A stretch of DNA of 63,428 nt, counting the filler, from Reclinomonas americana ATCC 50394 (taxonomy: Eukaryota), in assembly GCA_048213135.1 (NCBI GenBank). It is 11 parts of 11 records of this genome, joined end to end, with 100 filler letters (N's around TTAATTAATTAA, not from the genome) between each part and the next. Parts side by side here need not be neighbours in the genome. Positions count along the whole stretch, not along the records: positions 1 to 3,150 come from AFZH01019778.1; positions 3,251 to 18,320 come from AFZH01019779.1; positions 18,421 to 24,064 come from AFZH01019781.1; positions 24,165 to 27,598 come from AFZH01019782.1; positions 27,699 to 39,615 come from AFZH01019783.1; positions 39,716 to 41,839 come from AFZH01019784.1; positions 41,940 to 49,600 come from AFZH01019785.1; positions 49,701 to 53,690 come from AFZH01019787.1; 3 more parts are not named here. One strand, 5' to 3'. The position numbers and the translations under genes were made by a program. Below are positions 1-63,428 of this stretch, in pieces. Position 1 is the first letter of the stretch. Every line of letters starts with the position of its first letter. The notes under the pieces were generated by a model. The model had not been told where the DNA came from, did not search any database, and saw only the letters and a program-made list of their open reading frames with translations.

Positions 1-569
1 CGTCGTGGTAACGGACGTACGTAGTACGTACTATAGTAGTACCGTACCGACCGACACTACCTACCAACACTACCGTACCGTACCGTACCGTACGTTGTCG
101 TCTCTCTCTCTCTCTCTCTCCTCCTTCCTCTCCTCCTCTCTCTCTCTCTCCCTCCTCTCTCTCTCTCATTGCCTCTCATCTTCTTCTCTCTCTCATTGTC
201 TCTCTTTCTCTCTCTTTCCCCCCTTTGCTCTCACTTTACACAACAGCAACACTCACCACAAAACTTCTGAAACACATTCTCAATCCGCGTCAACGACGGA
301 TCATCCACTGAGTGACACACACAAAGTGAGAGAAAATAACTCTCTCTCTCTCTATCACACTCATTGCTCTCACGCAACACATGGCATACACAGTGGCCAA
401 GTCAACAACAGGCTTGCGCGCGCGTGAAAGTGACTGCAGAATACCCATTCTTTTGACACACAGAGACTGAGAGAGAAAACGTGTCCTGCCTGACAACACT
501 CTTTTGTGTGTGTTTGTGTGTGAGAGAGCAGACTGTGTGTCTTGTGTGTGTCTGTGTGTGTGTGTGAGA

Positions 570-3106
570 ATGAGCGACTCTGATGAGGAGATGGAGTTTG
601 AGTTTGAGGAGGGCGAGGAGAGTGATGGTGTGTCTCACACAAAGAGAGAGAGAGTGTGTGTGTGTGCATAGTCACTCTCTGTGACAAGAGAGACACACAC
701 ACTCTCTCACATATGCAGAGAGACACTGTGTGTGCGTGCGAGTGTGCGAGGAGAGAGAGAGCACTCACACACATACACACACACAGAGACATGTGAAGTT
801 GTCACTCATGTGCGCGCGCTCTCTCTATACGTGCAACACAAGACACACACACACACACTCTCCCTCCTCTCTCTCTCTCTCTCCGCGTTATCACTCAAGA
901 TGCTCTCTCTCACTCTATTTGTGTGTCTCTCTCTCTCACTCACAGACAGCGAGCTCGTGTATGTTCCATCGTTCTCGCCGGATCACCAACGAATGGAGCC
1001 TGCGGGGCCGAGTCGCATGCGTGTGACCTATGATGGTGTGTGTGATTCCTCTTCTTCTTCTTGCATGTCATTTCATGTGCATTTCGTTCAATTCTCTTCA
1101 TGTGTCACAAGTGTTGAGAGCGGAGGATATCATCAAGGTGCAGGAGGCGGAGCTGCACAAGGTGCAGGATATCATGGCCATTCCCATGTCGTTGATCCGC
1201 GTGCTCTTTCGCAAGTATCAGTGGGACTCGGAGAGGCTGCTCAATCGGTGCGACGACACACAAGTGTGACGATCTCTCTCTTTCTTCTTCTCACACGCAT
1301 CCCATGCTGACGCTGTACGCCTGTCTTCTGCGCTTCTCTTGCCACTATTGGTGCATGGATTTGGCTGTTCTTCTATCGACTTTGTGTTGTACTCTCACTC
1401 TTTCTCACTCTCTCTTACTCACTCACTCTCTCTGCCTCACTCTCTCTTTCTCCCTTTCTCTTCGTCTCTCACACATCCCCTGTCGACTCTGCACGGCTCC
1501 CCTCTGCTCATACATTACAATCTTGCAGGTGCTTGCGTGACAAAGGCAATTTTCTCGCAAGCTTGCGACACACTTTCTACCTCTCTCGCCCTCACTCTCT
1601 CCCGCTGTCTCTTACTCTTCGTATAGTCTCTCTCTCTCTGTCGCATCGTTTGTTGACCCTGTATGGCTGCCTTCTGCTCTTGTCTCACCACCTTACCACT
1701 TTTCTTTGCATGGATTTGGCTGTTCTTTGTGCTGCACTCTCTCTCTCTCTCTCACACACACACACGCATCCCATGCCGACCCTGTACGTCTCTTGTCCTG
1801 CCACCTTGCTTCTTGCATGGATTTTGCTGTTCTCGAGAGTTTGAGACATGTTCTCTCGTTCCGCACATGCTCCCTTGGCTCTATGCTACTCTCTTTTCGA
1901 TGCGCGTCGTCTTTACCCCGTTTGCACGCCTGTGTGTCATCCTCTCATAGGTTGCCCTCCCCTCTATCCCTCTCCTTCTCACCCCTTCTCCCCCCTCCCT
2001 TCTCCCCCCTCCTTCTCCCCCTCCTTACCCCTTCTCCCCCCTCGCGCCTCAGCTACTACGACGCCGGTCGCGACAAGGTCTTCGAGGACGCCGGCCTCAG
2101 CCTGACCGCCGAAGAACTGGCGGCACTCGACTCGGCCGCCCAGCCGAAATCGACCTCGTCCACCGCTGGTGGTGAGTGCGCATGAACTGCTGCTTCGTTA
2201 CGGTGCAGTCGCTTATGGTAGTGATGTGCAGGCGCAGAAGCCGAGGTCCTTTGCGAAACGTGCTACGGCGACTACCCGCTGTCGGAGACGCTGTCGCCGG
2301 GCTCGTGCGGCCATCGTTTCTGCCTCGGCTGCTGGACCACATACGTGGAGATGAACATTCGCGAGGGCCAGAGTCGCAACCTGCACTGCATGGGTCACAA
2401 GTGCCGCACCGTACTCGACGAGGATGTGGTCATGAAGTGCGTGGCGTCCGGAGGGGGCTTTTTCTTGAAGGGGTGTGTGGGCTGACCGTCGTGAAACAGA
2501 GTCGTGCAGGATGTGGCCGTACGGCAGCGGTACTGGCAATCCATCAACGAGTCGTACGTGGAGGATGCGCCATTTGTGTGCTGGTGCCCGTCGGTGCCGT
2601 CGTGCGGCTGCGCAGTGCGTGTGTTTGGTCTCAGCGAGCCGAATTGGGACATCAAGTGTCGCTGCGGGTGTCGGTTCTGGTGAGCGCGATTGGGCGGCAA
2701 AGCTTTATCTCTCCCTTCCCTCCCTTCCCTCCCTTCCCTTCTCCCTCTCCCTCCCTCCCTCTCACCCTGTCCCCCTTTTCCTTTCTCCCTCTCTGCGCAG
2801 CTTCCGCTGCTCGGAACAAGTGCACTCGCCCGCCACCTGCGACATGATGCGCGCGTGGAAGAAAAAGTGCAAGGACGACTCGGAAACGTGCACGTGGATT
2901 CAGGCCAATACCAAGGTTTGTGTGGTTGAGATGTGTTCTCGTCGTGTTGTTGCCTCATCTCACATTGCGTGTCATTGCAGGACTGTCCCAAGTGCCACAA
3001 GCCCATTGGTTGCGTCTCCTGCCTCCCCCCCTCTCTCCCTCTCTCAACGCAGTGTGACTCACCTCTTGTGTTGCATCTTCGCAGAGAAGAACGGCGGCTG
3101 CCAGCG
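570..3106 (+). CDS. ARIH1: Ariadne-family RBR (RING1-IBR-RING2) E3 ubiquitin ligase, 3' partial, multi-exon
   Basis: Spliced translation: acidic N-terminus MSDSDEEMEFEFEEGEESD; UBA-like ..RVLFRKYQWDSERLL; RING1 [97 protein letters not shown]. GT-AG introns restore the frame. The contig ends at 3150. Confidence 0.93.
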
Positions 3107-3150
3107 TGAGTCTCTTTTGCGCTCAATCACCTGATCATGAGTACTGTTTT

Positions 3151-3250
3151 NNNNNNNNNNNNNNNNNNNNNNNNNNNNNNNNNNNNNNNNNNNNTTAATT
3201 AATTAANNNNNNNNNNNNNNNNNNNNNNNNNNNNNNNNNNNNNNNNNNNN
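3151..3250. other. Artificial contig/scaffold spacer (44N-TTAATTAATTAA-44N); the same spacer recurs at 18321, 24065, 27599, 39616, 41840, 49601, 53691, 58145 and 62031
   Basis: Identical 100-nt spacer with stop codons in all six frames occurs ten times. Confidence 0.99.
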
Positions 3251-3674
3251 GCAGGGACAGACACGCGGAGTGCGGTACCGAGCGCCTCGTGCACCGCGCA
3301 CCGCCGCGCCAGCACAGCCAGCACAGCCAGCGCCACCGGCAGCCGGCGGTCGACTTCGTGAGTGCTCTGTTTCTTTGTTAGATCTTCCGCTCATGCTCTT
3401 GTCCTCATTGTCTCTCAATCAGCCGCCGATGAGGTGGCGATGCTCGAGGCCGCCCTTGGCGAGCGCATTGATTTCGGCGTGCAGGGAGTGTTGCGTTGCA
3501 CTCTCTTGTCTCCCTGCGATGCTGAAGTCTGACTCGTGCATCGTTAGATACGCAATGGAGATGGATCCGCCTGCGGGTGGCGCAGTAACTGGCGAAGAGG
3601 AGGAAGGCGGCGAGGACGAGGAGCCGGAGGACGAGGATGGTGATGAGGGGGAAGAGGAAGACGATGACATGTAA
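3251..3674 (+). CDS. 3' end of a gene with an acidic C-terminal tail (possibly the end of the Ariadne gene across the gap)
   Basis: Three exons join in frame via a GTGAGT intron and a GTTGCG intron (donor 3490): ..RLPADEVAMLEAALGERIDFGVQGVYAMEMDPP..EDEDGDEGEEEDDDM*. Confidence 0.6.
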
Positions 3675-3945
3675 AAGCGTCGCCAAGTCGTGTCCCGTGC
3701 GCAGTTGTATCTGTCGGTCTTATCTGTTGTTCATGGTGGTGGCGTGCGTGGGTGGGTGATGCAGTTCGATCAGCTCTTTGACAGTGCACAAAGCCTGGTC
3801 GCTCGTCAGGTGCGCACGCACACAAAGGGGCCCTGAAACACTCAATCACTGATACAAGAATCACACACACAGCGCTATGATCGCGCATCACAACAACAAC
3901 AACCAGGTAAACGCATCAATGATGTTTGAACTCTCACACATGCAG

Positions 3946-6170
3946 AGCTGACTTCTGCACAGTGCGCACTCCTCCACCTCAACGATCATCATTATCTTCA
4001 TCATCATCGATCGCCTTTACTCGTCCGTATGCCGTTCCGCAAGTATCTGAGAGCACTCAAGCCTCTGCGGTGAGCTCCTCCTCCTTCTCCTTGCCCTCTT
4101 CTTCTTCTTCCTTCTTGTCTCTCTTCTTCCCTCCTCCTCCTCCTTCGTCTTCTCAGTTTTCCTCTTCTTGATCTTGTTCTCCTCCTCTTCCTCCTCCCCT
4201 CATTCCCTACTTCCTGTTTCTTGTTCTTCTTGTTCTTCTTGTTCTTGTTCTTCTTGCTCTTATTTCTCTTGTTGTTGTTGTTGTTGTTGTTGTTGTTCTT
4301 CTTCCTCTTCTGCTTGTTCTTCTTCTTTTTCTTGTTGTTGTTGTTGTTCTTCTTCTTCCTCCCACCTCCTCCTCCTCTTCTTCTTCTTCTTCTTCTTTTG
4401 TTTCTCTTCTGCTTCTTCTTGTTCCTCTTCTCATTCTTCTTCTTCTCCTCCTCTTCTTCTTATTCTTGTTTTTGTTGTTGTTCCTCTTCTCATTCTTCTT
4501 CTTCTTCTTCTTCTTGTTCCTCTTCTCATTCTTCTTCTTCTCCTCTTCTTCTTCTTCTTGTTTTTGTTGTTGTTCCTCTTCCTCATCATGCTTTCGCACT
4601 ATCGCGTTTCCTACGCTTCTTCCTGATTGTGTTTCTTGTCGTTCGCCTTCTCCTCCTCCTCCTTCTCCTTCTCCTCTTCCTCCTCTTCCTCCCTCTTCTT
4701 CTCCTCCTCCTCTTCTTCATCTTCTGCTTCTCCTTCTTCTCGTTACTTGTCCTTCAATCTTCTTCGTTCTTGTTGTTATTCTCCTCCTCTTCCTCCTCTC
4801 CTTCTCCTCCTCCTACTTCTTCTACTCCTCCTCCTCCTCCTTCTCCTCCTCCTCCTCCTCCTCCTCCTCCTCCTCCTCCTCCTCCTCCTCCTCACTCCTT
4901 CTCCCTCCTTCTCCCTCCTTCCCTCGTTCCTCATCCTCCTTCTCCTCCTCCTGTTCTCACACTCTCCCTTCTCCTTCTCTCCCTTCCCCTTCTCCTCCCC
5001 TCCTTCTCCTCCTCCACAGTCACGGGTCACCCGCCGCACGTTGAGTGGCGCCACATCGACACTCGGCGACGCACGACCATTCACGAGCTCCGCAGAGCCC
5101 GGCTGGACGTACGAGCCATCGCGCGATGCCTCCTCGTACGGCGCAGCACACACGCTGTCGGCACGCAATCAGTACCTGCCACCGTCGGCGTACTACAGAC
5201 ACTCGCAGGTGGCACGACACGGCAAGGGACGCGCTGCGGTCGCTCGTGACGAGTATCGCGTGCAGTCGGATGCTGGGCGGTACTACTCGCGAGGTGCTAC
5301 ACGTGGCTATCGTCGATCTCCAGAGCATAGTGTGGCGACTGACACGCAGCGCAGACGATGTCAACTATCAGTACCTGGTCGATGGGTACGCACGGCGACT
5401 GGTCGACGAGTGGGTGCGCCGAAGCGAGCGGTTGTGGCGACAGGTGTTTTTTTCGTAAAGAGGGAGAGGAGTTGAGGTATGCAGTGCGCTGACGGGCGCG
5501 CTGGCGTGCAGAGTCGACCGGCGGCGTGGGTGCGCGAGGTGGAGGTACAGGCGCAGCAGCTGGCCAGCCGCCTGGCCATCCCACAAGACTTTGTCATTCG
5601 CCGCATCTTTGGTGCGTCTTGGTGCGTCGTCGTCACCCTCACCTCCCCTTCGTCTCACGAGGCAACGGCAGATCGATGGGACGCGGTGCGCCGGCAAATC
5701 ATGCGCCGCCTCAACGTGTTCGACCTGGCCGGCACGGCGCACGGCTGGGAGGTAAACGAGATCGAAGACCGGCGCCTGGCGCGTCTCCTGGCCGACAAAT
5801 TCGAGCGTACACTGTACTCGATGGAGCACCTCGGACAGGAGCGCACCAACGACGACACACAACCGACAGCCGACGAGCTCCCCACACCCATTGACGACAA
5901 CGACGACCCGCTGCCACTAATCGACCTTGACACTGCACTGGAGATTGGTGATCGTCGTCGTCGCGGCTTCCTCGCAGCTGCGCACGAGATGTGGGCGGGA
6001 TTGTGGCAGACACTGCGTCGGTGGCTCTCGTTGTGGGTGCGTTCCGTGGCGGATATCGGAAGATCTTTTGTCTTGTGTGTGTTGACTTGTGAAGCGCACA
6101 GTTGGTGCCGACGTGGAGACGATGGTGGCGACATAGAACGCAATGAGCACAAACAGCTGTACAAATGCAA
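3946..6170 (+). CDS. Hypothetical multi-exon protein; boundaries approximate
   Basis: Protein-like spliced frame ..SSWHDTARDALRSLVTSIACSRMLGG..RRLVDEWVRRSERLWRQ|SRPAAWVREVEVQAQQLASRL..; the intron at about 4071-5020 is TCT/TCC microsatellite. No family recognised. Confidence 0.45.
4075..5015. repeat. Compound TCT/TCC/TTG microsatellite tract (intronic)
   Basis: Directly visible trinucleotide arrays. Confidence 0.95.
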
Positions 6171-6264
6171 GCACGTACACTCCCTTGGTAGAGGCTCAAT
6201 CCCTCCTCTCACTTTCTGTTTTTCTCACTGCACATCCCCCGTGCACTCTCACTCACTCGGTTGC

Positions 6265-6915
6265 TCACTTGTGGCCCTTCTCCTGCACACACAAAGAGTG
6301 AGTGACTATGTGTGTGGGGGGAGAGCAAATTGAGGTGAGTCACACACACTGACCGATTCCTCCTCGGGCACATACATAGGGTCGTCGGGGTGCAGCGGCG
6401 CAGGTGACTCCTCGCCTCTGGGGCCCTCCCAGGTGCCCTACACAACAAAAACACAAAAAGTGGTGAGGTGATTACGCGCGACATGACGTTTTCCCCCCCA
6501 CTCTCTCTCTCTCACCTTGCCGCCAAAGCCGCCCTTGGCTGGCTGGTCTGTGGTGGTGTTGGCACAATTCAGTGAGGGAATAGGGAAAAGAGTGAGTGCG
6601 TGCGTGGGGAAAACGGTTTGCAAACTGAGCACAAGGAATCATGCACGAGTCATGTTGTGCACACGCAAAAGATGCGCGCGACGTGTGTGATGACGTGGAG
6701 CAGAAGAACAAGAAGGCGCACACGCACAAGATGGAGAGACAGACGAGAGTGAAATGCACGTGTTTGAGCATGAAAAGCCTGCGGGGGAAAGCAGAGAAAA
6801 CACTCACTTTTTCTTCTTCTTTCTTTCTTCTCACGCAACTGCTCATGCCAGTGCGGGAGTGGCGATCCATCTCCGCCTCGGTCTTGTTGTGGTAGCGGTC
6901 GTCGTCGCGGCCCAT
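6265..6915 (-). CDS. 69-aa micro-protein consisting of a PDCD4/MA3-type N-terminal motif only
   Basis: Exons 6915-6840, 6547-6516, 6437-6354 and 6282-6265 translate to MGRDDDRYHNKTEAEMDRHSRTGMSNQPAKGGFGGKGTWEGPRGEESPAPLHPDDPMYVPEEESEKGHK*. This matches the PDCD4 pattern DRxSRxG..PxKGGxGGKGxW..DPxY. All introns are GT-AG. Confidence 0.75.
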
Positions 6916-7356
6916 GGTTGCTTTCTCTCTTGCGTTGATTCAAAGAAGATGATGAAGAATGAATTTTCCCGAGTGACGTCATGCGAATCGCGCGCGGGCC
7001 CGCAGCGAGTCGAGTCGACTCAAGCACGCTGTCTGTGAGCTGCGGTGCATCAGGATCACGTATTGCAAGTCTGTATACTGGAAGCGCGGTGTGCGATCAA
7101 TATTATAATGGATGACGTCGACTTCGTGACGCAATTCAAAATCGTGCACAGCACAGCTGCATGGCAGCTGACCCGTCGCGGCAACACAAAGACACGAATC
7201 CTGCCGTGTTGCTTGTTGTTATGCTCGGGTTAACAGCAACATTTAAAATTGCCGCCAAAATCAGTTCCAACCGTTTTCCCTTCGTATTTTGTGCGCAACA
7301 CATGGGCCATGAGTGAGCGACTTGTCTCCCATCGCCCGCGCACTATTGCTGCCACG

Positions 7357-10300
7357 ATGCGCTTTCTCTTCGCCGTCACACTCGTGCTCGTGCACTCATT
7401 CGCTGTCGATGCAAGTTGCGCGTTCACTTTGCATTTCTTCTGTGTTCCCGCACACACGCAACGCATCACGTCCTCACCCACTCTGCGCAACAGATGCTCA
7501 GACAGTGACCACCGCCGTCGCCACCAACATCACGGGCTCGTCGGTCACAGTGAATGCGTGGATCAATCCCAACAATGTTGCTGGTGGAACCACGAACTCG
7601 TTCGAGTGGTCACTCTATGCTGCCGCTCTGGGCGTTCCCAGTACCTCTGTCTCCACCATTGTGGGCACGGCAGGCACCTCGGGAACAACGGACGGTGTTG
7701 GAGCAAGCGCGTTGTTGAATACACCGATGGTTTGCTCAACAGTTGTCCCTGCTGTGTGCACTTCCGCTGACACACTGAGTGTGTGCAACTGCAATAGGGA
7801 CTGGCCTTTGATGCCATGGGCAACGTGTATGTGGGCGATTACGGGTTTGTTATGCGCACTCTTCCTGTTGTCTGTCGATTGTTGATTCGTGACTTCTCAC
7901 TCTCGTGCACACACGCGATGGTGACAGCAACTGTCGCATTCGACGCATCACACCAGCGGCCACAGTGGCCACCTTTGCTGGCAGCACATGCGGCCTGACG
8001 AATGCCACAGGAGTGTCAGCTAAGTTCAAAAAGTGCGCTCCTGTTCTTGCTCTCTCTCCTTCTTCCCTCTCCCGACTCACTGACACATTCTCACAGTGTT
8101 GCCGGCCTCGCCATCGATCAAACCACGGGAATCATGTATGTCGCCGATGTGAGTGTGTGCTGGCATGCATGCATGATCACGGATGATGCAATCTGTTGAC
8201 TATCTGTGTGCTGCTGTAGTTGATGAACCACGCCATTCGTGCCGTCACCCCAGGAGCAGTAGTCACCACGTTGGCGGGCAACGGGGCATCCGGGAGTGCC
8301 AATGCCACGGGTGCAGCAGCCTCGTTCAATCAGCCCGCTGGAGTGGCGGTGGATGCCACGAACCAGGTGGTGTATGTGGGCGACTGGCTCAACAACACCA
8401 TCCGGCGAGTGACGTATGCCGGTGCGGTGACGACCTTTTGTGGCTCCGCTGGCATGACAGGCACAGCCGATGGTGCGTGTGCGGGAGCGGCGCGATTCGG
8501 TGGTCCGAACGGCGTGCTTCTTGTTGGAACCACGCTGTATGTTGGTGAGCGCTGCGTGGGAACGAGAGAGATGCCCCTCCTTATTGCTCATCCTCCCCTC
8601 CTGCTTGGTGTGCATGATTGCAGCCGACCGCGTGAACAACTCCATCCGAGTCATTGACACGGTGGCGATGACAGTGACGACGTTGGCAGGATCAACGAGT
8701 GGCACATCAGGATCCACGGATGCCACCGGTGAGTCTATCATCATGGGCAACTCAGTGTGATCTGTTGACATTCGTGCTGATCGATGCACACCAGGAACGG
8801 CTGCTCGCTTCAACACACCCATTGGGCTGGCATACGACTCTGGAAACAACGTCATCTATGTTGCCGATGTTGAGCACTTTCCACACACTCTGAGCGTTTC
8901 GCTTCTTGATTCTCAATGCCTTGTGCTCGACGCAGTCCGTGAACAACACTGTGCGGCAACTCCGAGTGTCAGACTCGTCAGTGAGCACCATCGGCGGCGC
9001 GGCGGGCATGAGTGGCTCAGCCGACGGCAGCGCACTGACTGTCGCGCGCTTCAACTCCCCTGTCCACCTCGCCTTCGATGCATCGACGGCGTCCGTGCTG
9101 GTCGCCGATTTCAACACGCACATCATCCGTCGCCTCTCGCTGGCGTCGCAGACGGTGTCGGCCACACCCGCCACCGCCACCGGCTCCCTTGCCACCTCCA
9201 TCGCCGCCTCACTGACTGGCCTCGTGAGCAACTGGACGTACTACTATCGTGCCGTCGGCGTCACCTCCACACCCAGCACCATCAATGGCGTCACCGTGTC
9301 CTTCACCACCGCCACGAATGTGGCTCCGACCGATATTAGTTGCTCGTCGACGACATATGTGTCGCCGTCGGTGGCGAATCAAGTCGTGTGTGCGCTGCAG
9401 ACGACGGACGCGAATGCGGGCCAATCGTTCACGTACTCGATTGTCGGGGGCGCCAACAGCGCAGTGTTTTCGATCAGCGGACAGTCGCTGGTGATTGTGG
9501 CGGCGGGGCAGGCAGGCAGCTCGCTGGCGGTGACGATTCGGTCGACGGACAGTGGATCGCCGGCGCTGTTCTTCGACAAGGCGTTCACCATCACAGCAGG
9601 TGAGCCAATTTGTGCTGCATCGTCTCTGTCTCCTCGCTGTGCTCTTACTCCTTCCATTGTTCCTCTTCCTCCTTCTCCCTCTTGCTGGTCATTCACGGTG
9701 CTCTTCTTCCTTGTTAATGTGTCACAGCCACCCAGACGCTGGCCACGCTGACGGCCAGCAGTGTGACGCCATCGTCGGTGACACTGAATGCCGTGGTGGG
9801 CAACTCTATTGCGGCCTCGACCATGAGCAACTCATTCGAGTGGGCACCGATGACAGCTGCATTCGGTGTGACACCGGCGTTGTCGACGTGGTTGGGCACG
9901 GCAGGTATGTCCGGCTCGACGGATGGCACGGGTGCTGCTGCTCGATTCAACAAGGCGGCGGTAAGTTCCTCACCGCACGAACGTGTCACAACTTGCGCAT
10001 CTGCTTGACGCGTGTTCACACTATATCACAGAGCCTCGCGTTTGATGCTTCCGGCACTGCGTATGTGTGCGACCAACTGAACTACGTTGTTCGGCGAGTG
10101 ACGAGTGGAGGTGTGGTGGCGGCGTTTTTGGGAACAGCTGGCTCAATAGGCTTTGTCAATGGAATCGGCACTGCCGCACGGTTCTACCAGCCGACTGACA
10201 TATCGATCGACCAGACGACCGGCTACCTGTACATTGCTGATGTTGCGCGCTGCAGTTGGGCTGTCGACAACTGGGTGTTGTGGAGTGTGATCTTCTCACT

Positions 10301-13300
10301 AGCGCTCTTTTCCAGCAAGCAAATCACGCAATTCGTGTGAGTACCCCTTCCGGATCTGTGTCGACTCTGGCTGGCAACGGGTCTGTTGGCACTGCGAATG
10401 GCACCGGATCGACTGCGCGTTTTAATCGCCCACACGGCATTGTGGTCGATGCGGCGAACAAAGTGGTGTATGTTGGCGACTGGAATAACAGTGCTGTCAG
10501 GAAGGTGCGTGCACGCATCTATGATTGCGTCGCGTGGTGCCGATGCAAGTCTCTTATCGCATGCGTCGAAGGTCACCTATGGTGGCGAGGCCATCACCTA
10601 CTGCGGTACGATTGGCTCGTCGAGTACAGTTGATGGAGCTTGCGCATCCACAGCGCGGTTTGGTGGGCCAGTTGGCGTGACTTTGGATGCGACGGCCAAT
10701 CGGCTTTATGTCGGTGTGTGTGTATGCCCCGTGTCTGGTGTTCCTGATGACCTCGTGCCCACGCCTGTGCCATGAGCAGCCGATCGCTCCAGGAACAACA
10801 TTCGTGCAATCGACATGCTGGCGATGACAGTGTCGACGCTGGCTGGCTCGCTCACCGCGGCAACGGGGTCAACAGATGCCACTGGTACTGCGGCCCTGTT
10901 TAGCACACCGATTGGTATCCAGCTGGATCGAGCACGGGGCGTTCTCTACGTAACTGATGTTGCGCAGTGACGTGGTTGTGCTTGGAAGTCGCGTGCTTCG
11001 CGCAACTCAAACTTCTTCCGTTCCCAGTTCGCCAATCACACGATTCGCCAAGTCGCTGTCAGCACGGGCGCTGTCACAACCATCGCTGGTACTACGGGAG
11101 TGTCTGGATCAGCGGATGGGAGTCCACTCGGTGGTGCTCAATTGTACAGCCCGGTGCGCTCCACGTGAAATTGGCACGTTGCGAATAGATGACGAGTTAT
11201 CTCATTTGGGTGTGCAGCTTTTCATGACGTACGATGCCACGGCGTCCATCTTGTACATTGCAGGTGAGTGTCTGTGCAGCAGATCGTATCGACCCCATGC
11301 ACCTCCAATCTCAGCACTTCTGTTCCTCAGACTACTACAATCTCACCATCCGCCGTCTCTCCATCGGCACGAGTATTGTCTCGGCCACCCCGGCCACCTC
11401 GGCCGTCGCCTCTAGCACCATTTTGACCGCTTCACTGACGTCTCTCGCTGCCAACTGGACGTACTACTTTCGTGCCCTGTCCGCTTCAACCGTGCCCAGC
11501 ACTCTTACCGGCTCTACCGTGTCCTTCACCACCTCCAACGCGGTGCCGACCGACATTGTGTGCTCTGCGACCTATGTCGCACCGTCGACTGCCAACATGC
11601 CCGTGTGCACGATGAGCACAACGGACAGTGATGGGAGCCAGTCGTACACGTACATTATCACCGGCGGAGCGAACGGCAACGTATTCACCCTGGGTGGAGG
11701 AGGCGCGCAGTTGCAGATCACCTCGGCGGGCCAGTCGGGCAGTCCGCTGGCTGTCTCGATCCGCTCGTTTGACAATGGCACGCCGCCGATGTTCTTCGAC
11801 AAGTCGTTCACTGTGATATCGGGTGAGTGGATGGTTGATTGGGAGTGTTGCGTTTCTTGGTGTGGATGCTGACCTTGTCTTCCCACCAGTGAACAATGCA
11901 CCGACGGCGGTGACGCTGAGTGCAAGCTCATACATTCCGCCCAGTGCTGTGGGGCAGCCGATCGGCACGATGAGCACGAGCGATGTAGACTCGCAGCAGT
12001 CGTTCACGTATTTGGTGGTGGGAGGTGCCAGCAGCGCATTGGTGACGATTGTGTCGGGCAACCAGCTGCAGTTTACGACTGCGAGCGTGACAGCGTCGCT
12101 GGTGGTGATTGTGCGCACGACCGACAATGGCAATCCCGCCATGTCCTTCGATCAGACCCTGAACATTACGAGTTGCGTGCTGTTGTGATTGTCTCATGAT
12201 GTTGTGCTGCACAATGATGCTGATTGCCTTCCATACAGTCCCCACTGTGGCATCTATGTCGGCCACCTTTGTGCCGGCTCTGGCTGGTCAGTTGATAACA
12301 CTGACGGGAACCGCACTGGTGAATAATTCGGGCGACGCGTCGGCGTATGTGGTGGCCACTCCTCTGTGTGCCGCCACGACGCCGCCGACAGCTGTAGCCA
12401 GCGCTACAGTCAGCAGTGCCTTCGGCAGTGCGACCAGCATCACGCTGACAATTGACGCGGCGGGTGCTGCTGTCGGGACGTACGAACTGTGCACACGTTG
12501 GGCGCCAACCAAGACATATCTGGCCGTGTCAGCATTTGCCCTTGGTGAGAGAAGAGTATTCAGAGAAGCATTCTGGTTGTGTCCGTGTGTCAGCTGAACG
12601 AGGTGCGCAGGGAATGTGGCGCCGAGCGACATTCTGTTGTCGGGTCCGCAGACATACTCGAGTACGACAGTGCCATTCACTGTGGGCACACTGAGCATGG
12701 TGGATCTCAACACGGGACAGACGCCGACATTCAGCATTGCGGGCGGTGTGCACTCGGCTCTGTTCAGCGTCGTGGGCAGCAATCAGCTGACAATCTCGGT
12801 GGCTCCGCCACTGTATCGGCGACTGCAAGTGCTTGTGCAAGTGAGCGATGGCGCGCTGACGTACACCAAGCAGTTCATGATTGTGTATGGTGCGTGGGTG
12901 GGGAGGACGGGAGAAGAGTGGGGAAGAGAGTGCTGAAGTGTGATTGTCGTCGCCCTCTCTTCTCCTGCGAAGCTGCACGTCAATGGGCTTGAGTGATTGG
13001 TGCTTACGATCACTGGGTGCTTGTGCAGTTTGGGACGCAGGTTGTTTGGCGGTGCAGAATGGAGTGGTGGCTCGTTGCGTTGTTTGTCAGCCCAGGCGTG
13101 CACCATCTTTGTCCGTCTCACTGTTCGGCATGTCGAGCAGCCGCGTTGGAAGTGTGCCAGTTCGAGGCCGTGGATCGACCCGGCGGCTCGATCCTGGCTG
13201 TGATGCCTTCGGTAAGCGAGGTCGGATGCTGCGAACTGTGTGATCAATACCCGCAATGTCGATCGTGGACATTCTTGGACGCTGCTGCGGCGTCGAACTC

Positions 13301-13794
13301 GGCTGGCGTGAGTGTGTGCACGCTGAAGGTACGTGATCGGTGATCAGAGAAGGGTGATCATGCATGACAAGCTCACCGTCTACGTGTGTTGCATGCAGAG
13401 CACCGTGCCGGCTGCTGCCGCCAACGCTGAGACCAGCAACGTGTGTGGCTCGCATTTCTGCCTGGTGTCGGGACGCAAGACGAGCGTGGCTGCGTACGAC
13501 AGCAGCGGGTTCCAGACGAGCACGGGTGAGTCCTCGCACAAGTGAGAGATCAGAGAATCGTGACTGATGTGTTGGGTGCTTGCAGATCGACCTGGTGGCG
13601 ACCTCACGTGGGCCATCAACACAACGACCGGACCACAAGCATGCTCGCTGTGGTGCTCGCAGTTGACTGCGTGCGGCTCGTGGACCTTCACTTCGTCGAC
13701 GAAGCAATGTGTACCAAAGAGCGGCGTGGTGGCGACGTCGGTGGTGACGGCGTGTGCGACAAGCGGCGACTGCACGTCGGGGTTGAAGATATAA
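7357..13794 (+). CDS. Large secreted protein: signal peptide, 2x[FN3 with inserted 6-blade NHL propeller + cadherin-like], further cadherin-like domains, an IPT/TIG-like domain and two PAN/apple domains
   Basis: Signal peptide MRFLFAVTLVLVHSFAVDA; 12 NHL repeats (e.g. FNQPAGVAVDATNQVVYVGDWLNNTIRRV); bacterial-type cadherin-like repeats NxAPTDI..TTDANAGQSFTYSIVGG..VTIRSTDSG..FDKAFTI; PAN motifs CCELCDQYPQCRSWTF and CSLWCSQLTACGSWTF. More than 20 short GT-AG introns keep the frame. Confidence 0.88.
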
Positions 13795-13808
13795 GTGAAG
13801 CTTCATGG

Positions 13809-14677
13809 TTACATTGTCTCCGTAACAACGGCGCCTGGCTTGTTCATGAGCATGCGGATGAGGTGCTCGATGGAGACGCTACCGGAGCCCTCTGGATCTG
13901 TTTGAAACAAGTCAGAAACCACATTCGCCAATCGATCAAAACTGGTGAAGAGAGCACCTGCGTCCAGCATGATGCAATTGAGCTCGTGCTCGGTGATACG
14001 TTCGCCTACGCGCTCCATGATTACGCGCAGTTCGCCGGCACCGATGCGTCCAGTGCCCTGCACGTGCCCGATCAGATCCTTCCTCGTGCTCTGTGCGCTT
14101 GATCGGCACTCACCTTGCGATCGAAAGTGACGAAAGCCTCCCTGATCTCGTCTTCTGGGGGGATGCGCTCCTTTGCCACCTTGTACATGATCTGCACAAA
14201 CTCCTCCCATTGCACCACACCGGCCCCAGTCTTGTCGGCCTCCTTGATCATCTCCGTCAGCTCCACATCCGTCGGATAGATGTCTGTGCCACCCGGCTCA
14301 GCTCACACACGCACAGCAGTCGCACTTCCCCCTCCTGTCGCACACGCAACTCATGTAGTTGAGCACATTCTCCAGCTCACGCGCCGAAATGGTGTTGGAG
14401 GCGTCGGCATCGAACATCACGAATGCCGCTCGGAACTGCCTGATCTCGTCCCTGGTGAGCAGCCCGTTGGCCACACCCGGCTGCCGCCACCCCCTCAACC
14501 ATCAGCGACACGCACGCGCAATGAGACCAACACTCCATCAAGACGCACCACTTTCAACAACTCTGGATCGTCTGACGCACTCTCCGCCGCCTGACTGCCG
14601 CTCCGCCGCATGCTCGACTTGAGCTGCCGCCTCTTGTACGCAGGGAGACGCGACAGCCCATTGCTGCTCGACGCCAT
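13809..14677 (-). CDS. Calmodulin/centrin-like 4-EF-hand protein with N-terminal extension
   Basis: Five exons: EIRQFRAAFVMFDADASNTISARELENVL..ELTEMIKEADKTGAGVVQWEEF..EDEIREAFVTFDRKGTGRIGAGELRVIMERVGERITEHEL..DPEGSGSVSIEHL. Confidence 0.9.
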
Positions 14678-14778
14678 TGCACAACAAAAAACGAGAGAAA
14701 CGGCTTGTGAGGGCGCGAGCGAGTCGATGACAAACTGTACGGTCGACATCGACTTGCTTGAAGAGAAAGAGAGAGAAG

Positions 14779-17700
14779 ATGGCAGGCGCTCCGATGAAAG
14801 AGGCCACTGTGGTGGTCATTGATGTGGGCGACACCATGTGTGAGGCATTCAGCAGCGGCACTGCTCCACTGGACGATGCCAAGTCCGCAGTGTTGTCATT
14901 ACTGCAGGGAAAGGTCTCTCTCTCTCTTGCTTGTCTCTCCCTCTCCACACACACACACACACTGACTTTGCGAGAGCACAGCTGCTGCACAGCAAGAACG
15001 ACGAAGTCGGCATTGTGCTGGTGGGCACACGAGGTATGCCGCGAAAGTGCATGTTTTCTTGTGACTTGTCTCTTACTCTCCATCACAGACACACAGAACG
15101 CACTGTACGACCCGAGCAGCGAAGGCTACGAGCACATCACAGTGGTCACACCTGTGGCCAAAGTGCAGCTCGACATGATGCACATGGTGGAGAGCACAAC
15201 GCGCGGGTATCAAGAGGGCGATGGTCTGTGTAAGAGAGAGACAACAAGCAGACAAGTGCATCAGTGCTGTGACACGCTCTCTCTCCACGCACAGTGGTTG
15301 ATGCGGTTCTTGTGGGCATGGACCTCATCCAGCGGCGCTGTGAGAACAAGCGGTATCGGAAGCGTATTTTGGTGGTCACTGCCGGAGGTGTGGAGATCAA
15401 GGATCCGTCGCAGCTCGCCACCATTGCTCACGGGTTGAAGACGAATGGCATTGAGTTGCAAGTGCTGTTGCGTTTTTGTCGTTCTCAAGCCGCTTGTCCG
15501 TGTGCGCGCGCTCATGCATGCGCAGTGGTGTCAAGTTCCCGCCAGTGTCGGCGGACGATGACGATGACGATGATGATGGTGGCGATGTGCGCATGGCTGG
15601 TGGCACGCAGCCACAGCGTCTGCTCATGCGCCTCGTCAAGCTCAGCGACGGCTCCTTTTATCCCATCAACGATGCGCTCACCATGCTCAAGGGTTTCCGT
15701 TCCAAGGTTCGGGTTTTGCACGTAGCACTGCTCCTCCTCCTCCTCTTCCTTGCCTGACACGAGATGGTGGCGGTCGCACAGAGTGTGCTGCAGCGATCCA
15801 CGTGCCGCACCACACTCGATCTGGGCGACGTGCAGATTCCTGTTGCGTGGCCACGCTCCCTTCGTCGTCAAGGTGGAGATGCAGGCGCTCACCACCGATT
15901 CGCAGGTGTGGGCCTTCACCAAGTCCACCGAGTCGAAATTCCCCACACCTCGCAAGGTCTACATTGACAAGCAGGGCCACGTGTCGCACATTGCAATGCA
16001 GTCGACGTACGTGGATGTGGAGGACCCGGAGAAGGAGGTCAGCGAGGAGGATCTGGTGCGAGCGTATCGCTACGGTTCCGATGTCGTTGCGTATTGGGGC
16101 AGAAGGAGGAATCAGGCGGAGTCGTTGGCGTTTTCCCTCACCGCTTGGTGGCGACTGCAGATCCCCATTGACAAGGTGGCCGAGGGCAGCATCAAATACG
16201 GCGCCAGCAAGTGCCTGAAAGTGCTGGCATTTGTGCAAGAAAGCGAAGTGCCTCGTTGCGTTGTCTTCTACGTGTCGTTGTACCACTTCCGCGGCTCACC
16301 TTTCTGACAGGCCACCATCTAATGTCACACGCGGCGTGCTTTGTGTCGTGGCCTGGTGACGATGTGGCCAGTCGTTGCGTCCATCCTCCCATCAGTTGTC
16401 CGTCGTTTCACAGAAGCTCATTTTTTCGTGCAGGCGCGCTCTCCGCTCTGGTGCGTGCAATGGCGGAGCTGAAGGTGTGGGCCATCTCGCGCTACGTGTA
16501 CCAGGAGAACCGCGAGCCCAAGATCGGCTTCCTCATGCCGAGTTGCGTCCCCTTCACCCTGCACACATCACACCACTCGCTTGTTCTCATCTCGCGCAGA
16601 GGTCAAGCACGACATGGATGTGCTGTACTGGGTGCAGATGCCGTTCCTCGAGGACGATCGGTGAGCATCGCTGCAAATCTGTTGCTGCGAGACGCACACA
16701 CCGCTCACATCAATTCCGGGGAGCGCAGGCACTTCCAGTTTGGGTCATTTGCGGAGGTGGCGGTGACGCCACACCAGCAGAGTGTGATGGGCGATTTGGT
16801 GCGATGCATGGATCTGACGGCCGACGACATTCGCGACGATGAAGGGTGCGTGAGGAGTGATCAGGATTTGAGTGTGTTGAATTCAGCGACTAATCGAGTG
16901 TCGGAGTCAACAGCGAGCCCGTGGAATACCTGAAACCCTCCGAAACCTACAATCCCGGCCTGCAACACTTTTACCAATGCCTGACGCATCGCGCCATGAA
17001 CCCCAAGGACAAGCACTTGCCACCTCGCGATCCAGCAATCGACAGGTTTTCCGCATCGATGTTGATTGGTTTGTGAGCGCCCGTACCTCACGCCGCCGCT
17101 TCCAGATATCTGCTGCCGGAGCAATCGGTGGACAGCGCACTCGGCGATTTCCTTGCACAGGCAGCCGGTAGCATTGAGATTGCACGGCAAGCGTTTCCGA
17201 CCAAGCCCGGTTCGCGTCACAACACCTTCCCTTCCTTCCTCCCTCCTTCCCTGTCGCCCTTGTCTCCACCATTTTCGCCGCCCTTCTTTCCTCCCTCCCA
17301 CCATCCCTTCGTCCATCCCTCCATCCCTTCATCCCTTCGTCCTTCCCTCTCGCTCACTTTCCTCCATTTTCTCTCTCCCTCCATTCCTTCCTCCCTCCCC
17401 CCTTCTTCTCCCTCCCTCTCGCTCTCTTTCCTCCATTTTCTCTCCTCTCCTTTCTTCCCTTTACTTCCCTCCCTCCCTTCCTCCTTGCCCTTTACTTCCC
17501 TCCCTCCCTTACCTCCCTTCTTCCCTTTCCTCCACCTTTCCCATTCTGACCATTGACGCGCAGGCGACCTGGCGGCCGCCAAGGCCAAGGTCAAGGTGTT
17601 TGGTGGCGACGCCGAGTTGCCGACCATGGACAGCTACGGCGCCTCCGGATCGGGTGCCCACGACGGCGCATCGGTGGCCTCGAGTGCCGTCGGCAACATG

Positions 17701-18320
17701 CCAGCCGACATTGCCGCCATCTTCACCACGCGGCCGACCACTGTCAGCTCGGCCAATCCCGTCAAGGACTACTGGACGATGGTGCACGATCAGACCACGG
17801 ATCTTGTGCCAGTCGCCAATCGCGAAATGGTCAACGTCATTCACAAGCTCATTCGCGACTCGATCGGCGACCAGTACTACAACAAGGTGCGGCCTGGAAA
17901 TGTTGTCGATCGGTGTGATTGTTGTTACGCCTCACCGCCCGCGATGCAGATTGTCGACTGCCTGGTCAACTTCCGCACCGGCTGCATTCAGGTGAACGAG
18001 CCACAAGAATACAACAACCTCATGCTGGCGCTGCGCGATGCACACGGAAGACCGGGTGCGCGACGTGAGGACCTGTGGGAGCGCATCGTGCAGCACGATC
18101 ATGGCAAGCTGACGCTCATCACACACGTTGCGTCTGCCGAGTTGTCCCTTTCCCCGTTTTTCCTTTGCGCTCAATTTATGGTGACCCGCAGAGCGAGCAA
18201 CCGGACTCGGATGTGGGCGACGCACAGGCGGCCAGCTTCTTCTCCCAGGCGGTGCCGGCGGCCGCCGCACCTGCTCCCATGCAGCAAGATGCTGGACCGG
18301 GTGTGGGCGACGATTTGCTC
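14779..18320 (+). CDS. XRCC5: Ku80 (NHEJ DNA end-binding subunit), last codons lost in the gap
   Basis: vWA start KEATVVVIDVGDTM..DEVGIVLVGT; core RAYRYGSDVIP..KCLKVLAFV..ALSALVRAMAEL..AISRYVY..VQMPFLEDDRHFQF..NPGLQHFYQCLTHRA; C-terminal domain NPVKDYW..YYNKIVDCLVNFRTGCI..KLTLIT; tail GVGDDLL. Confidence 0.95.
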
Positions 18321-18420
18321 NNNNNNNNNNNNNNNNNNNNNNNNNNNNNNNNNNNNNNNNNNNNTTAATTAATTAANNNNNNNNNNNNNNNNNNNNNNNN
18401 NNNNNNNNNNNNNNNNNNNN

Positions 18421-21400
18421 CTGATGCAGATGCATTGCAAGGTGCGTCATCTGTGGAGGCAGTCGCCGGCTCTGCGTCATCGGCATCGTCTGCGGGCTCG
18501 GAGGCGGCAGCCGCGGCGGCTGTCGAGGCTGAGAAGCTGGTCAGTCAAGTGTGCGGGTGTTTCCTGTGTGTGTCTTTGTTGGTAACGAGTGGTGTGTAGG
18601 CGAATCCGCATTCGATTGCGCCGAGCCCGCGCATGGGTGCACGCAATGCGCAGGTGGAGCGCGAGTATGTGCATTTGCAGCAACTGGACCCGACCACGCC
18701 GATTGTTGCGCGTGTGTTTCTCACTATGCGTGGCTGTTGCGGTGCTCATCCTCTGTGTGTGTGTGTGAGATAGCCGGTTCGTATGCCGAGCGAGGAGGGC
18801 GATCGGATGATGGAGTGGCAGGAGAAGTCGTCGCCGGGTAAGCTGGTCGACGATCAGTACACGGATGAGTACAAGGTGTGTTTGCGATAACTGTGATTGT
18901 CGGTATTGTGTGTGTGTGTGTTGTTGCTGATGTGCGTGGCACACATAGTGGGAGAGCGTGCGACAGCTGTCGCTGATGGTGGATGCGTTTCCCGGCATGT
19001 TTTCGGCCACAGATTGGGACAGTGATGATGCAGTGCGGCAGGTGTGCATCCACCGCTCGCTCTCCTTTCCTGCCACGTTTGCGCATCTCTGATTCCCGCT
19101 CCCCGTCACAGATGCTGCGCTTCACGCGCGACATGCTGGCCGAGATCAATGGCGTCTTTGTGCGTCCGTTCGAGCGCGCGACACCGCCCGTCTCGGAGTT
19201 GTTTTTGCGCATCTACAATCTCATGAAGGTCTCCAACATTGTGGATGCCATTGTGGCGAAGACCCTGTGGCAGGACGGTGTGCCCGACTTGCAGGCTCTC
19301 GGCTGCGAGCTGCTGTTCTATCTGTTGCCTGGTCCGCGAGTCAGCACCGTGGCGCTCGACGACGACATGCACCCGACCAAGTGCTTCTTCAAGTACGCGT
19401 TTGTCAACACACCAGATACACAGGAGGACCGACTGACCAAGCTGATTGGTCTCATTCTGTCCAAGACGTACGAAGTTCGCGCGTGGGTGAGTGTGTCGAA
19501 GAATGATCTCCCATTGTGCTGGTACAGCAAGTAATCATCCTTCTTTGATGCGTCAGGCCGTGCTGGCCGTGGGCGCACTCTCACGGCATCACGCCGAGTT
19601 CCGGCTGGCGGCGCTGGAGAGGCAGGCGGCTGTCATCATTATCTCGTTGCTGGAGGACATGATTGCCGATCATGACTTGATGTTGCAGCAGCTGTCGTTG
19701 TTGCGTCGTGTGTTTTGGACGGTATCAATCTTTTCCGTGGACCCCTCGGCGCTGCCGAATGGACGTGCAGTTGCGTGCATGACTGTCGCGTAGGTCTGCA
19801 GAGGTGCAGGCACTCATCACTCTGTTTGTCGACAGGTGTTTGAGGCACTGATTTACTTCTTGGATGCGGTCGCCGATCCGGTGGTGCACCAGAACGTGCT
19901 GACCGGTCTCGGCTGCCTGCTGCCGGTGGAGCCGAGCATGGATGTGGTGCTGAAAGTCATTGGATTCCTCACGTGAGTTCTCTTTCTCTGATGTCGGCGT
20001 GATCTGTGCTGAGCGCCGGTTGCCGCACAGACACCAAGATCTCGCCGTGGCCATTGAGGCGCTCAAGGCACTGCAATTGGTGATCAAGAGCGGACAGTTC
20101 CTGGTACGTCGTGTGCTGTCTCCATTGCATGTGCTTGCGTGTATGTGTGCCAACCGCACTGCTGCAGCCAACACCCGAGGTCATGGTCACGTTCATCACC
20201 AACCTCGGCTCGTTGCTGGGGCGCAAGGAGATGGCGCTGCAAGTGGAGAGCTCGCAAACGTTGGTGTTGTTGTCGGAGAGCCACGAGTTTGTCAGGGTTA
20301 GTACCCGCGACTGTGTGTTCATTTGGTGGCTCTTCTCACTCACTTGCTTTGCAACGCACACACAGTGTATGATCCAGCAGTTCGTTCCACAGTCGCTGGT
20401 GTTGCTGTTGCCGGATCCAAGCAGGAGAGCTCTTGCAGCCAATCTCTCTCGTGTGCTGCGTGCATGCATGCAAGCCACCACCGAGGAAGTCGTTGCGTCG
20501 CGTGTTGCATGCTTTCTGTGTGTGCCGCCTGGCTGAAACAATCAACCACACCAGGCATCCTTCGCCGACGAGAACATGGTGAACACGCTGATTGCACTGA
20601 CGGAGCGGTGGCGCGACACGAACCGTGCACAGGAGTACGTGTACAACCTGGTGCTCATTCGCAACATTCTCATGTCGTTGGAGATGCTGCTCAGCCTCGA
20701 CACGTGTGGTGCGTCTGCCTCTTCTCGTCGTTGCTTGCATCCTGTCTCCTTGTGCTCATCCGCCACGCCAGTGCCACTGCATGCTCTGTCGGCCGCCAGC
20801 ATGCACTCAGAGGTGGGAGTTCTGCGCTCGTCGGTCGCATCGGCGGCCGCCAGTGCACCCTTGCACGCAGTGTTTGAGCCGTCGCGTTTCTTCCACGCTC
20901 ATCACGTGGAGAAACTGCTGGTGCTGTGGTTGAACATCAAGCACTCGCCCAGCGACGGTGCCTTCCAACTGTATTTGTGAGTCAGTTGTGCTTGCATGTT
21001 GGAATGGGAGGAGGAAGTGACTGACGGCGCGCTCGTGACCGTAGCAACGAATTCAAGCATCGCCTGCAAAATCTCCTCCGCCGACTCCACCAACTGCGGG
21101 CGACGCAAGCCAGCGAGGATGATAGCATTCCGCCGGTGAGTGAACGGCATTCTGACAGTGGAAGGGGATGCGTGCAGCAAGCGTGCTGAGCTGCCTCCTT
21201 TTTTTTTGCAGCTGTTGACTTCCATTTCCCACATCCTGGTCGACTTCTTCCCCGCCTCGCGCGACGGCAGCAGTGGATTGATTTCGGATCCCACCGACAA
21301 CCGAATGATTCACTGCAAGGTGGAGGTGCTGAAGGAGGAAGAGTTCCACTCGCGCAGGAGGCCATTTGGTTAGTGGCGCTTCTTCCTGCTGATCTCGATG

Positions 21401-22850
21401 TTGCCTTTCACGTGCTCACTTTTCTGACGCACACAGGTCAAAACCAGTACACGCGGGTGAGCTGTTGATTGTCGCAAGAAGATCTGGACTGCGTTGCGAT
21501 ACACATGAATGCTGACGTGCCTCTTTGTGTCAGGTTGAACCAGTACAAACACTCACGTTCCCGGTGGGCATCAGTCATCGCGGCCTGCTCGGCGTGCTCG
21601 ACATGCGGTTGCGTGTTTCCTTCAACTATTGGGTTCAACCGCAGTCGCCTTTGCTCACCGGAATGTCGCAGATACGGTGGCGCCACCAAGGCACAGTACG
21701 TGGACGAGGAGAACGACATGTGTGTGCTCACCAACGACAAGGATGTGGAGGACATGATTCACAAGTATTTCATGGTGCGCTGTGCTGGTGCAGAACATGA
21801 TTGCTTCTGAGTGCTCACTTGGCGCACGGCAGTACCGGCAAAACGTGCAAACACCACTGCGGTTGTACGTCACGCAGGATCGCACTCGCGGCATGATTCA
21901 GCTCTCGGAGGCCGAGTTGGCGCTCATCGAGGGCCGCTCGGATGCCGCCGCCGCAGCGGCTGCCGTGTTGCCTGGTGAGTGGCCGTCGTCTGCACTTTGC
22001 ATGGTTGGCTGCTTCTCACGTTACCCAGGTGGTTTGAGCGATGCTGCTCACATCCCGCGTGATTCGGCGATTCGTGGCTTGCGAGATGTGCTGCGTGGAG
22101 GTTTGTGCAAAGCCCATTCCCCACTCATGCCGTCTGCTGACGTGCTGCATCCCATTAGCCACCATCAACGACTTGAATCGCGTGTACGAGCAGTTCGCCT
22201 ACCAGGGCGGCTCGATCTCGTACGAGCAGTTTGAGGTCATCATGCGACAGCTGGGCGTCCATGTTGCGAAATGCCGTCCGTTTGCTGGACCCTCTCTTGT
22301 TCTCTCCTCTCACTCGGTTCTCGTTGTTGCGTTGCAGCATCCCGGTGAAATCCAGCGACTGTTCATCTCGTTCGACGACGACGGCGACAGGACGATCGAC
22401 CTGCAGGAGTTCATCTCGGGCATGAGTGCGCACTTGACTGGCTCGCGAGAGGAGAAGCTGAAATGTTTCGTGCCATCATTCAGTGCTGGCGTGTGTTTGT
22501 GCGCGTCCGCTGTGCTGTTCACATTCTTCCTTGTATGCAGTGGCGTTCCGTGCCTACGATGCCGATCGGTCGGGTTACATTGACAGGAAAGAGGTCAAGC
22601 GGTTGCTGAAGGCCAACTACCAGGCCAATGCGCCAGGCGACGTGGATCCGGAAATGCTCTCTGCCAACGTGGACCGCTTCTTCGAGGTGCGTATGCTGCT
22701 GCGCGTGGCGTCTCTCTTCTTTTTGTTCTCGTTTTGTGACAATTTTAATCTCCACAGCTGGTGGACGCCAACGGCGACGGCAACATTAGTTTCGAAGAGT
22801 TCAAGACGGCAGTCGATCGGGGCATCCTCGGCGACGTCTTCTTTATCTGA
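18421..22850 (+). CDS. Large helical-repeat protein with a PB1-like domain and C-terminal NCS/calcineurin-B-like EF hands, 5' partial
   Basis: Many-exon frame. PB1 OPCA-like motif AQYVDEENDMCVLTNDKDVEDMI; EF hands LFISFDDDGDRTIDLQEFISGMS..GSREEKLKLAFRAYDADRSGYIDRKE..VDANGDGNISFEEFK; TGA stop at 22848-22850. Confidence 0.8.
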
Positions 22851-22973
22851 TCCCACCCTCTTCTTAGCGTGCGCAGAGATAAGGAGGCAGTGAAACCGAC
22901 TTGTGTATGTGTGGCGATTTCTAATCAATTGTGTTTCCAAAGTGTTTACAATAATCTCTCTCCGCTGCGCACC

Positions 22974-23831
22974 TCACAGCTCCTCTGCACGACCATTACC
23001 GTCTTCATCGTCGTCGTCGTCGTCGTCGCCATCATCATCTTCATCATCGTCTGCCTCCTCGTCCTCAACATCACTCTGAGCAACAATCACGGGTGTGGCG
23101 GGCTTGGTGGTGGCACTCTCTTCCTCCACATCGTCGCCCTGCACGACAATGTTGCCACTCTCGATGATCGTGGTCGACTTCTTGTCGCTGCTGGCCTCCG
23201 TCTCGGTGGCAGCAGCAGCGCTGGCGGCAGCGGCCTTGGCCTCGCGAGCCTCCGGAGCCTTCTCGATGGCCGCATCGATGATCTCCAGAATCTCCTTGCC
23301 GCGGCGAGCCACCTCCTCGTCGTCGTCGTTCGGCATGATGGTCTCCGTGGTCGGCTCACCATCCGCAGTGTCCTTGCCGTGTGTCTTGAAGGTGGACTTG
23401 CCGGCCACTGTGCATGCGAAGTTGGTGAGGGACAACAACATCGACGCAGCGTGAGGCTGGAGAGCAGACGCAACAGTCGGCAGCGACCTCGCGAGCGGTG
23501 CGACCTGTTGAATTTCATTGTTAGATTGCTTGGTGGTTACAGAATTACAATACCGACAAGGCCACTCACCCTCCTTGTCCTTGATGTCAAACTCGGACTT
23601 GATCATGGCTTCGGCGATGATGCGCACAAACTTGGGATCGCCAGTCGTCACCGCACCGTGCAACGCAGTGAAGCCTGCAGAAAGACTTGAGTCACTAGTA
23701 TCTCGATCCCACAGAAAAAAAAGACAAACCATCCATGGTGGCAATCTCTGCAGGGGCAGCGCCGAGCTCCAGCAGCAGCTTGATCATTTCGTGATCGCGC
23801 TCGGCCATGGCACCGAAGAGGATTGGGTTGC
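22974..23831 (-). CDS. Ankyrin-repeat protein, C-terminal part with acidic tail, 5' partial
   Basis: GNPILFGAMAERDHEMIKLLLELGA..GFTALHGAVTTGDPKFVRII; D/E-rich tail. Confidence 0.75.
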
Positions 23832-24164
23832 CTGCACAAGGGACAAGGTGGTGAGATGAGAGAAGCGGGAAGGGAGAGAGTAGAGGGAGAGAGAAGAGGG
23901 GAAGGGAGAGAGAGAAGAGGGGAAGGGAGAGGGAGAGAGAGAGAACTTGGTGCACGACAGAGGGTGAAGAGGAGAAATATCCGGGAGTGAGGGAGAGTAA
24001 AAGACAAAAGAGAGAGAAAAGGGGAGAGGCACGAGGCGAGAAGATGAAAGAAAGAAGAGAGAAANNNNNNNNNNNNNNNNNNNNNNNNNNNNNNNNNNNN
24101 NNNNNNNNTTAATTAATTAANNNNNNNNNNNNNNNNNNNNNNNNNNNNNNNNNNNNNNNNNNNN

Positions 24165-24251
<87 letters not shown>

Positions 24252-24252
24252 G

Positions 24253-27200
24253 ACCGGTTGATCTGACACTGGCACTGCCGACCTCGGATGCTTTCATTGC
24301 TCTGGACGCGACACACAAGTCGCCCACCGCGTCGCCGAGGAAGCGCTCGCGGAGTAAGCGCACGATTGACTTGACCGGAGGCGCCGACTCTCCCGAGCTG
24401 ACGCTGCCGGAGGCGGTTGCTGCTGCCGCCGCTGCCGTTTCTCCTCGCAGAAGGCGACGCAGCTCGAGTCGTGGCAACAAGACGGCGCACATTGCGGCGG
24501 CTGTCGTGGCCTCGCAACCCAAGTCAGTCATGCAGACGCGCTTGGAGGAGGTCGCCGCTTCCATGGCCGCTGTCGGTGGACCGGATGCCGCCTCACCGCC
24601 CATCATGTCGCCGCTGTCGTTCTCGAGCGTCATCTCACCAACCAACTCCACTCTTGCTTCCATGTCGTTGCGTCTGCTCTGAAGGGGTAGGGAGGAAGGG
24701 TGAAAGACATGCAGCGTCCTTACGTGTGCCCGCGTTGCAGTCCGTCGTTTGCATCGCCAGCCAATGTGTCGACTGTAATGACACCGACGCTGGCCGTGAC
24801 GCCGCCGTCGCAACCGGTAGTAGCTGCAGTGGCGCAGGAGCCTCCACCGGAATCCGCCGTGCGCAAGTCGACATCGCCACCACCGCCGCCACTGACCATC
24901 CCCACCACGGTGTCGGCGTTCACCCCCACCAGTTCCCCGTCGGGCGTGCGTTCGCCCGAAGCTCGTGTGGTTCCCACGCCTCAAATGCCTTCGACACCAC
25001 CGAAGAAGATCACCGTGACGTCGCCCTTTGCTGCTTCTGGTTCATCGTCTACCACCACGACGACGACGACGACGGTGCAGTCGCCGGGCTCACCAGCAGC
25101 AGCTGCGGCGGCTGTGGTTACGTCGCCGACGATTGCCGGCGCCAGCATGGTGTCGGTGGTGACCAGAGTACAGGATGCTGCCGTGTCGCCGGCGGCCTCC
25201 GAGTCGCCACTCGTGTGCATTGAGGATCCGCAGGATGACAGTTTTGGTGTGTGCTCTTGTGGTGAGATAATGTGTGTCGAGTGCTGAATGCTCACTTATT
25301 TCTCGTTGAAGAAAATGTTGATGTTGGCGGCACCATTCCCACGAGCAAATCACTACCCTCGCTTGCCGTTCCACCCACACACCCAGAAATGGTGGACCGC
25401 GAGACACAAGTGGACGGCAGTTTCGTGCTTTTCAGTCTCATTTCACCACTCCATGAAGCTCACCCCCACATGCGTGCGTGCAGCACTATCCGTGTCGCCA
25501 CGAGCACGCCCGCCGTCCAGGAAACGCAGCGCATCTGGTGGTTCTGCCTCGGGCGTGGCCGCCGCTGCGGCTGCTGGATCGAGTGGCCAGCGCCGCCAGC
25601 GAGCACCCAAGAAGCGTGTTGCCAAGATTGCGGTGGTGAGTTGACCCAATTTCGTGCGCTGCCTTGTTGCCGTCGCTCACATGTTTCTCCCTCTCTGTCG
25701 CAGCAACCCGTGCGGCAGCTGTGCCGCGCGGTGGAGTCGTTCCTCGACGAGCACCACCACGACCCGGCTCTGCGTGCGGTGCCGACGCTGGTGGCCTACG
25801 AGGATCTCTCCACGGTGAAGCTGGAGGTGCTGGTTGGTCGTCTGCAGAACTGGACGGAGCGAGCGAGCTTCATCAAGGCGCAGCATCCGGAGTTCTCTGC
25901 GCGTCACCCCGAGTTCAACTTCAAGCCGCGCTTTGCCGAGATTGAGGAGCAGCTGGACCGCGCCGGCATTCGCCGCATCAGCGACATTCTCGAACGCAAC
26001 TACCGCGCCAAGCAGTTTGAATTGATGACGGAGAGAAGGGTGTGTTGATTGGTAGCAGGGGTTATTCTTGTTGTTCTTGCAGCATGCTCAATCGATGTTG
26101 GCGGCACAGATGTTGAATGAGCGACAAGAGCATCTTAACGTGCAGGAGAAGGAGCTAGTCAATTTGCACACGCAGTTGCTGCAGGAGGAGGAAAGAGTGC
26201 GTCACCCAAGCGTGTCCTCAACTCCTCCACCCTCCCCTCTAATCAGCACTCGGCACACAGATACGCAAACAGCGGGAGGAGCTGTTGAAATTGGAGGCCC
26301 GAGTGGCCGCCGCACAGGCCGCCGCCGAGCCGCAGCCGAGCGAGGTCCGGCCGTCGACGCTGCCAGCACTGGAGGACCACACGGAGGTGATGACGGCGTC
26401 GCTCGGGCACGAGGTCATTCAGCGCAGTCGGTACGACACGGCGAGCAGTCGTGTGTACTGCATCGACTGGCCGCTGCCGAGTGGCATTGTCACCGACTGG
26501 ACATTTTTCTCGGACAAGGCCGGTCGTGCGGTGCATCCACTCATTTTCCGTCGCTCCGAGTTCGGCACGTGGTCGTACTGCTGCGTGGGTAAGGGGCGCG
26601 AGTCGAATGGGCTCGGGAGGCAGACGTTCCCGTTTGAGGCGGTGGCGGGGTTGCCGCGGATCGACATGCATGATGGGAGTCGGTTTTACATGGGGTTTGT
26701 GGATGTTGGAAAGGTGAGCCGCAAGAGGGAAAGAAAGGGGAAGGGGGTGATAGGGAAAGGGAAAGGGGGAGGAGAGGGGAAGGGCGGAAGAGGGGAAGGG
26801 AGGTAAAGGGAAAGGGGAAGGAGAGGGGAAGGGAGGTCAAGGGAAAAGAGAACGGCGGAAGGGAAAGAGCGAGGAGAAGGGAGGCAGAGTGAGAGCAGAT
26901 GGATGGTGCAAAGCAGGGAGGACCTGTACGGGTGTGTGAGAGAGAGAGATAACGGTAGAAGGGATTCACGAGAAGGGAGGCAGGAATGTGCAGGAAAGGT
27001 ACAGAGTGAGAATGACTGGATGGTGCATTGAAGACAGACAGATTGTGAGATGTGATTGTTTGTGTGAGGGGTGAAAAGAAGGAAAGAGAGAATGAGAATG
27101 CAAGGGTGACACGCAGCGAAAGAGGGTGTGTGTGTGCGTGTGTTTGCGCCTTGTGACCTTTTGCAGCTCTTGCGGATTGATTGCATGTCCTCTCCGGGTG

Positions 27201-27427
27201 TCTGTGTGACTGCCTTCGTTCGCTGAATCGTGACTTGTTTTCAGGGCGTGATTGCGTGGGACGATGTGCGAGACCGCGGGGCCGGCATGCGTGTGCACGA
27301 ATTCGGATCGGCGTTCCGCGGCAACCTGCTGGCCGGCGTCGACCGCACCATCGAAATCTCGCAGGAGCTGTCGCGTGTCTACTCGGTGCAATTCACCGTC
27401 ACCAAGCCGCGCGGCACGATGTTGTAG
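24253..27427 (+). CDS. Hypothetical protein: Pro/Ser/Thr-rich region, coiled coil and C-terminal beta-rich domain, 5' partial
   Basis: Exons join in frame through GT-AG introns, including GTTGCG at 24667; ends ..YSVQFTVTKPRGTML*. Confidence 0.6.
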
Positions 27428-27949
27428 CCTCTTCGAGAAGAAGAAAACGTTGATTGAAAATAAGGAAACGCGCGAGAGCTTGTACTGTCACGACAAAGGG
27501 GGAGGATCATTTACAATGAGGTGGAGGGAAGAAAAAACACACACGACCGCCATTTTTTTCTGTCGTTTCGTCGAGTGCTTACATGGCGGGCCCAGCAGNN
27601 NNNNNNNNNNNNNNNNNNNNNNNNNNNNNNNNNNNNNNNNNNTTAATTAATTAANNNNNNNNNNNNNNNNNNNNNNNNNNNNNNNNNNNNNNNNNNNNGG
27701 GGGATGAGAAGGAGAGGATGGGCAAGAGGCACAGAGAGGGTCACACATAGGAGCAATGTGAGAGACATGGAACTCAGCATGAGACAGAAGCAAAAGAAGC
27801 AATGCAAGACGTAGGCATTGAAGCGCGTTCTGAAGGAGGGAAACAGTGTGCGAACGTGACAGAACTCAGCAAGAGATGAAAGTCAGCAGATGCGACGACA
27901 CACAGAAGGAAGGCGAGAAGCGAGTTCTGAACTCAGCACGAGACAAGAC

Positions 27950-28299
27950 TGGCAAAGCAAAGACAACAGAGGAGCTTGAGAGCAAGAACACAAAGAGACA
28001 AGACGGCACAATACGAAGCACCAGAGACAACAGAGGAGCGTGAGAGGGAGAACACAAAGGGATAAGAAGGCACAACACAAAGCACCAGAGACAGCAGAGA
28101 CAACAGAGGAGCTTGAGAGCCACGCAAAGAGATAGGAAGGCACAACACAAAGCACAAGAGAGAGACAACAGAACACGAAAAGAGAGAGACAACAGAACAC
28201 GAAAGAGAAGAGAGAGACACAAGAGAGAACAGAGACAGAGAGAGAGAATACGAGTCAATAAAGAAGGCACAACACAAAGCACAAGAGAGACAACAGAAC

Positions 28300-28338
<39 letters not shown>

Positions 28339-28895
28339 ACACGAGTCAATAAAGAAGGCAAAACACAGCGCACCAGAGAGACAAGCAGAGACAACAGAGG
28401 AGCGTGAGAAGCAGAACACAAAGGGATAAGAAGGCACAACACAAAGCACAAGGGAGAGACAACAGAACACGAATGAGAGACAAAGGACATACGAATCACT
28501 AAACAAGGCAACAACACAGCGCACCAGAGACAAGCAAAGACAATAGAGGAGCGTGAGAGGCAGAACACAAACGGATAAGAAGGCACAACACAAAGCACAA
28601 GAGAGAGGCAACAGAACACGAAAAGAGAGAGAGGGAGAGAACATACGAGTCAATAAAGAAGGCACAACACAGCGCACCAGAGAGACAAGCAGAGACAACA
28701 GAGGAGCGTGAGAGGCAGAACACAAAGTAAGAAGGCACAACACAAAAGCACAAGGAGAGACAACAGAACACGAATGAGAGAGACAAAGGACATACGAATC
28801 ACTAAACAAGGCAACAACACAGCGCACCAGAGACAAGCAAAGACAACAGAGGAGCGTGCGAGGCAGAACACAGACAAGCAGAGACAACAGAGGAG
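27950..28895. repeat. Degenerate tandem repeat with ~150-bp period (A/G/C-rich)
   Basis: Recurring blocks GGCACAACACAAAGCACAAG..AGACAACAGAACACGAA and GAGACAACAGAGGAGCGTGAGAG. Confidence 0.85.
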
Positions 28896-29849
28896 GGCGC
28901 ATAAAAGCGGACACCCCGAACATCATTATGCACACACCATGCATCTCCGTTCCCTGATGCGGCTGCTGCTGCTGCTGATGCTGATGCTCCTTCTTGTCCT
29001 TATCATCGTCGCAGCAGCAGCAGAAGATCCGGCGCAGGCACCGACAGCATGCAACGCAGCATGAGCCTATATACAATGCACATCATGTCAATCACTCAGT
29101 CACGCACAGAGAGCGAGAACAAGAGAGAGAGATGTATAAAGTGACGCAACACTGTGAGATTGTTTCGCGTATGTGTGTGTCAAGAGCACGCAGAGAGGTG
29201 AGTGAGAGGGAAGCGCGCGAAAACAGGTGAGTTGCGGTGACTGACCGCGCAGCAGGCACAGCAACTGTGTGTATGTGTGTGAGTGAGTACGTGCGTGAGC
29301 GATGTGTGCGCAAAAGGTGGGAGGAACGCAACGCGGCTTCGCAGAGGCACATTGTTGGGTTTGGCGGTTCAGATGCGTTGTCCTGTGCGCGGTTTGGTTT
29401 TCCCTCCTCTTCCACGTCGACGTTGGTGCTCTTGGTGATGCGAAGAGTGCGCGACGTCGTAGTGGATGCTTGACGTGTAAAAGTGTCGACTGCGACGGCA
29501 GTTGCGACGTCGATACCGACTTCGATATCTTGCTTTTGCTGCGTTTCTTGCAGCTGCAGCTCATGCTCAGTTGATGCTACGATTTGTAACAATCCCTGGC
29601 CTCTTAGTTGATATGCTAAAGGTCGCACAGACGCAAGGGTGAAGTGGACAAGCTGCAAGGGTCATTGGAAGTGGCCATGGGTCAAAGATCATGATTGCAA
29701 GGGTTGAGGGCAAAGAACGACAGTTGCTAAGCCCACAGGGTTGGCGCTGGACGCAAGGCAAACAGAGCCCAAGGAGGTCACCGTCTGGCAAATCCCGAGT
29801 GCACAGGTGCGGGAAGATCCAGCCCGCACTTCACCTCCAGCGTAACCCC

Positions 29850-30884
29850 CTCAAACCCGAGCACCAACACCTCGCAAGTGAGCCTTGACCACAAAAGCAA
29901 GCAAGCCTTGTCGTGCCAACACGCCAACAAGAGAGTCTCCTCGCGACGCTGAAGCAGCTACACCATATCCGCCGCCAGCAAGCAAGTCCCATTGCATCCT
30001 CTCGCAGACGCACAAGAACCCCCGAGTCTCACAAGGCGCCAGCACAGCCACCACTACAACAAACACTACTCGTTTTCCCTTCACTCACCACCTAACCTCA
30101 CCTCCCACCTCCTTTTCCTCCATTCCCACTCCACTCAAAACCCCGATCTCAATCGCGGCGGCAGCGGCACATGCACCGTCGGCGGCGCCGGTATCTGCGG
30201 CACACCACTACCTCCTCCACTCACCGGTGGTGGTGGCGCAGGTGCAGCAGCAGCTGTAGTAGTCACCGTCGACGAGGCCGAGCCCACAATCGACGACGAC
30301 GAGCTGCCCGTCGCATCGCCCGCATCCTCCAACGAGTACACCCGGTCGTGCCGCGCCATCGGCATCGACAAGTACATGGGGTTAATGAACTGCACCGTCT
30401 CGCCACGCGCCACCAGCTCCCTCGCCACCTCATCCGGCACACCCCAGCCCATGCCCGACTGCGACCGAGGTTTTCTGGGTGGCGGCTGCGGTGGTGGTAA
30501 TGACTCATCCTCTGCCTCCTGCTCTTGCTGCTGCTGGTGTTGACGCACCACTGCGCCCACGTCTTCATCGCGCAGCGCCACTGATCCCACTCGACGATGC
30601 GCGTGTGTGCTGCGCTGCGAGGCCGCGGGACTGCATTGCAACAGGAACTACACACGCGACACCAATCAGCGTGTCGCACACACACACAGAGACACACACA
30701 TACACACGAGCGCAACTTGTTCGCGTAATGAGAGAGAGGGCCCTGTGGCCGCGGCACCCGTGGCCACCACAGTCACTGTCTGTGCGACTGCGGTGGTGGT
30801 GCCTGCGGAGGCTGCCGCAGCGGCCGCGGCCTGTGCAGTCGCCGAGGCCACAGAGGGCGCTCGTGGAGGCAACCGCGAGGCCAT
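29850..30884 (-). CDS. Hypothetical low-complexity protein; 3' end uncertain
   Basis: MASRLPPRAPS..SLREQ, then a GTTGCG intron at 30716, then FLLQCSPAASQ..GWGVPDEVARELVARGETVQFINPMY. Divergent from dsdA. Confidence 0.5.
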
Positions 30885-30956
30885 TACACGCGCGCGCGTG
30901 AGAGAGCTGACTGAGACTATGTGAAATTTGCTGCCTGTATCTCTCTGTGATCACCA

Positions 30957-33158
30957 ATGTTATTGCGCGCGTGGTTGTCGAGCGTCACCGGCGCCTTACA
31001 CAACACGAATTCATGTACGCGCGCTGCTTTTCTATTTGCATGTGTGTTTCACTGTCGTGCTGCCTGATCTCGATTATGCAGGTCGGCAAGCACAGCGGAC
31101 ATGTTCGTGTTTGCGGGAGCATGTGAGTGGTGGGAGGGAACGCGTGCTGTTTGTGGCCGATCGGCGGCATTTGCGTGATGCGACCATCAATGAGCGTTTT
31201 CTGGGCGAGTGGGAGATGCAGCGTGTTTTTCCGCGCGCGGCATTGATCACGGCCGAGAAGCAATTCGCGAGGTATGATCACCCCCTCTTGCTCTTGTGCG
31301 CAGAGGGTGGGCTGCTTACCAGGCGCGCATAGCTATGTTCCGGTGCTTCGTCAGCTGTTTCCGCGGGAGTTGGGCGCTGCGGGCACGGTGACATCGCCGC
31401 TGATTGATGGCGGTGATCAGTGGGGTGTCGAGGGACGAGTGCTGGTCAAGGCGGATCACAGTTGAGCTGCTGTTGCTGAGAGCAGGTGTGTGCGTGTTGG
31501 TCACTGACTGTGTATGTGTGTGGCTTTCGTAGCGCTGCCGATTGCGGGCTCGATCAAGGCGCGTGGAGGCATGTTTGAGGTGTTGTCGGTGGCTGTGCAG
31601 GTGGCCAAGAAGGCCGGTCTCTTGCCAGAGGAGCACACTGCTGGTCTGTGTCTGTGTGCGTCTGCCTGCTGCTCGTCCACCAAGCTCACTGCGGTCTTGC
31701 TGCAGAGGATGTCATGGTGCTGGCCTCGCCCGAGGCACGACGCGTGTTCGCGCAGCATCGTTTGGCTGTCGGTGTGTGTTTGTCGTGCCCTCTGCGGCAG
31801 AGACTTGTGCTCACGTGTGTGGCGCGCAGGAAGCACTGGCAACCTCGGCCTCTCGATTGGTCTCACTGGCTCACGCCTCGGATTCCACACCACCGTGCAC
31901 GTCTCCAACAACGCGAAAGAGTGGAAGAAACGCGTGTTGCGCGAGGCCGGTGTGCACGTGATGGAGCACGACGGCGACTACTCGCGTGCGGTGGCGCGTG
32001 GACGGTATGTGTCTGCGAGAGTGTGCGTGTGTGTGCTACCGCAAGCACTCACGCGTCAACACGCAGTGAGGCTGTGCGCAACGACCCACAGGCGCACTTT
32101 GTCGACGACGAGAACTCGATTCAGTTGGGTCTCCTGCGCTCTTCCTTCTCCTTTGTGGAGTCTGACTGGCGGTGTGGCGCAGTCTGTTTGCCGGCTACGC
32201 CACGGCGGCACAGGAGCTCTCCGGCCAACTCAAGTCGATGGGCGTAGCGGTCGACGAGCAACACCCGCTCTTTGTGTATCTCCCGTTCGGTGTCGGCGGT
32301 GCGCCGGCGGGTGTCACCGCCGGATTGAAGCATCATTTTGGTGGGTCTGCCGGCGTCGCTGTCTCTCTCCTCCTCTCTCCCTCTCCATCTGACCGACACT
32401 GCGCAGGCGACAATGTGCACTGCTTCATTGCGGAGCCCGTGCAAGCCTGCTGCGGCACAATCGCCATGATGCAGCTGGCGCATGTGGAGCGTGGTGAAAG
32501 GTCTCTCTGTCTCCTTGGTTGCTTGAGTATTTTGTCGTTGTCTCATGCTGTGTTGCGGCGACAGACACGACTTGCCTCTGGCGTCCGTGTACGCGTACGG
32601 CTTGACGTGCAACACCATTGCGGATGGTCTGGCGTGCCCCTCGGTCTCCGAGCTCGCCATGAATGCCTGCGGCGTGGCCTGGAGCGGTGAGTTGCTTCTT
32701 CTGTGCCCGTTGATCAGCAGAGAGAGTCTTACCTGCTTGCGGTGGGTACAGGAGCGTACACGTTGCACGACGACGACATGCTGCGGATGGTGTACATGGT
32801 GCGCGAAACGCTGGCGCTGTCGGTGGAGCCGTCGGCCAGTTGCGTGCGCAGTGCACATACTCTTACACGTTACGTTGCTCACCTCGACTCGCGATCTGCA
32901 CGCAGCTGTCGGCTTTTTCGGCCCGTCGTTTGTGGAGCACACCAAAACCGGCCAGCAGGTGACGCCCTCATCTCCCTCCCCCTCTCTGCTTCTCTCCCTC
33001 ACCTCTGCTCTCAGTATCTACGCAGTGTCGGCGGCACGGCGGCATCGTGGCGCAATGCTACACACGTGGTGTGGACCACGGGCGGCATTCGAGAGCCACC
33101 AGAAGAGTTCCAGCGCAACTACGACCGAGGTCGTCAACTTTTTGCTGGTCAATGAACA
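30957..33158 (+). CDS. dsdA: D-serine dehydratase, bacterial DsdA type (PLP fold II), with a putative mitochondrial presequence
   Basis: Diagnostic motifs [12 protein letters not shown] (PLP lysine), [77 protein letters not shown]; about 11 introns. Confidence 0.93.
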
Positions 33159-33174
33159 AGAGCATACACACACA

Positions 33175-34623
33175 TCAGATGCCATTTAATCTCGGCTGTG
33201 GAAGGTTGCGCGAGGCCACATACGATCCACGATTGACACCACTCATGCACGCCACATTGTTCCAGCCGGGGCCAACGTCGCCGTGCAGGCCGGCGGAGGC
33301 AACTTCTCTCGGCGGACCCTCCATCGCCACGACCATGCGTCGCGTCACCGAATCCATCGCCCGCGCCTTTCCCGTCAACTCCAGGTCCTGGATCACACGG
33401 CGACCGCCCTTGGCGGCCACTGGCCGCGCAAGGATGGCCTCGTCGCGCAGCAACGACATGTTGCGCGCCAGTGTGGGATCGTTGGCTTGCTCGACAGCTG
33501 ACGCTCAGAAGTGAGAATAGGGTACAGTGAGAGCACACAAATGGGTTCGCAACAGCAGGTGGCGGTGGCAGTGCGGTGGAGGGCGCGCTGTGTGCGCTGG
33601 AAATTCCACTCCTCCTTTTGTTCCTGCGCGTGTCGCTCTCCCGGCGCCGAGAATTCGGTGGCCTTGTAGGTGCTGAAGTTGGACTTGACACTGCTGCGCT
33701 TCTCGGGCGATGCTGGTGTGCGTTTTCGGGGAGAACTGCGTGCGCCTGTCGCTCGAGTGCTTCCGTACGTCGTCAGCGGCACGGAGCACTTGAAGGCCTT
33801 GATGCGCTTCTCGCGCTCCTCGAGCACGATGCTGAAAATGTGTAAGTGTGAGCCGCGTGTGTTGTGGTGCACTGCGTGGGGTCAAGAGAAACGCACTCTT
33901 GCAGCTGCGTAAAGGTCGTACAGTCGGCCACGAGGTCGAGCAGTACGTCGGGCGACAGCGACAAGCCCGCCTTGCTGACTAGGGGGTTGGCGGCGGCGAT
34001 GATTGTCGGCCAGTCCGACTGCGGAATCGCGAATACATCTCCGTGCTGCACGAAAGTCAGCCGCTCGTCGACGTGCGCGTACCACTCCTGCTCCCCCCAC
34101 GAACCGCATAGACTGACACAATGAACTCGTCCTCCTCCGCACGCAGCATGGTCAGCTGCTCGCCGTGATTGACCATGTGTCGGTGCTTGGGTCCGCCGCC
34201 GCACAAGTGCAGAACTGCTCCCGTGCGCTACAATAAGCTCAACGCACCGCGGAGACATGGAAAGGGCAAAAAGGACACAACTGCCGTCTTCGTCGCGCTC
34301 GCCTGGTCCAAACTTGGCAAACGCGAACAGGCGAGCCGCTGCACGTGGATGTGCCACATCCGATGGGAAGCAGAACTCGAGTGCCGCCTGTACTACTGGT
34401 GCGAACTTGACTGGTGCGGTGGCCTCGCTTCCACTCTGCTCATGTGACGCGCAGTGAGCAGAGTGAGGGAGTGACAGACAGTGCACTGAAAACAGAGAGA
34501 ACAGACCGCGGTTCCATGCAGCAGCTCATCTGCGGGGCCGGTCAGACGCCGCACAACACCCTGTGCCTTCAGGCTGCTCCGCGCGGCTGTGGAGGAGGGC
34601 GAGGATGAGGAGCGAGTGGCCAT
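33175..34623 (-). CDS. Hypothetical multi-exon protein
   Basis: Protein-like frames (WYAHVDERLTFVQHGDVFAIPQSDWPTII..LLDLVADCTTFTQLQE; IFSIVLEEREKRIKAF) between dsdA and DNAJC21. No family recognised. Confidence 0.5.
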
Positions 34624-34705
34624 CTGTGGGCTCACGGATTGAAAACCGACGAGAGGGACAGTTTTTTCTTGCCACACAGGTCTACGGTGTTTACACAAAA
34701 ATCAA

Positions 34706-37700
34706 TCATCGGCGACCACCCTTCTTCCGTCGGCTGTTGCCTCCGTCACTGTCGTCGCTGTCGGCGCGAGCAGTTGCAGTAGGAGCAGCAGCAGTACTGC
34801 CGCCTCTCTTCTTTGACCCACCGGTCGGCACATGCAGTGCGTGGCCAGTGGCCTTGATGTGCTGTGGGTGGTGATGAAGTGAGGAGGACGAACAGGGATG
34901 CCATAAAGGGCAAAGACGCACCTTGAACAAGCTGTTGCGTGTGTCAAACTGCTCCGTGCACACGTTGCAGCGCCACTCCTCCGGCTTCTCCTCCTCGTCG
35001 TCCTTGTTCTTGTTACGACGCCGCTTCTTCTTCTCCTTGCCGCCGCCACCACCAGCAGCAGCAGCGGTGGCATCCTCGTCATCGCTTTCCTCCACTGGAG
35101 CCGCGGCTGCCTTTTTGCCCTTGTTCTTCTTCTCCTTGCCACCACCAGCAGCAGCAGCAGTGGCCGGCGCCTCCTCGTCATCCTCGTCACTCTCCTCCAC
35201 CGGAGCCGCCGCTGCCTTCTTGCCCTTGTTCTTCTTCTCCTTGCCACCACCAGTGGTCGGCGCCTCCTCGTCACTCTCATCCACCGAAGCCGCGGCCGCT
35301 GCCTTTTTGCCCTTGTTCTTGTTCTTCTTGTTCTTGCTCTTCTTTCCGCGCTCCTCCTCTTCAGCTGCGTCGTCCTCGTCGTCGCTTACCTCCACCGAAG
35401 CCGCGGCCGCTGCCTTTTTGCCCTTGTTCTTGTTCTTCTTTCCGCGCTCCTCCTCTTCAGCTGCGTCGTCGTCCTCCTCGTCACTCTCCTCCACCGGAGC
35501 CGCCTTTTTGCCCTTGCCCTTGTTCTTCTTGTTCTTCTTCTTCTTTCCATGCTCCTCTTCAGCTCCGTCATCGTCGTCCTCGTCGCTCTTGGCCTCTGCC
35601 TCCTCCTCCCCCTTCTCCTCTGCCTCGTCGTCAGCTCCCCGCTTCGACTTGCCGCGTTGCTTCTTGTCGGCCTTCTTCTTGCGTTGTGCGCGCGACGCTG
35701 CTCCTTTCGCCGCCCCGCCCTCCCCCTCTCCCGCTTCCTCGTCGTCACTGGAGGCAGCATGCAACGCAGCCGCATGCTGCTGCTTCCGCGCCCCGCGGCG
35801 AGACGTGGGTGCCAGCAAGTCAAAATGCCGCGCTCGCCTCTCCCCCTCCTCCTCGTCACCCGACGACGTCTTGGCGGCGGTCGGCTTCGGCGGCTTCTTG
35901 CGCGACGACTTGGAGCGGGCCGTCGGCGCCACCACCTCCTCACTGCTGTCGTCGCCGTGGTGGTCCTCCCTCTTGCCCTTTTTACCCGAGTTGACCTTGG
36001 GCGATGCGGATGGCTTGGTTGTGGTGGTGGTTGTCGTAGTGCTGCTACTAGCCTTGCCGGGCTTCCTTGGTGCGTCGTCGTCGCTGCTCACGCTCTTGCC
36101 GTCCTCCTCATCCTCGTCCGAGTCGTCGCCGTGGATGCCGAGTGCCGCCACATTCTTCTTGTGCTTCTTGCTCTTTTCGTGATTCTCCCATCTGGGGTCT
36201 GGGTGGTGAGTGTGCGTCAAGCGAGGGCGTTTTTTTGGTAGAACACGAAACTGCTTGGCCGTCAAAAAACTCTTGCCGCACGCCAGGCACACAAACTCCT
36301 CGTCGTCGTCGTCCTCGTCATCGTCGTCGTCGTCGCCCTCTCCGTTCTGCTCGTCGTCGCCGCCACTGCCGGCGTCGTCGTCGGCAGCGGGGGACATGGG
36401 TGAGCGGGCGGTGCTTTTGTTTTTGGTCTTCTTTTTTCTGCGAAAGGGGGGAAGGGGAAGGGATTAGGGGAAGGGGGAATTAGGGGAAGGGGGGAAGGGG
36501 AAGGGGGGATTAGGGAAAGGGGGATTAGGGGAAGGGGGATTAGGGAAAGGGAGGAAGGGGAAGGGGGAAGGAAGAGGGAGAGATGAGAAATGTGGAAGGA
36601 GAATGCAATGGGGGAAGGAGAGATCATGGAGGGAAGGGAGAGGAGCGACGTGAGCAGGTGAAACGAAGTTTTTAGAGAGTGTGGAAGGAAGGAAGGATGC
36701 ATGCTGGGGAGGAGAGAGGGGCAACGTGAGAGAGTACAATGAGTTGTGGAAAGTGAGAGGAGTGATGTGACAAGGCGAGATGACCAGAGCAGCAAGGCGA
36801 GGATAGCAATGCTGGATGGCAAGGCGAGGAATGTGGGTATGTGAAATGAGCAATATGGGGATGAAGATGAGAGTTGTGGAAAGGTGAGATGAACAGTACG
36901 AGAAAGAGAGCGGAGCATGGAGGGAAGGTGAGACGAAACTTTTGGAGAGTGCGGAAGGAAGGATGCATGTTGGGAAGGAGAGACGGGAACTTTGGGACAG
37001 ATAGATGAACGAGCATGTTGGGAAGGAGAGACGAGCGATGTGACAAGGCGAGATGAGCAGAGCAGGAAGGCGAGGTTAGCAATGCTGGATGGCGAGGTGA
37101 GGAACGTGGGAACGTGAAATGAGCAACGTGAAGACGACGATGAGAGTTGTTGAAGGTGAGATGAACAGTACGGGAAAGAGAGAGGAGCAATGGGGGAAGG
37201 AGAGATGAGAGTTTGGGAAAGAGAGGGGAGCATGAAGGGAAGATGAGCAGTACGGAAAGCAGAGAGAAGGGAGGAGGAAAGGAGAGATGAGAGTTTGGGA
37301 AAGAAAGGGGAGCATGAAGGGAAGGCGAGAAGAAATTTAGAGATTGCGGAAGGATGGAAGCATGTCGCGAAGGAGAGATGAGAACTTTGGGACAGACAGA
37401 TAAACGAGCATGTCGGAATGGAGAGAGAAGCGACGTGACAAGGCGAGATGACCAGAGCAGCAAGGCGAGGATAGCAATGCTGGATGGCGAGGTGAGGAAG
37501 TTGGGAGCGTGAAATGAGCAACGTAGGGACGAAGATGAGAGTTGTGGAAAGGTGAGATGAACAGTACGAGAAAGAGAGAGGAGCATTTGGGAAAGAGAGG
37601 GGAGCATGGAGGGAAGGCGAGAAGCAATTTAGAGAGTGTGAAAGAAAGGAAGCATGTTGGGAAGGAGAGACGAGAACTTTGGGACAGAAAAAGAGCACGT

Positions 37701-38986
37701 TGGGAAGGAGAGAGGAGCGGTGTGGCAAGGTGAGATGACCAGAGCAGGAAGGCGAGGATTGCAATGCTGGAAGGCAAGGCGAGGAAGTCGGGAACGTGAA
37801 ATGAGCAACGGAGGGACAAAGATGAGAGTTGTGGAAAGCAGAGAGAAGCGATGAGGAAAGGAGAGATGAGCAATGGTCCGACACCAACCTCATGATGCGA
37901 ATGGACCATGGCAAAATCACGTGCCACCTGTGCCTCGTACTCTTTTTCTTCGCCCTCGTCGAGGGTCTCCAGCATTTCTGCGCAGCACGCGAAGTGAGGA
38001 GGGAGGGAGGGAGGAGAGGCAAGGATAGAGTTGGGCGCACCTTTCTTTTGCTGCAGATTGGCGCGAGAGCGCTCCTTGCGCTTCCGCTCGGCCTCCTCCT
38101 GCTTCAGCACGTTGGATTCGCGCAGGCGATCCTGGATGCGTGCGTATCGCGGGTCGCGCTTGCGCACAAAGGCCACCAGCTCGTGCACTTCGTCGTTGTA
38201 CTTGCGGCGGGCCTTGTCGATTTCGCGCTTGTTTTCTTTCTCCATGGCTCGGCGGTGGTCGCGGTTGACGGCCTGGAAACAGGGGAAGGGGGAGGATGAG
38301 GGAAAGGGAGGATTAGGGGAAGGGAGAATTAGGGGAAGGGAGGATAAGGGGAAGGGAAAAGGATAAAGATAGTGAGAGAAAGATACAGCGTTAGTGAAAC
38401 GGCAATGGAATTGGAGAGAGGGAGGGAGAGAGAAGGAGGGGGGGGGGGGGGAGCGATAGAAATGACGAGCTCACATCTACTCATTCCCACACACGCAACA
38501 TCCGTGGCATCCCACTTGCCGGCCCAGGCAAACGGCTTGCGTGACGAGAAGGCCTCCCAGAAGCCATAAAACGTCATCACGTCGTCGTCGTGCATGCCGG
38601 CGTCGCCAAACGACGGGTAGTCGCGCTCTGAGTCACCGTACACGGCATCCTCGGCGGCCAGGGTGCGGAACACAAACTCGTATGTGGAGAAATAGGTGCG
38701 CTCGTCGGCGCACTTCGACGGGTCAAAGTAGTCGAGCAGGTTGATGCCTGTGCACGCGGGTCAGCGTCTGTCACATGCGTGGAAATGGAGGGAGGGGCGA
38801 CACACCTGCGTTGGCCGATTTGTCCATGGGGTCCACTGCGGGGGGGAGGCAGGAGTGAGAAGGAGGTGGAGAGGGAGGGATTGATCGACCAGTACCTCCT
38901 CTCACAATGGCCTCGCGATGCTTGTCGTACCAGGCGCGTTCGTGGGGGTCCATGAGGATGCTGTAGGCGGCTTGGACTTCCTTGAA
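34706..38986 (-). CDS. DNAJC21: DnaJ homolog C21/Jjj1 (J-domain + two C2H2 zinc fingers), 5' partial
   Basis: [126 protein letters not shown]. Confidence 0.93.
36560..37870. repeat. Degenerate tandem repeat (~270-400 bp units) filling a DNAJC21 intron
   Basis: Block GTGACAAGGCGAGATGACCAGAGCAG..GCAATGCTGGA recurs near 36767, 37040, 37436 and 37723. Confidence 0.85.
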
Positions 38987-39510
38987 CTGGGGAGGGGGAA
39001 AGGGAGAAGGGGAAAGGGGAAGGGGATGAGAGGGGAAGGGAGGGAAAGAGATCAGGGTAAAGTTAGAGACGTGAAGTGACTTGCAGACTGAGAGCAAGTC
39101 GAGAGAAAAGACAGGGGGAGAAGGAGAGAGTACAGACGTTTAACAGCTCACAGGGAAGTGTAGAGGACGAGGAGACAGCAACATAAGGAGACAAAGAGCT
39201 GCGAGAGATATGAGAGAGATGAAAGAGAAACGGTGAGCAGGTGGAGGTAGACGAAGTAGAGAGAGGAGAGTGAGAGAGAGAAAGAGAGAGAAGACAAAGA
39301 AGACTGAGATGAAAGACGAGAACGGTAAGAGACGTGCAATGGCTCACACAGTAGTGCAAGTTGAGGAAGCGTCTGATAGAGAAAGAGGCATTGATGTGAG
39401 AGAAAGCAAGTTGAGAGGAGAGAAAGAGAGAGAGAGAAGTGGAGAGAGACGGGCAGCGACAAACAGCTCAAGAGCAAGCTGAGGGAGAACATGATAAGAG
39501 ATAAGACGAA

Positions 39511-39560
<50 letters not shown>

Positions 39561-39562
39561 GA

Positions 39563-39598
<36 letters not shown>

Positions 39599-39787
39599 GA
39601 GAGAGAGAGACGAGANNNNNNNNNNNNNNNNNNNNNNNNNNNNNNNNNNNNNNNNNNNNTTAATTAATTAANNNNNNNNNNNNNNNNNNNNNNNNNNNNN
39701 NNNNNNNNNNNNNNNCTGCGTCTCTCACGCACATGATCTCAATCTTCAATGCATCACTTGCTCGTTTGGCACTTCTCATTCTTCTCA

Positions 39788-39819
<32 letters not shown>

Positions 39820-39977
39820 GTCTCTCTGAAGTCTGTGAGAACTCCATGCTGACTAACGTTGTGTTGAGGAAGCAGTCACTGCCTCTCTCACACACACAAT
39901 CTCATTCTTCGCCACTTGCTCGTTTGGCATTTCTCATTCCTCTCTCACTCTCGCACCCTCATGCCAGCGAGAACACC

Positions 39978-41189
39978 ATGCTGACGAACGTTGCATCGAG
40001 CGTAAGCACTCACTGCCTCCGCTTGCTCTCTTTCTCCCTCCTTCCCTCTCCCTCCCTCTCTCTTTCTCCGCTTCCCTCTCACTCTTCTCTTGCGACGCAG
40101 ATCCTGCAAGGCCCCCCCGACGTGGTGTTCTCCGTGGCCATCACCCCCGACGAACAGCACCTCGTAAGTGGCGGTGAAGACTCGGTGCGAGTGTGGTCAC
40201 TGGCGAGTGGAGTCGTGGAGCGACAGTTGGATGGGCACACCAACAATGTGCTGTCTGTCGCCATCACTCCCGACGGGCGGCACATTGTCAGCGGCAGTAC
40301 GGACAAGACCGTGCGCGTGTGGTCGCTGGCGAGTGGAGTGCAAGTGCAACGGATGGACGGACACACAGATGCAGCGCGGTCTGTGGCGATCACTCCGGAC
40401 GGGCAGCACGTGGTGAGCGGGAGCTGGGACACAACGGTGCGCGTGTGGTCGTTTGCGACGGGAGAGGAGGTGCGACGGCTGGAGGGGCATGCTGATTGGG
40501 TACTGTCTGTCGCCATCACGCCCGACGGGCGACACGTGGTGAGTGGCAGTTGGGACCTGACTGTGCGCGTGTGGTTGCTGGAGAGTGGCGACGAGGTGCG
40601 ACGGCTGGAGGGGCACACTGATTTGGTGTTCTCCGTTGCCGTTACGCCCGATGGCGCGCACGTGGTGAGCGGGAGTCGGGACAAGACCGTGCGCGTGTGG
40701 TCTCTGGCGAGTGGAGAGGAGGTGCGGCGGTTGGAGGGGCACACGTCAATGGTGTTGTCGGTGGCCGTCACTCCCGACAGTCGGCACGTGGTGAGCGGGG
40801 GTGACGATAGGACGGTGCGCGTGTGGTCGCTGGAGAGTGGGGAGGAGGTGCGACGGTTGGAGGGGCACGCAAGTTATGTGAATTGTGTTGCCGTTGCGGG
40901 TGGTGGTGGTGGTGGTGGTGGTCGGTGCGAGGTGGTGAGTGGGAGTGATGATAAGACGGTGCGAGTGTGGTCGACGCCGCGGGGGTTGGCTGGGAAGGAG
41001 GCAGAGGCGGTGAGGGTGGTGGTGGGGGTGGTGAGGGGGATGTTGGTGGGGGTGGAGGAGGAGGGGGAGGGGGAGGAGAGGGAGGTGGGGGAGGGGGATG
41101 TGTGTGAGTGGATACTCGTGGAGGTGGTGATGAGGTGTTTTGTGTTGGAGGATGCGGAGGTGATTGAGAGGAGGGCGGCGGAGTGGTAG
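39978..41189 (+). CDS. Seven-repeat WD40 protein with high internal repeat identity (HET-E/HNWD-like repeats) and a short helical C-terminal tail
   Basis: Exon 1 MLTNVASS (39978-40001); intron GTAAGC..GCAG; exon 2 40101-41189 with 42-aa (126-bp) units GHTxxVxSVAITPDGxHVVSGSxDxTVRVWSLASGEEVRRLE. Confidence 0.9.
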   Translation: MLTNVASSVSTHCLRLLSFSLLPSPSLSLSPLPSHSSLATQILQGPPDVVFSVAITPDEQHLVSGGEDSVRVWSLASGVVERQLDGHTNNVLSVAITPDGRHIVSGSTDKTVRVWSLASGVQVQRMDGHTDAARSVAITPDGQHVVSGSWDTTVRVWSFATGEEVRRLEGHADWVLSVAITPDGRHVVSGSWDLTVRVWLLESGDEVRRLEGHTDLVFSVAVTPDGAHVVSGSRDKTVRVWSLASGEEVRRLEGHTSMVLSVAVTPDSRHVVSGGDDRTVRVWSLESGEEVRRLEGHASYVNCVAVAGGGGGGGGRCEVVSGSDDKTVRVWSTPRGLAGKEAEAVRVVVGVVRGMLVGVEEEGEGEEREVGEGDVCEWILVEVVMRCFVLEDAEVIERRAAEW

Positions 41190-41939
41190 ACTTCACAACA
41201 TGTGTTTTTGTGCGATTGATTCGTATCAGTCTATACCTCCGCGTACCACCTTGCCACGGACATGCGTAAGTTGGGGATATATTGGCGGTGCAATAAACCC
41301 TCATTCTGTGTTGAGAGAGTGTGTATGGTGGTGGTGTGTATGATGTTGTCATTGTACCACAGCAGCTAGCCAAGGGTTTGTCGCTCGTGCAGTGACGCAC
41401 AACCACCGTAGCTTGCTATCGCGCATTCAATTTGCAGAACGATGTCGAGAACTGTACTTCTCGCTGCATGACTGTGGTGCAGACTGCAATGCCAGTGTGC
41501 ACAGAATATCGCAAATCACACTGCTTCGCATAGAACGCAAGTTGAACATGTCGGTGCTTGCAGCGCCGGGTGCATGTTCAAAGATGGGGAAAGCTAGGAT
41601 TATCAGAGAGAAAAGAGAGGGAGAACGATGACAAGAGAGGTGGTTGCGTGAACGATACAAAGAGTCTCAAGCATGTACATGCACAAAGAGGGCGGTCTCG
41701 ATCACGGAGACTCTGCGTCACCTCTCGCACGCTTCTTCGCCGCCAACGTCGCCAACCAGCTCGGGTGAGACATGGTCCAACCTTCGAAACTTGGATCCTC
41801 CTACTGCGGCAGAGGCGCCATGCCGGTTAGCTCGAGTGANNNNNNNNNNNNNNNNNNNNNNNNNNNNNNNNNNNNNNNNNNNNTTAATTAATTAANNNNN
41901 NNNNNNNNNNNNNNNNNNNNNNNNNNNNNNNNNNNNNNN

Positions 41940-42741
41940 CGAGATTCTTGAACTCAATACTCGCTGCGGTCTGTCTCTGTCACAAGTTGGCTAGCAGTGT
42001 GTGGTAACACAGCCGCTCATTGTCTGTGTGTCTTCTCTCAGCTTGGTGGCGACGTGCAAAACACACTTGACAAGTGCTGCCGATACATTCGATTTCTCGA
42101 TGAAGACAAAGGTAATCATGCCATCATTATGGATAGGCTTACCAACGAGCTGGTGCCGCGCGCCTTCAAACTTCGTGTCAACTTCAGCAAGTACGCCAAT
42201 CGAACGAGCTCCCACATTGGGTCGCTCCTTCGTGCACTGATCTTGTTCACGGCAGCTCAGGTTGCCCCTGTTTGCTTGTGCTTCAGAGTTGACTGCGTCA
42301 CCAACTCTGTCTGTGCTCTCTGTGTCGCAGATGTTTGCTAGGGTGTACACTGTGTATAACGGGAATCACCTGGCCATCTGCGGCGCTGTCTTTGGTGGAT
42401 GTTTCTTGCTGTGGCCGTTTCAGAGAAGGTGTGCCTCTCCTTCTTGGCGTAGCGTAGAAATCACCCAGGGAAACGGAGGGGCCGGTGACGAAGAAGATAG
42501 GCCTTCAAACTGGACAAGGTCATTCTGGCTGTTTGTTGTGAGCATCTTGCCGCTGCCGTTTGTGGAGAAATTCGATGCGGATGATATGTTTGGATACTGG
42601 CCTGCAGTGAGAACTATGTGCACCGATCTTGAGAAAGTAAGTTTGGATATCAAACGTTTAGCTGTTGCCGTAAGGACGTCGGGCGGACAAGCCGGCGGGT
42701 CTCGTGTGTGGGCAACCGACGGTGACCCTTATCCACAGTAA
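41940..42741 (+). CDS. 3' part of a hypothetical protein with hydrophobic segments
   Basis: QNTLDKCCRYIRFLDEDK..LLRALILFTAAQ|MFARVYTVYNGNHLAICGAVFGGCFLLWPF.. joined by a GT-AG intron. Confidence 0.45.
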
Positions 42742-43147
42742 ACGGCGATGACACTGATCAGGATAATGGTCACATTGGCGACAATGCCTTCTTAGAGCTG
42801 TGAACCGCAATCTCGTTATCGCAGCGTAACATCAAGTCGTGTCAGCAATTGGCATACTATATCTCCCATGTACATGTGCTGCACGCAGGTCACGAAAAAA
42901 TGCTGTCGTCGTGCATAATACTCATAGTTCTCGACAGAACAAGCACTTTGAAACATCATACACCACACATGTTGGATGCTGGCAAACGTCGACGTCAGGC
43001 ACTCGTCCATAATGACCACACGCAAAAGAAACAGCAGTCATTTCCACAACACGCCCCCCACCCTCCCCGGCCACCCCGCGAGGCCTCTCGAAGAGTCATC
43101 AATCTTCATAACCCATCGTGGCATCGCAACGCGCATCGAAGTCATGA

Positions 43148-44793
43148 TCACTGATCCATCTCGACGTCTGAATCCTGGGCCGATCGCGACCCCACGGCCG
43201 TATGCACCGGCTGCTGCGGTGTCACGCGTGGCGCACAATGATTCAGAAATATTGCACCACCATTTGCACAACAAGCAAGCACGTGACTCACCAGATGAAT
43301 CGGCGCGCCAAGAGACGAGGAGAACCATGGCGTCTGTGGGTACTCGAGACCTTTCAGCTCCAACGAGGCCACGAACTCACGCAGCTGATACGCGCCATCT
43401 TCCAGCTCCTCGCGATCGGATGGGGCAGTCGCCAGTCGCTCTGTGAGTAACGCCAGAAGCCTTTGCGCTTCTTCAGTCTGAGACTTGTGAAACTCCACCG
43501 CGCGCCTCCGAACAGCACTATTCACAATCGTCAGAATAGAGTGCAGCTCACCACCCCCACGCAGTTGCTCCACCAGCGCCTCCGTGTAATGCGGTACAGG
43601 AATGTACTCTGCACCGACAGTCTGTGAGTGCACGCAAGTGCGCGACCAACAGCACACATATTTGTACAAACTATTCTCCATCACAAGTGGTGTAGACGCC
43701 ACCTTGCCGTTGGCCGTGGCGTACCCGATGAGACACCCATCGAAAAACTGTGGTGCCGTCTGGCTGCTCAATTGCCCCATAGTGGAACCCATGGAGCCAG
43801 AACGCTGCTTGACTCTTCTGCATGCAGCCAGGAGGTGTCAAAAGAAGAGAGCGTCGAACAGAATGCGCCCACAGCGCACAACAAGCAAAGCTGACCGTGG
43901 AGGAGGCATCCAATTGCGACAGCAGTCCAGCAATACGATGATGGAAACATCGCGCCCGAGTGTCGCATCCTGCAGATCGCGGACGATGCCACTAACGCTG
44001 ACCCAGTAAAGCCTTTTCTGGGAACAGATCACGAGAAGCTTAAGGTGGCAACAACGAGACACAGGCAGCCATTATAGAGACAGAATAGTCAGGTGCATTT
44101 CCGCGTAGCACACACCCATGCAACATAGACAGAGAGGATAAGAGATCTAGAGGAAAGCATGAATGCAGATATAGTCAACACGCATCGTTGTGGTGCTTGC
44201 AACTGAACGGTTAGCAACAGTGTGTGAGAGCGAGGGGGCGCATGAGAGAGAGGGGAGACAGAGAGAGATGGACAGAGAGGGACGTGTTCTGCCTGCATCC
44301 AAGTCACGTGGAAATCTGCTCACCTGGACATCCGACCAGCTATAGTCGTGGCTGCCGTATGGAATCAGATAGTTCTCATTCATCAACTGTGCACGCGACA
44401 GTCCAAGTGCACCACCTGCCCCAGCCGCAGGCCCAGCGTCGGCTGGGAGGCTCATCCCGTGGCCCACGTAGTAGAACAGTACCATATGCTGCTGATCAGC
44501 GCTAGCGGCATCGGCAGCTGGCATATCCGGGTCGCGGAAGGGGACAGAGTGGTGGATGTGCGGCACCAACGTATCGCTCCACCACTCATCAAAGTCGCCC
44601 TTCGTCTGCATCTTGTTCACGGCCGCAAAAACTTCCCAGTTAGCGTCGTGAAAGTACTCGCTCATCAGCTCTGCGTGTGGTTGAGTGCGAACAGAGGTAG
44701 ACGGCGAGAGTGAAAACAAAGGAGGAGAAACAAACCAACTGCTTTAGAGGACGTCGCATCATCAGCGACAAGAATCGCAATGCGCTTTGCCAT
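43148..44793 (-). CDS. Caspase-fold peptidase C14 (paracaspase/bacterial caspase-like), catalytic His-Cys intact
   Basis: MAKRIAILVA..; VLFYYVGHG..ENYLIP; IIVLLDCCRN; CLIGYATANGKVA; YTEALVEQL; QTPWFSSSL, all in the canonical order. Confidence 0.85.
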
Positions 44794-45014
44794 GATTGTG
44801 TGCGGAAAAATGTAGACGAGTGTGACTGTGTGCGAGCGCTCAGGTGCACACGTGTAAAGGTGAAAGGACGGACTCCAAAAAAGGCAGTGTGCGCCTCTGC
44901 AGGACGACCACAGATATCCATCTGCTCCCTCAACATGCTCACCAAGGTACAACGCACCCCGTGCACAGCTCACCTTCCCCATCTCCTCTACCTTCCCACC
45001 CTCACACCCCCCTC

Positions 45015-45876
45015 ACCATCACCCCCGACAGCCAGCACATGGTGACCAGCGGCAACACATGTGCGAGTGTGGTCTCTCGCCTGCACCACGAGTGGAGAAC
45101 AACAAGCACGCCAGTTGCACACGCACTCTACTCTGTGGCCGTCACTCCCGACGGCGCACACGTCGTGAGTGCGAGTGCAGACGTCGACGAGACCGTGTGT
45201 GTGTGTCGTCGTTTACGACTGGAGGAGAGGAGGACGAAGTGCGACGGTTCGGGGGACACGAGTGGGAAGCAACGGCCGTCGCCGTCACTCCCGACGGGCA
45301 GCACATTATCAGCGGCAGTACGGACAAGTCAGTGTGCGTGTGGTCGCTGGCGAGTGGCGACGAGGTGCGACGGTTGGAGGGGCACACGGCAGGCGTGTTG
45401 TCTGTCGCCGTCACACCACATTGGTAGCGGGAGTCGCGACATGACATGTGCGGGTGTGGTCAATGGCGAGTGGAGAGGTGGTACGACGACTGCAGGGGCA
45501 CACTGCTGCAGTGAACACTGTCGCCGTCTCGTGAGTGGCAGCGAGGACCACACTGTGCGAGTGTGGTCGCTGGCGAGTGGGGACGAGGTGCGGCGATTGG
45601 AGGGTCACGCTGGCGCGGTGCTCTGTGTGGCCGTCGCCCCCGACAATGGGCAGCACGTGGTGAGTGCGAGTGGCAGAGACAACACGATACGAGTGTGGTC
45701 GACGCCGCGCGCGTGGGCTGGCCCGACGGGAGCTCTCCGTTGCACGGACGGCCGTGTTGGCTGTGCGTGAGCTGCTTGCCGACGATGACTGTGATTGGAT
45801 GCTCGTGGAGGTGGTGATGCGGTGCTTTGTGATGGAGGATGCAGAGGTGATTGAACGGCGGGCGGTGGGATGGTAG
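45015..45876 (+). pseudogene. Degraded paralogue of the 39978-41189 WD40 gene
   Basis: WD40 fragments in shifting frames with deletions and stops; same tail WMLVEVVMRCFVMEDAEVIERRAVGW* versus WILVEVVMRCFVLEDAEVIERRAAEW*. Confidence 0.85.
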
Positions 45877-45916
45877 GAGGACAGGGGGAGACGGGGGGGA
45901 AGGTACTGTATGAAGG

Positions 45917-46330
45917 AGGCAAGCAGTCTCTTCACGGTATTGCATGCTTGTCTATGGACGGCGGTCACCTCTCGAGCACACGCTTGCGCGGTGGCACACC
46001 ATTGGTGCGTAATGTCCATCGGCGTGGTGTGTCGAAGGAGGTCGTGTGTTGTCGGCAACGATATGCACGTTTGTGGTGGAAGCAGTCTCTTCACGGAGTC
46101 TTGCGCGCTTGTCTGTGGACGGCAGTCACCCTCTTGAGCACGCGCTTGCGCGCTGCGGTGGTTCACATTTGATGCTCACCGTTTGTTGGCGTGGTGTGTC
46201 GAAGGAGGTCGTGTGTCGTCCGCAACCATAATGCACGTTCTTGGCGGAAGCAGTCTCTTCACAGAGTCTTGCATACTGCCCGGCTGCTTGTCTTCGGACG
46301 GCTGCCACCCTGAAAATCCTCTTGAGCGCT
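45917..46330. repeat. Tandem repeat, ~160-170 bp x ~2.4
   Basis: AAGCAGTCTCTTCAC at about 45921, 46080 and 46249; GGCGTGGTGTGTCGAAGGAGGTCGTGTGT occurs twice. Confidence 0.85.
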
Positions 46331-46774
46331 TCGGCCTCACCAACAACAACAACTCATCTGCACCTCAGACTCAATTGCGTGTTGCCTGGCTCTATTGGTT
46401 TTCCATATGTCTTCTGATACCAACACCTCTTGCTATCTTTCTGCATGTTTGGAATTCGGCGTCAAATCCAGCTTGTTTGCGAGCCGTGGGTGGTTTCTCT
46501 TGCAGAAACGCCAGCATTAGCCATCTCGACTTTTTCTCGAGCTCGCTCTTTTGTCATGTCTGAGTTTCTGGTGCTCACTCAAGATGTAGATCATCTTGCA
46601 GCTGTGTTGCTGTTTGGATCAGTAAGGTGTTGCTGTTATTGAATGAGGTGTCTTGCTTGGTTGCTGCTTTTCAAGTAGAAGAGCAATTGTAGCAATGGCA
46701 AGCTCATTATCTCGCGGTGATGGCACGAGCGCTCCCGGGCGCACCCTTTTTATTGCAACAGCTCGAGATCAGAA

Positions 46775-47539
46775 TCAGCACTTGCCCATCTCCTGCAGCA
46801 AGTCGACTACAAAGGTCAGGTCCTCATCGCACCATGCCGGAACGCCGTAGTGGAACACGCCCTCCTGGCCATTCAGCGTGCCCTGGCCATGCGGCAGAAT
46901 GCCCATAAACTCGCCCTCGTAACGATACTCGACGCCTTTCAGCTTGATGGCCACCGAGTTGACGGACTTGTACTTGCGTAGCGCAGGCTCTTGCATTCTC
47001 TTCCACAGCTCGCATCCACACTCATCGGTCGGTGCGCCACTGGCAGGTGTCAGCATTGCTCCGGCCGCGCCGCCGACAGCGGCCAGCACTGCCGTGCCGC
47101 CGATCACACCCGCACCACCGGCGGCCAACGCGCCACCACCGAGAACGGCCAAACCGTGCGCTGCAGCTGCGGCTCCAGCGAGACCCGGTGCCAAGCCGCC
47201 ACCAATCGCCGCTCCAATGGGGCCGGCGAAAAACGTCAGCACGGCTGCGCCCAACAACGAGATGGCCACTGTTTTCTGGCGCTGCCGGGCCGCGTGGCGC
47301 TCATAGCACGCTTGCACATGTTCGGTTGCCCACTGAGCCAGCGCCGGCGGAATGAAACGCTTGCGAACTAGCTCCGCTCGCATGTCGGAGGCAGCGACAC
47401 ACAGGCCGTGAGCTTCTGTGGCCGGAACACCAGAATGCGTGTGCGTGCGCGATGCTGGCGCCGGCACCATTTTGGCCGGGCAGGGCGCCGGCACAACAAG
47501 GAGCAACAGCAGAAAGATGGCGAGGGTCGAGCGCTTCAT
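46775..47539 (-). CDS. Intronless protein with signal peptide, long Gly/Ala-rich glycine-zipper segment and a C-terminal MORN-like motif
   Basis: MKRSTLAIFLLLLLVVPAPCPA; GPIGAAIGGGLAPGLAGAAAAAHGLAVLGGGALAAGGAGVIGGTAVLAAVGG; YEGEFMGILPHGQG. Confidence 0.75.
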   Translation of the reverse strand: MKRSTLAIFLLLLLVVPAPCPAKMVPAPASRTHTHSGVPATEAHGLCVAASDMRAELVRKRFIPPALAQWATEHVQACYERHAARQRQKTVAISLLGAAVLTFFAGPIGAAIGGGLAPGLAGAAAAAHGLAVLGGGALAAGGAGVIGGTAVLAAVGGAAGAMLTPASGAPTDECGCELWKRMQEPALRKYKSVNSVAIKLKGVEYRYEGEFMGILPHGQGTLNGQEGVFHYGVPAWCDEDLTFVVDLLQEMGKC

Positions 47540-47780
47540 GTGTCTGACAAGTCTGACGAGGGTGACAACAGCGCTGTGGAGGTTGAAGGTCGAGTAGGGG
47601 TCAACTTGGATCGCACGACGCTGCGGGACGATTCCAATACATCCATACATGCTCAACAGTCAGCACCTCACTCAAGAAGCAGTTGTCGGCGTTGAGTTAT
47701 AGCCCATATTCAGGACATACTGCCACTCGGCACAGACGTCATCGCAGCAACTGCGCAAATAAATATCAAAGAAGAGCGGT

Positions 47781-48277
47781 GGGGGCAAGCGCAGGGAAGC
47801 TGTTATAATTACTTCTCGCACACCACCTCCACCATGTCAACAGCTTGCACTCGATCCCCTGCAATTATCTCCCTTCTCTCCCTCGGGGGCAAGCGCGGGG
47901 AAACTGTTACTTCTCGCACACCACGTCCACCATGTCAACAGCTCGCACTCGATCCCCATGTAATTATCTCCCTTCTCTCCCTCATGGGCAAGCGCAGGGA
48001 AGCTGTTACCTTCTCGCACACCACCCCCACCATGTCAACAGCTTGCACACGATCCCCCTGCAATTATCTCCAGTCTCTCCCTCGGGGGCAAGCCCAGGGA
48101 AGCTGTTTCTTCTCGCACACCATCTCCACCATATCAACAAGTTGCACACGATCCCCTGCAATTATCTCCCTTCTCTCCCTCGGGGGCAAGCCCAGGGAAG
48201 CTGTTTCTTCTCGCACACCATCTCCACCATATCAACAAGTTGCACACGATCCCCTGCAATTATCTCCCTTCTCTCCC
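47781..48277. repeat. ~99-bp minisatellite, 5 copies
   Basis: Unit starts GGGGGCAAGC at 47781, 47885, about 47984, 48084 and 48182. Confidence 0.92.
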
Positions 48278-48642
48278 TCTTCTCCTCCTCATCCTTCTCC
48301 CTTCATTCCTCCCCCTTCCTTCCCCTTACAACCCCCTTCTCCTTTTTCCACCCCTCCACTTACCGCTAGCCTGACCCAGCTGTGCACCACCCACATCCTC
48401 GCGGCGCTATGCAAATATCGAGTAACTTGTACATCAGTCCAAAGGCGAGAGATACACAGGCGGACGTTGCGCACGCCGAGACGACGGAGGCTAGTCGACA
48501 ACAACAATCAAGGTCGCACGGTGCACCACCAGCTCGAACTTGCCATGGACGGCAGTCTCCGTCGGCAAAAACATACACTTTCCCCACCGTTACGTTACGA
48601 ATGCTTCCGCTGCTACTGTACATCATCTCTACTCCACAACCC

Positions 48643-49031
48643 TCATGCCGGATCAATACTCAGCTCCGGAAACCCCGTGCTCTCATCCATTCGCCTCGAA
48701 AACTGAACACCCTCGATGCTTCCCAGCAGCACTTCGAGCGTGGTGAACACTGACCGCCCCCCTGTCAGTGAGCAAGGAAGCAACGCACAAGACAAGCTAA
48801 CTTGGGCATACGAACCGCGACAGCCCTCCATTACGTGACCGCCCACGACGTGCCCCTTGGCGTCGGCCAACGCAATGTGCAAGTGGCAGGCGGCACCGCG
48901 TGCGTCCACCGTGCCGCTCAGCGACACAACCTCGAATCGCTCGTCGCGCTCACACAGGTGCGTGGCGACGGAAGACGATGAATCGTAGGCGGCCAGGCGG
49001 ATCACTGCGTGATCGAGACTGCCCACTGCCC
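48643..49031 (-). CDS. PPC/DUF296 domain protein, 5' partial
   Basis: AVGSLDHAVIRLA..FEVVSLSGTV..CHLHIALADAKGHVVGGHVMEGC..VFTTLEVLLG..RRMDESTGFPEL. Confidence 0.88.
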
Positions 49032-50166
49032 TGCGACAATGGGGGAAGGGAGGGTGGCAAACAAGGGAAGCACAATAAGTTGAGAATGACAAGTGGAATC
49101 GACAGTGCGAGAGAGTGGTGGGAGGGACGGCGAGAGGGGGAGAGAGGGGGAGAGGGAGAGGGAGGGAGGGAGAGAGGCGTCCAGTGCTCTATGGCAGGGA
49201 AGAGTTGCAGCAACAAGAATGGCGACGACAAGGAACAGTCAAGCAGAATCAAGGAGAGAGGTCAACGAATCGGAGGGAGAGAGAAGAGAGAAGAGACGTA
49301 ATGGGATGCAGCAAAGGCGCCAAACGATGCATAAGTGTGGATCGGAAAAAAAGGAAACGCCAGGCAACCGAGAATCCGAGAGAGACAGCGAACTTGGTGG
49401 CGTCTGGCAGCGACACGTTGCATCAACACCAATGGCAATGACAAGAGACAGACAGGCAGAAGGAGAGAGGTCAGTGAATTGGCCAACCAGCGACGGACGA
49501 CATGCATGCACCAGAAACGTCAGATCAAGATGAACTGAGATGTGTCTCGTTGGAAAGGGTGATGCCATGCGACTGAAGTTGGCAGAGAGAGAGAGAGAGG
49601 NNNNNNNNNNNNNNNNNNNNNNNNNNNNNNNNNNNNNNNNNNNNTTAATTAATTAANNNNNNNNNNNNNNNNNNNNNNNNNNNNNNNNNNNNNNNNNNNN
49701 TGCTTCACGGATCCGGACCCGGCTTTGCTTTGTTTGCCTGGCTTATGGCCTTCTCCTGAACTCAATGTGCCGTGTACGATCGCAGAAAACGCTATGCATC
49801 TATGCAAGTGCGCCAAATCCACTGGTCAACCACGCTTATGCGGTGAAGATCGCAGTGCTCGACTTGTTCGGAGTTCCGAGAGCGAACACACACACACACA
49901 CACAAGGAACCTGCTGCTGCCTCAAGACTGGCCAGCTGGTGTTTGTGTTGCTGTTTTGGATATGGTTGGACTTGGTCATCAAGACAGCTGTAACTTGTTG
50001 TTGTTAGAAGAGTCATTCGTGCCCTCGTATCTCAAGGTGAGTGACAACTTCGCGAGATTGCAATTGATTCTTCCGACCACCCAATATCTGTTTGTCAGGT
50101 CTCTTCCTCCCTCTTCAAAGAGCGACAACACTCCACCCTTTCCCTCCTTCACCCCCCTCCCTCCCC

Positions 50167-51490
50167 ATGCAGCTCTCCCCCCACTTCTCCCCCCTCCCCT
50201 CCCTCACCGGCGGCCTCCTCCTCGGCGCCGCCAGCTGCCTCCACCTGCTCACCAGCGGCCGCATGACCGCCATCTCCAGCATCGTCAACGCGGCGCTCGT
50301 GAAGCCGGACCACTCGCTCCGTGAGCGACGCGGCCGCCTCGTCTTCCTCAGCGGCCTGCTGCTCACCGAGCCGTTTCTGATTCTGCTGTCCGCCCTCCTC
50401 ACTCAAAATTCCTTCTCCCTCCTCCCCGATTGGTTGTCGCTCGACTCGCCGCGGCAGCTGCTGACCACGGGCATTGCGCTGCCGGGCATTGTGCTCGTGC
50501 TGGGTGGTTTCCTCGTGGGATTTGGCACGCAGGTGGGTGGGTGGGTGGTGAAGGGAGTAGTGCTCGTCTCTCCTGATTTGGAAACCACCACCGCCACCAA
50601 CATTGTCACTGTCAGTGTGGTGCCGGTTGCACGTCTGGCCACGGTGTGTGTGGTCTGGCGCAGCGATCTGCTCGCTCCCTCGCCGCCGTGGTGTCCTTCT
50701 TCGCGGCTGGCATGCTCACACGGTCGCTGGTGGCGCGATTCCTGCCGTGGGTGGCAGGAGGAGAGGTGACGACGACGGTGCCACTGGTGGCAGGCTTCTC
50801 GTGGCTGACAACGGTCGGTGCCATTGGTCTGCTCACGTGGGCCATCTTCTACGCTGCTCGGTGCGTCTCGCCACAGGCCAGTGAATTGTTCTCCTCCCCT
50901 CATGAACTCGCGCACAGTGAGCGCTCGTGGAAGAGCATCGCGGCAACCGTGGTCGACGGCATCTCCGGACTCCTCTTTGGAGTGGGCCTGCTTGTCAGTG
51001 GTTCCGTACTCCTTCCCCTCCTCCACTTCTCTCTCCCCTCTCTTACGTGCGCACAGGCATGGCGAATGCCGAAAAAGTCCTGAACTTCCTCGACCCGTTC
51101 ACCAACGCCTGGGACCCCTCGCTGGCTCTGGTGATGGGCGGCGCCCTCGCCGTCAACCTTCTCGTGTTCCCGGGAATCCTTCGCCAGCCGTCGCCGCTGC
51201 TCACCACCCGCTGGGAGTTGCCACGCAAAACCGACATTACCGATCGGCTGGTGATCGGCTCGGTGCTGTTCGGCATTGGGTGGGGCCTGACGGGCATCTG
51301 CCCCGGTCCGGCCCTCCTCAACTTTGCCGCCGGCATCCCCTCTGCCCTGGTGTTCATGGCGTCCATGCTGTCGGGGATGGCGCTGTACAACATCGCCACC
51401 ACGCGCGGCATGATCCCGGAGAAGTTTGGGCGCACCTGGTTCCACGCTCCGCTTCCGGTGGGCAAGCAGCCGCTGCACATGAAGCAGTAG
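50167..51490 (+). CDS. YeeE/YedE-family sulfur-compound (thiosulfate) transporter, two-module fusion
   Basis: GGLLLG..SGRMTAISSIV; GFLVGFGTQ|CGAGCTSGHGVCGLAQRSARSL; LFGVGLLVSGMANAEKVLNFLD..WDPSLALVMGGA; GSVLFGIGWGLTGICPGPAL. Confidence 0.9.
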
Positions 51491-51854
51491 TGGGGAGTGA
51501 AAGAGAGAGGGACCACACGAAGTAGTGTGCAGTGTAAATAGTGTCGCTGAGGTGCATGCTGCAAGATTGTTCGAATTCCTGGCAAATCCGGATCAGGTTT
51601 TCCTTTTGTCTGCCTGGCTTTGGTCTTCCACGGAGCATCTGCAGACAACGTTGGAGCGCCACATCGAGTCCAGTGTTCAATCGCTGTCATATGTAGCTGC
51701 ACGCGCAGCGATGCAGCTCAAAGTTCCTAGAGTGAACGTTCGAACACGCGTGAAAAACAATTGCAGGCTGCTGCGGAGGCTTTCTTGTGTGTGTGTTCGC
51801 TCTCGGAGCTTCTGCGATCTTCACCGCAATATCGTGGTTGAAAGCGTTTCGATC

Positions 51855-52130
51855 AGCACAGTCGTTGTTGGCGTCGCAGGTTATCGTGTTTCTGAACCGG
51901 CGGAAGCGAACACACATCAACTTCTTTTGGCATGGTGCGGGTGTGCTCCTGTCGTAGGAGAACCCGCACAACTATAGAGGCGACATGTCGCCTTGTCACG
52001 ACCAGCACAATCGCTATTGGTGTTGCAGGTTGTCGTGCGTCTGCAGAAAACCGGCGGAAACGAACAGACTTCAACTTCGTTTTGCATGGTCTGGTCGTGC
52101 ACCTGTCGTAGGAGAATGCGCACCACCATA
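51855..52130. repeat. ~148-bp direct duplication, possibly a decayed Cys-rich coding repeat on the minus strand
   Basis: Two similar blocks ..CCGGCGGAA..CAACTTC..GCATGGT..CCTGTCGTAGGAGAA; one copy is frameshifted relative to the other. Confidence 0.6.
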
Positions 52131-52269
52131 GAGGCACCTGTCCTCACAGTCACACTACTCCACTCGCGCAGCAACGAGCGCCGTCTGTCAACAAACTGCA
52201 AGTGACACACAGGACATTTCATTATTTTGCTTGTCATCAATGAGCGCAACCATGCGACAGCGTGGGGCT

Positions 52270-52569
52270 ATGCTGGACGACGCCAGTGGGTCCACTGAGG
52301 AGCAAGAGGAGCAGTACTTGGACAGCGAAGGTCACCACTGAGTGTGTGTGTGAGAGAGAGGAGTGTATTTTTCCTCACACTGACATGTGTCGTCGCCTGG
52401 CAACAACACAGAGCAAGACAAGGTCATTCTCAACTTGGCCAAACAAGCCGATTACTTTGCCATCATACATCGGGTATGTGTGTGCACTCACTGTGAGACA
52501 CACACACATGCACACACACACACACTCTCTCTCTCACAAGCTCTTCATGCACATGCCTCTCATTCACTC

Positions 52570-52620
<51 letters not shown>

Positions 52621-53272
52621 GTCTCTCTCTCTCCCAGTGTCAGTGCAATCTCTCTCACTCTCTCGCCCTTTTCACACACTCTCCTCGTCTCTTTCTCTGT
52701 CTCTCTCCTCCTCCTCCTCCTCCTCCTCCTCTCTTTCTCGTTCTCCTTCTCTCTCTTCTCCGCGTCTCTCACACACACTCTCTCTCCTCCTCTATCTCTG
52801 TCATTCTCGTCTCTTCTTCCTGTCTCTCCCTCTCGTGTTCCCTCTCTTCCTCCGTCTCCTTTCCTTCTCTCTGTCCCTCCTCCTTCTCTCTCCCTCTCTC
52901 TCTTTCGTCCCTTCTGACTGCCTACCTTGACCTTGTTCTACTTCCTCTTCCTTGCTATGTTCCTTGCTTCCTCTTCCTCTTCTTCACTCACCCGTCCTTG
53001 TCCTCTTCCTCGTCCTCTTTCCCTCCTTCTTCTCTCTCTCTCTCTCTCGGCATTCTCATCCCTCTCCTCGCTTTCTTCTTCTTCTTATCTCTCTCTCTCT
53101 CTCTCAGCTTTTCTCTTCCTTGCTCACTCCCTCACTGTTGCATACTCTATCGTCCTTCTCAGTTTCTCTCTCCTCTCCTCTCTCACTCTCCTCTCTCACT
53201 CTCCTCTCTCTCGGTCATTCTCTTCCCTCTCCCTCGCCCTGGCCCTCTTCTTCTTTTTCTTGTTCTTGATGA

Positions 53273-53306
<34 letters not shown>

Positions 53307-53608
53307 CTTCTTCTTCTTCTTCTTCTCTCTTATCTATCTGTCTCTCTGTCTGCCACCCACTCTTGCTGCCTTTCTCTTCCCTCTCACACTCTCTCCCTTT
53401 CCCTCCTTCCTTTCTCTCAGCATTACTTTTCCCTCCCTCTCCCTCGCCCTCTCCCGACCTACTCTCTCCTTTCCTCTTCTTCATTCACTCCTATACTCTC
53501 TGCCTTTCTCTGCTCTCTTCCTCTCTCTCTCTCATTCTCTCTCACCCCCTCTTCCTCTTCTTCACGCACTCCGTCTCTCATCTGCCTCTCTCTTGTTCTG
53601 TTTGTCTG

Positions 53609-53644
<36 letters not shown>

Positions 53645-53790
53645 TCTTCTTCTTCTCCTCTCTCTACTCTCGACGCACACGACGGAGAGGNNNNNNNNNN
53701 NNNNNNNNNNNNNNNNNNNNNNNNNNNNNNNNNNTTAATTAATTAANNNNNNNNNNNNNNNNNNNNNNNNNNNNNNNNNNNNNNNNNNNN

Positions 53791-53837
<47 letters not shown>

Positions 53838-53843
53838 CTCTCT

Positions 53844-53874
<31 letters not shown>

Positions 53875-53878
53875 TCTT

Positions 53879-53924
<46 letters not shown>

Positions 53925-54654
53925 GTTCTCTTTCTCTCCCCTCACCCTTCCCTTCCCCTCACCCCTCCCTTTCCCTCTTAACTCTTCCCCCTCCCACCCT
54001 TCCCCCTCTCCCACCCTTCCCCCCCTTTCCCCCCTTCTCCCCCCTACAGTGCATCTTCGCCTTCGCCACCTTCTCCGCCGCCTACTTCGCCTTCAACACC
54101 TGGTCGGCACCGCTCGCCGCCTGCGCGCTTTTTGTCACCGGCCTCTTGTCGCTGGCCAAGGTATTTACACGCCCACACAATTCTCTCTTCTCCTTCTCCT
54201 GCTCACCGAATGCCTCCCCTAGTTCGCCTTCTTCCCGACCTGCGCCGCGGGCGTGCACGCCGCCGTCGAGCGTGAAATGGCCTCGTGTTTGCCGACGACT
54301 CCCACCTCGGCCTCGGTCAAACGACAGGCATCATCATCGTCGGAGGCGGAGGAGCGACAGCAACAGCAGCAACACCAACGACCGGACCTGATTGCGCTGC
54401 TCGTGCGCTCGCTGCGTTTCATGATGAGCGACGTGCCGCGGACACTGGTCATCTTTGTCGCGCTGCCGCTGGCCCTCGCCGAGTGCGTGCTCTACGTGTG
54501 CGCGCGACCGACCTCGAATCCACTGTACCCGGTGGGAGCGTTCCTGGCACCTGTCGCCATTCTCTACCACTGGTACAGTGAGCGGTTAGTGCAGTCGAAT
54601 GTGGGCGAGGTGATGGGCTTGCGGGCCCTCAAGTATGACCACAAGAAGGCATGA
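52270..54654 (+). CDS. Small membrane protein gene, probably spanning the 53691 gap
   Basis: 5' exons MLDDASGSTEEQEEQYLDSE|EQDKVILNLAKQ..HR before the gap; TM-rich exons ending GEVMGLRALKYDHKKA* after it. Same strand, compatible halves; the join is inferred. Confidence 0.55.
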
Positions 54655-54769
54655 TCGGTGGGGATAGAGTAGTGTGTGATTGTGTAGAGTGAACAGTGTT
54701 TGGTGGAGTAAGCTCGTAGTGAGTAGATTTCATTCGCAGAATACCACACCTCGATGTTTCTCGCATGTG

Positions 54770-55900
54770 TTGTGGCTTTGCCACGCCACTGACAGATTTC
54801 ATTCGTGAAACTGCACCCTTTCTTCCCTTTGCATGCTCATGCCTTTGATATGTTGCACGCGGATGATGGGGTAACAGATCCTCCACCAAGCCTTCATTCT
54901 TTTTTCTCTTCCCCTTCGATTTTCGCGAGTGCGTGGTGTGCTCGGACGGACTTGTTTCATTCACAAACATGCACCATTCCTTCTCCTCCTCCTCCTTTTG
55001 CTCCCTTCTCCCCCTTCTCCTCTTTGTCAGCTTCGCTGTTATGTTCTTGGCTTGATTTGTTTCATTTCACAGACATGCACCATTCTTCCTCCTCCCCCTT
55101 CCTCCTTCTCTTCCATCTCCCTCCCTTCTCCTCGTCAGTGTTTCACAAGTACTTGATGTGCTCGGACGGACTTGTTTCATTCACAAACATGCATCATTCC
55201 TTCTCCTCCTCCCCCTTCCCCCTTCTCTTCCATCTCCCTCCCTTCTCTTCCATCTCCCTCCCTTCTCCTCACCTACTTTGGTATTCCACACGCGTACTCG
55301 GACTGGCCACCTTTCAGTCAGGAAAACACTCCACGCCTCCTGTCTTTCATTCTCCTCCTTTTGCTCCCTTCTCTCCCTTCTTCTCTTCGTCAGCTTCGCT
55401 ACTATGTGTTCGGACTGCACTCAGTTCATTCACAAACAAGCACGACATCCACTTCCCCCTCCTCCTTCTTTCACTTTCTTCTCTCTGCTTGCGCATGCCA
55501 TCAATTATCCGTGCACGTGTCGTGGGTCAGCATATCTCTCTCCTTCTCACTTCTCTCCTCCCTTCTCCTCACGTTGTTGATAAATCACGCGTCGTCCTCG
55601 CTCTATGCTTGGGCTGACGATCGCTGCACAATGCCTCTGCCTCTTTCTCTCCTTGCTTCCTCTCGTCCTATTCTTCTCCCTTCCCCTTCCTTTCCCCTTT
55701 CCCTTTCCCTTCCCTTTCCCTTTCGATGCATGAGGACTGACTAAATTCTGCACAAAGCACTCCACGTCCTTTTCCCTCTGCATGCTCATGCGCTTGATAT
55801 GTGGCGCGCCGATGACAGGGTGACTGATCCCACCATCCTTCCATTCTTCTCTCCCCTTGCACTCTGATTTCGCGAGTGCGTGGTGGCTTTGCTTTGCCGC
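54770..55900. repeat. Degenerate tandem/dispersed repeats
   Basis: CTCGGACGGACTTGTTTCATTCACAAACATGCA near 54940 and 55160; GCATGCTCATGC..TTCGCGAGTGCGTGGTG near 54830 and 55780. Confidence 0.75.
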
Positions 55901-56181
55901 TGCGTTGCCCGGATTGACTTGCCTCAGTCTCAAAACGTACACTGTTCCTCCTTCTCCTCCTTCTCCTCCTTCTCCCTACCTGCCCCCTCTTCCCCTTCCC
56001 CTTCCCCCTTCCCCCTTCCCCTCCTTCTCCTTTCCCTTTTCTCCCCTTTCTTCCCCCTTCCCCTCCCTTCCCCTTCATTGACATCGCAAACATACATTTC
56101 TCCCCATGCAAAACACACCACCACCGCGCCTCCCTTAACCTTCCCTTCCCTTCCCTCCCCTCGCACATACACCCTCCTTGT

Positions 56182-58001
56182 TCAGCAGTGGTGGAGCGGT
56201 GCGGGCAGTGGAACGGCTTCGGCGCCGACTGCCCGCAACGCCTGCATAAAGAGGGGGGAGCGGGACTTGGCCAGCGCGCCGGTGCGGTTTCGTCGCGGCT
56301 GTTGGTGGTGTGCGGATGCCGCCGCGGCGGCGGCGTGCAGATGTTGTTGCTTGCGTGCTGCTATTGCCGTTGTAGCCACCGGTGGCGACGGCGACTTGCG
56401 TGCCGTGCGCGTCGCCGTTGGCATGGCGCGCGTCGTGGTCATGTCCTCGGCCGACGACACGCTCACCGGCAGCATGAGCATCTTCGAGTCGAGGATGCGC
56501 TGCTGGGCCTCGAGGGCCGCCGGAATGTCGAGGAACAATTGCACCTCGCGGTCACTGGTGGCCAGCAGGCACATGCTGCCGTCGTTGGTCCACGCACCCG
56601 ACGTGATAATGCCGGCGTGCAGACGCGGCATCTCCGCCTGCAGCGCCTTGTCCGAGTCGATAATGTGCGCCGACTTGCCGCCGCCGACCAAAAAGTGACC
56701 GGACGGAGTCGGGCGCCATGCCACAAAGGTGGAGTCGGCCGGCGCCTCCCAGTACTCGACCATCTTCTTGCGCGCAATGTTCCACACACAGACGCGGGCG
56801 TCCGAGGCCAGCGTGGCCAGTCGGCTGCCGTCGTGGCAAAACGCGGCGCTAATGACTTGAATGTGGTGCTCGTCGGCGCCAATGGCCGTGTGCTGCAGCC
56901 GTTGCATCACCGTGTGCGTGAATTTCGGCGACAGTGTGAGGTGGTGCACGCAGGCGGTGCCGTCCATTGACGCGGTGACGAGGCGGGAGCCGTCGGGCGA
57001 GAACGCCAGGTCGTTGATGGCGGCCGAGTGCGGGCAGCACGAGAACAGCAGGCGGTTGTGGCCCACGAGTGAGGCACGCGGACCCCACACCATCAGCTGA
57101 CCGCGCTCGTCGGCCGACGCCAGCACAGTGTTGGACACTTGGACTTTCGAGGCCTTGGCGCACAGAACCTGTATTCAGGAAAGGGAGGGGCGTGTGTTAG
57201 AGGAGGAGAGGGACGGGAGAATAAGGAGGGCATGTACCTTGCAGTTGTGACCCTCCAGAACAAACACGCAGTGGCCATCCGAGCAGTCCCACACACTGTG
57301 GTTGTCGCCGAGGTGAGAATGATGAGTGAGAAAAGATGCTTTTGCCTCTGTGCACTCACCGCACAGTGCCATCGTTGGAGGTGGAGCAGAGGAACCGACC
57401 ATCGGGCTGGAAGAACGACACCGAGTTGATGACCGCCTCGTGGCCCTCCAAGGTGAGGCTCTCGCAGCCGTCGGCGGGCGCGAACTCGTGACCGACTTGC
57501 GGCACATTGGAGACAAACGACGACGAGTCGCGACTGGCCAGCATCTCGCGCGAGTACCAGATGCGCACGCAGCAGTCCATGGAACCAGTGGCCAGCACCG
57601 ACGAGTCCGCCGGATGCGCGTCAATGGTGGTGATGGGACCGCGATGACCCTTGAACACACCCTGCACAGCACAACAGCGCAGCGAGTCAGACTGCAGGTT
57701 CTGTGTCGTCTCTTGCTTGCCTGTCTCGACACGCAACAATGAGCTCGAGTGGAGACTGGCGCTCGACCACCGCACCGGGATCGGTCGGCGACATGACCGA
57801 CAGTGGGGTGGTGGCGCCGGCAGAGGAACCACTGCTGCAGCCCTCCTCGTCGCTGCACGGGGTCGACGAGCTATGACTGCGCCACAGTTCCTTGGCTCGC
57901 GGCGACGCCACAGGCGAGTGCTCGGGCGTCGAAGTTGCAGAGCATCCGCACGAGCACAAACTGGCGGAGAAGCTCGACGGCGACGGTGGATTGCTGCTCA
58001 T
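56182..58001 (-). CDS. WD40-repeat protein (divergent repeats, Ser-rich N-terminus); 3' end uncertain
   Basis: FKGHRGPITTIDAHP..LATGSMDCCVRIW; LEGHEAVINSVSF..STSNDGTVRVWD; HSAAINDLAFSPDGSRLVTASMD. Confidence 0.85.
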
Positions 58002-58244
58002 GTGAACGAAAAAAGGGACCACTAACGGTTTCGTGTGCAGGTGTGCGTGCGTGTGTGTGTGTGTGCCTTGGCTCACACAACAACAAACTCGAGTAAGAAG
58101 CGTCCCAACATGCGTCGCCTCGGAAAAAAAGGGGACCACTCCAGNNNNNNNNNNNNNNNNNNNNNNNNNNNNNNNNNNNNNNNNNNNNTTAATTAATTAA
58201 NNNNNNNNNNNNNNNNNNNNNNNNNNNNNNNNNNNNNNNNNNNN

Positions 58245-61200
58245 ATTCGCCGACAGCCCGATATTCGTCGGCGCCACATTGCCTACAACACACGGCAGAG
58301 TCAGCTGACTGCATCGTGATTCACAAACACAAGCTGCGGCACGCACTCTCGTTGAACGTCAGTGTCTTGCTCACGCTGCCGCCGTGTCCGTCGTCCGACG
58401 TGATCGTCACTTGCAGACCGTTGCCAGACAGGCCGCCACCACCCACATTCGCCACCAGTTGAGAGCCACTCACACTGAACTTGCCGCTGTCGGCACCGCC
58501 GCTGATCGTGTACGTCGGCGTCTGGCAGCAGTTGGCATCCACCGTCGACAGCGTGCAAATCACACTTCCCAGTGTGGCCGGCGGCACATATGTAGTCGAG
58601 CTGCAGTTGATGTTGGTCGGCGCAACGTTGGCTGCGCGACAGCGAGTCAGTTGGTTGTGTGTCCAACAGGCAGCAGCACGACTCCCTTTCTATTTCTCTC
58701 TTCCTCTCCCTTACCTTCATCAATCACAAAAGTCCGATCAAACGTCTGACTCGTGCTATCCGTCACTCGCACCGTCACCGTCAGGCTATTGCCTGTCTGG
58801 CCGGCGTTGCGCAGCACCAGATTGTTGCCGCCTGCAATGTTGAACAGCGCGGCATTGGCGCCGCCTTGCACACTGAACGTGAACGTGTCGCCCGCATTGG
58901 GATCCACGCCACTCAGCACACCCACGACTGTGTTCGCTGCCGCCGTCGGTGGCACGTACGTCACCGACGTGATCAAGATATTGGTGGGTGGTTGAGGCGC
59001 TGTGTGCGTGCGCATGCACGTAGAGTGTCAGGCAATGCAGAAGGCAACTCAGACAAAAGGGAGGACGCAACTGTCGGTGATGGTGAATGTTTTCTCGAAG
59101 AACAGCGCTCCGGTGCCGTCGTCTGTGGTTCGCACCCGCACCTGCAAGCCACCACCGACCTGTCCGTTGGCTGTGATGCGCAACTGATTGCCAGAGATGT
59201 TGAAGAGAGCGGCGTTGACGCCGCCGGTGATGGTGTAGGTGAACGACTGGCAGCAGTTGACATCGGTGGTGGACAGTGTGCCGATAAGAGTGTTGGCCAT
59301 TGTCGTTGGCGGGCTGTACGATGTCGCAGACAGTGACAAGTTGCTCGGAGCCACATTCGCTGCATCACGTCAGATAACGTGAGTCTACCCTCCACAGCAC
59401 GTTGACCCCAGTCGTGTGCATGGCACTCACCTTCGCTAATGGTGAATGATTTGGAGAACTGTCCGCCATTCTGGTCGTCAGTTTGAATCGTCACCGAGTA
59501 CGAGTTACCGGTAAGGCCGCTGACATTGCTCAGCAACTGATTGCCGGAGATGGCAAACTTGGCTTGATCCGCGCCACCGACAATCGTGTACACTGGTGAC
59601 TGGCAGCAATTGGCATCCGTCGTCGAGAGCGTGCCGATCACTCCATTGAGTGCGAGTGGCGGAGTGTACAGAGTGCTCGACAGCGAGATGTCAGTGGGGA
59701 CGACGTTGACTGCGTGCGTTGCGAAGGCCATGTGAGCGAAAGCGACTGGTTCGATGAGAGGAAGTGCAGCACACTTACCTTCGTTAATGGTCACGGTTTT
59801 GTTCACGAACAGCGACCCGGTGCCGTTGTCAGTCGAACGAATGATGACAACGAGTCCAGTCCCCGTCTGCCCGGCGGCGGTGATGCGCAGCTGATTGCCA
59901 GAGATGTTGAACAAGGCTGCCGATGCTCCACCTTGAATGCTGTACGTGAACGACTGGCAGCAGTTCGCGTCGACTGTGCTCAGCGTTGCCACGACAATGT
60001 TGGCCCCCGCAGTCGGTGGCACGTATGTCGAGCTCGACAGCACAACGTCCGTCGGCGCCAGATTTGCTGCGTCGCGCACACACAAAGTCAGTGAGAGCAT
60101 ACAAGCCCCGCTGCACACACCATCAAGACGCACCCTCGTCGATCGTGAACGACTTGTCCACAAAGAGTCCACCGGCACCACTGTCGGTCGACCGCACCGT
60201 GACGACCAGCCCGTTGCCGGACTGACCTACGTTGGTGATGCGCAGACTGCTCCCTGAGATGTTGAACAGAGCAGCGTTCGCGCCCCCCACGATGGAGTAC
60301 GTGAACGTCTGACAGCAGTTGCCGTCGGTGGTAGACAGAGTTCCCACGACGCTGTTGGCGGCGGCCGGCACCGAGTACAATGTGCTCGACAGTGCAATGT
60401 TGGTCGGCGCAAGATTGACTGCGGTGTTGGGACGGGGATGAACATAGCTGCAGAGCACAATAACACACTCTGGCGAAGATACCTTCGCTGATCGTCAGCG
60501 TCTTGCTAAACGTGCCGCCGTTCTGATCGTCGGTGGTGATCTGCACTTGCAAGCCGTCACCTGTCAGCCCCGCAATGTTCGAACGCAGCTGCGCGCCAGA
60601 CAAGTTGAACTTGGCAGCGTCAGCGCCACCACTGATTGTGTACACAAATGTCTGGCAGCAGTTGCCGTCGGTGGTGGTCAGCGAGCCAATTACTCCATTG
60701 AGAGCAAGTGGTGGCGTATACACGGCCGACGACAGCACAATGTCGGTCGGCGCGAGATTCGCTGTTTTTTTCAGTGAGGAATGAGCGCAAGGCAGAGTGT
60801 ACAAGGTGACAGCAATGCGTCTCACCTTCGTTAATTGTAAACGTCACGCTGACAAACAGAGAACCGCTGCCGCTGTCCGTTGAACGGATCGTCACCTGCA
60901 GTCCAGTTCCGGTCTGGCCGCTGCTTGTAAACCGCAGCTGCGAGCCCGAGATGTTGAACAGGGCTGCATTTGCTCCGCCGACAATCGTGTAGGTGTACGT
61001 CTGACAGCAATTAGCATCGGTAGTCGACAGTGTGCCAATCACTGCATTGGCGCCAATCGACGGCGGTGAGTACGAAGTGCTTGACAGCGAGATGTTAGTC
61101 GGCGCCAAGTTGGCTGCAGTCGGATGTAGGCGTGAGAAAAGGAATACTGGAGTTATGAGGGATTGCACGCTCTATAAGCTGCCGCGCAACTCTCGCTGAC

Positions 61201-62030
61201 TGTAAACGTCACGTCGACAAACAAGGAGCCTGTGCCACTGTCGGTCGACCGCACAATCACCACGTATCCGTTGCCAGTGAGACCCGCGCTGGTGATGCGC
61301 AGTTGCGCGCCCGAGATGTTGAACAGGGCAGCATTGGCGCCACCCACAATCGTGTACGTGAATGTCTGAGCAGAATTCGCATCGGTGGTCGACAACGTGC
61401 CGACCACCACGTTCGCCGTCGATGGTGGGGTGTACGTGGTGGCCGACAGCGCAATGTTGGTCGGTGCCACATTGACTGCAACCGCTGGTCAGACATAGAC
61501 GAGTATGTGCGACACAGAAAACACACGATAGACACAACTCTCGTTGATGGTGAACGACTTGTCGAAGAAAAGCGAGCCTGTGCCACTGTCGGTAGACCGC
61601 ACGGTCACCACGAGGCCAGTGCCGTTTTGTCCTGCTGTTGTGATGCGCAGTTGGCTGCCCGAGATGTTGAACATGGCTGCATTGGCACCACCCACAATCG
61701 TGTATGTGAAGGTCTGCGCCGAATTCGCATCGGTGGTCGATAGTGTGCCAATGACCATGTTCGCGGTGGTCGGCGGAGTATACGTGGTGGCCGACAACGC
61801 GATATCGGTCGGCGCCACGTTATCTACGACATTGCGCAATCAGCCAAGCATGGCACAGAAGCACCATCGCTCACAGCCACGCGGCCCGCAACTCTCATTG
61901 ATGGTGAACGACTTGTCGAAGAAGAGCGAGCCCGTGCCACTGTCGGTAGACCGCACGGTCACCACCAAGCCAGTGCCGTTTGTCCCTGCCTGTTGTGACT
62001 TGGCGCAGTTGGCGTCGCCCGAGATTGTTA
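58245..62030 (-). CDS. Giant cadherin-like repeat protein, internal fragment; at least 11 domains, one per exon
   Basis: ~90-95-aa exons NxAPT(D/N)IxLSxTxYxPP..GTLSTTDAN(CC/SA)QTFTYTIVGGANAALFNISGxQLRIT..VRSTDSGxGxLFxDKxFTIxE separated by phase-1 GT-AG introns. Confidence 0.9.
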
Positions 62031-62130
62031 NNNNNNNNNNNNNNNNNNNNNNNNNNNNNNNNNNNNNNNNNNNNTTAATTAATTAANNNNNNNNNNNNNN
62101 NNNNNNNNNNNNNNNNNNNNNNNNNNNNNN

Positions 62131-63232
<1,102 letters not shown>

Positions 63233-63428
63233 CCTGGGTGGAGAGGGTGGAAGGGGAGGGTGAGGGGGAGAGGGAGAGGGCGAGAGGGAGAGGAAGAGGA
63301 AGAGGAAGAAGAAGAAGAAGAGGAAGAGGAAGAGGGAGAGGAGAGGGAGAGGGAGAGGGAGAGGGAGAGGGAGAGGGAGAGGGAGAGGGAGAGGAGAGGA
63401 GAGGAGAGGAGAGGAGAGGAGAGAGGGA

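Follow-up and report, generated by a model that had tools for sequence, protein, structure and literature searches.

A predicted second class of 5' splice site, GTTGCG(T), tied to the last exon base in Reclinomonas americana

Many introns of Reclinomonas americana ATCC 50394 appear to begin with GTTGCG, which raises the question of whether such starts form a splice-site class of their own and of what might recognise them. We addressed this in one stretch of 63,428 nt (henceforth referred to as the window), where, as judged from sequence, roughly one short intron in four seems to open with GTTGCG(T) and not with the usual GTGAGT or GTGCGT.

GTTGCG as a predicted intron start

The initial annotation of the window had listed 27 GTTGCG donors; all 27 read as claimed on the strand given, and a G precedes just two of them (3009 and 21608). 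The hexamer occurs 71 times on both strands, compared with 50.3 ± 6.8 times in 100 shuffles, none of which reached 71. Genes were modelled with a donor-agnostic gene finder that weighed codon log-odds together with the AG, the branch motif and the length, while any GT could serve as a donor. GTTGCG was the top donor hexamer under these conditions, heading 15 of 226 predicted introns in the first pass and 13 of 126 in a later pass against a background of 71 in 8099 GT sites (0.9%; binomial p = 2e-9 and 1e-10, respectively), which is an enrichment of about tenfold. A refined pass, to which a donor table for intron positions +3 to +7 only was added and from which exon bases were excluded, assigned GTTGCG to 25 of 135 predicted donors and recovered 20 of the 27 listed sites together with six of the seven other T-inserted sites. 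Local frame tests provided frame-compatible acceptors with a branch motif for 15842, 16374 and 22263. Gene models or local frame tests thus uphold 23 of the 27 sites as donors, whereas the other four (10959, 13074, 6839 on the minus strand and 30716 on the minus strand) obtained no donor support from either under the thresholds used, and neither did the T-inserted form GTTTCGT at 25420. Further T-type donors beyond that list were predicted at 18705, 19770, 23474 (-), 33553 (-) and 34281 (-, GTTGTGT). Because 11 copies of GTTGCG fall inside predicted sense exons, the hexamer alone is not sufficient for use as a donor.

By donor, the 102 short introns divide into 28 of the T class (T at +3 and G at +6 by definition), 42 canonical and 32 other, counts that come from one 63-kb window and include junctions between paralogous repeats as well as at least one gene model that is probably false (61302, plus strand, antisense to the repeat gene described below). 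The predicted introns with T-class or related donors are given here, with the exon in lower case or, in the repeat gene, as its last four bases, and with a slash at the predicted cut.

3009..3084, +: T-class g/GTTGCGT, 76 nt, RBR/Ariadne-like gene (refined model)
3490..3547, +: T-class t/GTTGCGT, 58 nt (refined model)
7415..7493, +: T-class a/GTTGCGC, 79 nt, NHL/TIG/PAN surface-protein gene (refined model)
8869..8935, +: T-inserted t/GTTGAGC, 67 nt (refined model)
10242..10315, +: T-class t/GTTGCGC, 74 nt (refined model)
12172..12238, +: T-class a/GTTGCGT, 67 nt, next exon at Pfam TIG start (donor-agnostic model, profile)
15467..15525, +: T-class t/GTTGCGT, 59 nt, Ku80, in-frame alternative GT 12 nt upstream at 15455 (refined model)
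15842..15905, +: T-class t/GTTGCGT, 64 nt, Ku80 (local frame and branch motif only; absent from gene models)
16086..16160, +: T-class c/GTTGCGT, 75 nt, Ku80 (human Ku80 alignment)
16255..16310, +: T-class c/GTTGCGT, 56 nt, Ku80, precedes the 63-nt mini-exon (the DP model has one 179-nt intron instead)
16374..16433, +: T-class c/GTTGCGT, 60 nt, Ku80 (local frame test)
16542..16599, +: T-class a/GTTGCGT, 58 nt, Ku80 (donor-agnostic and refined models)
18127..18191, +: T-class c/GTTGCGT, 65 nt, Ku80 C-terminal part (donor-agnostic and refined models)
18705..18773, +: T-class t/GTTGCGC, 69 nt, new (donor-agnostic model)
19770..19835, +: T-class a/GTTGCGT, 66 nt, new (donor-agnostic model)
20492..20554, +: T-class c/GTTGCGT, 63 nt (refined model)
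21608..21671, +: T-class g/GTTGCGT, 64 nt, one of two with G at -1
22263..22337, +: T-class t/GTTGCGA, 75 nt, EF-hand gene, in-frame alternative GT 6 nt upstream at 22257 (local test)
22465..22540, +: t/GTTTCGT, 76 nt, separates two EF-hand exons
24667..24740, +: T-class c/GTTGCGT, 74 nt
31461..31532, +: T-inserted a/GTTGAGC, 72 nt, PALP/DsdA-like gene
32124..32182, +: T-inserted a/GTTGGGT, 59 nt
32839..32905, +: T-class a/GTTGCGT, 67 nt (donor-agnostic model)
61824..61892, -: T-class GAGA/GTTGCGG, 69 nt, repeat gene, homologous phase-1 junction
61476..61538, -: T-inserted GAGA/GTTGTGT, 63 nt, repeat gene
61114..61190, -: T-class GAGA/GTTGCGC, 77 nt, repeat gene
59000..59071, -: T-class GACA/GTTGCGT, 72 nt, repeat gene
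57662..57737, -: T-class t/GTTGCGT, 76 nt
38273..38499, -: T-class t/GTTGCGT, 227 nt, DNAJC21/zuotin-like gene (Pfam ZHD profile)
36192..36251, -: a/GTTTCGT, 60 nt
34215..34281, -: T-inserted a/GTTGTGT, 67 nt, new
33498..33553, -: T-class t/GTTGCGA, 56 nt, new
23408..23474, -: T-class t/GTTGCGT, 67 nt, new
14284..14350, -: T-class a/GTTGCGT, 67 nt, calmodulin-like EF-hand gene

Junctions fixed by homology

Several of these junctions are set by comparison with known proteins. The Ku80 gene aligns without gaps to the solved human Ku80 once exactly 16086-16160 is removed, and reading through this segment would add 25 amino acids that form an exact insertion relative to the human protein; a mini-exon of 63 nt (16311-16373) lies in frame between the donors 16255 and 16374 of the same gene. 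Around the 38499 (-) intron the Pfam ZHD profile is matched at positions 2-56 before the intron and 64-103 after it, with seven residues for the seven intervening positions, and the exon after the 12172 intron begins exactly at position 1 of the Pfam TIG profile. The repeat gene (58343..62610, minus strand) encodes tandem repeats of about 94 amino acids, one per exon, in exons whose lengths are multiples of 3 and whose repeat junctions are all in phase 1. At this one shared junction of homologous repeats four T-type and six canonical donors are present: exons that end in A are followed by GTTGYG and exons that end in G by GTGAG, GTAAG or GTGCG. Since both donor types occupy one ancestral intron position, the donor class would have switched with the -1 base within a single intron lineage, and the sequences thereby provide direct evidence that exon and intron evolved in a compensatory manner.

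These junctions bear on the concern that the class is a by-product of restoring reading frames, with nearby canonical donors being used or the regions remaining unspliced. Our gene finder is home-made and over-predicts (hence the 226 introns of the first pass), the four unsupported sites and the 11 exonic copies would fit such an origin, and in-frame alternative GTs lie near some sites (for example 15455 beside 15467 and 22257 beside 22263). However, the junctions at 16086 and 38499 and four repeat junctions are fixed by homology, the enrichment was obtained with a donor-agnostic model, and the split by the -1 base described below is near absolute although the donor model was blind to exon bases, so that wrong gene models would be a poor bet as the explanation.

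The same alignments address where the intron begins. If GTT were exonic and a GC-AG intron started at GCGT, each junction would move by 3 nt and the frame would be kept, and GC-AG introns occur in most eukaryotes (0.9% in human; PMC4856993). This placement would, however, add one residue each to the human Ku80 comparison that the GT reading renders gapless, to the seven-for-seven ZHD fit and to the equal linkers of the repeat exons. Moreover, GTT is invariant in T-class donors of all three intron phases (8, 15 and 5 donors), and the GTTGAG, GTTGGG and GTTGTG forms contain no GC, which makes a GC-AG reading hardly credible.

In their remaining features the T-class introns resemble the canonical ones. 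The median length is 67 nt in the T class and 66 nt in the canonical class; the CT[CGA]A[CT] branch motif is found in 21 of 28 and 31 of 42 introns, respectively, with CTCAC, CTGAC and CTCAT common to both; the branch A and the 3' splice site are a median of 17 nt (T class) and 16 nt (canonical) apart; and CAG serves as acceptor in 24 of the 28 T-class and 40 of the 42 canonical introns. This likeness supports the view that T-class introns are ordinary short U2-type introns, and, as expected of U2-type GT-AG introns, their removal restores frame or homology and a branch motif lies near a YAG acceptor. A U12 type (RTATCCTT donor, TCCTTRAC branch) was ruled out, as the donors read GTTGCG and the branch motifs are of the major class.

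The resemblance, together with the repeat gene, also speaks to a purely historical explanation, in which a burst of mobile introners carrying a terminal GTTGCGT, inserted after bases other than G, would account for the origin of the class and not for its recognition. The strict 5' end and the apparently biased insertion context would suit introners, but T-class introns do not differ from the others in length or branch motif, T-type and canonical donors share one ancestral position, and the 102 short introns contain only one similar pair at E<1e-3, a canonical pair; we regard such a burst as very improbable. Overall, the observed GTTGCG donor class largely holds, and on the grounds of sequence, frame and homology we conclude that the predicted GTTGCG(T) introns are genuine short U2-type GT-AG introns with a second class of 5' splice site that follows a last exon base other than G.

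The last exon base separates the two classes

The initial annotation had claimed that nearly all GTTGCG donors follow bases other than G whereas ordinary donors mostly follow G, and this was borne out: G stands at -1 in 2 of 28 T-class and 33 of 42 canonical introns of the refined set (p = 3e-9), in 0 of 15 and 27 of 35 of the donor-agnostic set (p = 2e-7) and, among phase-1 introns, in 1 of 15 and 19 of 19. The proposed link between +3T/+6G and the -1 base held within the 63-kb window, with the T form used at 26 of 53 donors after non-G bases and at 2 of 49 after G. Donors with a GCG core behave in the same manner (2 with and 11 without the T after G; 21 with and 4 without after non-G; p = 7e-5). 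The last exon base of the T class is A in 14 of 28 cases (background 17.6%, p = 9e-5), or 10 of 24 (p = 0.005) once the four repeat-gene donors are set aside, and CA closes seven of the 28 exons (background 6.8%, p = 0.002), while 12 of the 28 donors come after T or C. Positions -1 and -2 of the T class thus mimic canonical positions -2 and -3 (A and C), with G at -1 dispensable, as in a shifted register.

The description of the T forms as normal donors with one extra T is roughly right. T-class positions +7 and +8 have the composition of canonical +6 and +7, and, when aligned on the GCGT core, both classes give the same 9-mer, M-A-G-[G/U]-U-G-M-G-U, cut one base apart: after base 3 if base 4 is G (canonical AG/GUGMGU) and after base 2 if it is U (A/GUUGCGU). 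Where the description fails is in the choice of core, as 82% of T forms have a GCG core whereas canonical donors have GCG in 36% and GAG in 52%. A C occupies the core position of 23 of 28 T-class donors and of 15 of 42 canonical ones (p = 2e-4). The 28 T-class donors carry C (23), A (2), T (2) or G (1) at +5 and mostly T (19) or C (7) at +7; at canonical +4 the 42 donors carry A (22), C (15), T (4) or G (1).

These patterns weigh on the bulged register that had also been put forward, in which G+1 and U+2 would pair canonically, one U of +2/+3 would be bulged out and GCGU would stand in for positions +3 to +6 of a canonical donor. The T class does, in its 3' half, share the composition of canonical +3 to +7, and bulging at this position is described in human, where 68 5' splice sites are predicted and 54 remain after curation (PMC4856993). 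However, -1 would still face C9 of U1, so that a G there should help, yet it occurs in 2 of 28 donors and the T form clusters where the exon ends in another base; furthermore, the preference for exons ending in A or CA is predicted by a one-base offset and not by a bulge. The bulged register, for which the pairing energies below also offer nothing, is accordingly improbable, at about the same level as wrong gene models.

Pairing with U1 and models of recognition

Donors were paired in silico with the standard 11-nt U1 5' end, the fold being free to pick a shifted or bulged register. The mean duplex energy was -1.68 kcal/mol for the T class, -7.68 kcal/mol for canonical donors and -2.93 kcal/mol for 600 random GT sites. 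Hence, although T-class donors carry the sequence features of a shifted register (U at +3, G nearly absent from +5, G/U at +6/+7), their predicted pairing with standard U1 is weaker than that of random GT sites and negligible in every register, and at +4/+5 they prefer GC, where standard U1 would favour AA. No single variant among the U1-end 11-mers that were tried discriminates well for both classes; an 11-mer complementary to the T class reaches -11.1 compared with -4.65 kcal/mol for random GT sites, which is trivial, being a complement by design. No snRNA genes were found within the 63-kb window. The shifted U1 register favoured by the initial annotation thus keeps its one-base offset, seen in the 9-mer and in the A/CA exon ends, and loses its energetic basis in standard U1, and because this pairing is so weak the idea of variant U1 or U6, which had been secondary, now outweighs it.

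The reading that we prefer, with a probability of roughly 0.4, is that one U1-type RNA would bind T-class and canonical donors in a single register, in which the intron's own G+1 would replace the missing exonic G at -1, and that later steps of the spliceosome would set the cut independently, at the first GU, as in the human shifted register. Given the negligible pairing with standard U1 and the strict G+4 and C+5, the RNA or proteins that recognise these donors in R. americana may depart from the standard; G or C at the two U1 pseudouridine positions would be one possibility and assistance from U1C or Luc7-type proteins another. The version with a strictly standard U1, as originally proposed, makes up the smaller part of this reading and is doubtful in itself: at the 12 donors after T or C the shift gains no exonic pair, and by our own base-pair count N/GUUGCGU in the shifted register would do no better than N/GUGCGU in the canonical one, so that the success of the T form after bases other than G would call for more than pairing.

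Given the weak pairing and the bias towards a C core, a U1 that departs from the standard, or a second one, is about as probable as a standard U1 pairing in the shifted register. Two U1 snRNAs may be present, the standard one for G/GTRMGT and a second U1 or U1-like RNA, with a 5' end of approximately ...ACGCAAC(U)..., that complements GUUGCGU and reads the T class in its own canonical register; non-G sites would bind standard U1 poorly and persist only as the strict heptamer. In line with this, the T class is a near-fixed heptamer (+5 C in 23 of 28, +7 T or C in 26 of 28) whereas canonical donors are degenerate, T-class pairing with standard U1 lies below that of random sites, and a U and then a G next in the variant RNA would match the preferred A (-1) and C (-2). 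Altered U1 sites are described for Entamoeba and Mastigamoeba, and a standard and a modified U1 for Physarum (10.1101/2022.06.08.495308). On the other hand, we found no precedent for a U1 pairing site one base longer that coexists with the standard one, and Thecamonas and Micromonas are described as combining a +4 C preference with an exclusively standard U1 (10.1101/2022.06.08.495308). If -1 were irrelevant to the second RNA, G there should also approach its 27% background, and 2 of 28 is significantly lower (p = 0.01), even though entropy, many canonical sequences competing at sites with -1 G, may explain part of this deficit. We consider two U1 snRNAs unlikely but a serious competitor to the single register. 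Put more broadly, one major spliceosome could use two parallel 5' splice-site codes, the standard G/GTRMGT and a strict N/GTTGCGT read through a dedicated or changed U1, with the last exon base deciding between them and paralogous introns switching upon mutation; this, too, is tentative and falls short of an even chance by a wide measure. In all, the sequences point to an unusual mode of recognising the start of the intron.

Discussion

If the single-register reading is true, a noncanonical register would be a routine and rule-governed mode used by about a quarter of introns, compared with about 1.5% of sites in human, and R. americana would provide a natural system for how the cut site is set when U1 pairing and GU are out of step and would show whether U1 5' ends diversify inside one genome. 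In practice, gene finders with a single +5 G donor matrix would mis-model about 1 in 4 introns and thereby nearly every multi-intron gene.

Human 5' splice sites read by U1 in a shifted register were reportedly described by Roca and Krainer in 2009, and bulge registers reportedly by Roca et al. in 2012. In the shifted register every base pair moves by one position, which brings G+1 opposite the U1 base for the -1 G (PMC4856993, PMC9311317), and the cut stays at GU, apart from the U1 site; all validated noncanonical registers together account for 3119 of 201,541 human sites (1.5%), and a shifted oligonucleotide that was tested gave -6.8 kcal/mol with standard U1 (PMC4856993). T-class donors share with these sites the U at +3, the near absence of G at +5 and the G/U at +6/+7. 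Unlike these rare sites, they account for 28 of 102 short introns and include the commonest donor hexamer, prefer GCG over AAG, have negligible predicted pairing with standard U1 and respond to the -1 base like a rule-based switch. The human bulge +2/+3 and +3 registers (68 and 51 predicted sites; PMC4856993) resemble the T class in the extra U after GU and in a canonical downstream half moved by one, but there a G at -1 would be expected to help, whereas the T class nearly excludes it.

Among other eukaryotes, Mamiellales with GYGCGY donors and Thecamonas with +4C donors use standard U1 (10.1101/2022.06.08.495308). R. americana is like them in its GTGCGT-type canonical donors, and strong CTSAC-type branch motifs in short introns; the passages on these lineages in the same source mention neither a T-inserted class nor a -1 switch. 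Entamoeba has the donor GUUUGU(U), with GUUUGU making up 88-90% of donors, and the U1 site ACAAAC, Mastigamoeba has the GC-rich donor GUGCGC and the U1 site ACGUAC, and in Physarum both standard and modified U1 are reported (10.1101/2022.06.08.495308). As in the Archamoebae Entamoeba and Mastigamoeba, the T class is strict and non-standard, with the +3 U of Entamoeba and the GC-rich core of Mastigamoeba. In contrast to the single near-universal donor of Entamoeba, R. americana appears to have two donor classes, split by the last base of the exon.

GTTGCG among predicted splice donors

The initial annotation had proposed 27 GTTGCG sites as splice donors, mostly after an exon base other than G. 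All 27 read GTTGCG on the strand assigned to them, and G precedes just two of them (3009 and 21608). GTTGCG occurs 71 times in the window, compared with 50.3 ± 6.8 times in shuffled sequence. Because circular reasoning was to be avoided, we wrote a donor-agnostic gene finder, a dynamic-programming model that scores codon usage, the AG acceptor, the branch motif and intron length and accepts any GT as a donor. GTTGCG was the donor hexamer it returned most often: a first pass gave it to 15 of 226 predicted introns and a second, also donor-agnostic, pass to 13 of 126, although this hexamer makes up only 71 of the 8099 GT sites (binomial p 2e-9 and 1e-10, respectively). With a refined gene finder, whose donor table was trained solely on intron positions +3 to +7 and which never scored exon bases, GTTGCG accounted for 25 of 135 predicted donors.

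The refined table recovered 20 of the 27 proposed sites as donors, and in a local test those at 15842, 16374 and 22263 had frame-compatible acceptors with a branch motif; 10959 and 13074 (+) and 6839 and 30716 (-) found no support under the thresholds used. Six of seven further proposed sites with an inserted T (GTTGAG, GTTGGGT, GTTGTGT and GTTTCGT forms) were likewise predicted, the GTTTCGT at 25420 being left without support, and the two introns proposed to flank a 63-nt mini-exon (16311-16373) are in frame. Five T-type donors lie beyond those originally proposed (18705, 19770, and 23474, 33553 and 34281 on the minus strand); a T-class call at 61302 (+), antisense to a well-supported gene, is probably false. 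A branch-anchored k-mer count, too loose to settle the matter, places 38 of the 71 GTTGCG 15-120 nt upstream of a branch-plus-AG module; this share (0.54 vs 0.33 overall) is exceeded by none of the 40 commonest GT hexamers. A strict local test, in which many short-exon introns were lost since 20 open codons were required on each side, left 115 GT sites at threshold 2, with GTTGCG first at 16.

At some donors there are in-frame tandem GT pairs, which could serve as alternative donors, lengthening or shortening the protein by 2-4 residues; the donor-agnostic model took the non-consensus member every time:
15455/15467 (+), GT pair 12 nt apart
22257/22263 (+), GT pair 6 nt apart
59773-59778 (-), GT pair 6 nt apart

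Composition of the window and reliability of gene models

The window holds nuclear DNA from a eukaryote rich in introns, with a GC content of ~56% and 75-83% G+C at third codon positions in confident exons. The 102 predicted introns of 45-130 nt have a median length of 66-67 nt and carry the branch motifs CTCAC, CTGAC or CTCAT ~16 nt ahead of a CAG acceptor. For comparison, the figures published for Mastigamoeba are 60.7% GC, 3.4 introns per gene and a mean intron length of 137 bp. Ten identical 100-nt blocks, each 44 N + TTAATTAATTAA + 44 N, are six-frame-stop linkers joining contigs, and the window is thus a chained draft assembly in which adjacent pieces are not necessarily neighbours in the genome; gene models beside these blocks are therefore unreliable:
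3151-3250, linker block
18321-18420, linker block
24065-24164, linker block
27599-27698, linker block
39616-39715, linker block
41840-41939, linker block
49601-49700, linker block
53691-53790, linker block
58145-58244, linker block
62031-62130, linker block

Long CT/GA, CA/TG and trinucleotide tracts of low complexity cause marked strand skew as well as spurious open reading frames that run for hundreds of codons:
3700-5400, low-complexity tract
27000-30000, low-complexity tract
34900-38400, low-complexity tract
52300-56000, low-complexity tract

Donor class and the last exon base

We compared T-class donors (GTTGNG, chiefly GTTGCG(T)) with canonical donors (GTRNG, of the GTGAGT/GTGCGT type). 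In the donor-agnostic set, G is the last exon base (-1) in none of 15 T-class donors but in 27 of 35 canonical ones (Fisher p 2e-7), and in 2 of 28 and 33 of 42, respectively, in the refined set (p 3e-9); before non-donor exonic GT, G stands in 27% of cases. The association of T-inserted donors with a non-G at -1, as the initial annotation had it, is thus strong in the window. Viewed from the exon, 33 donors after G are canonical, 2 are T-class and 14 belong to neither class; after non-G the corresponding numbers are 9, 26 and 18. Among donors with a GCG core the T is present in 2 and absent from 11 after G, and present in 21 and absent from 4 after non-G (p 7e-5). At phase-1 introns the separation is close to absolute: canonical donors have G at -1 in 19 of 19 cases, T-class donors A in 12, T in 2 and G in 1 (n=15).

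Junctions fixed by homology

When the read-through of 15726-16304 was compared with solved structures, human Ku80 was matched in two pieces, the first ending at chain residue 316 and the second starting at 317, and these abut after removal of query residues 121-145, which are exactly 16086-16160, an intron beginning with GTTGCGT. A PDB comparison of 16172-16930 gave a weak alignment to Ku80 (E 0.4), insufficient to resolve the mini-exon between the introns starting at 16255 and 16374. In the DNAJC21/zuotin-like gene, the zuotin-homology profile covers positions 2-56 before the intron at 38499 (-) and 64-103 after it, so that seven residues span seven missing positions, and a TIG domain starts at residue 1 of the exon after the 12172 intron.

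A natural experiment is provided by a repeat gene (58343-62610, -), in which tandem repeats of ~94 amino acids, one per exon, share a single phase-1 junction position. Exons ending GAGA or GACA are followed by GTTGCG or GTTGTG donors (4 junctions), and exons ending GAAG or GAGG by GTGAG, GTAAG or GTGCG donors (6 junctions). One junction reads GAAG/GTATCT (slash, exon/intron border); at repeat 7 the model passed over an obvious GAAG/GTAAGT for a GT six bases farther downstream, and the donor of repeat 11 is likely GAGA/GTGCGTG, an exception to the -1 rule. Judged by sequence, reading frame and homology, the GTTGCG(T) donor class is real within this window.

We also considered a GC-AG reading, with GTT assigned to the exon. 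It would add one extra residue at each homology-fixed junction, which argues against it, and it was rejected.

The repeat gene holds about 11 repeats (...NxAPTDIxLSSTxYxPP...TTDANCCQxFTYxIxGGANAALFNISG...), with phase-1 introns of 63-83 nt bounding all exons. The repeats matched no Pfam family at E<0.01, and the introns separating them have no detectable mutual similarity. At one repeat junction (intron 60419-60482, -), the donor GAAG/GTATCTTCG lacks a +5 G and looks like the start of a U12-type donor, but the 64-nt intron shows no TCCTTRAC-like branch site.

Register of the two classes

No difference between T-class and canonical introns was seen in length (Mann-Whitney p 0.63), branch motif, branch distance or acceptor. 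With the GCGT core as anchor, both classes form one 9-mer, M-A-G-[G/U]-U-G-M-G-U, which is cut before its fourth base where this is G and one base earlier where it is U. A stands before 14 of 28 T-class donors (background 17.6%, p 9e-5), or before 10 of 24 when the four repeat-gene donors are excluded (p 0.005); exons end in CA at 7 of 28 (background 6.8%, p 0.002), and the base composition of T-class +7/+8 matches that of canonical +6/+7. These A and CA ends and the matching composition are the patterns predicted by a one-base offset in register. A bulged U fails to predict the A/CA ends, because the bulged register keeps -1 facing the G-pairing base of U1.

Two other readings of the T-class introns were rejected. 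An introner origin fared poorly in that just one pair among the 102 introns was similar at E<1e-3, both members being canonical, and a U12-type identity in that T-class introns lack any U12-type signals.

Pairing to U1

Each donor (-4 to +10) was folded, with the register left free, against the 11 nt of the standard U1 5' end given in PMC4856993. Mean duplex energy was -7.68 kcal/mol for canonical donors and -1.68 kcal/mol for T-class donors, vs -2.93 kcal/mol for 600 random GT sites. Folding did find the shifted register at CA/GUUGCGU-type sites, but at only about -2.5 kcal/mol, and T or C precedes 12 of the 28 T-class donors, for which the shift gains no exonic pair. T-class donors had been described as a normal donor plus one T, which does not hold for the core: C occupies it in 23 of 28 T-class donors vs 15 of 42 canonical ones, in which A leads with 22 (p 2e-4), and no predicted donor begins GTTA. 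Standard U1 would favour A at both the core and +4 positions. Of the U1-end variants tried, none on its own set the two classes clearly apart from random GT sites; the T-class alone gained from a perfect complement, and a G/C version brought both a slight gain.

Canonical donors paired with a mean energy of -8.23 kcal/mol with G at -1 vs -5.66 kcal/mol without it. The few without it are either GTGAGTGT-type donors that are complementary to a longer stretch of standard U1 (-8 to -9 kcal/mol) or weak GTGCG-type donors (-2.7 to -4.1 kcal/mol).

The mechanism originally proposed, in which the intron G replaces the missing exonic -1 G through shifted or bulged pairing with U1, possibly a variant U1 or U6, therefore stands in part: exon-end patterns favour a one-base offset between the donor classes and disfavour a bulged register, and the energies give no support to recognition by standard U1. 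We infer that the U1 5' end is non-standard here, or that a second U1 exists, or that recognition depends in large part on proteins or U6. An Rfam search of the window gave no match at gathering thresholds, and thus no snRNA gene, and at E<=1 it gave just three weak miRNA-like chance matches.

Other genes in the window

Three further genes were predicted:
7357-13794 (+), large surface-protein gene of ~23 exons with a signal-peptide-like start
39978-41189 (+), nearly intron-less gene for a 7-bladed WD40 protein
50167-51490 (+), membrane-protein gene with a DUF6691/sulphur-transport (YeeE/YedE-like) domain (E 1e-31)

The first carries NHL repeats, units like those of the repeat gene at 58343-62610, a TIG domain and two PAN domains. 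Protein searches in the window yielded distant matches at best. Metagenomic or bacterial-type WD40 proteins make up most of the best matches to the WD40 gene (<=61% identity), with no named close eukaryotic relative among the matches listed. Short introns interrupt the DUF6691 gene, whose family is mostly bacterial.

Comparison with known systems

We found no paper on GTTGCG(T) or GUUGCG(U) as a splice donor, the matches listed being, by title, primers or unrelated sequence; nor, in the available text of the literature searched, was there a report of two donor classes split by the last exon base. The work found on shifted and bulged registers is human only. As far as the available text of PMC4856993 goes, both kinds of register are established in human genes, where validated noncanonical registers together make up 3119 of 201,541 sites (1.5%), the bulge +2/+3 register has 68 predicted sites, and the U1 binding site and the cut site are separable. 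In PMC10581693, U6 m6A (METTL16) and SNRNP27K are reported to be linked to 5' splice-site preferences. Changes in U1 itself are described in the available portion of bioRxiv 10.1101/2022.06.08.495308: Entamoeba has the U1 pairing site ACAAAC, matching its GUUUGU donors, Mastigamoeba has a changed site, ACGUAC, matching its atypical donors, and Physarum is said to have both a standard and a modified U1. According to the same portion, Thecamonas and Micromonas prefer C at +4, yet their U1 is standard.

Follow-up and report, generated by a model that had tools for sequence, protein, structure and literature searches.

A predicted 69-residue micro-protein of Reclinomonas americana made up almost entirely of a PDCD4-type ribosome-binding region

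Can the segment with which PDCD4 plugs the ribosome exist as a protein in its own right, separate from the domains that contact the translation machinery elsewhere? In 2024, PDCD4 was reportedly found to plug the 40S mRNA channel through a short N-terminal segment that it has in common with SERBP1, HABP4 and Stm1. The two MA3 domains (PF02847) of PDCD4 bind eIF4A. A first-pass annotation of a 63,428-nt stretch of Reclinomonas americana ATCC 50394 DNA (hereafter the window, meaning the whole stretch that was analysed) proposed that a locus of four tiny exons encodes the PDCD4-type segment with no MA3 domain attached. It also placed that segment of PDCD4 in the 40S mRNA channel, in agreement with the accessible text of PMC11217289, where residues 100–145 are the ribosome-binding region and occupy the 40S mRNA entry channel; in the same text, R102 stacks on C1701, R110 stacks on C1698 and W124 lies in a pocket of uS3. 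Here we analyse the locus computationally and propose that it is probably a real, intron-split micro-gene, the product of which is almost only a PDCD4-type ribosome-binding region and would act as a minimal plug of the mRNA channel that lacks the eIF4A arm.

A minus-strand gene of four small exons

Joined by their coordinates, the four minus-strand exons (76, 32, 84 and 18 nt) give a 210-nt coding sequence (CDS) and a 69-aa product, which reproduces the exon coordinates, motifs, start and stop described in the first-pass annotation. The predicted features are as follows.

6916..7300 (strand not assigned): presumed promoter, the divergent intergenic region common to the micro-gene and a plus-strand NHL-repeat gene
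6913..6915 (−): start codon in a Kozak-like context, caaccATGG
6840..6915 (−): exon 1 as it ends in model A (extended to 6835 in model E); a 16-residue leader and Motif 1, DRHSRTG
6548..6839 (−): intron 1 of model A, with donor GTTGCG and acceptor cacAG
6516..6547 (−): exon 2 (from 6542 onward in model E); the linker plus the opening half of the glycine-rich core, up to PAKGGFGGK
6438..6515 (−): intron 2, 78 nt, GTGAGA...TAG, phase 0, dividing the core between K and G
6354..6437 (−): exon 3; GTWEGP with the Motif 2 Trp, DDPMY 16–19 residues past the Trp, then an acidic tail
6283..6353 (−): intron 3, 71 nt, GTCAGT...CAG
6265..6282 (−): candidate exon 4, five codons and TGA (6267–6265), without homology support

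An in-frame TGA lies nine codons upstream of the ATG, at 6942–6940, and exon 1 has a GC3 of 0.92. The motifs run in the order DRHSRTG (exon 1), KGGFGGK/GTWEGP (across intron 2) and DDPMYVPEE (exon 3). Exon 3 aligns without gaps to PDCD4-type segments, and the glycine-rich core that intron 2 splits here is uninterrupted in all relatives. At the 3′ end, splicing of intron 3 brings a stop five codons past exon 3, and its retention adds 15 codons before a TAG, both as counted in the first-pass annotation; the retained frame has a GC3 of 0.44 and a codon score of −8 bits. Exon 4 is the weakest part of the gene model. The four-exon splicing pattern is a prediction from homology and coding statistics.

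Within the divergent region of about 390 bp we noted by eye the CRE/ATF-like motifs TGACGTCA, TGACGTCG and TGACGCAA at 6974–6981, 7113–7120 and 7127–7134. The neighbouring gene on the far side (7300–9800, plus strand) carries NHL repeats (PF01436, E = 1.8e-4 on 8220–8657) and is split over several frames.

Two equivalent models for intron 1

Intron 1 admits 24 stop-free, in-frame pairs of donor and acceptor, one of which contains the GTTGCG donor. Two GT–AG pairs yield the linker length found in relatives. Model A joins the GTTGCG donor to an acceptor before 6547, using the first AG of a CAG-ACCAG tandem. Model E joins a GTGAGA donor (after 6835, at 6834), identical in its hexamer to the donor of intron 2, to the acceptor accAG before 6542. 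Their products are equal in length and differ at two residues, and relatives do not separate them: the match to the closest relative, the gene model P0008 described below, scores 48.7 bits for A and 50.0 bits for E (phmmer). The GTTGCG donor reported for this intron is therefore a possible member of a GT–AG pair but not a required one, because the canonical GTGAGA/6542 pair gives a protein of the same length.

A further candidate, model B (GTGAGT donor at 6807, after 6808; 78 aa, a net gain of nine residues), was rejected. Its 33-nt extension of exon 1 has a GC3 of 0.27 and a codon score of −10 bits, and against relatives the model falls 13–17 bits below the others.

On the minus strand at 6829–6839 and 6543–6553, the GTTGCG and GTGAGA donors, 5 nt apart, face the CAG and ACCAG acceptors, also 5 nt apart; matched pairs preserve the frame and mismatched pairs shift it. 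Such an arrangement may provide for alternative splicing, or it may be coincidental.

Coding signal and the possibility of chance

Motif-like ORF pieces and GT/AG dinucleotides might fall into such an array by chance, with no gene present, and taken singly the exon pieces do look unremarkable. They gave no match in Pfam at E <= 10, none in the PDB and none in the Atlas. The exon 3 frame retrieved no candidate of 23–76 aa from a collection of 5.8 billion proteins, the exon 1 frame retrieved ten candidates of 106–2000 aa from the same collection, none at E <= 10, and a metagenome scan with the exon 1 frame produced 598 pattern matches, of which 0 were confirmed. (A search of the whole window against Rfam likewise returned 0 matches.)

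The coding statistics of the assembled gene oppose this explanation. The spliced CDS has a GC3 of 0.855, compared with 0.73 for the Pfam-supported coding sequence of the window, which has a GC content of 0.56 as a whole. Its codon log-odds are +10 bits in frame and −29 and −22 bits in the other two frames, a score that 1.9% of 20,000 random 207-nt stretches reached, and all three introns score negatively in every frame. Across all six translated frames of the window the Motif 1 pattern DRHS[RG][ST]G is found a single time, and of 200 windows simulated with a second-order Markov model (Markov-2) one contained it. Nor did shuffling recover the similarity to P0008: 0 of 2,000 shuffles reached its score, whether the whole protein was compared or the N- and C-terminal parts were each taken without the glycine core. 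We regard a chance origin as so improbable that it can hardly be credited; judged by these sequence measures, the micro-gene is a real gene and more than a coincidence.

A PDCD4-type segment in the strict sense

Scanning metagenome contigs with the degenerate pattern K-G-G-x-G-G-K-G-x-W-x-x-P yielded 65 loci. The context was of PDCD4 type in 42 of these, and in 40 of the 42 the frame stays open for 199 residues or more; MA3 followed about 45–60 residues past the core in 19 of the 20 metagenomic ORFs scanned. No Pfam family covers the ribosome-binding segment of PDCD4, and ORFs that bear MA3 return MA3 alone at E <= 0.01. We used a profile of our own, A1, built from 39 metagenomic PDCD4-type segments together with the translations of exons 1 and 3.

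Against the PDB, A1 matched residues 101–152 of human PDCD4 (E = 4.8e-20; 40S complexes 8xxl, 8xxm, 8xxn, 9bkd and 9bln) and, at E <= 1, no chain of SERBP1, HABP4 or Stm1, which makes the motif PDCD4-type in the strict sense. The parallel with PDCD4 drawn in the first-pass annotation is thereby borne out, including the human sequence it quoted. As for its further comparison, with a SERBP1/Stm1-like motif, a DRHS-type Motif 1 and the Trp motif are common to both; at E <= 1 the profile reaches none of the corresponding PDB chains.

The 69-aa product scores 36 bits against an HMM of 39 unique MA3-linked segments, a value that is partly circular because the loci were selected by a pattern that the window also fits. 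Taken alone, the downstream flank scores 5.6 bits, which 9 of 2,000 shuffles reached. The upstream flank is not significant (515 of 2,000 shuffles), which counts against the match and arises because most MA3-linked genes carry a Motif 1 of the K-N-S-R-K-S-R type and not DRHS.

Residue by residue, the product has both elements of the ribosome-binding region, a basic Motif 1 and Motif 2 ('WG'), the latter with its Trp present and its Gly read as Glu. It is identical to human PDCD4 at 19 of 47 positions with one single-residue gap (by eye). R18 and W39 align to PDCD4 R102 and W124, and H19 stands in place of R103; by eye, no Arg occupies the R110 position and E40 replaces G125. Among the 17 nearly invariant columns of A1, 12 are preserved (by eye). 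The five changed columns are the Gly of WG (to Glu), the first Lys of KK (to Ala), the Gly after W-x-P (to Arg), the Gly of R-G-L-P and one Asp.

One metagenome contig, L065 (528–797, minus strand), has the unusual Phe-containing core K-G-G-F-G-G-K-G, as in the micro-gene. Its ORF stops 24 codons past the core and has neither D-P-x-Y nor MA3; either a further short form or an exon with an intron after it would account for this.

No MA3 domain follows in the window

Whether the four exons are complete depends on what lies beyond them. The two MA3 domains (PF02847) expected of a PDCD4 protein did not appear for the micro-gene in searches of the window: neither MA3 nor PF04774 was found in 67 minus-strand ORFs of at least 30 aa within 1–6224, and MA3 was absent from the 40 long ORFs of the window. 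An HMM of the post-motif region of PDCD4, built from seven proteins, matched none of 1,796 six-frame pieces of the window (best E = 2.3). MA3 was readily seen in the positive controls, comprising 19 of 20 metagenomic ORFs and all four long relatives. As the first-pass annotation had held, no MA3 domain follows; none lies downstream on the minus strand or anywhere else in the window, and coding signal in the space downstream supports the convergent gene that the annotation placed there:

5150..6135 (+): convergent neighbour; two frames show coding signal between 5150 and about 5950, which is fading by about 6050

Its codon log-odds and a GC3 of 0.70–0.83 hold up to 5925, and it matches no Pfam family. 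The end at 6135 was placed by eye on a possible terminal exon with a TAG near 6133–6135. Codon statistics gave no minus-strand coding signal in 5000–6260.

The exons could nevertheless be the 5′ part of a longer PDCD4-like or SERBP1-like gene with later exons beyond the convergent gene or outside the window. The 3′ end is a prediction from sequence, exon 4 has no homology behind it and the window extends 6.2 kb downstream and no further. We consider this very unlikely, given that the 67 downstream minus-strand ORFs hold no MA3 or HABP4 match, the 1,796 six-frame pieces hold none either, the stretch from 5150 to about 5950 carries plus-strand coding signal, and the orthologue P0008 ends at the same point. 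The searches cover the window; elsewhere in the genome a full-length PDCD4 may exist beside the micro-gene.

Elsewhere in the window, positions of about 4000–5250 form a long, pyrimidine-rich, low-complexity tract (GC skew −0.28, AT skew −0.48) with spurious ORFs of 280–390 aa rich in Leu, Pro, Ser and Phe. Other genes of the window encode a Ku70/80-type protein with a Ku C-terminal domain, a PALP enzyme, three WD40 proteins (one a single ORF of 505 aa) and a weak TIG match; they lie at 16172–18372, 31508–32392, 39672–41189 and 44826–45770 on the plus strand and at 56182–57174 and 62083–62925 on the minus strand.

Relatives that also stand alone

The first-pass annotation had suggested looking for short stand-alone homologues, and these exist in Chromosphaera perkinsii (66 aa) and in red algae (about 90–130 aa). 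An exhaustive search over representatives gave 885 clusters at E <= 0.001 in which long and short proteins are mixed. Restricted to candidates of 13–123 aa, the A1 search of the 5.8-billion collection matched 504 of 739 at E <= 0.01. Among the best 120 of these 504 short matches, 87 are exon fragments of longer genes that begin inside the glycine core, 32 have the N-terminal part and 16 have a Motif 1 of the form [DNE]RH. P0008 belongs to these 16, as do annotated proteins from Gracilaria domingensis, Agarophyton chilense and four species of Galdieria. MA3 was absent from all 19 short relatives that were scanned. PF04774 (cut-off 21.8 bits) matches 16 of the 19 at E <= 1 and passes its cut-off in eight, the match being confined to its first 35–90 positions or so; P0008, the closest relative, has no Pfam match, PF04774 included.

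P0008 is an uncharacterised 66-aa gene model of C. perkinsii (EukProt EP01135 P004131). The product ranks it first, with red-algal proteins next, and is identical to it at 29 of 54 residues (phmmer, 48.7–50.0 bits). Against an HMM of the 16 stand-alone sequences the product scores 50–51 bits, compared with 36 for the MA3-linked HMM, and it still scores 45 bits when P0008 is left out and the red-algal type alone remains. It has the features by which we delimit the stand-alone class: at most about 130 aa, a [DNE]RH-S Motif 1, the K-G-G-x-G-G-K-G-x-W core, D-P-x-Y and no MA3. In databases, the stand-alone homologues are carried as hypothetical or misnamed proteins; for some short red-algal ones the names given are 'MA3 domain-containing', despite the absence of MA3, or 'Hyaluronan / mRNA binding family'.

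A short form of this kind might also be what is left of a PDCD4-like gene after loss of the MA3 exons, functionless and decaying, whether or not it is transcribed. In many protist PDCD4-like proteins, P0154 and P0213 with MA3 among them, the segment sits at the very N-terminus; in the long PDCD4-like proteins P0154, P0213, P0186 and P0169 the binding region, with a DRHS-type Motif 1, begins 7–30 residues from it, so that loss of MA3 exons would yield such a micro-protein directly, and several conserved positions of the product are altered. Against decay, nothing disrupts the reading frame, the start codon or the splice sites, GC3 is 0.855, and short forms are kept in four Galdieria species and two florideophytes. 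The 66-aa model of a second species moreover shares both the end point and the Y-V-P-E-E tail, an agreement that would be surprising had the two genes been truncated independently. We judge a remnant to be unlikely.

A candidate plug of the mRNA channel

We favour a functional protein. On vacant 40S or 80S ribosomes the micro-protein would thread into the mRNA channel, with its Trp in the uS3 pocket and the Arg of Motif 1 stacked on a decoding-centre base; it would thereby exclude mRNA and serve as a minimal hibernation or silencing factor without the eIF4A-inhibiting arm; as it has no MA3 domain, eIF4A binding is not expected. In the available portion of PMC11310195, the N-terminal domain of PDCD4 alone reduces mRNA binding to 40S, and its binding is far weaker when eIF1 and eIF1A, or the 43S complex, are present, so that the binding region on its own may block only weakly. 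Excerpts of PMC13419753 describe a Trp mutation that abolishes ribosome co-purification and assign SERBP1 W218 a role equal to that of the PDCD4 Trp. Release may be regulated. In the part of PMC13296611 open to us, mTORC1 phosphosites of SERBP1 peptides map to Ser of the DRHS-G-S stretch, and since Motif 1 of the micro-protein has Ser and Thr at those positions, release by TOR-dependent phosphorylation of S20 or T22 is plausible by analogy.

The protein might, on the other hand, be real and stand-alone and act outside the channel, either protecting against stress as a disordered, hydrophilic protein or binding RNA in general, with no more than ancestry in common with the PDCD4 segment. A similar G-K-G-x-W-G-K-P-G-D-E stretch occurs in yeast Stf2/Tma10, small proteins (about 85 aa) that likewise stand alone and that we take as possible members of the same class. 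Tma10 is reportedly associated with ribosomes, and Stf2 is described in the literature as a hydrophilin of desiccation tolerance; a role of the latter kind would suit the micro-protein if the presumed kinship of Stf2 with the PDCD4-type family holds. A literature search found no paper linking Stf2/Tma10 to the Stm1 or PDCD4 motifs. A non-channel role would also fit the change of five of the 17 nearly invariant columns, WG to WE included, and the missing Arg at the R110 position (both by eye). Weighing on the other side, the Trp, the Motif 1 Arg and the spacing from Trp to D-P-x-Y are preserved, and the orthologue P0008 retains the canonical WG and R-G-L-P. A role outside the channel therefore seems to us fairly unlikely. 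The departures from consensus nonetheless hold our confidence in the mRNA-channel plug, predicted as it is from sequence, to a moderate level.

Discussion

The architecture described here is a new variant of a known ribosome-binding module. In the literature, so far as its texts were accessible, a search found no description of short proteins made of the PDCD4-type region alone. A natural protein of this kind would separate channel blocking from eIF4A inhibition, and the micro-protein would give structural and biochemical studies a minimal model peptide.

More tentatively, micro-proteins consisting of the binding region only may form an ancient, widespread and undescribed class of mRNA-channel plugs, and might even be the free-standing source module of PDCD4 and SERBP1/Stm1; we put this forward as a possibility that we ourselves doubt. 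On such an account PDCD4 would be the module fused to MA3, and SERBP1/Stm1 the module fused to longer tails. The class would range over a holozoan protist, red algae and possibly fungi and plants, and might be regulated by TOR. If true, it would account for mRNA-channel densities left unassigned in ribosomes from lineages without a clear SERBP1 or PDCD4 homologue. The micro-gene would also bear on how the module evolved: fusion may have come later to a unit that first stood free, or truncation may have occurred repeatedly.

The locus carries a warning for annotation as well. Genes of this type are missed by ORF tracks and Pfam; no family covers the PDCD4 segment, P0008 has no Pfam match, and homology searches for them meet many exon fragments (the 87 among the best 120 short matches).

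Comparison with known systems

P0008 is the nearest counterpart. It resembles the micro-protein in size, in its short charged leader, DRHS-type Motif 1, equal linker length, core and D-P-x-Y-V-P-E-E, and it too ends a few residues past the common Y-V-P-E-E; unlike the micro-protein, it retains the canonical R-G-L-P-K-K and W-G. The short red-algal proteins (113–117 aa in the four Galdieria species, 110–120 aa in Gracilaria and Agarophyton), along with metagenomic ones of 89–128 aa, are next. The red-algal proteins likewise stand alone without MA3 and have a DRHS or NRHS Motif 1, the core and, in their case, DPNY, but they continue into longer, low-complexity C-terminal tails.

SERBP1, HABP4 and Stm1 (PF04774) are like the micro-protein in their DRHS-type Motif 1 and in a Trp motif, which in their case binds the uS3 pocket, and the accessible passages of PMC11310195 and PMC11217289 give them a channel-blocking mode in common with PDCD4. 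Unlike the micro-protein, they are much longer, have a different linker and have no D-P-x-Y at that spacing.

Human PDCD4 differs from the micro-protein in having MA3 and a long N-terminal part (469 aa compared with 69), in reading 'WG' where the micro-protein reads 'WE', and in an Arg at position 110 with no equivalent here. Within residues 100–145, however, the two have the same Motif 1 (D-R-x-S-R-x-G), the same K-G-G-x-G-G-K-G-x-W core, a Pro three residues past the Trp and D-P-x-Y at an equal distance from it.
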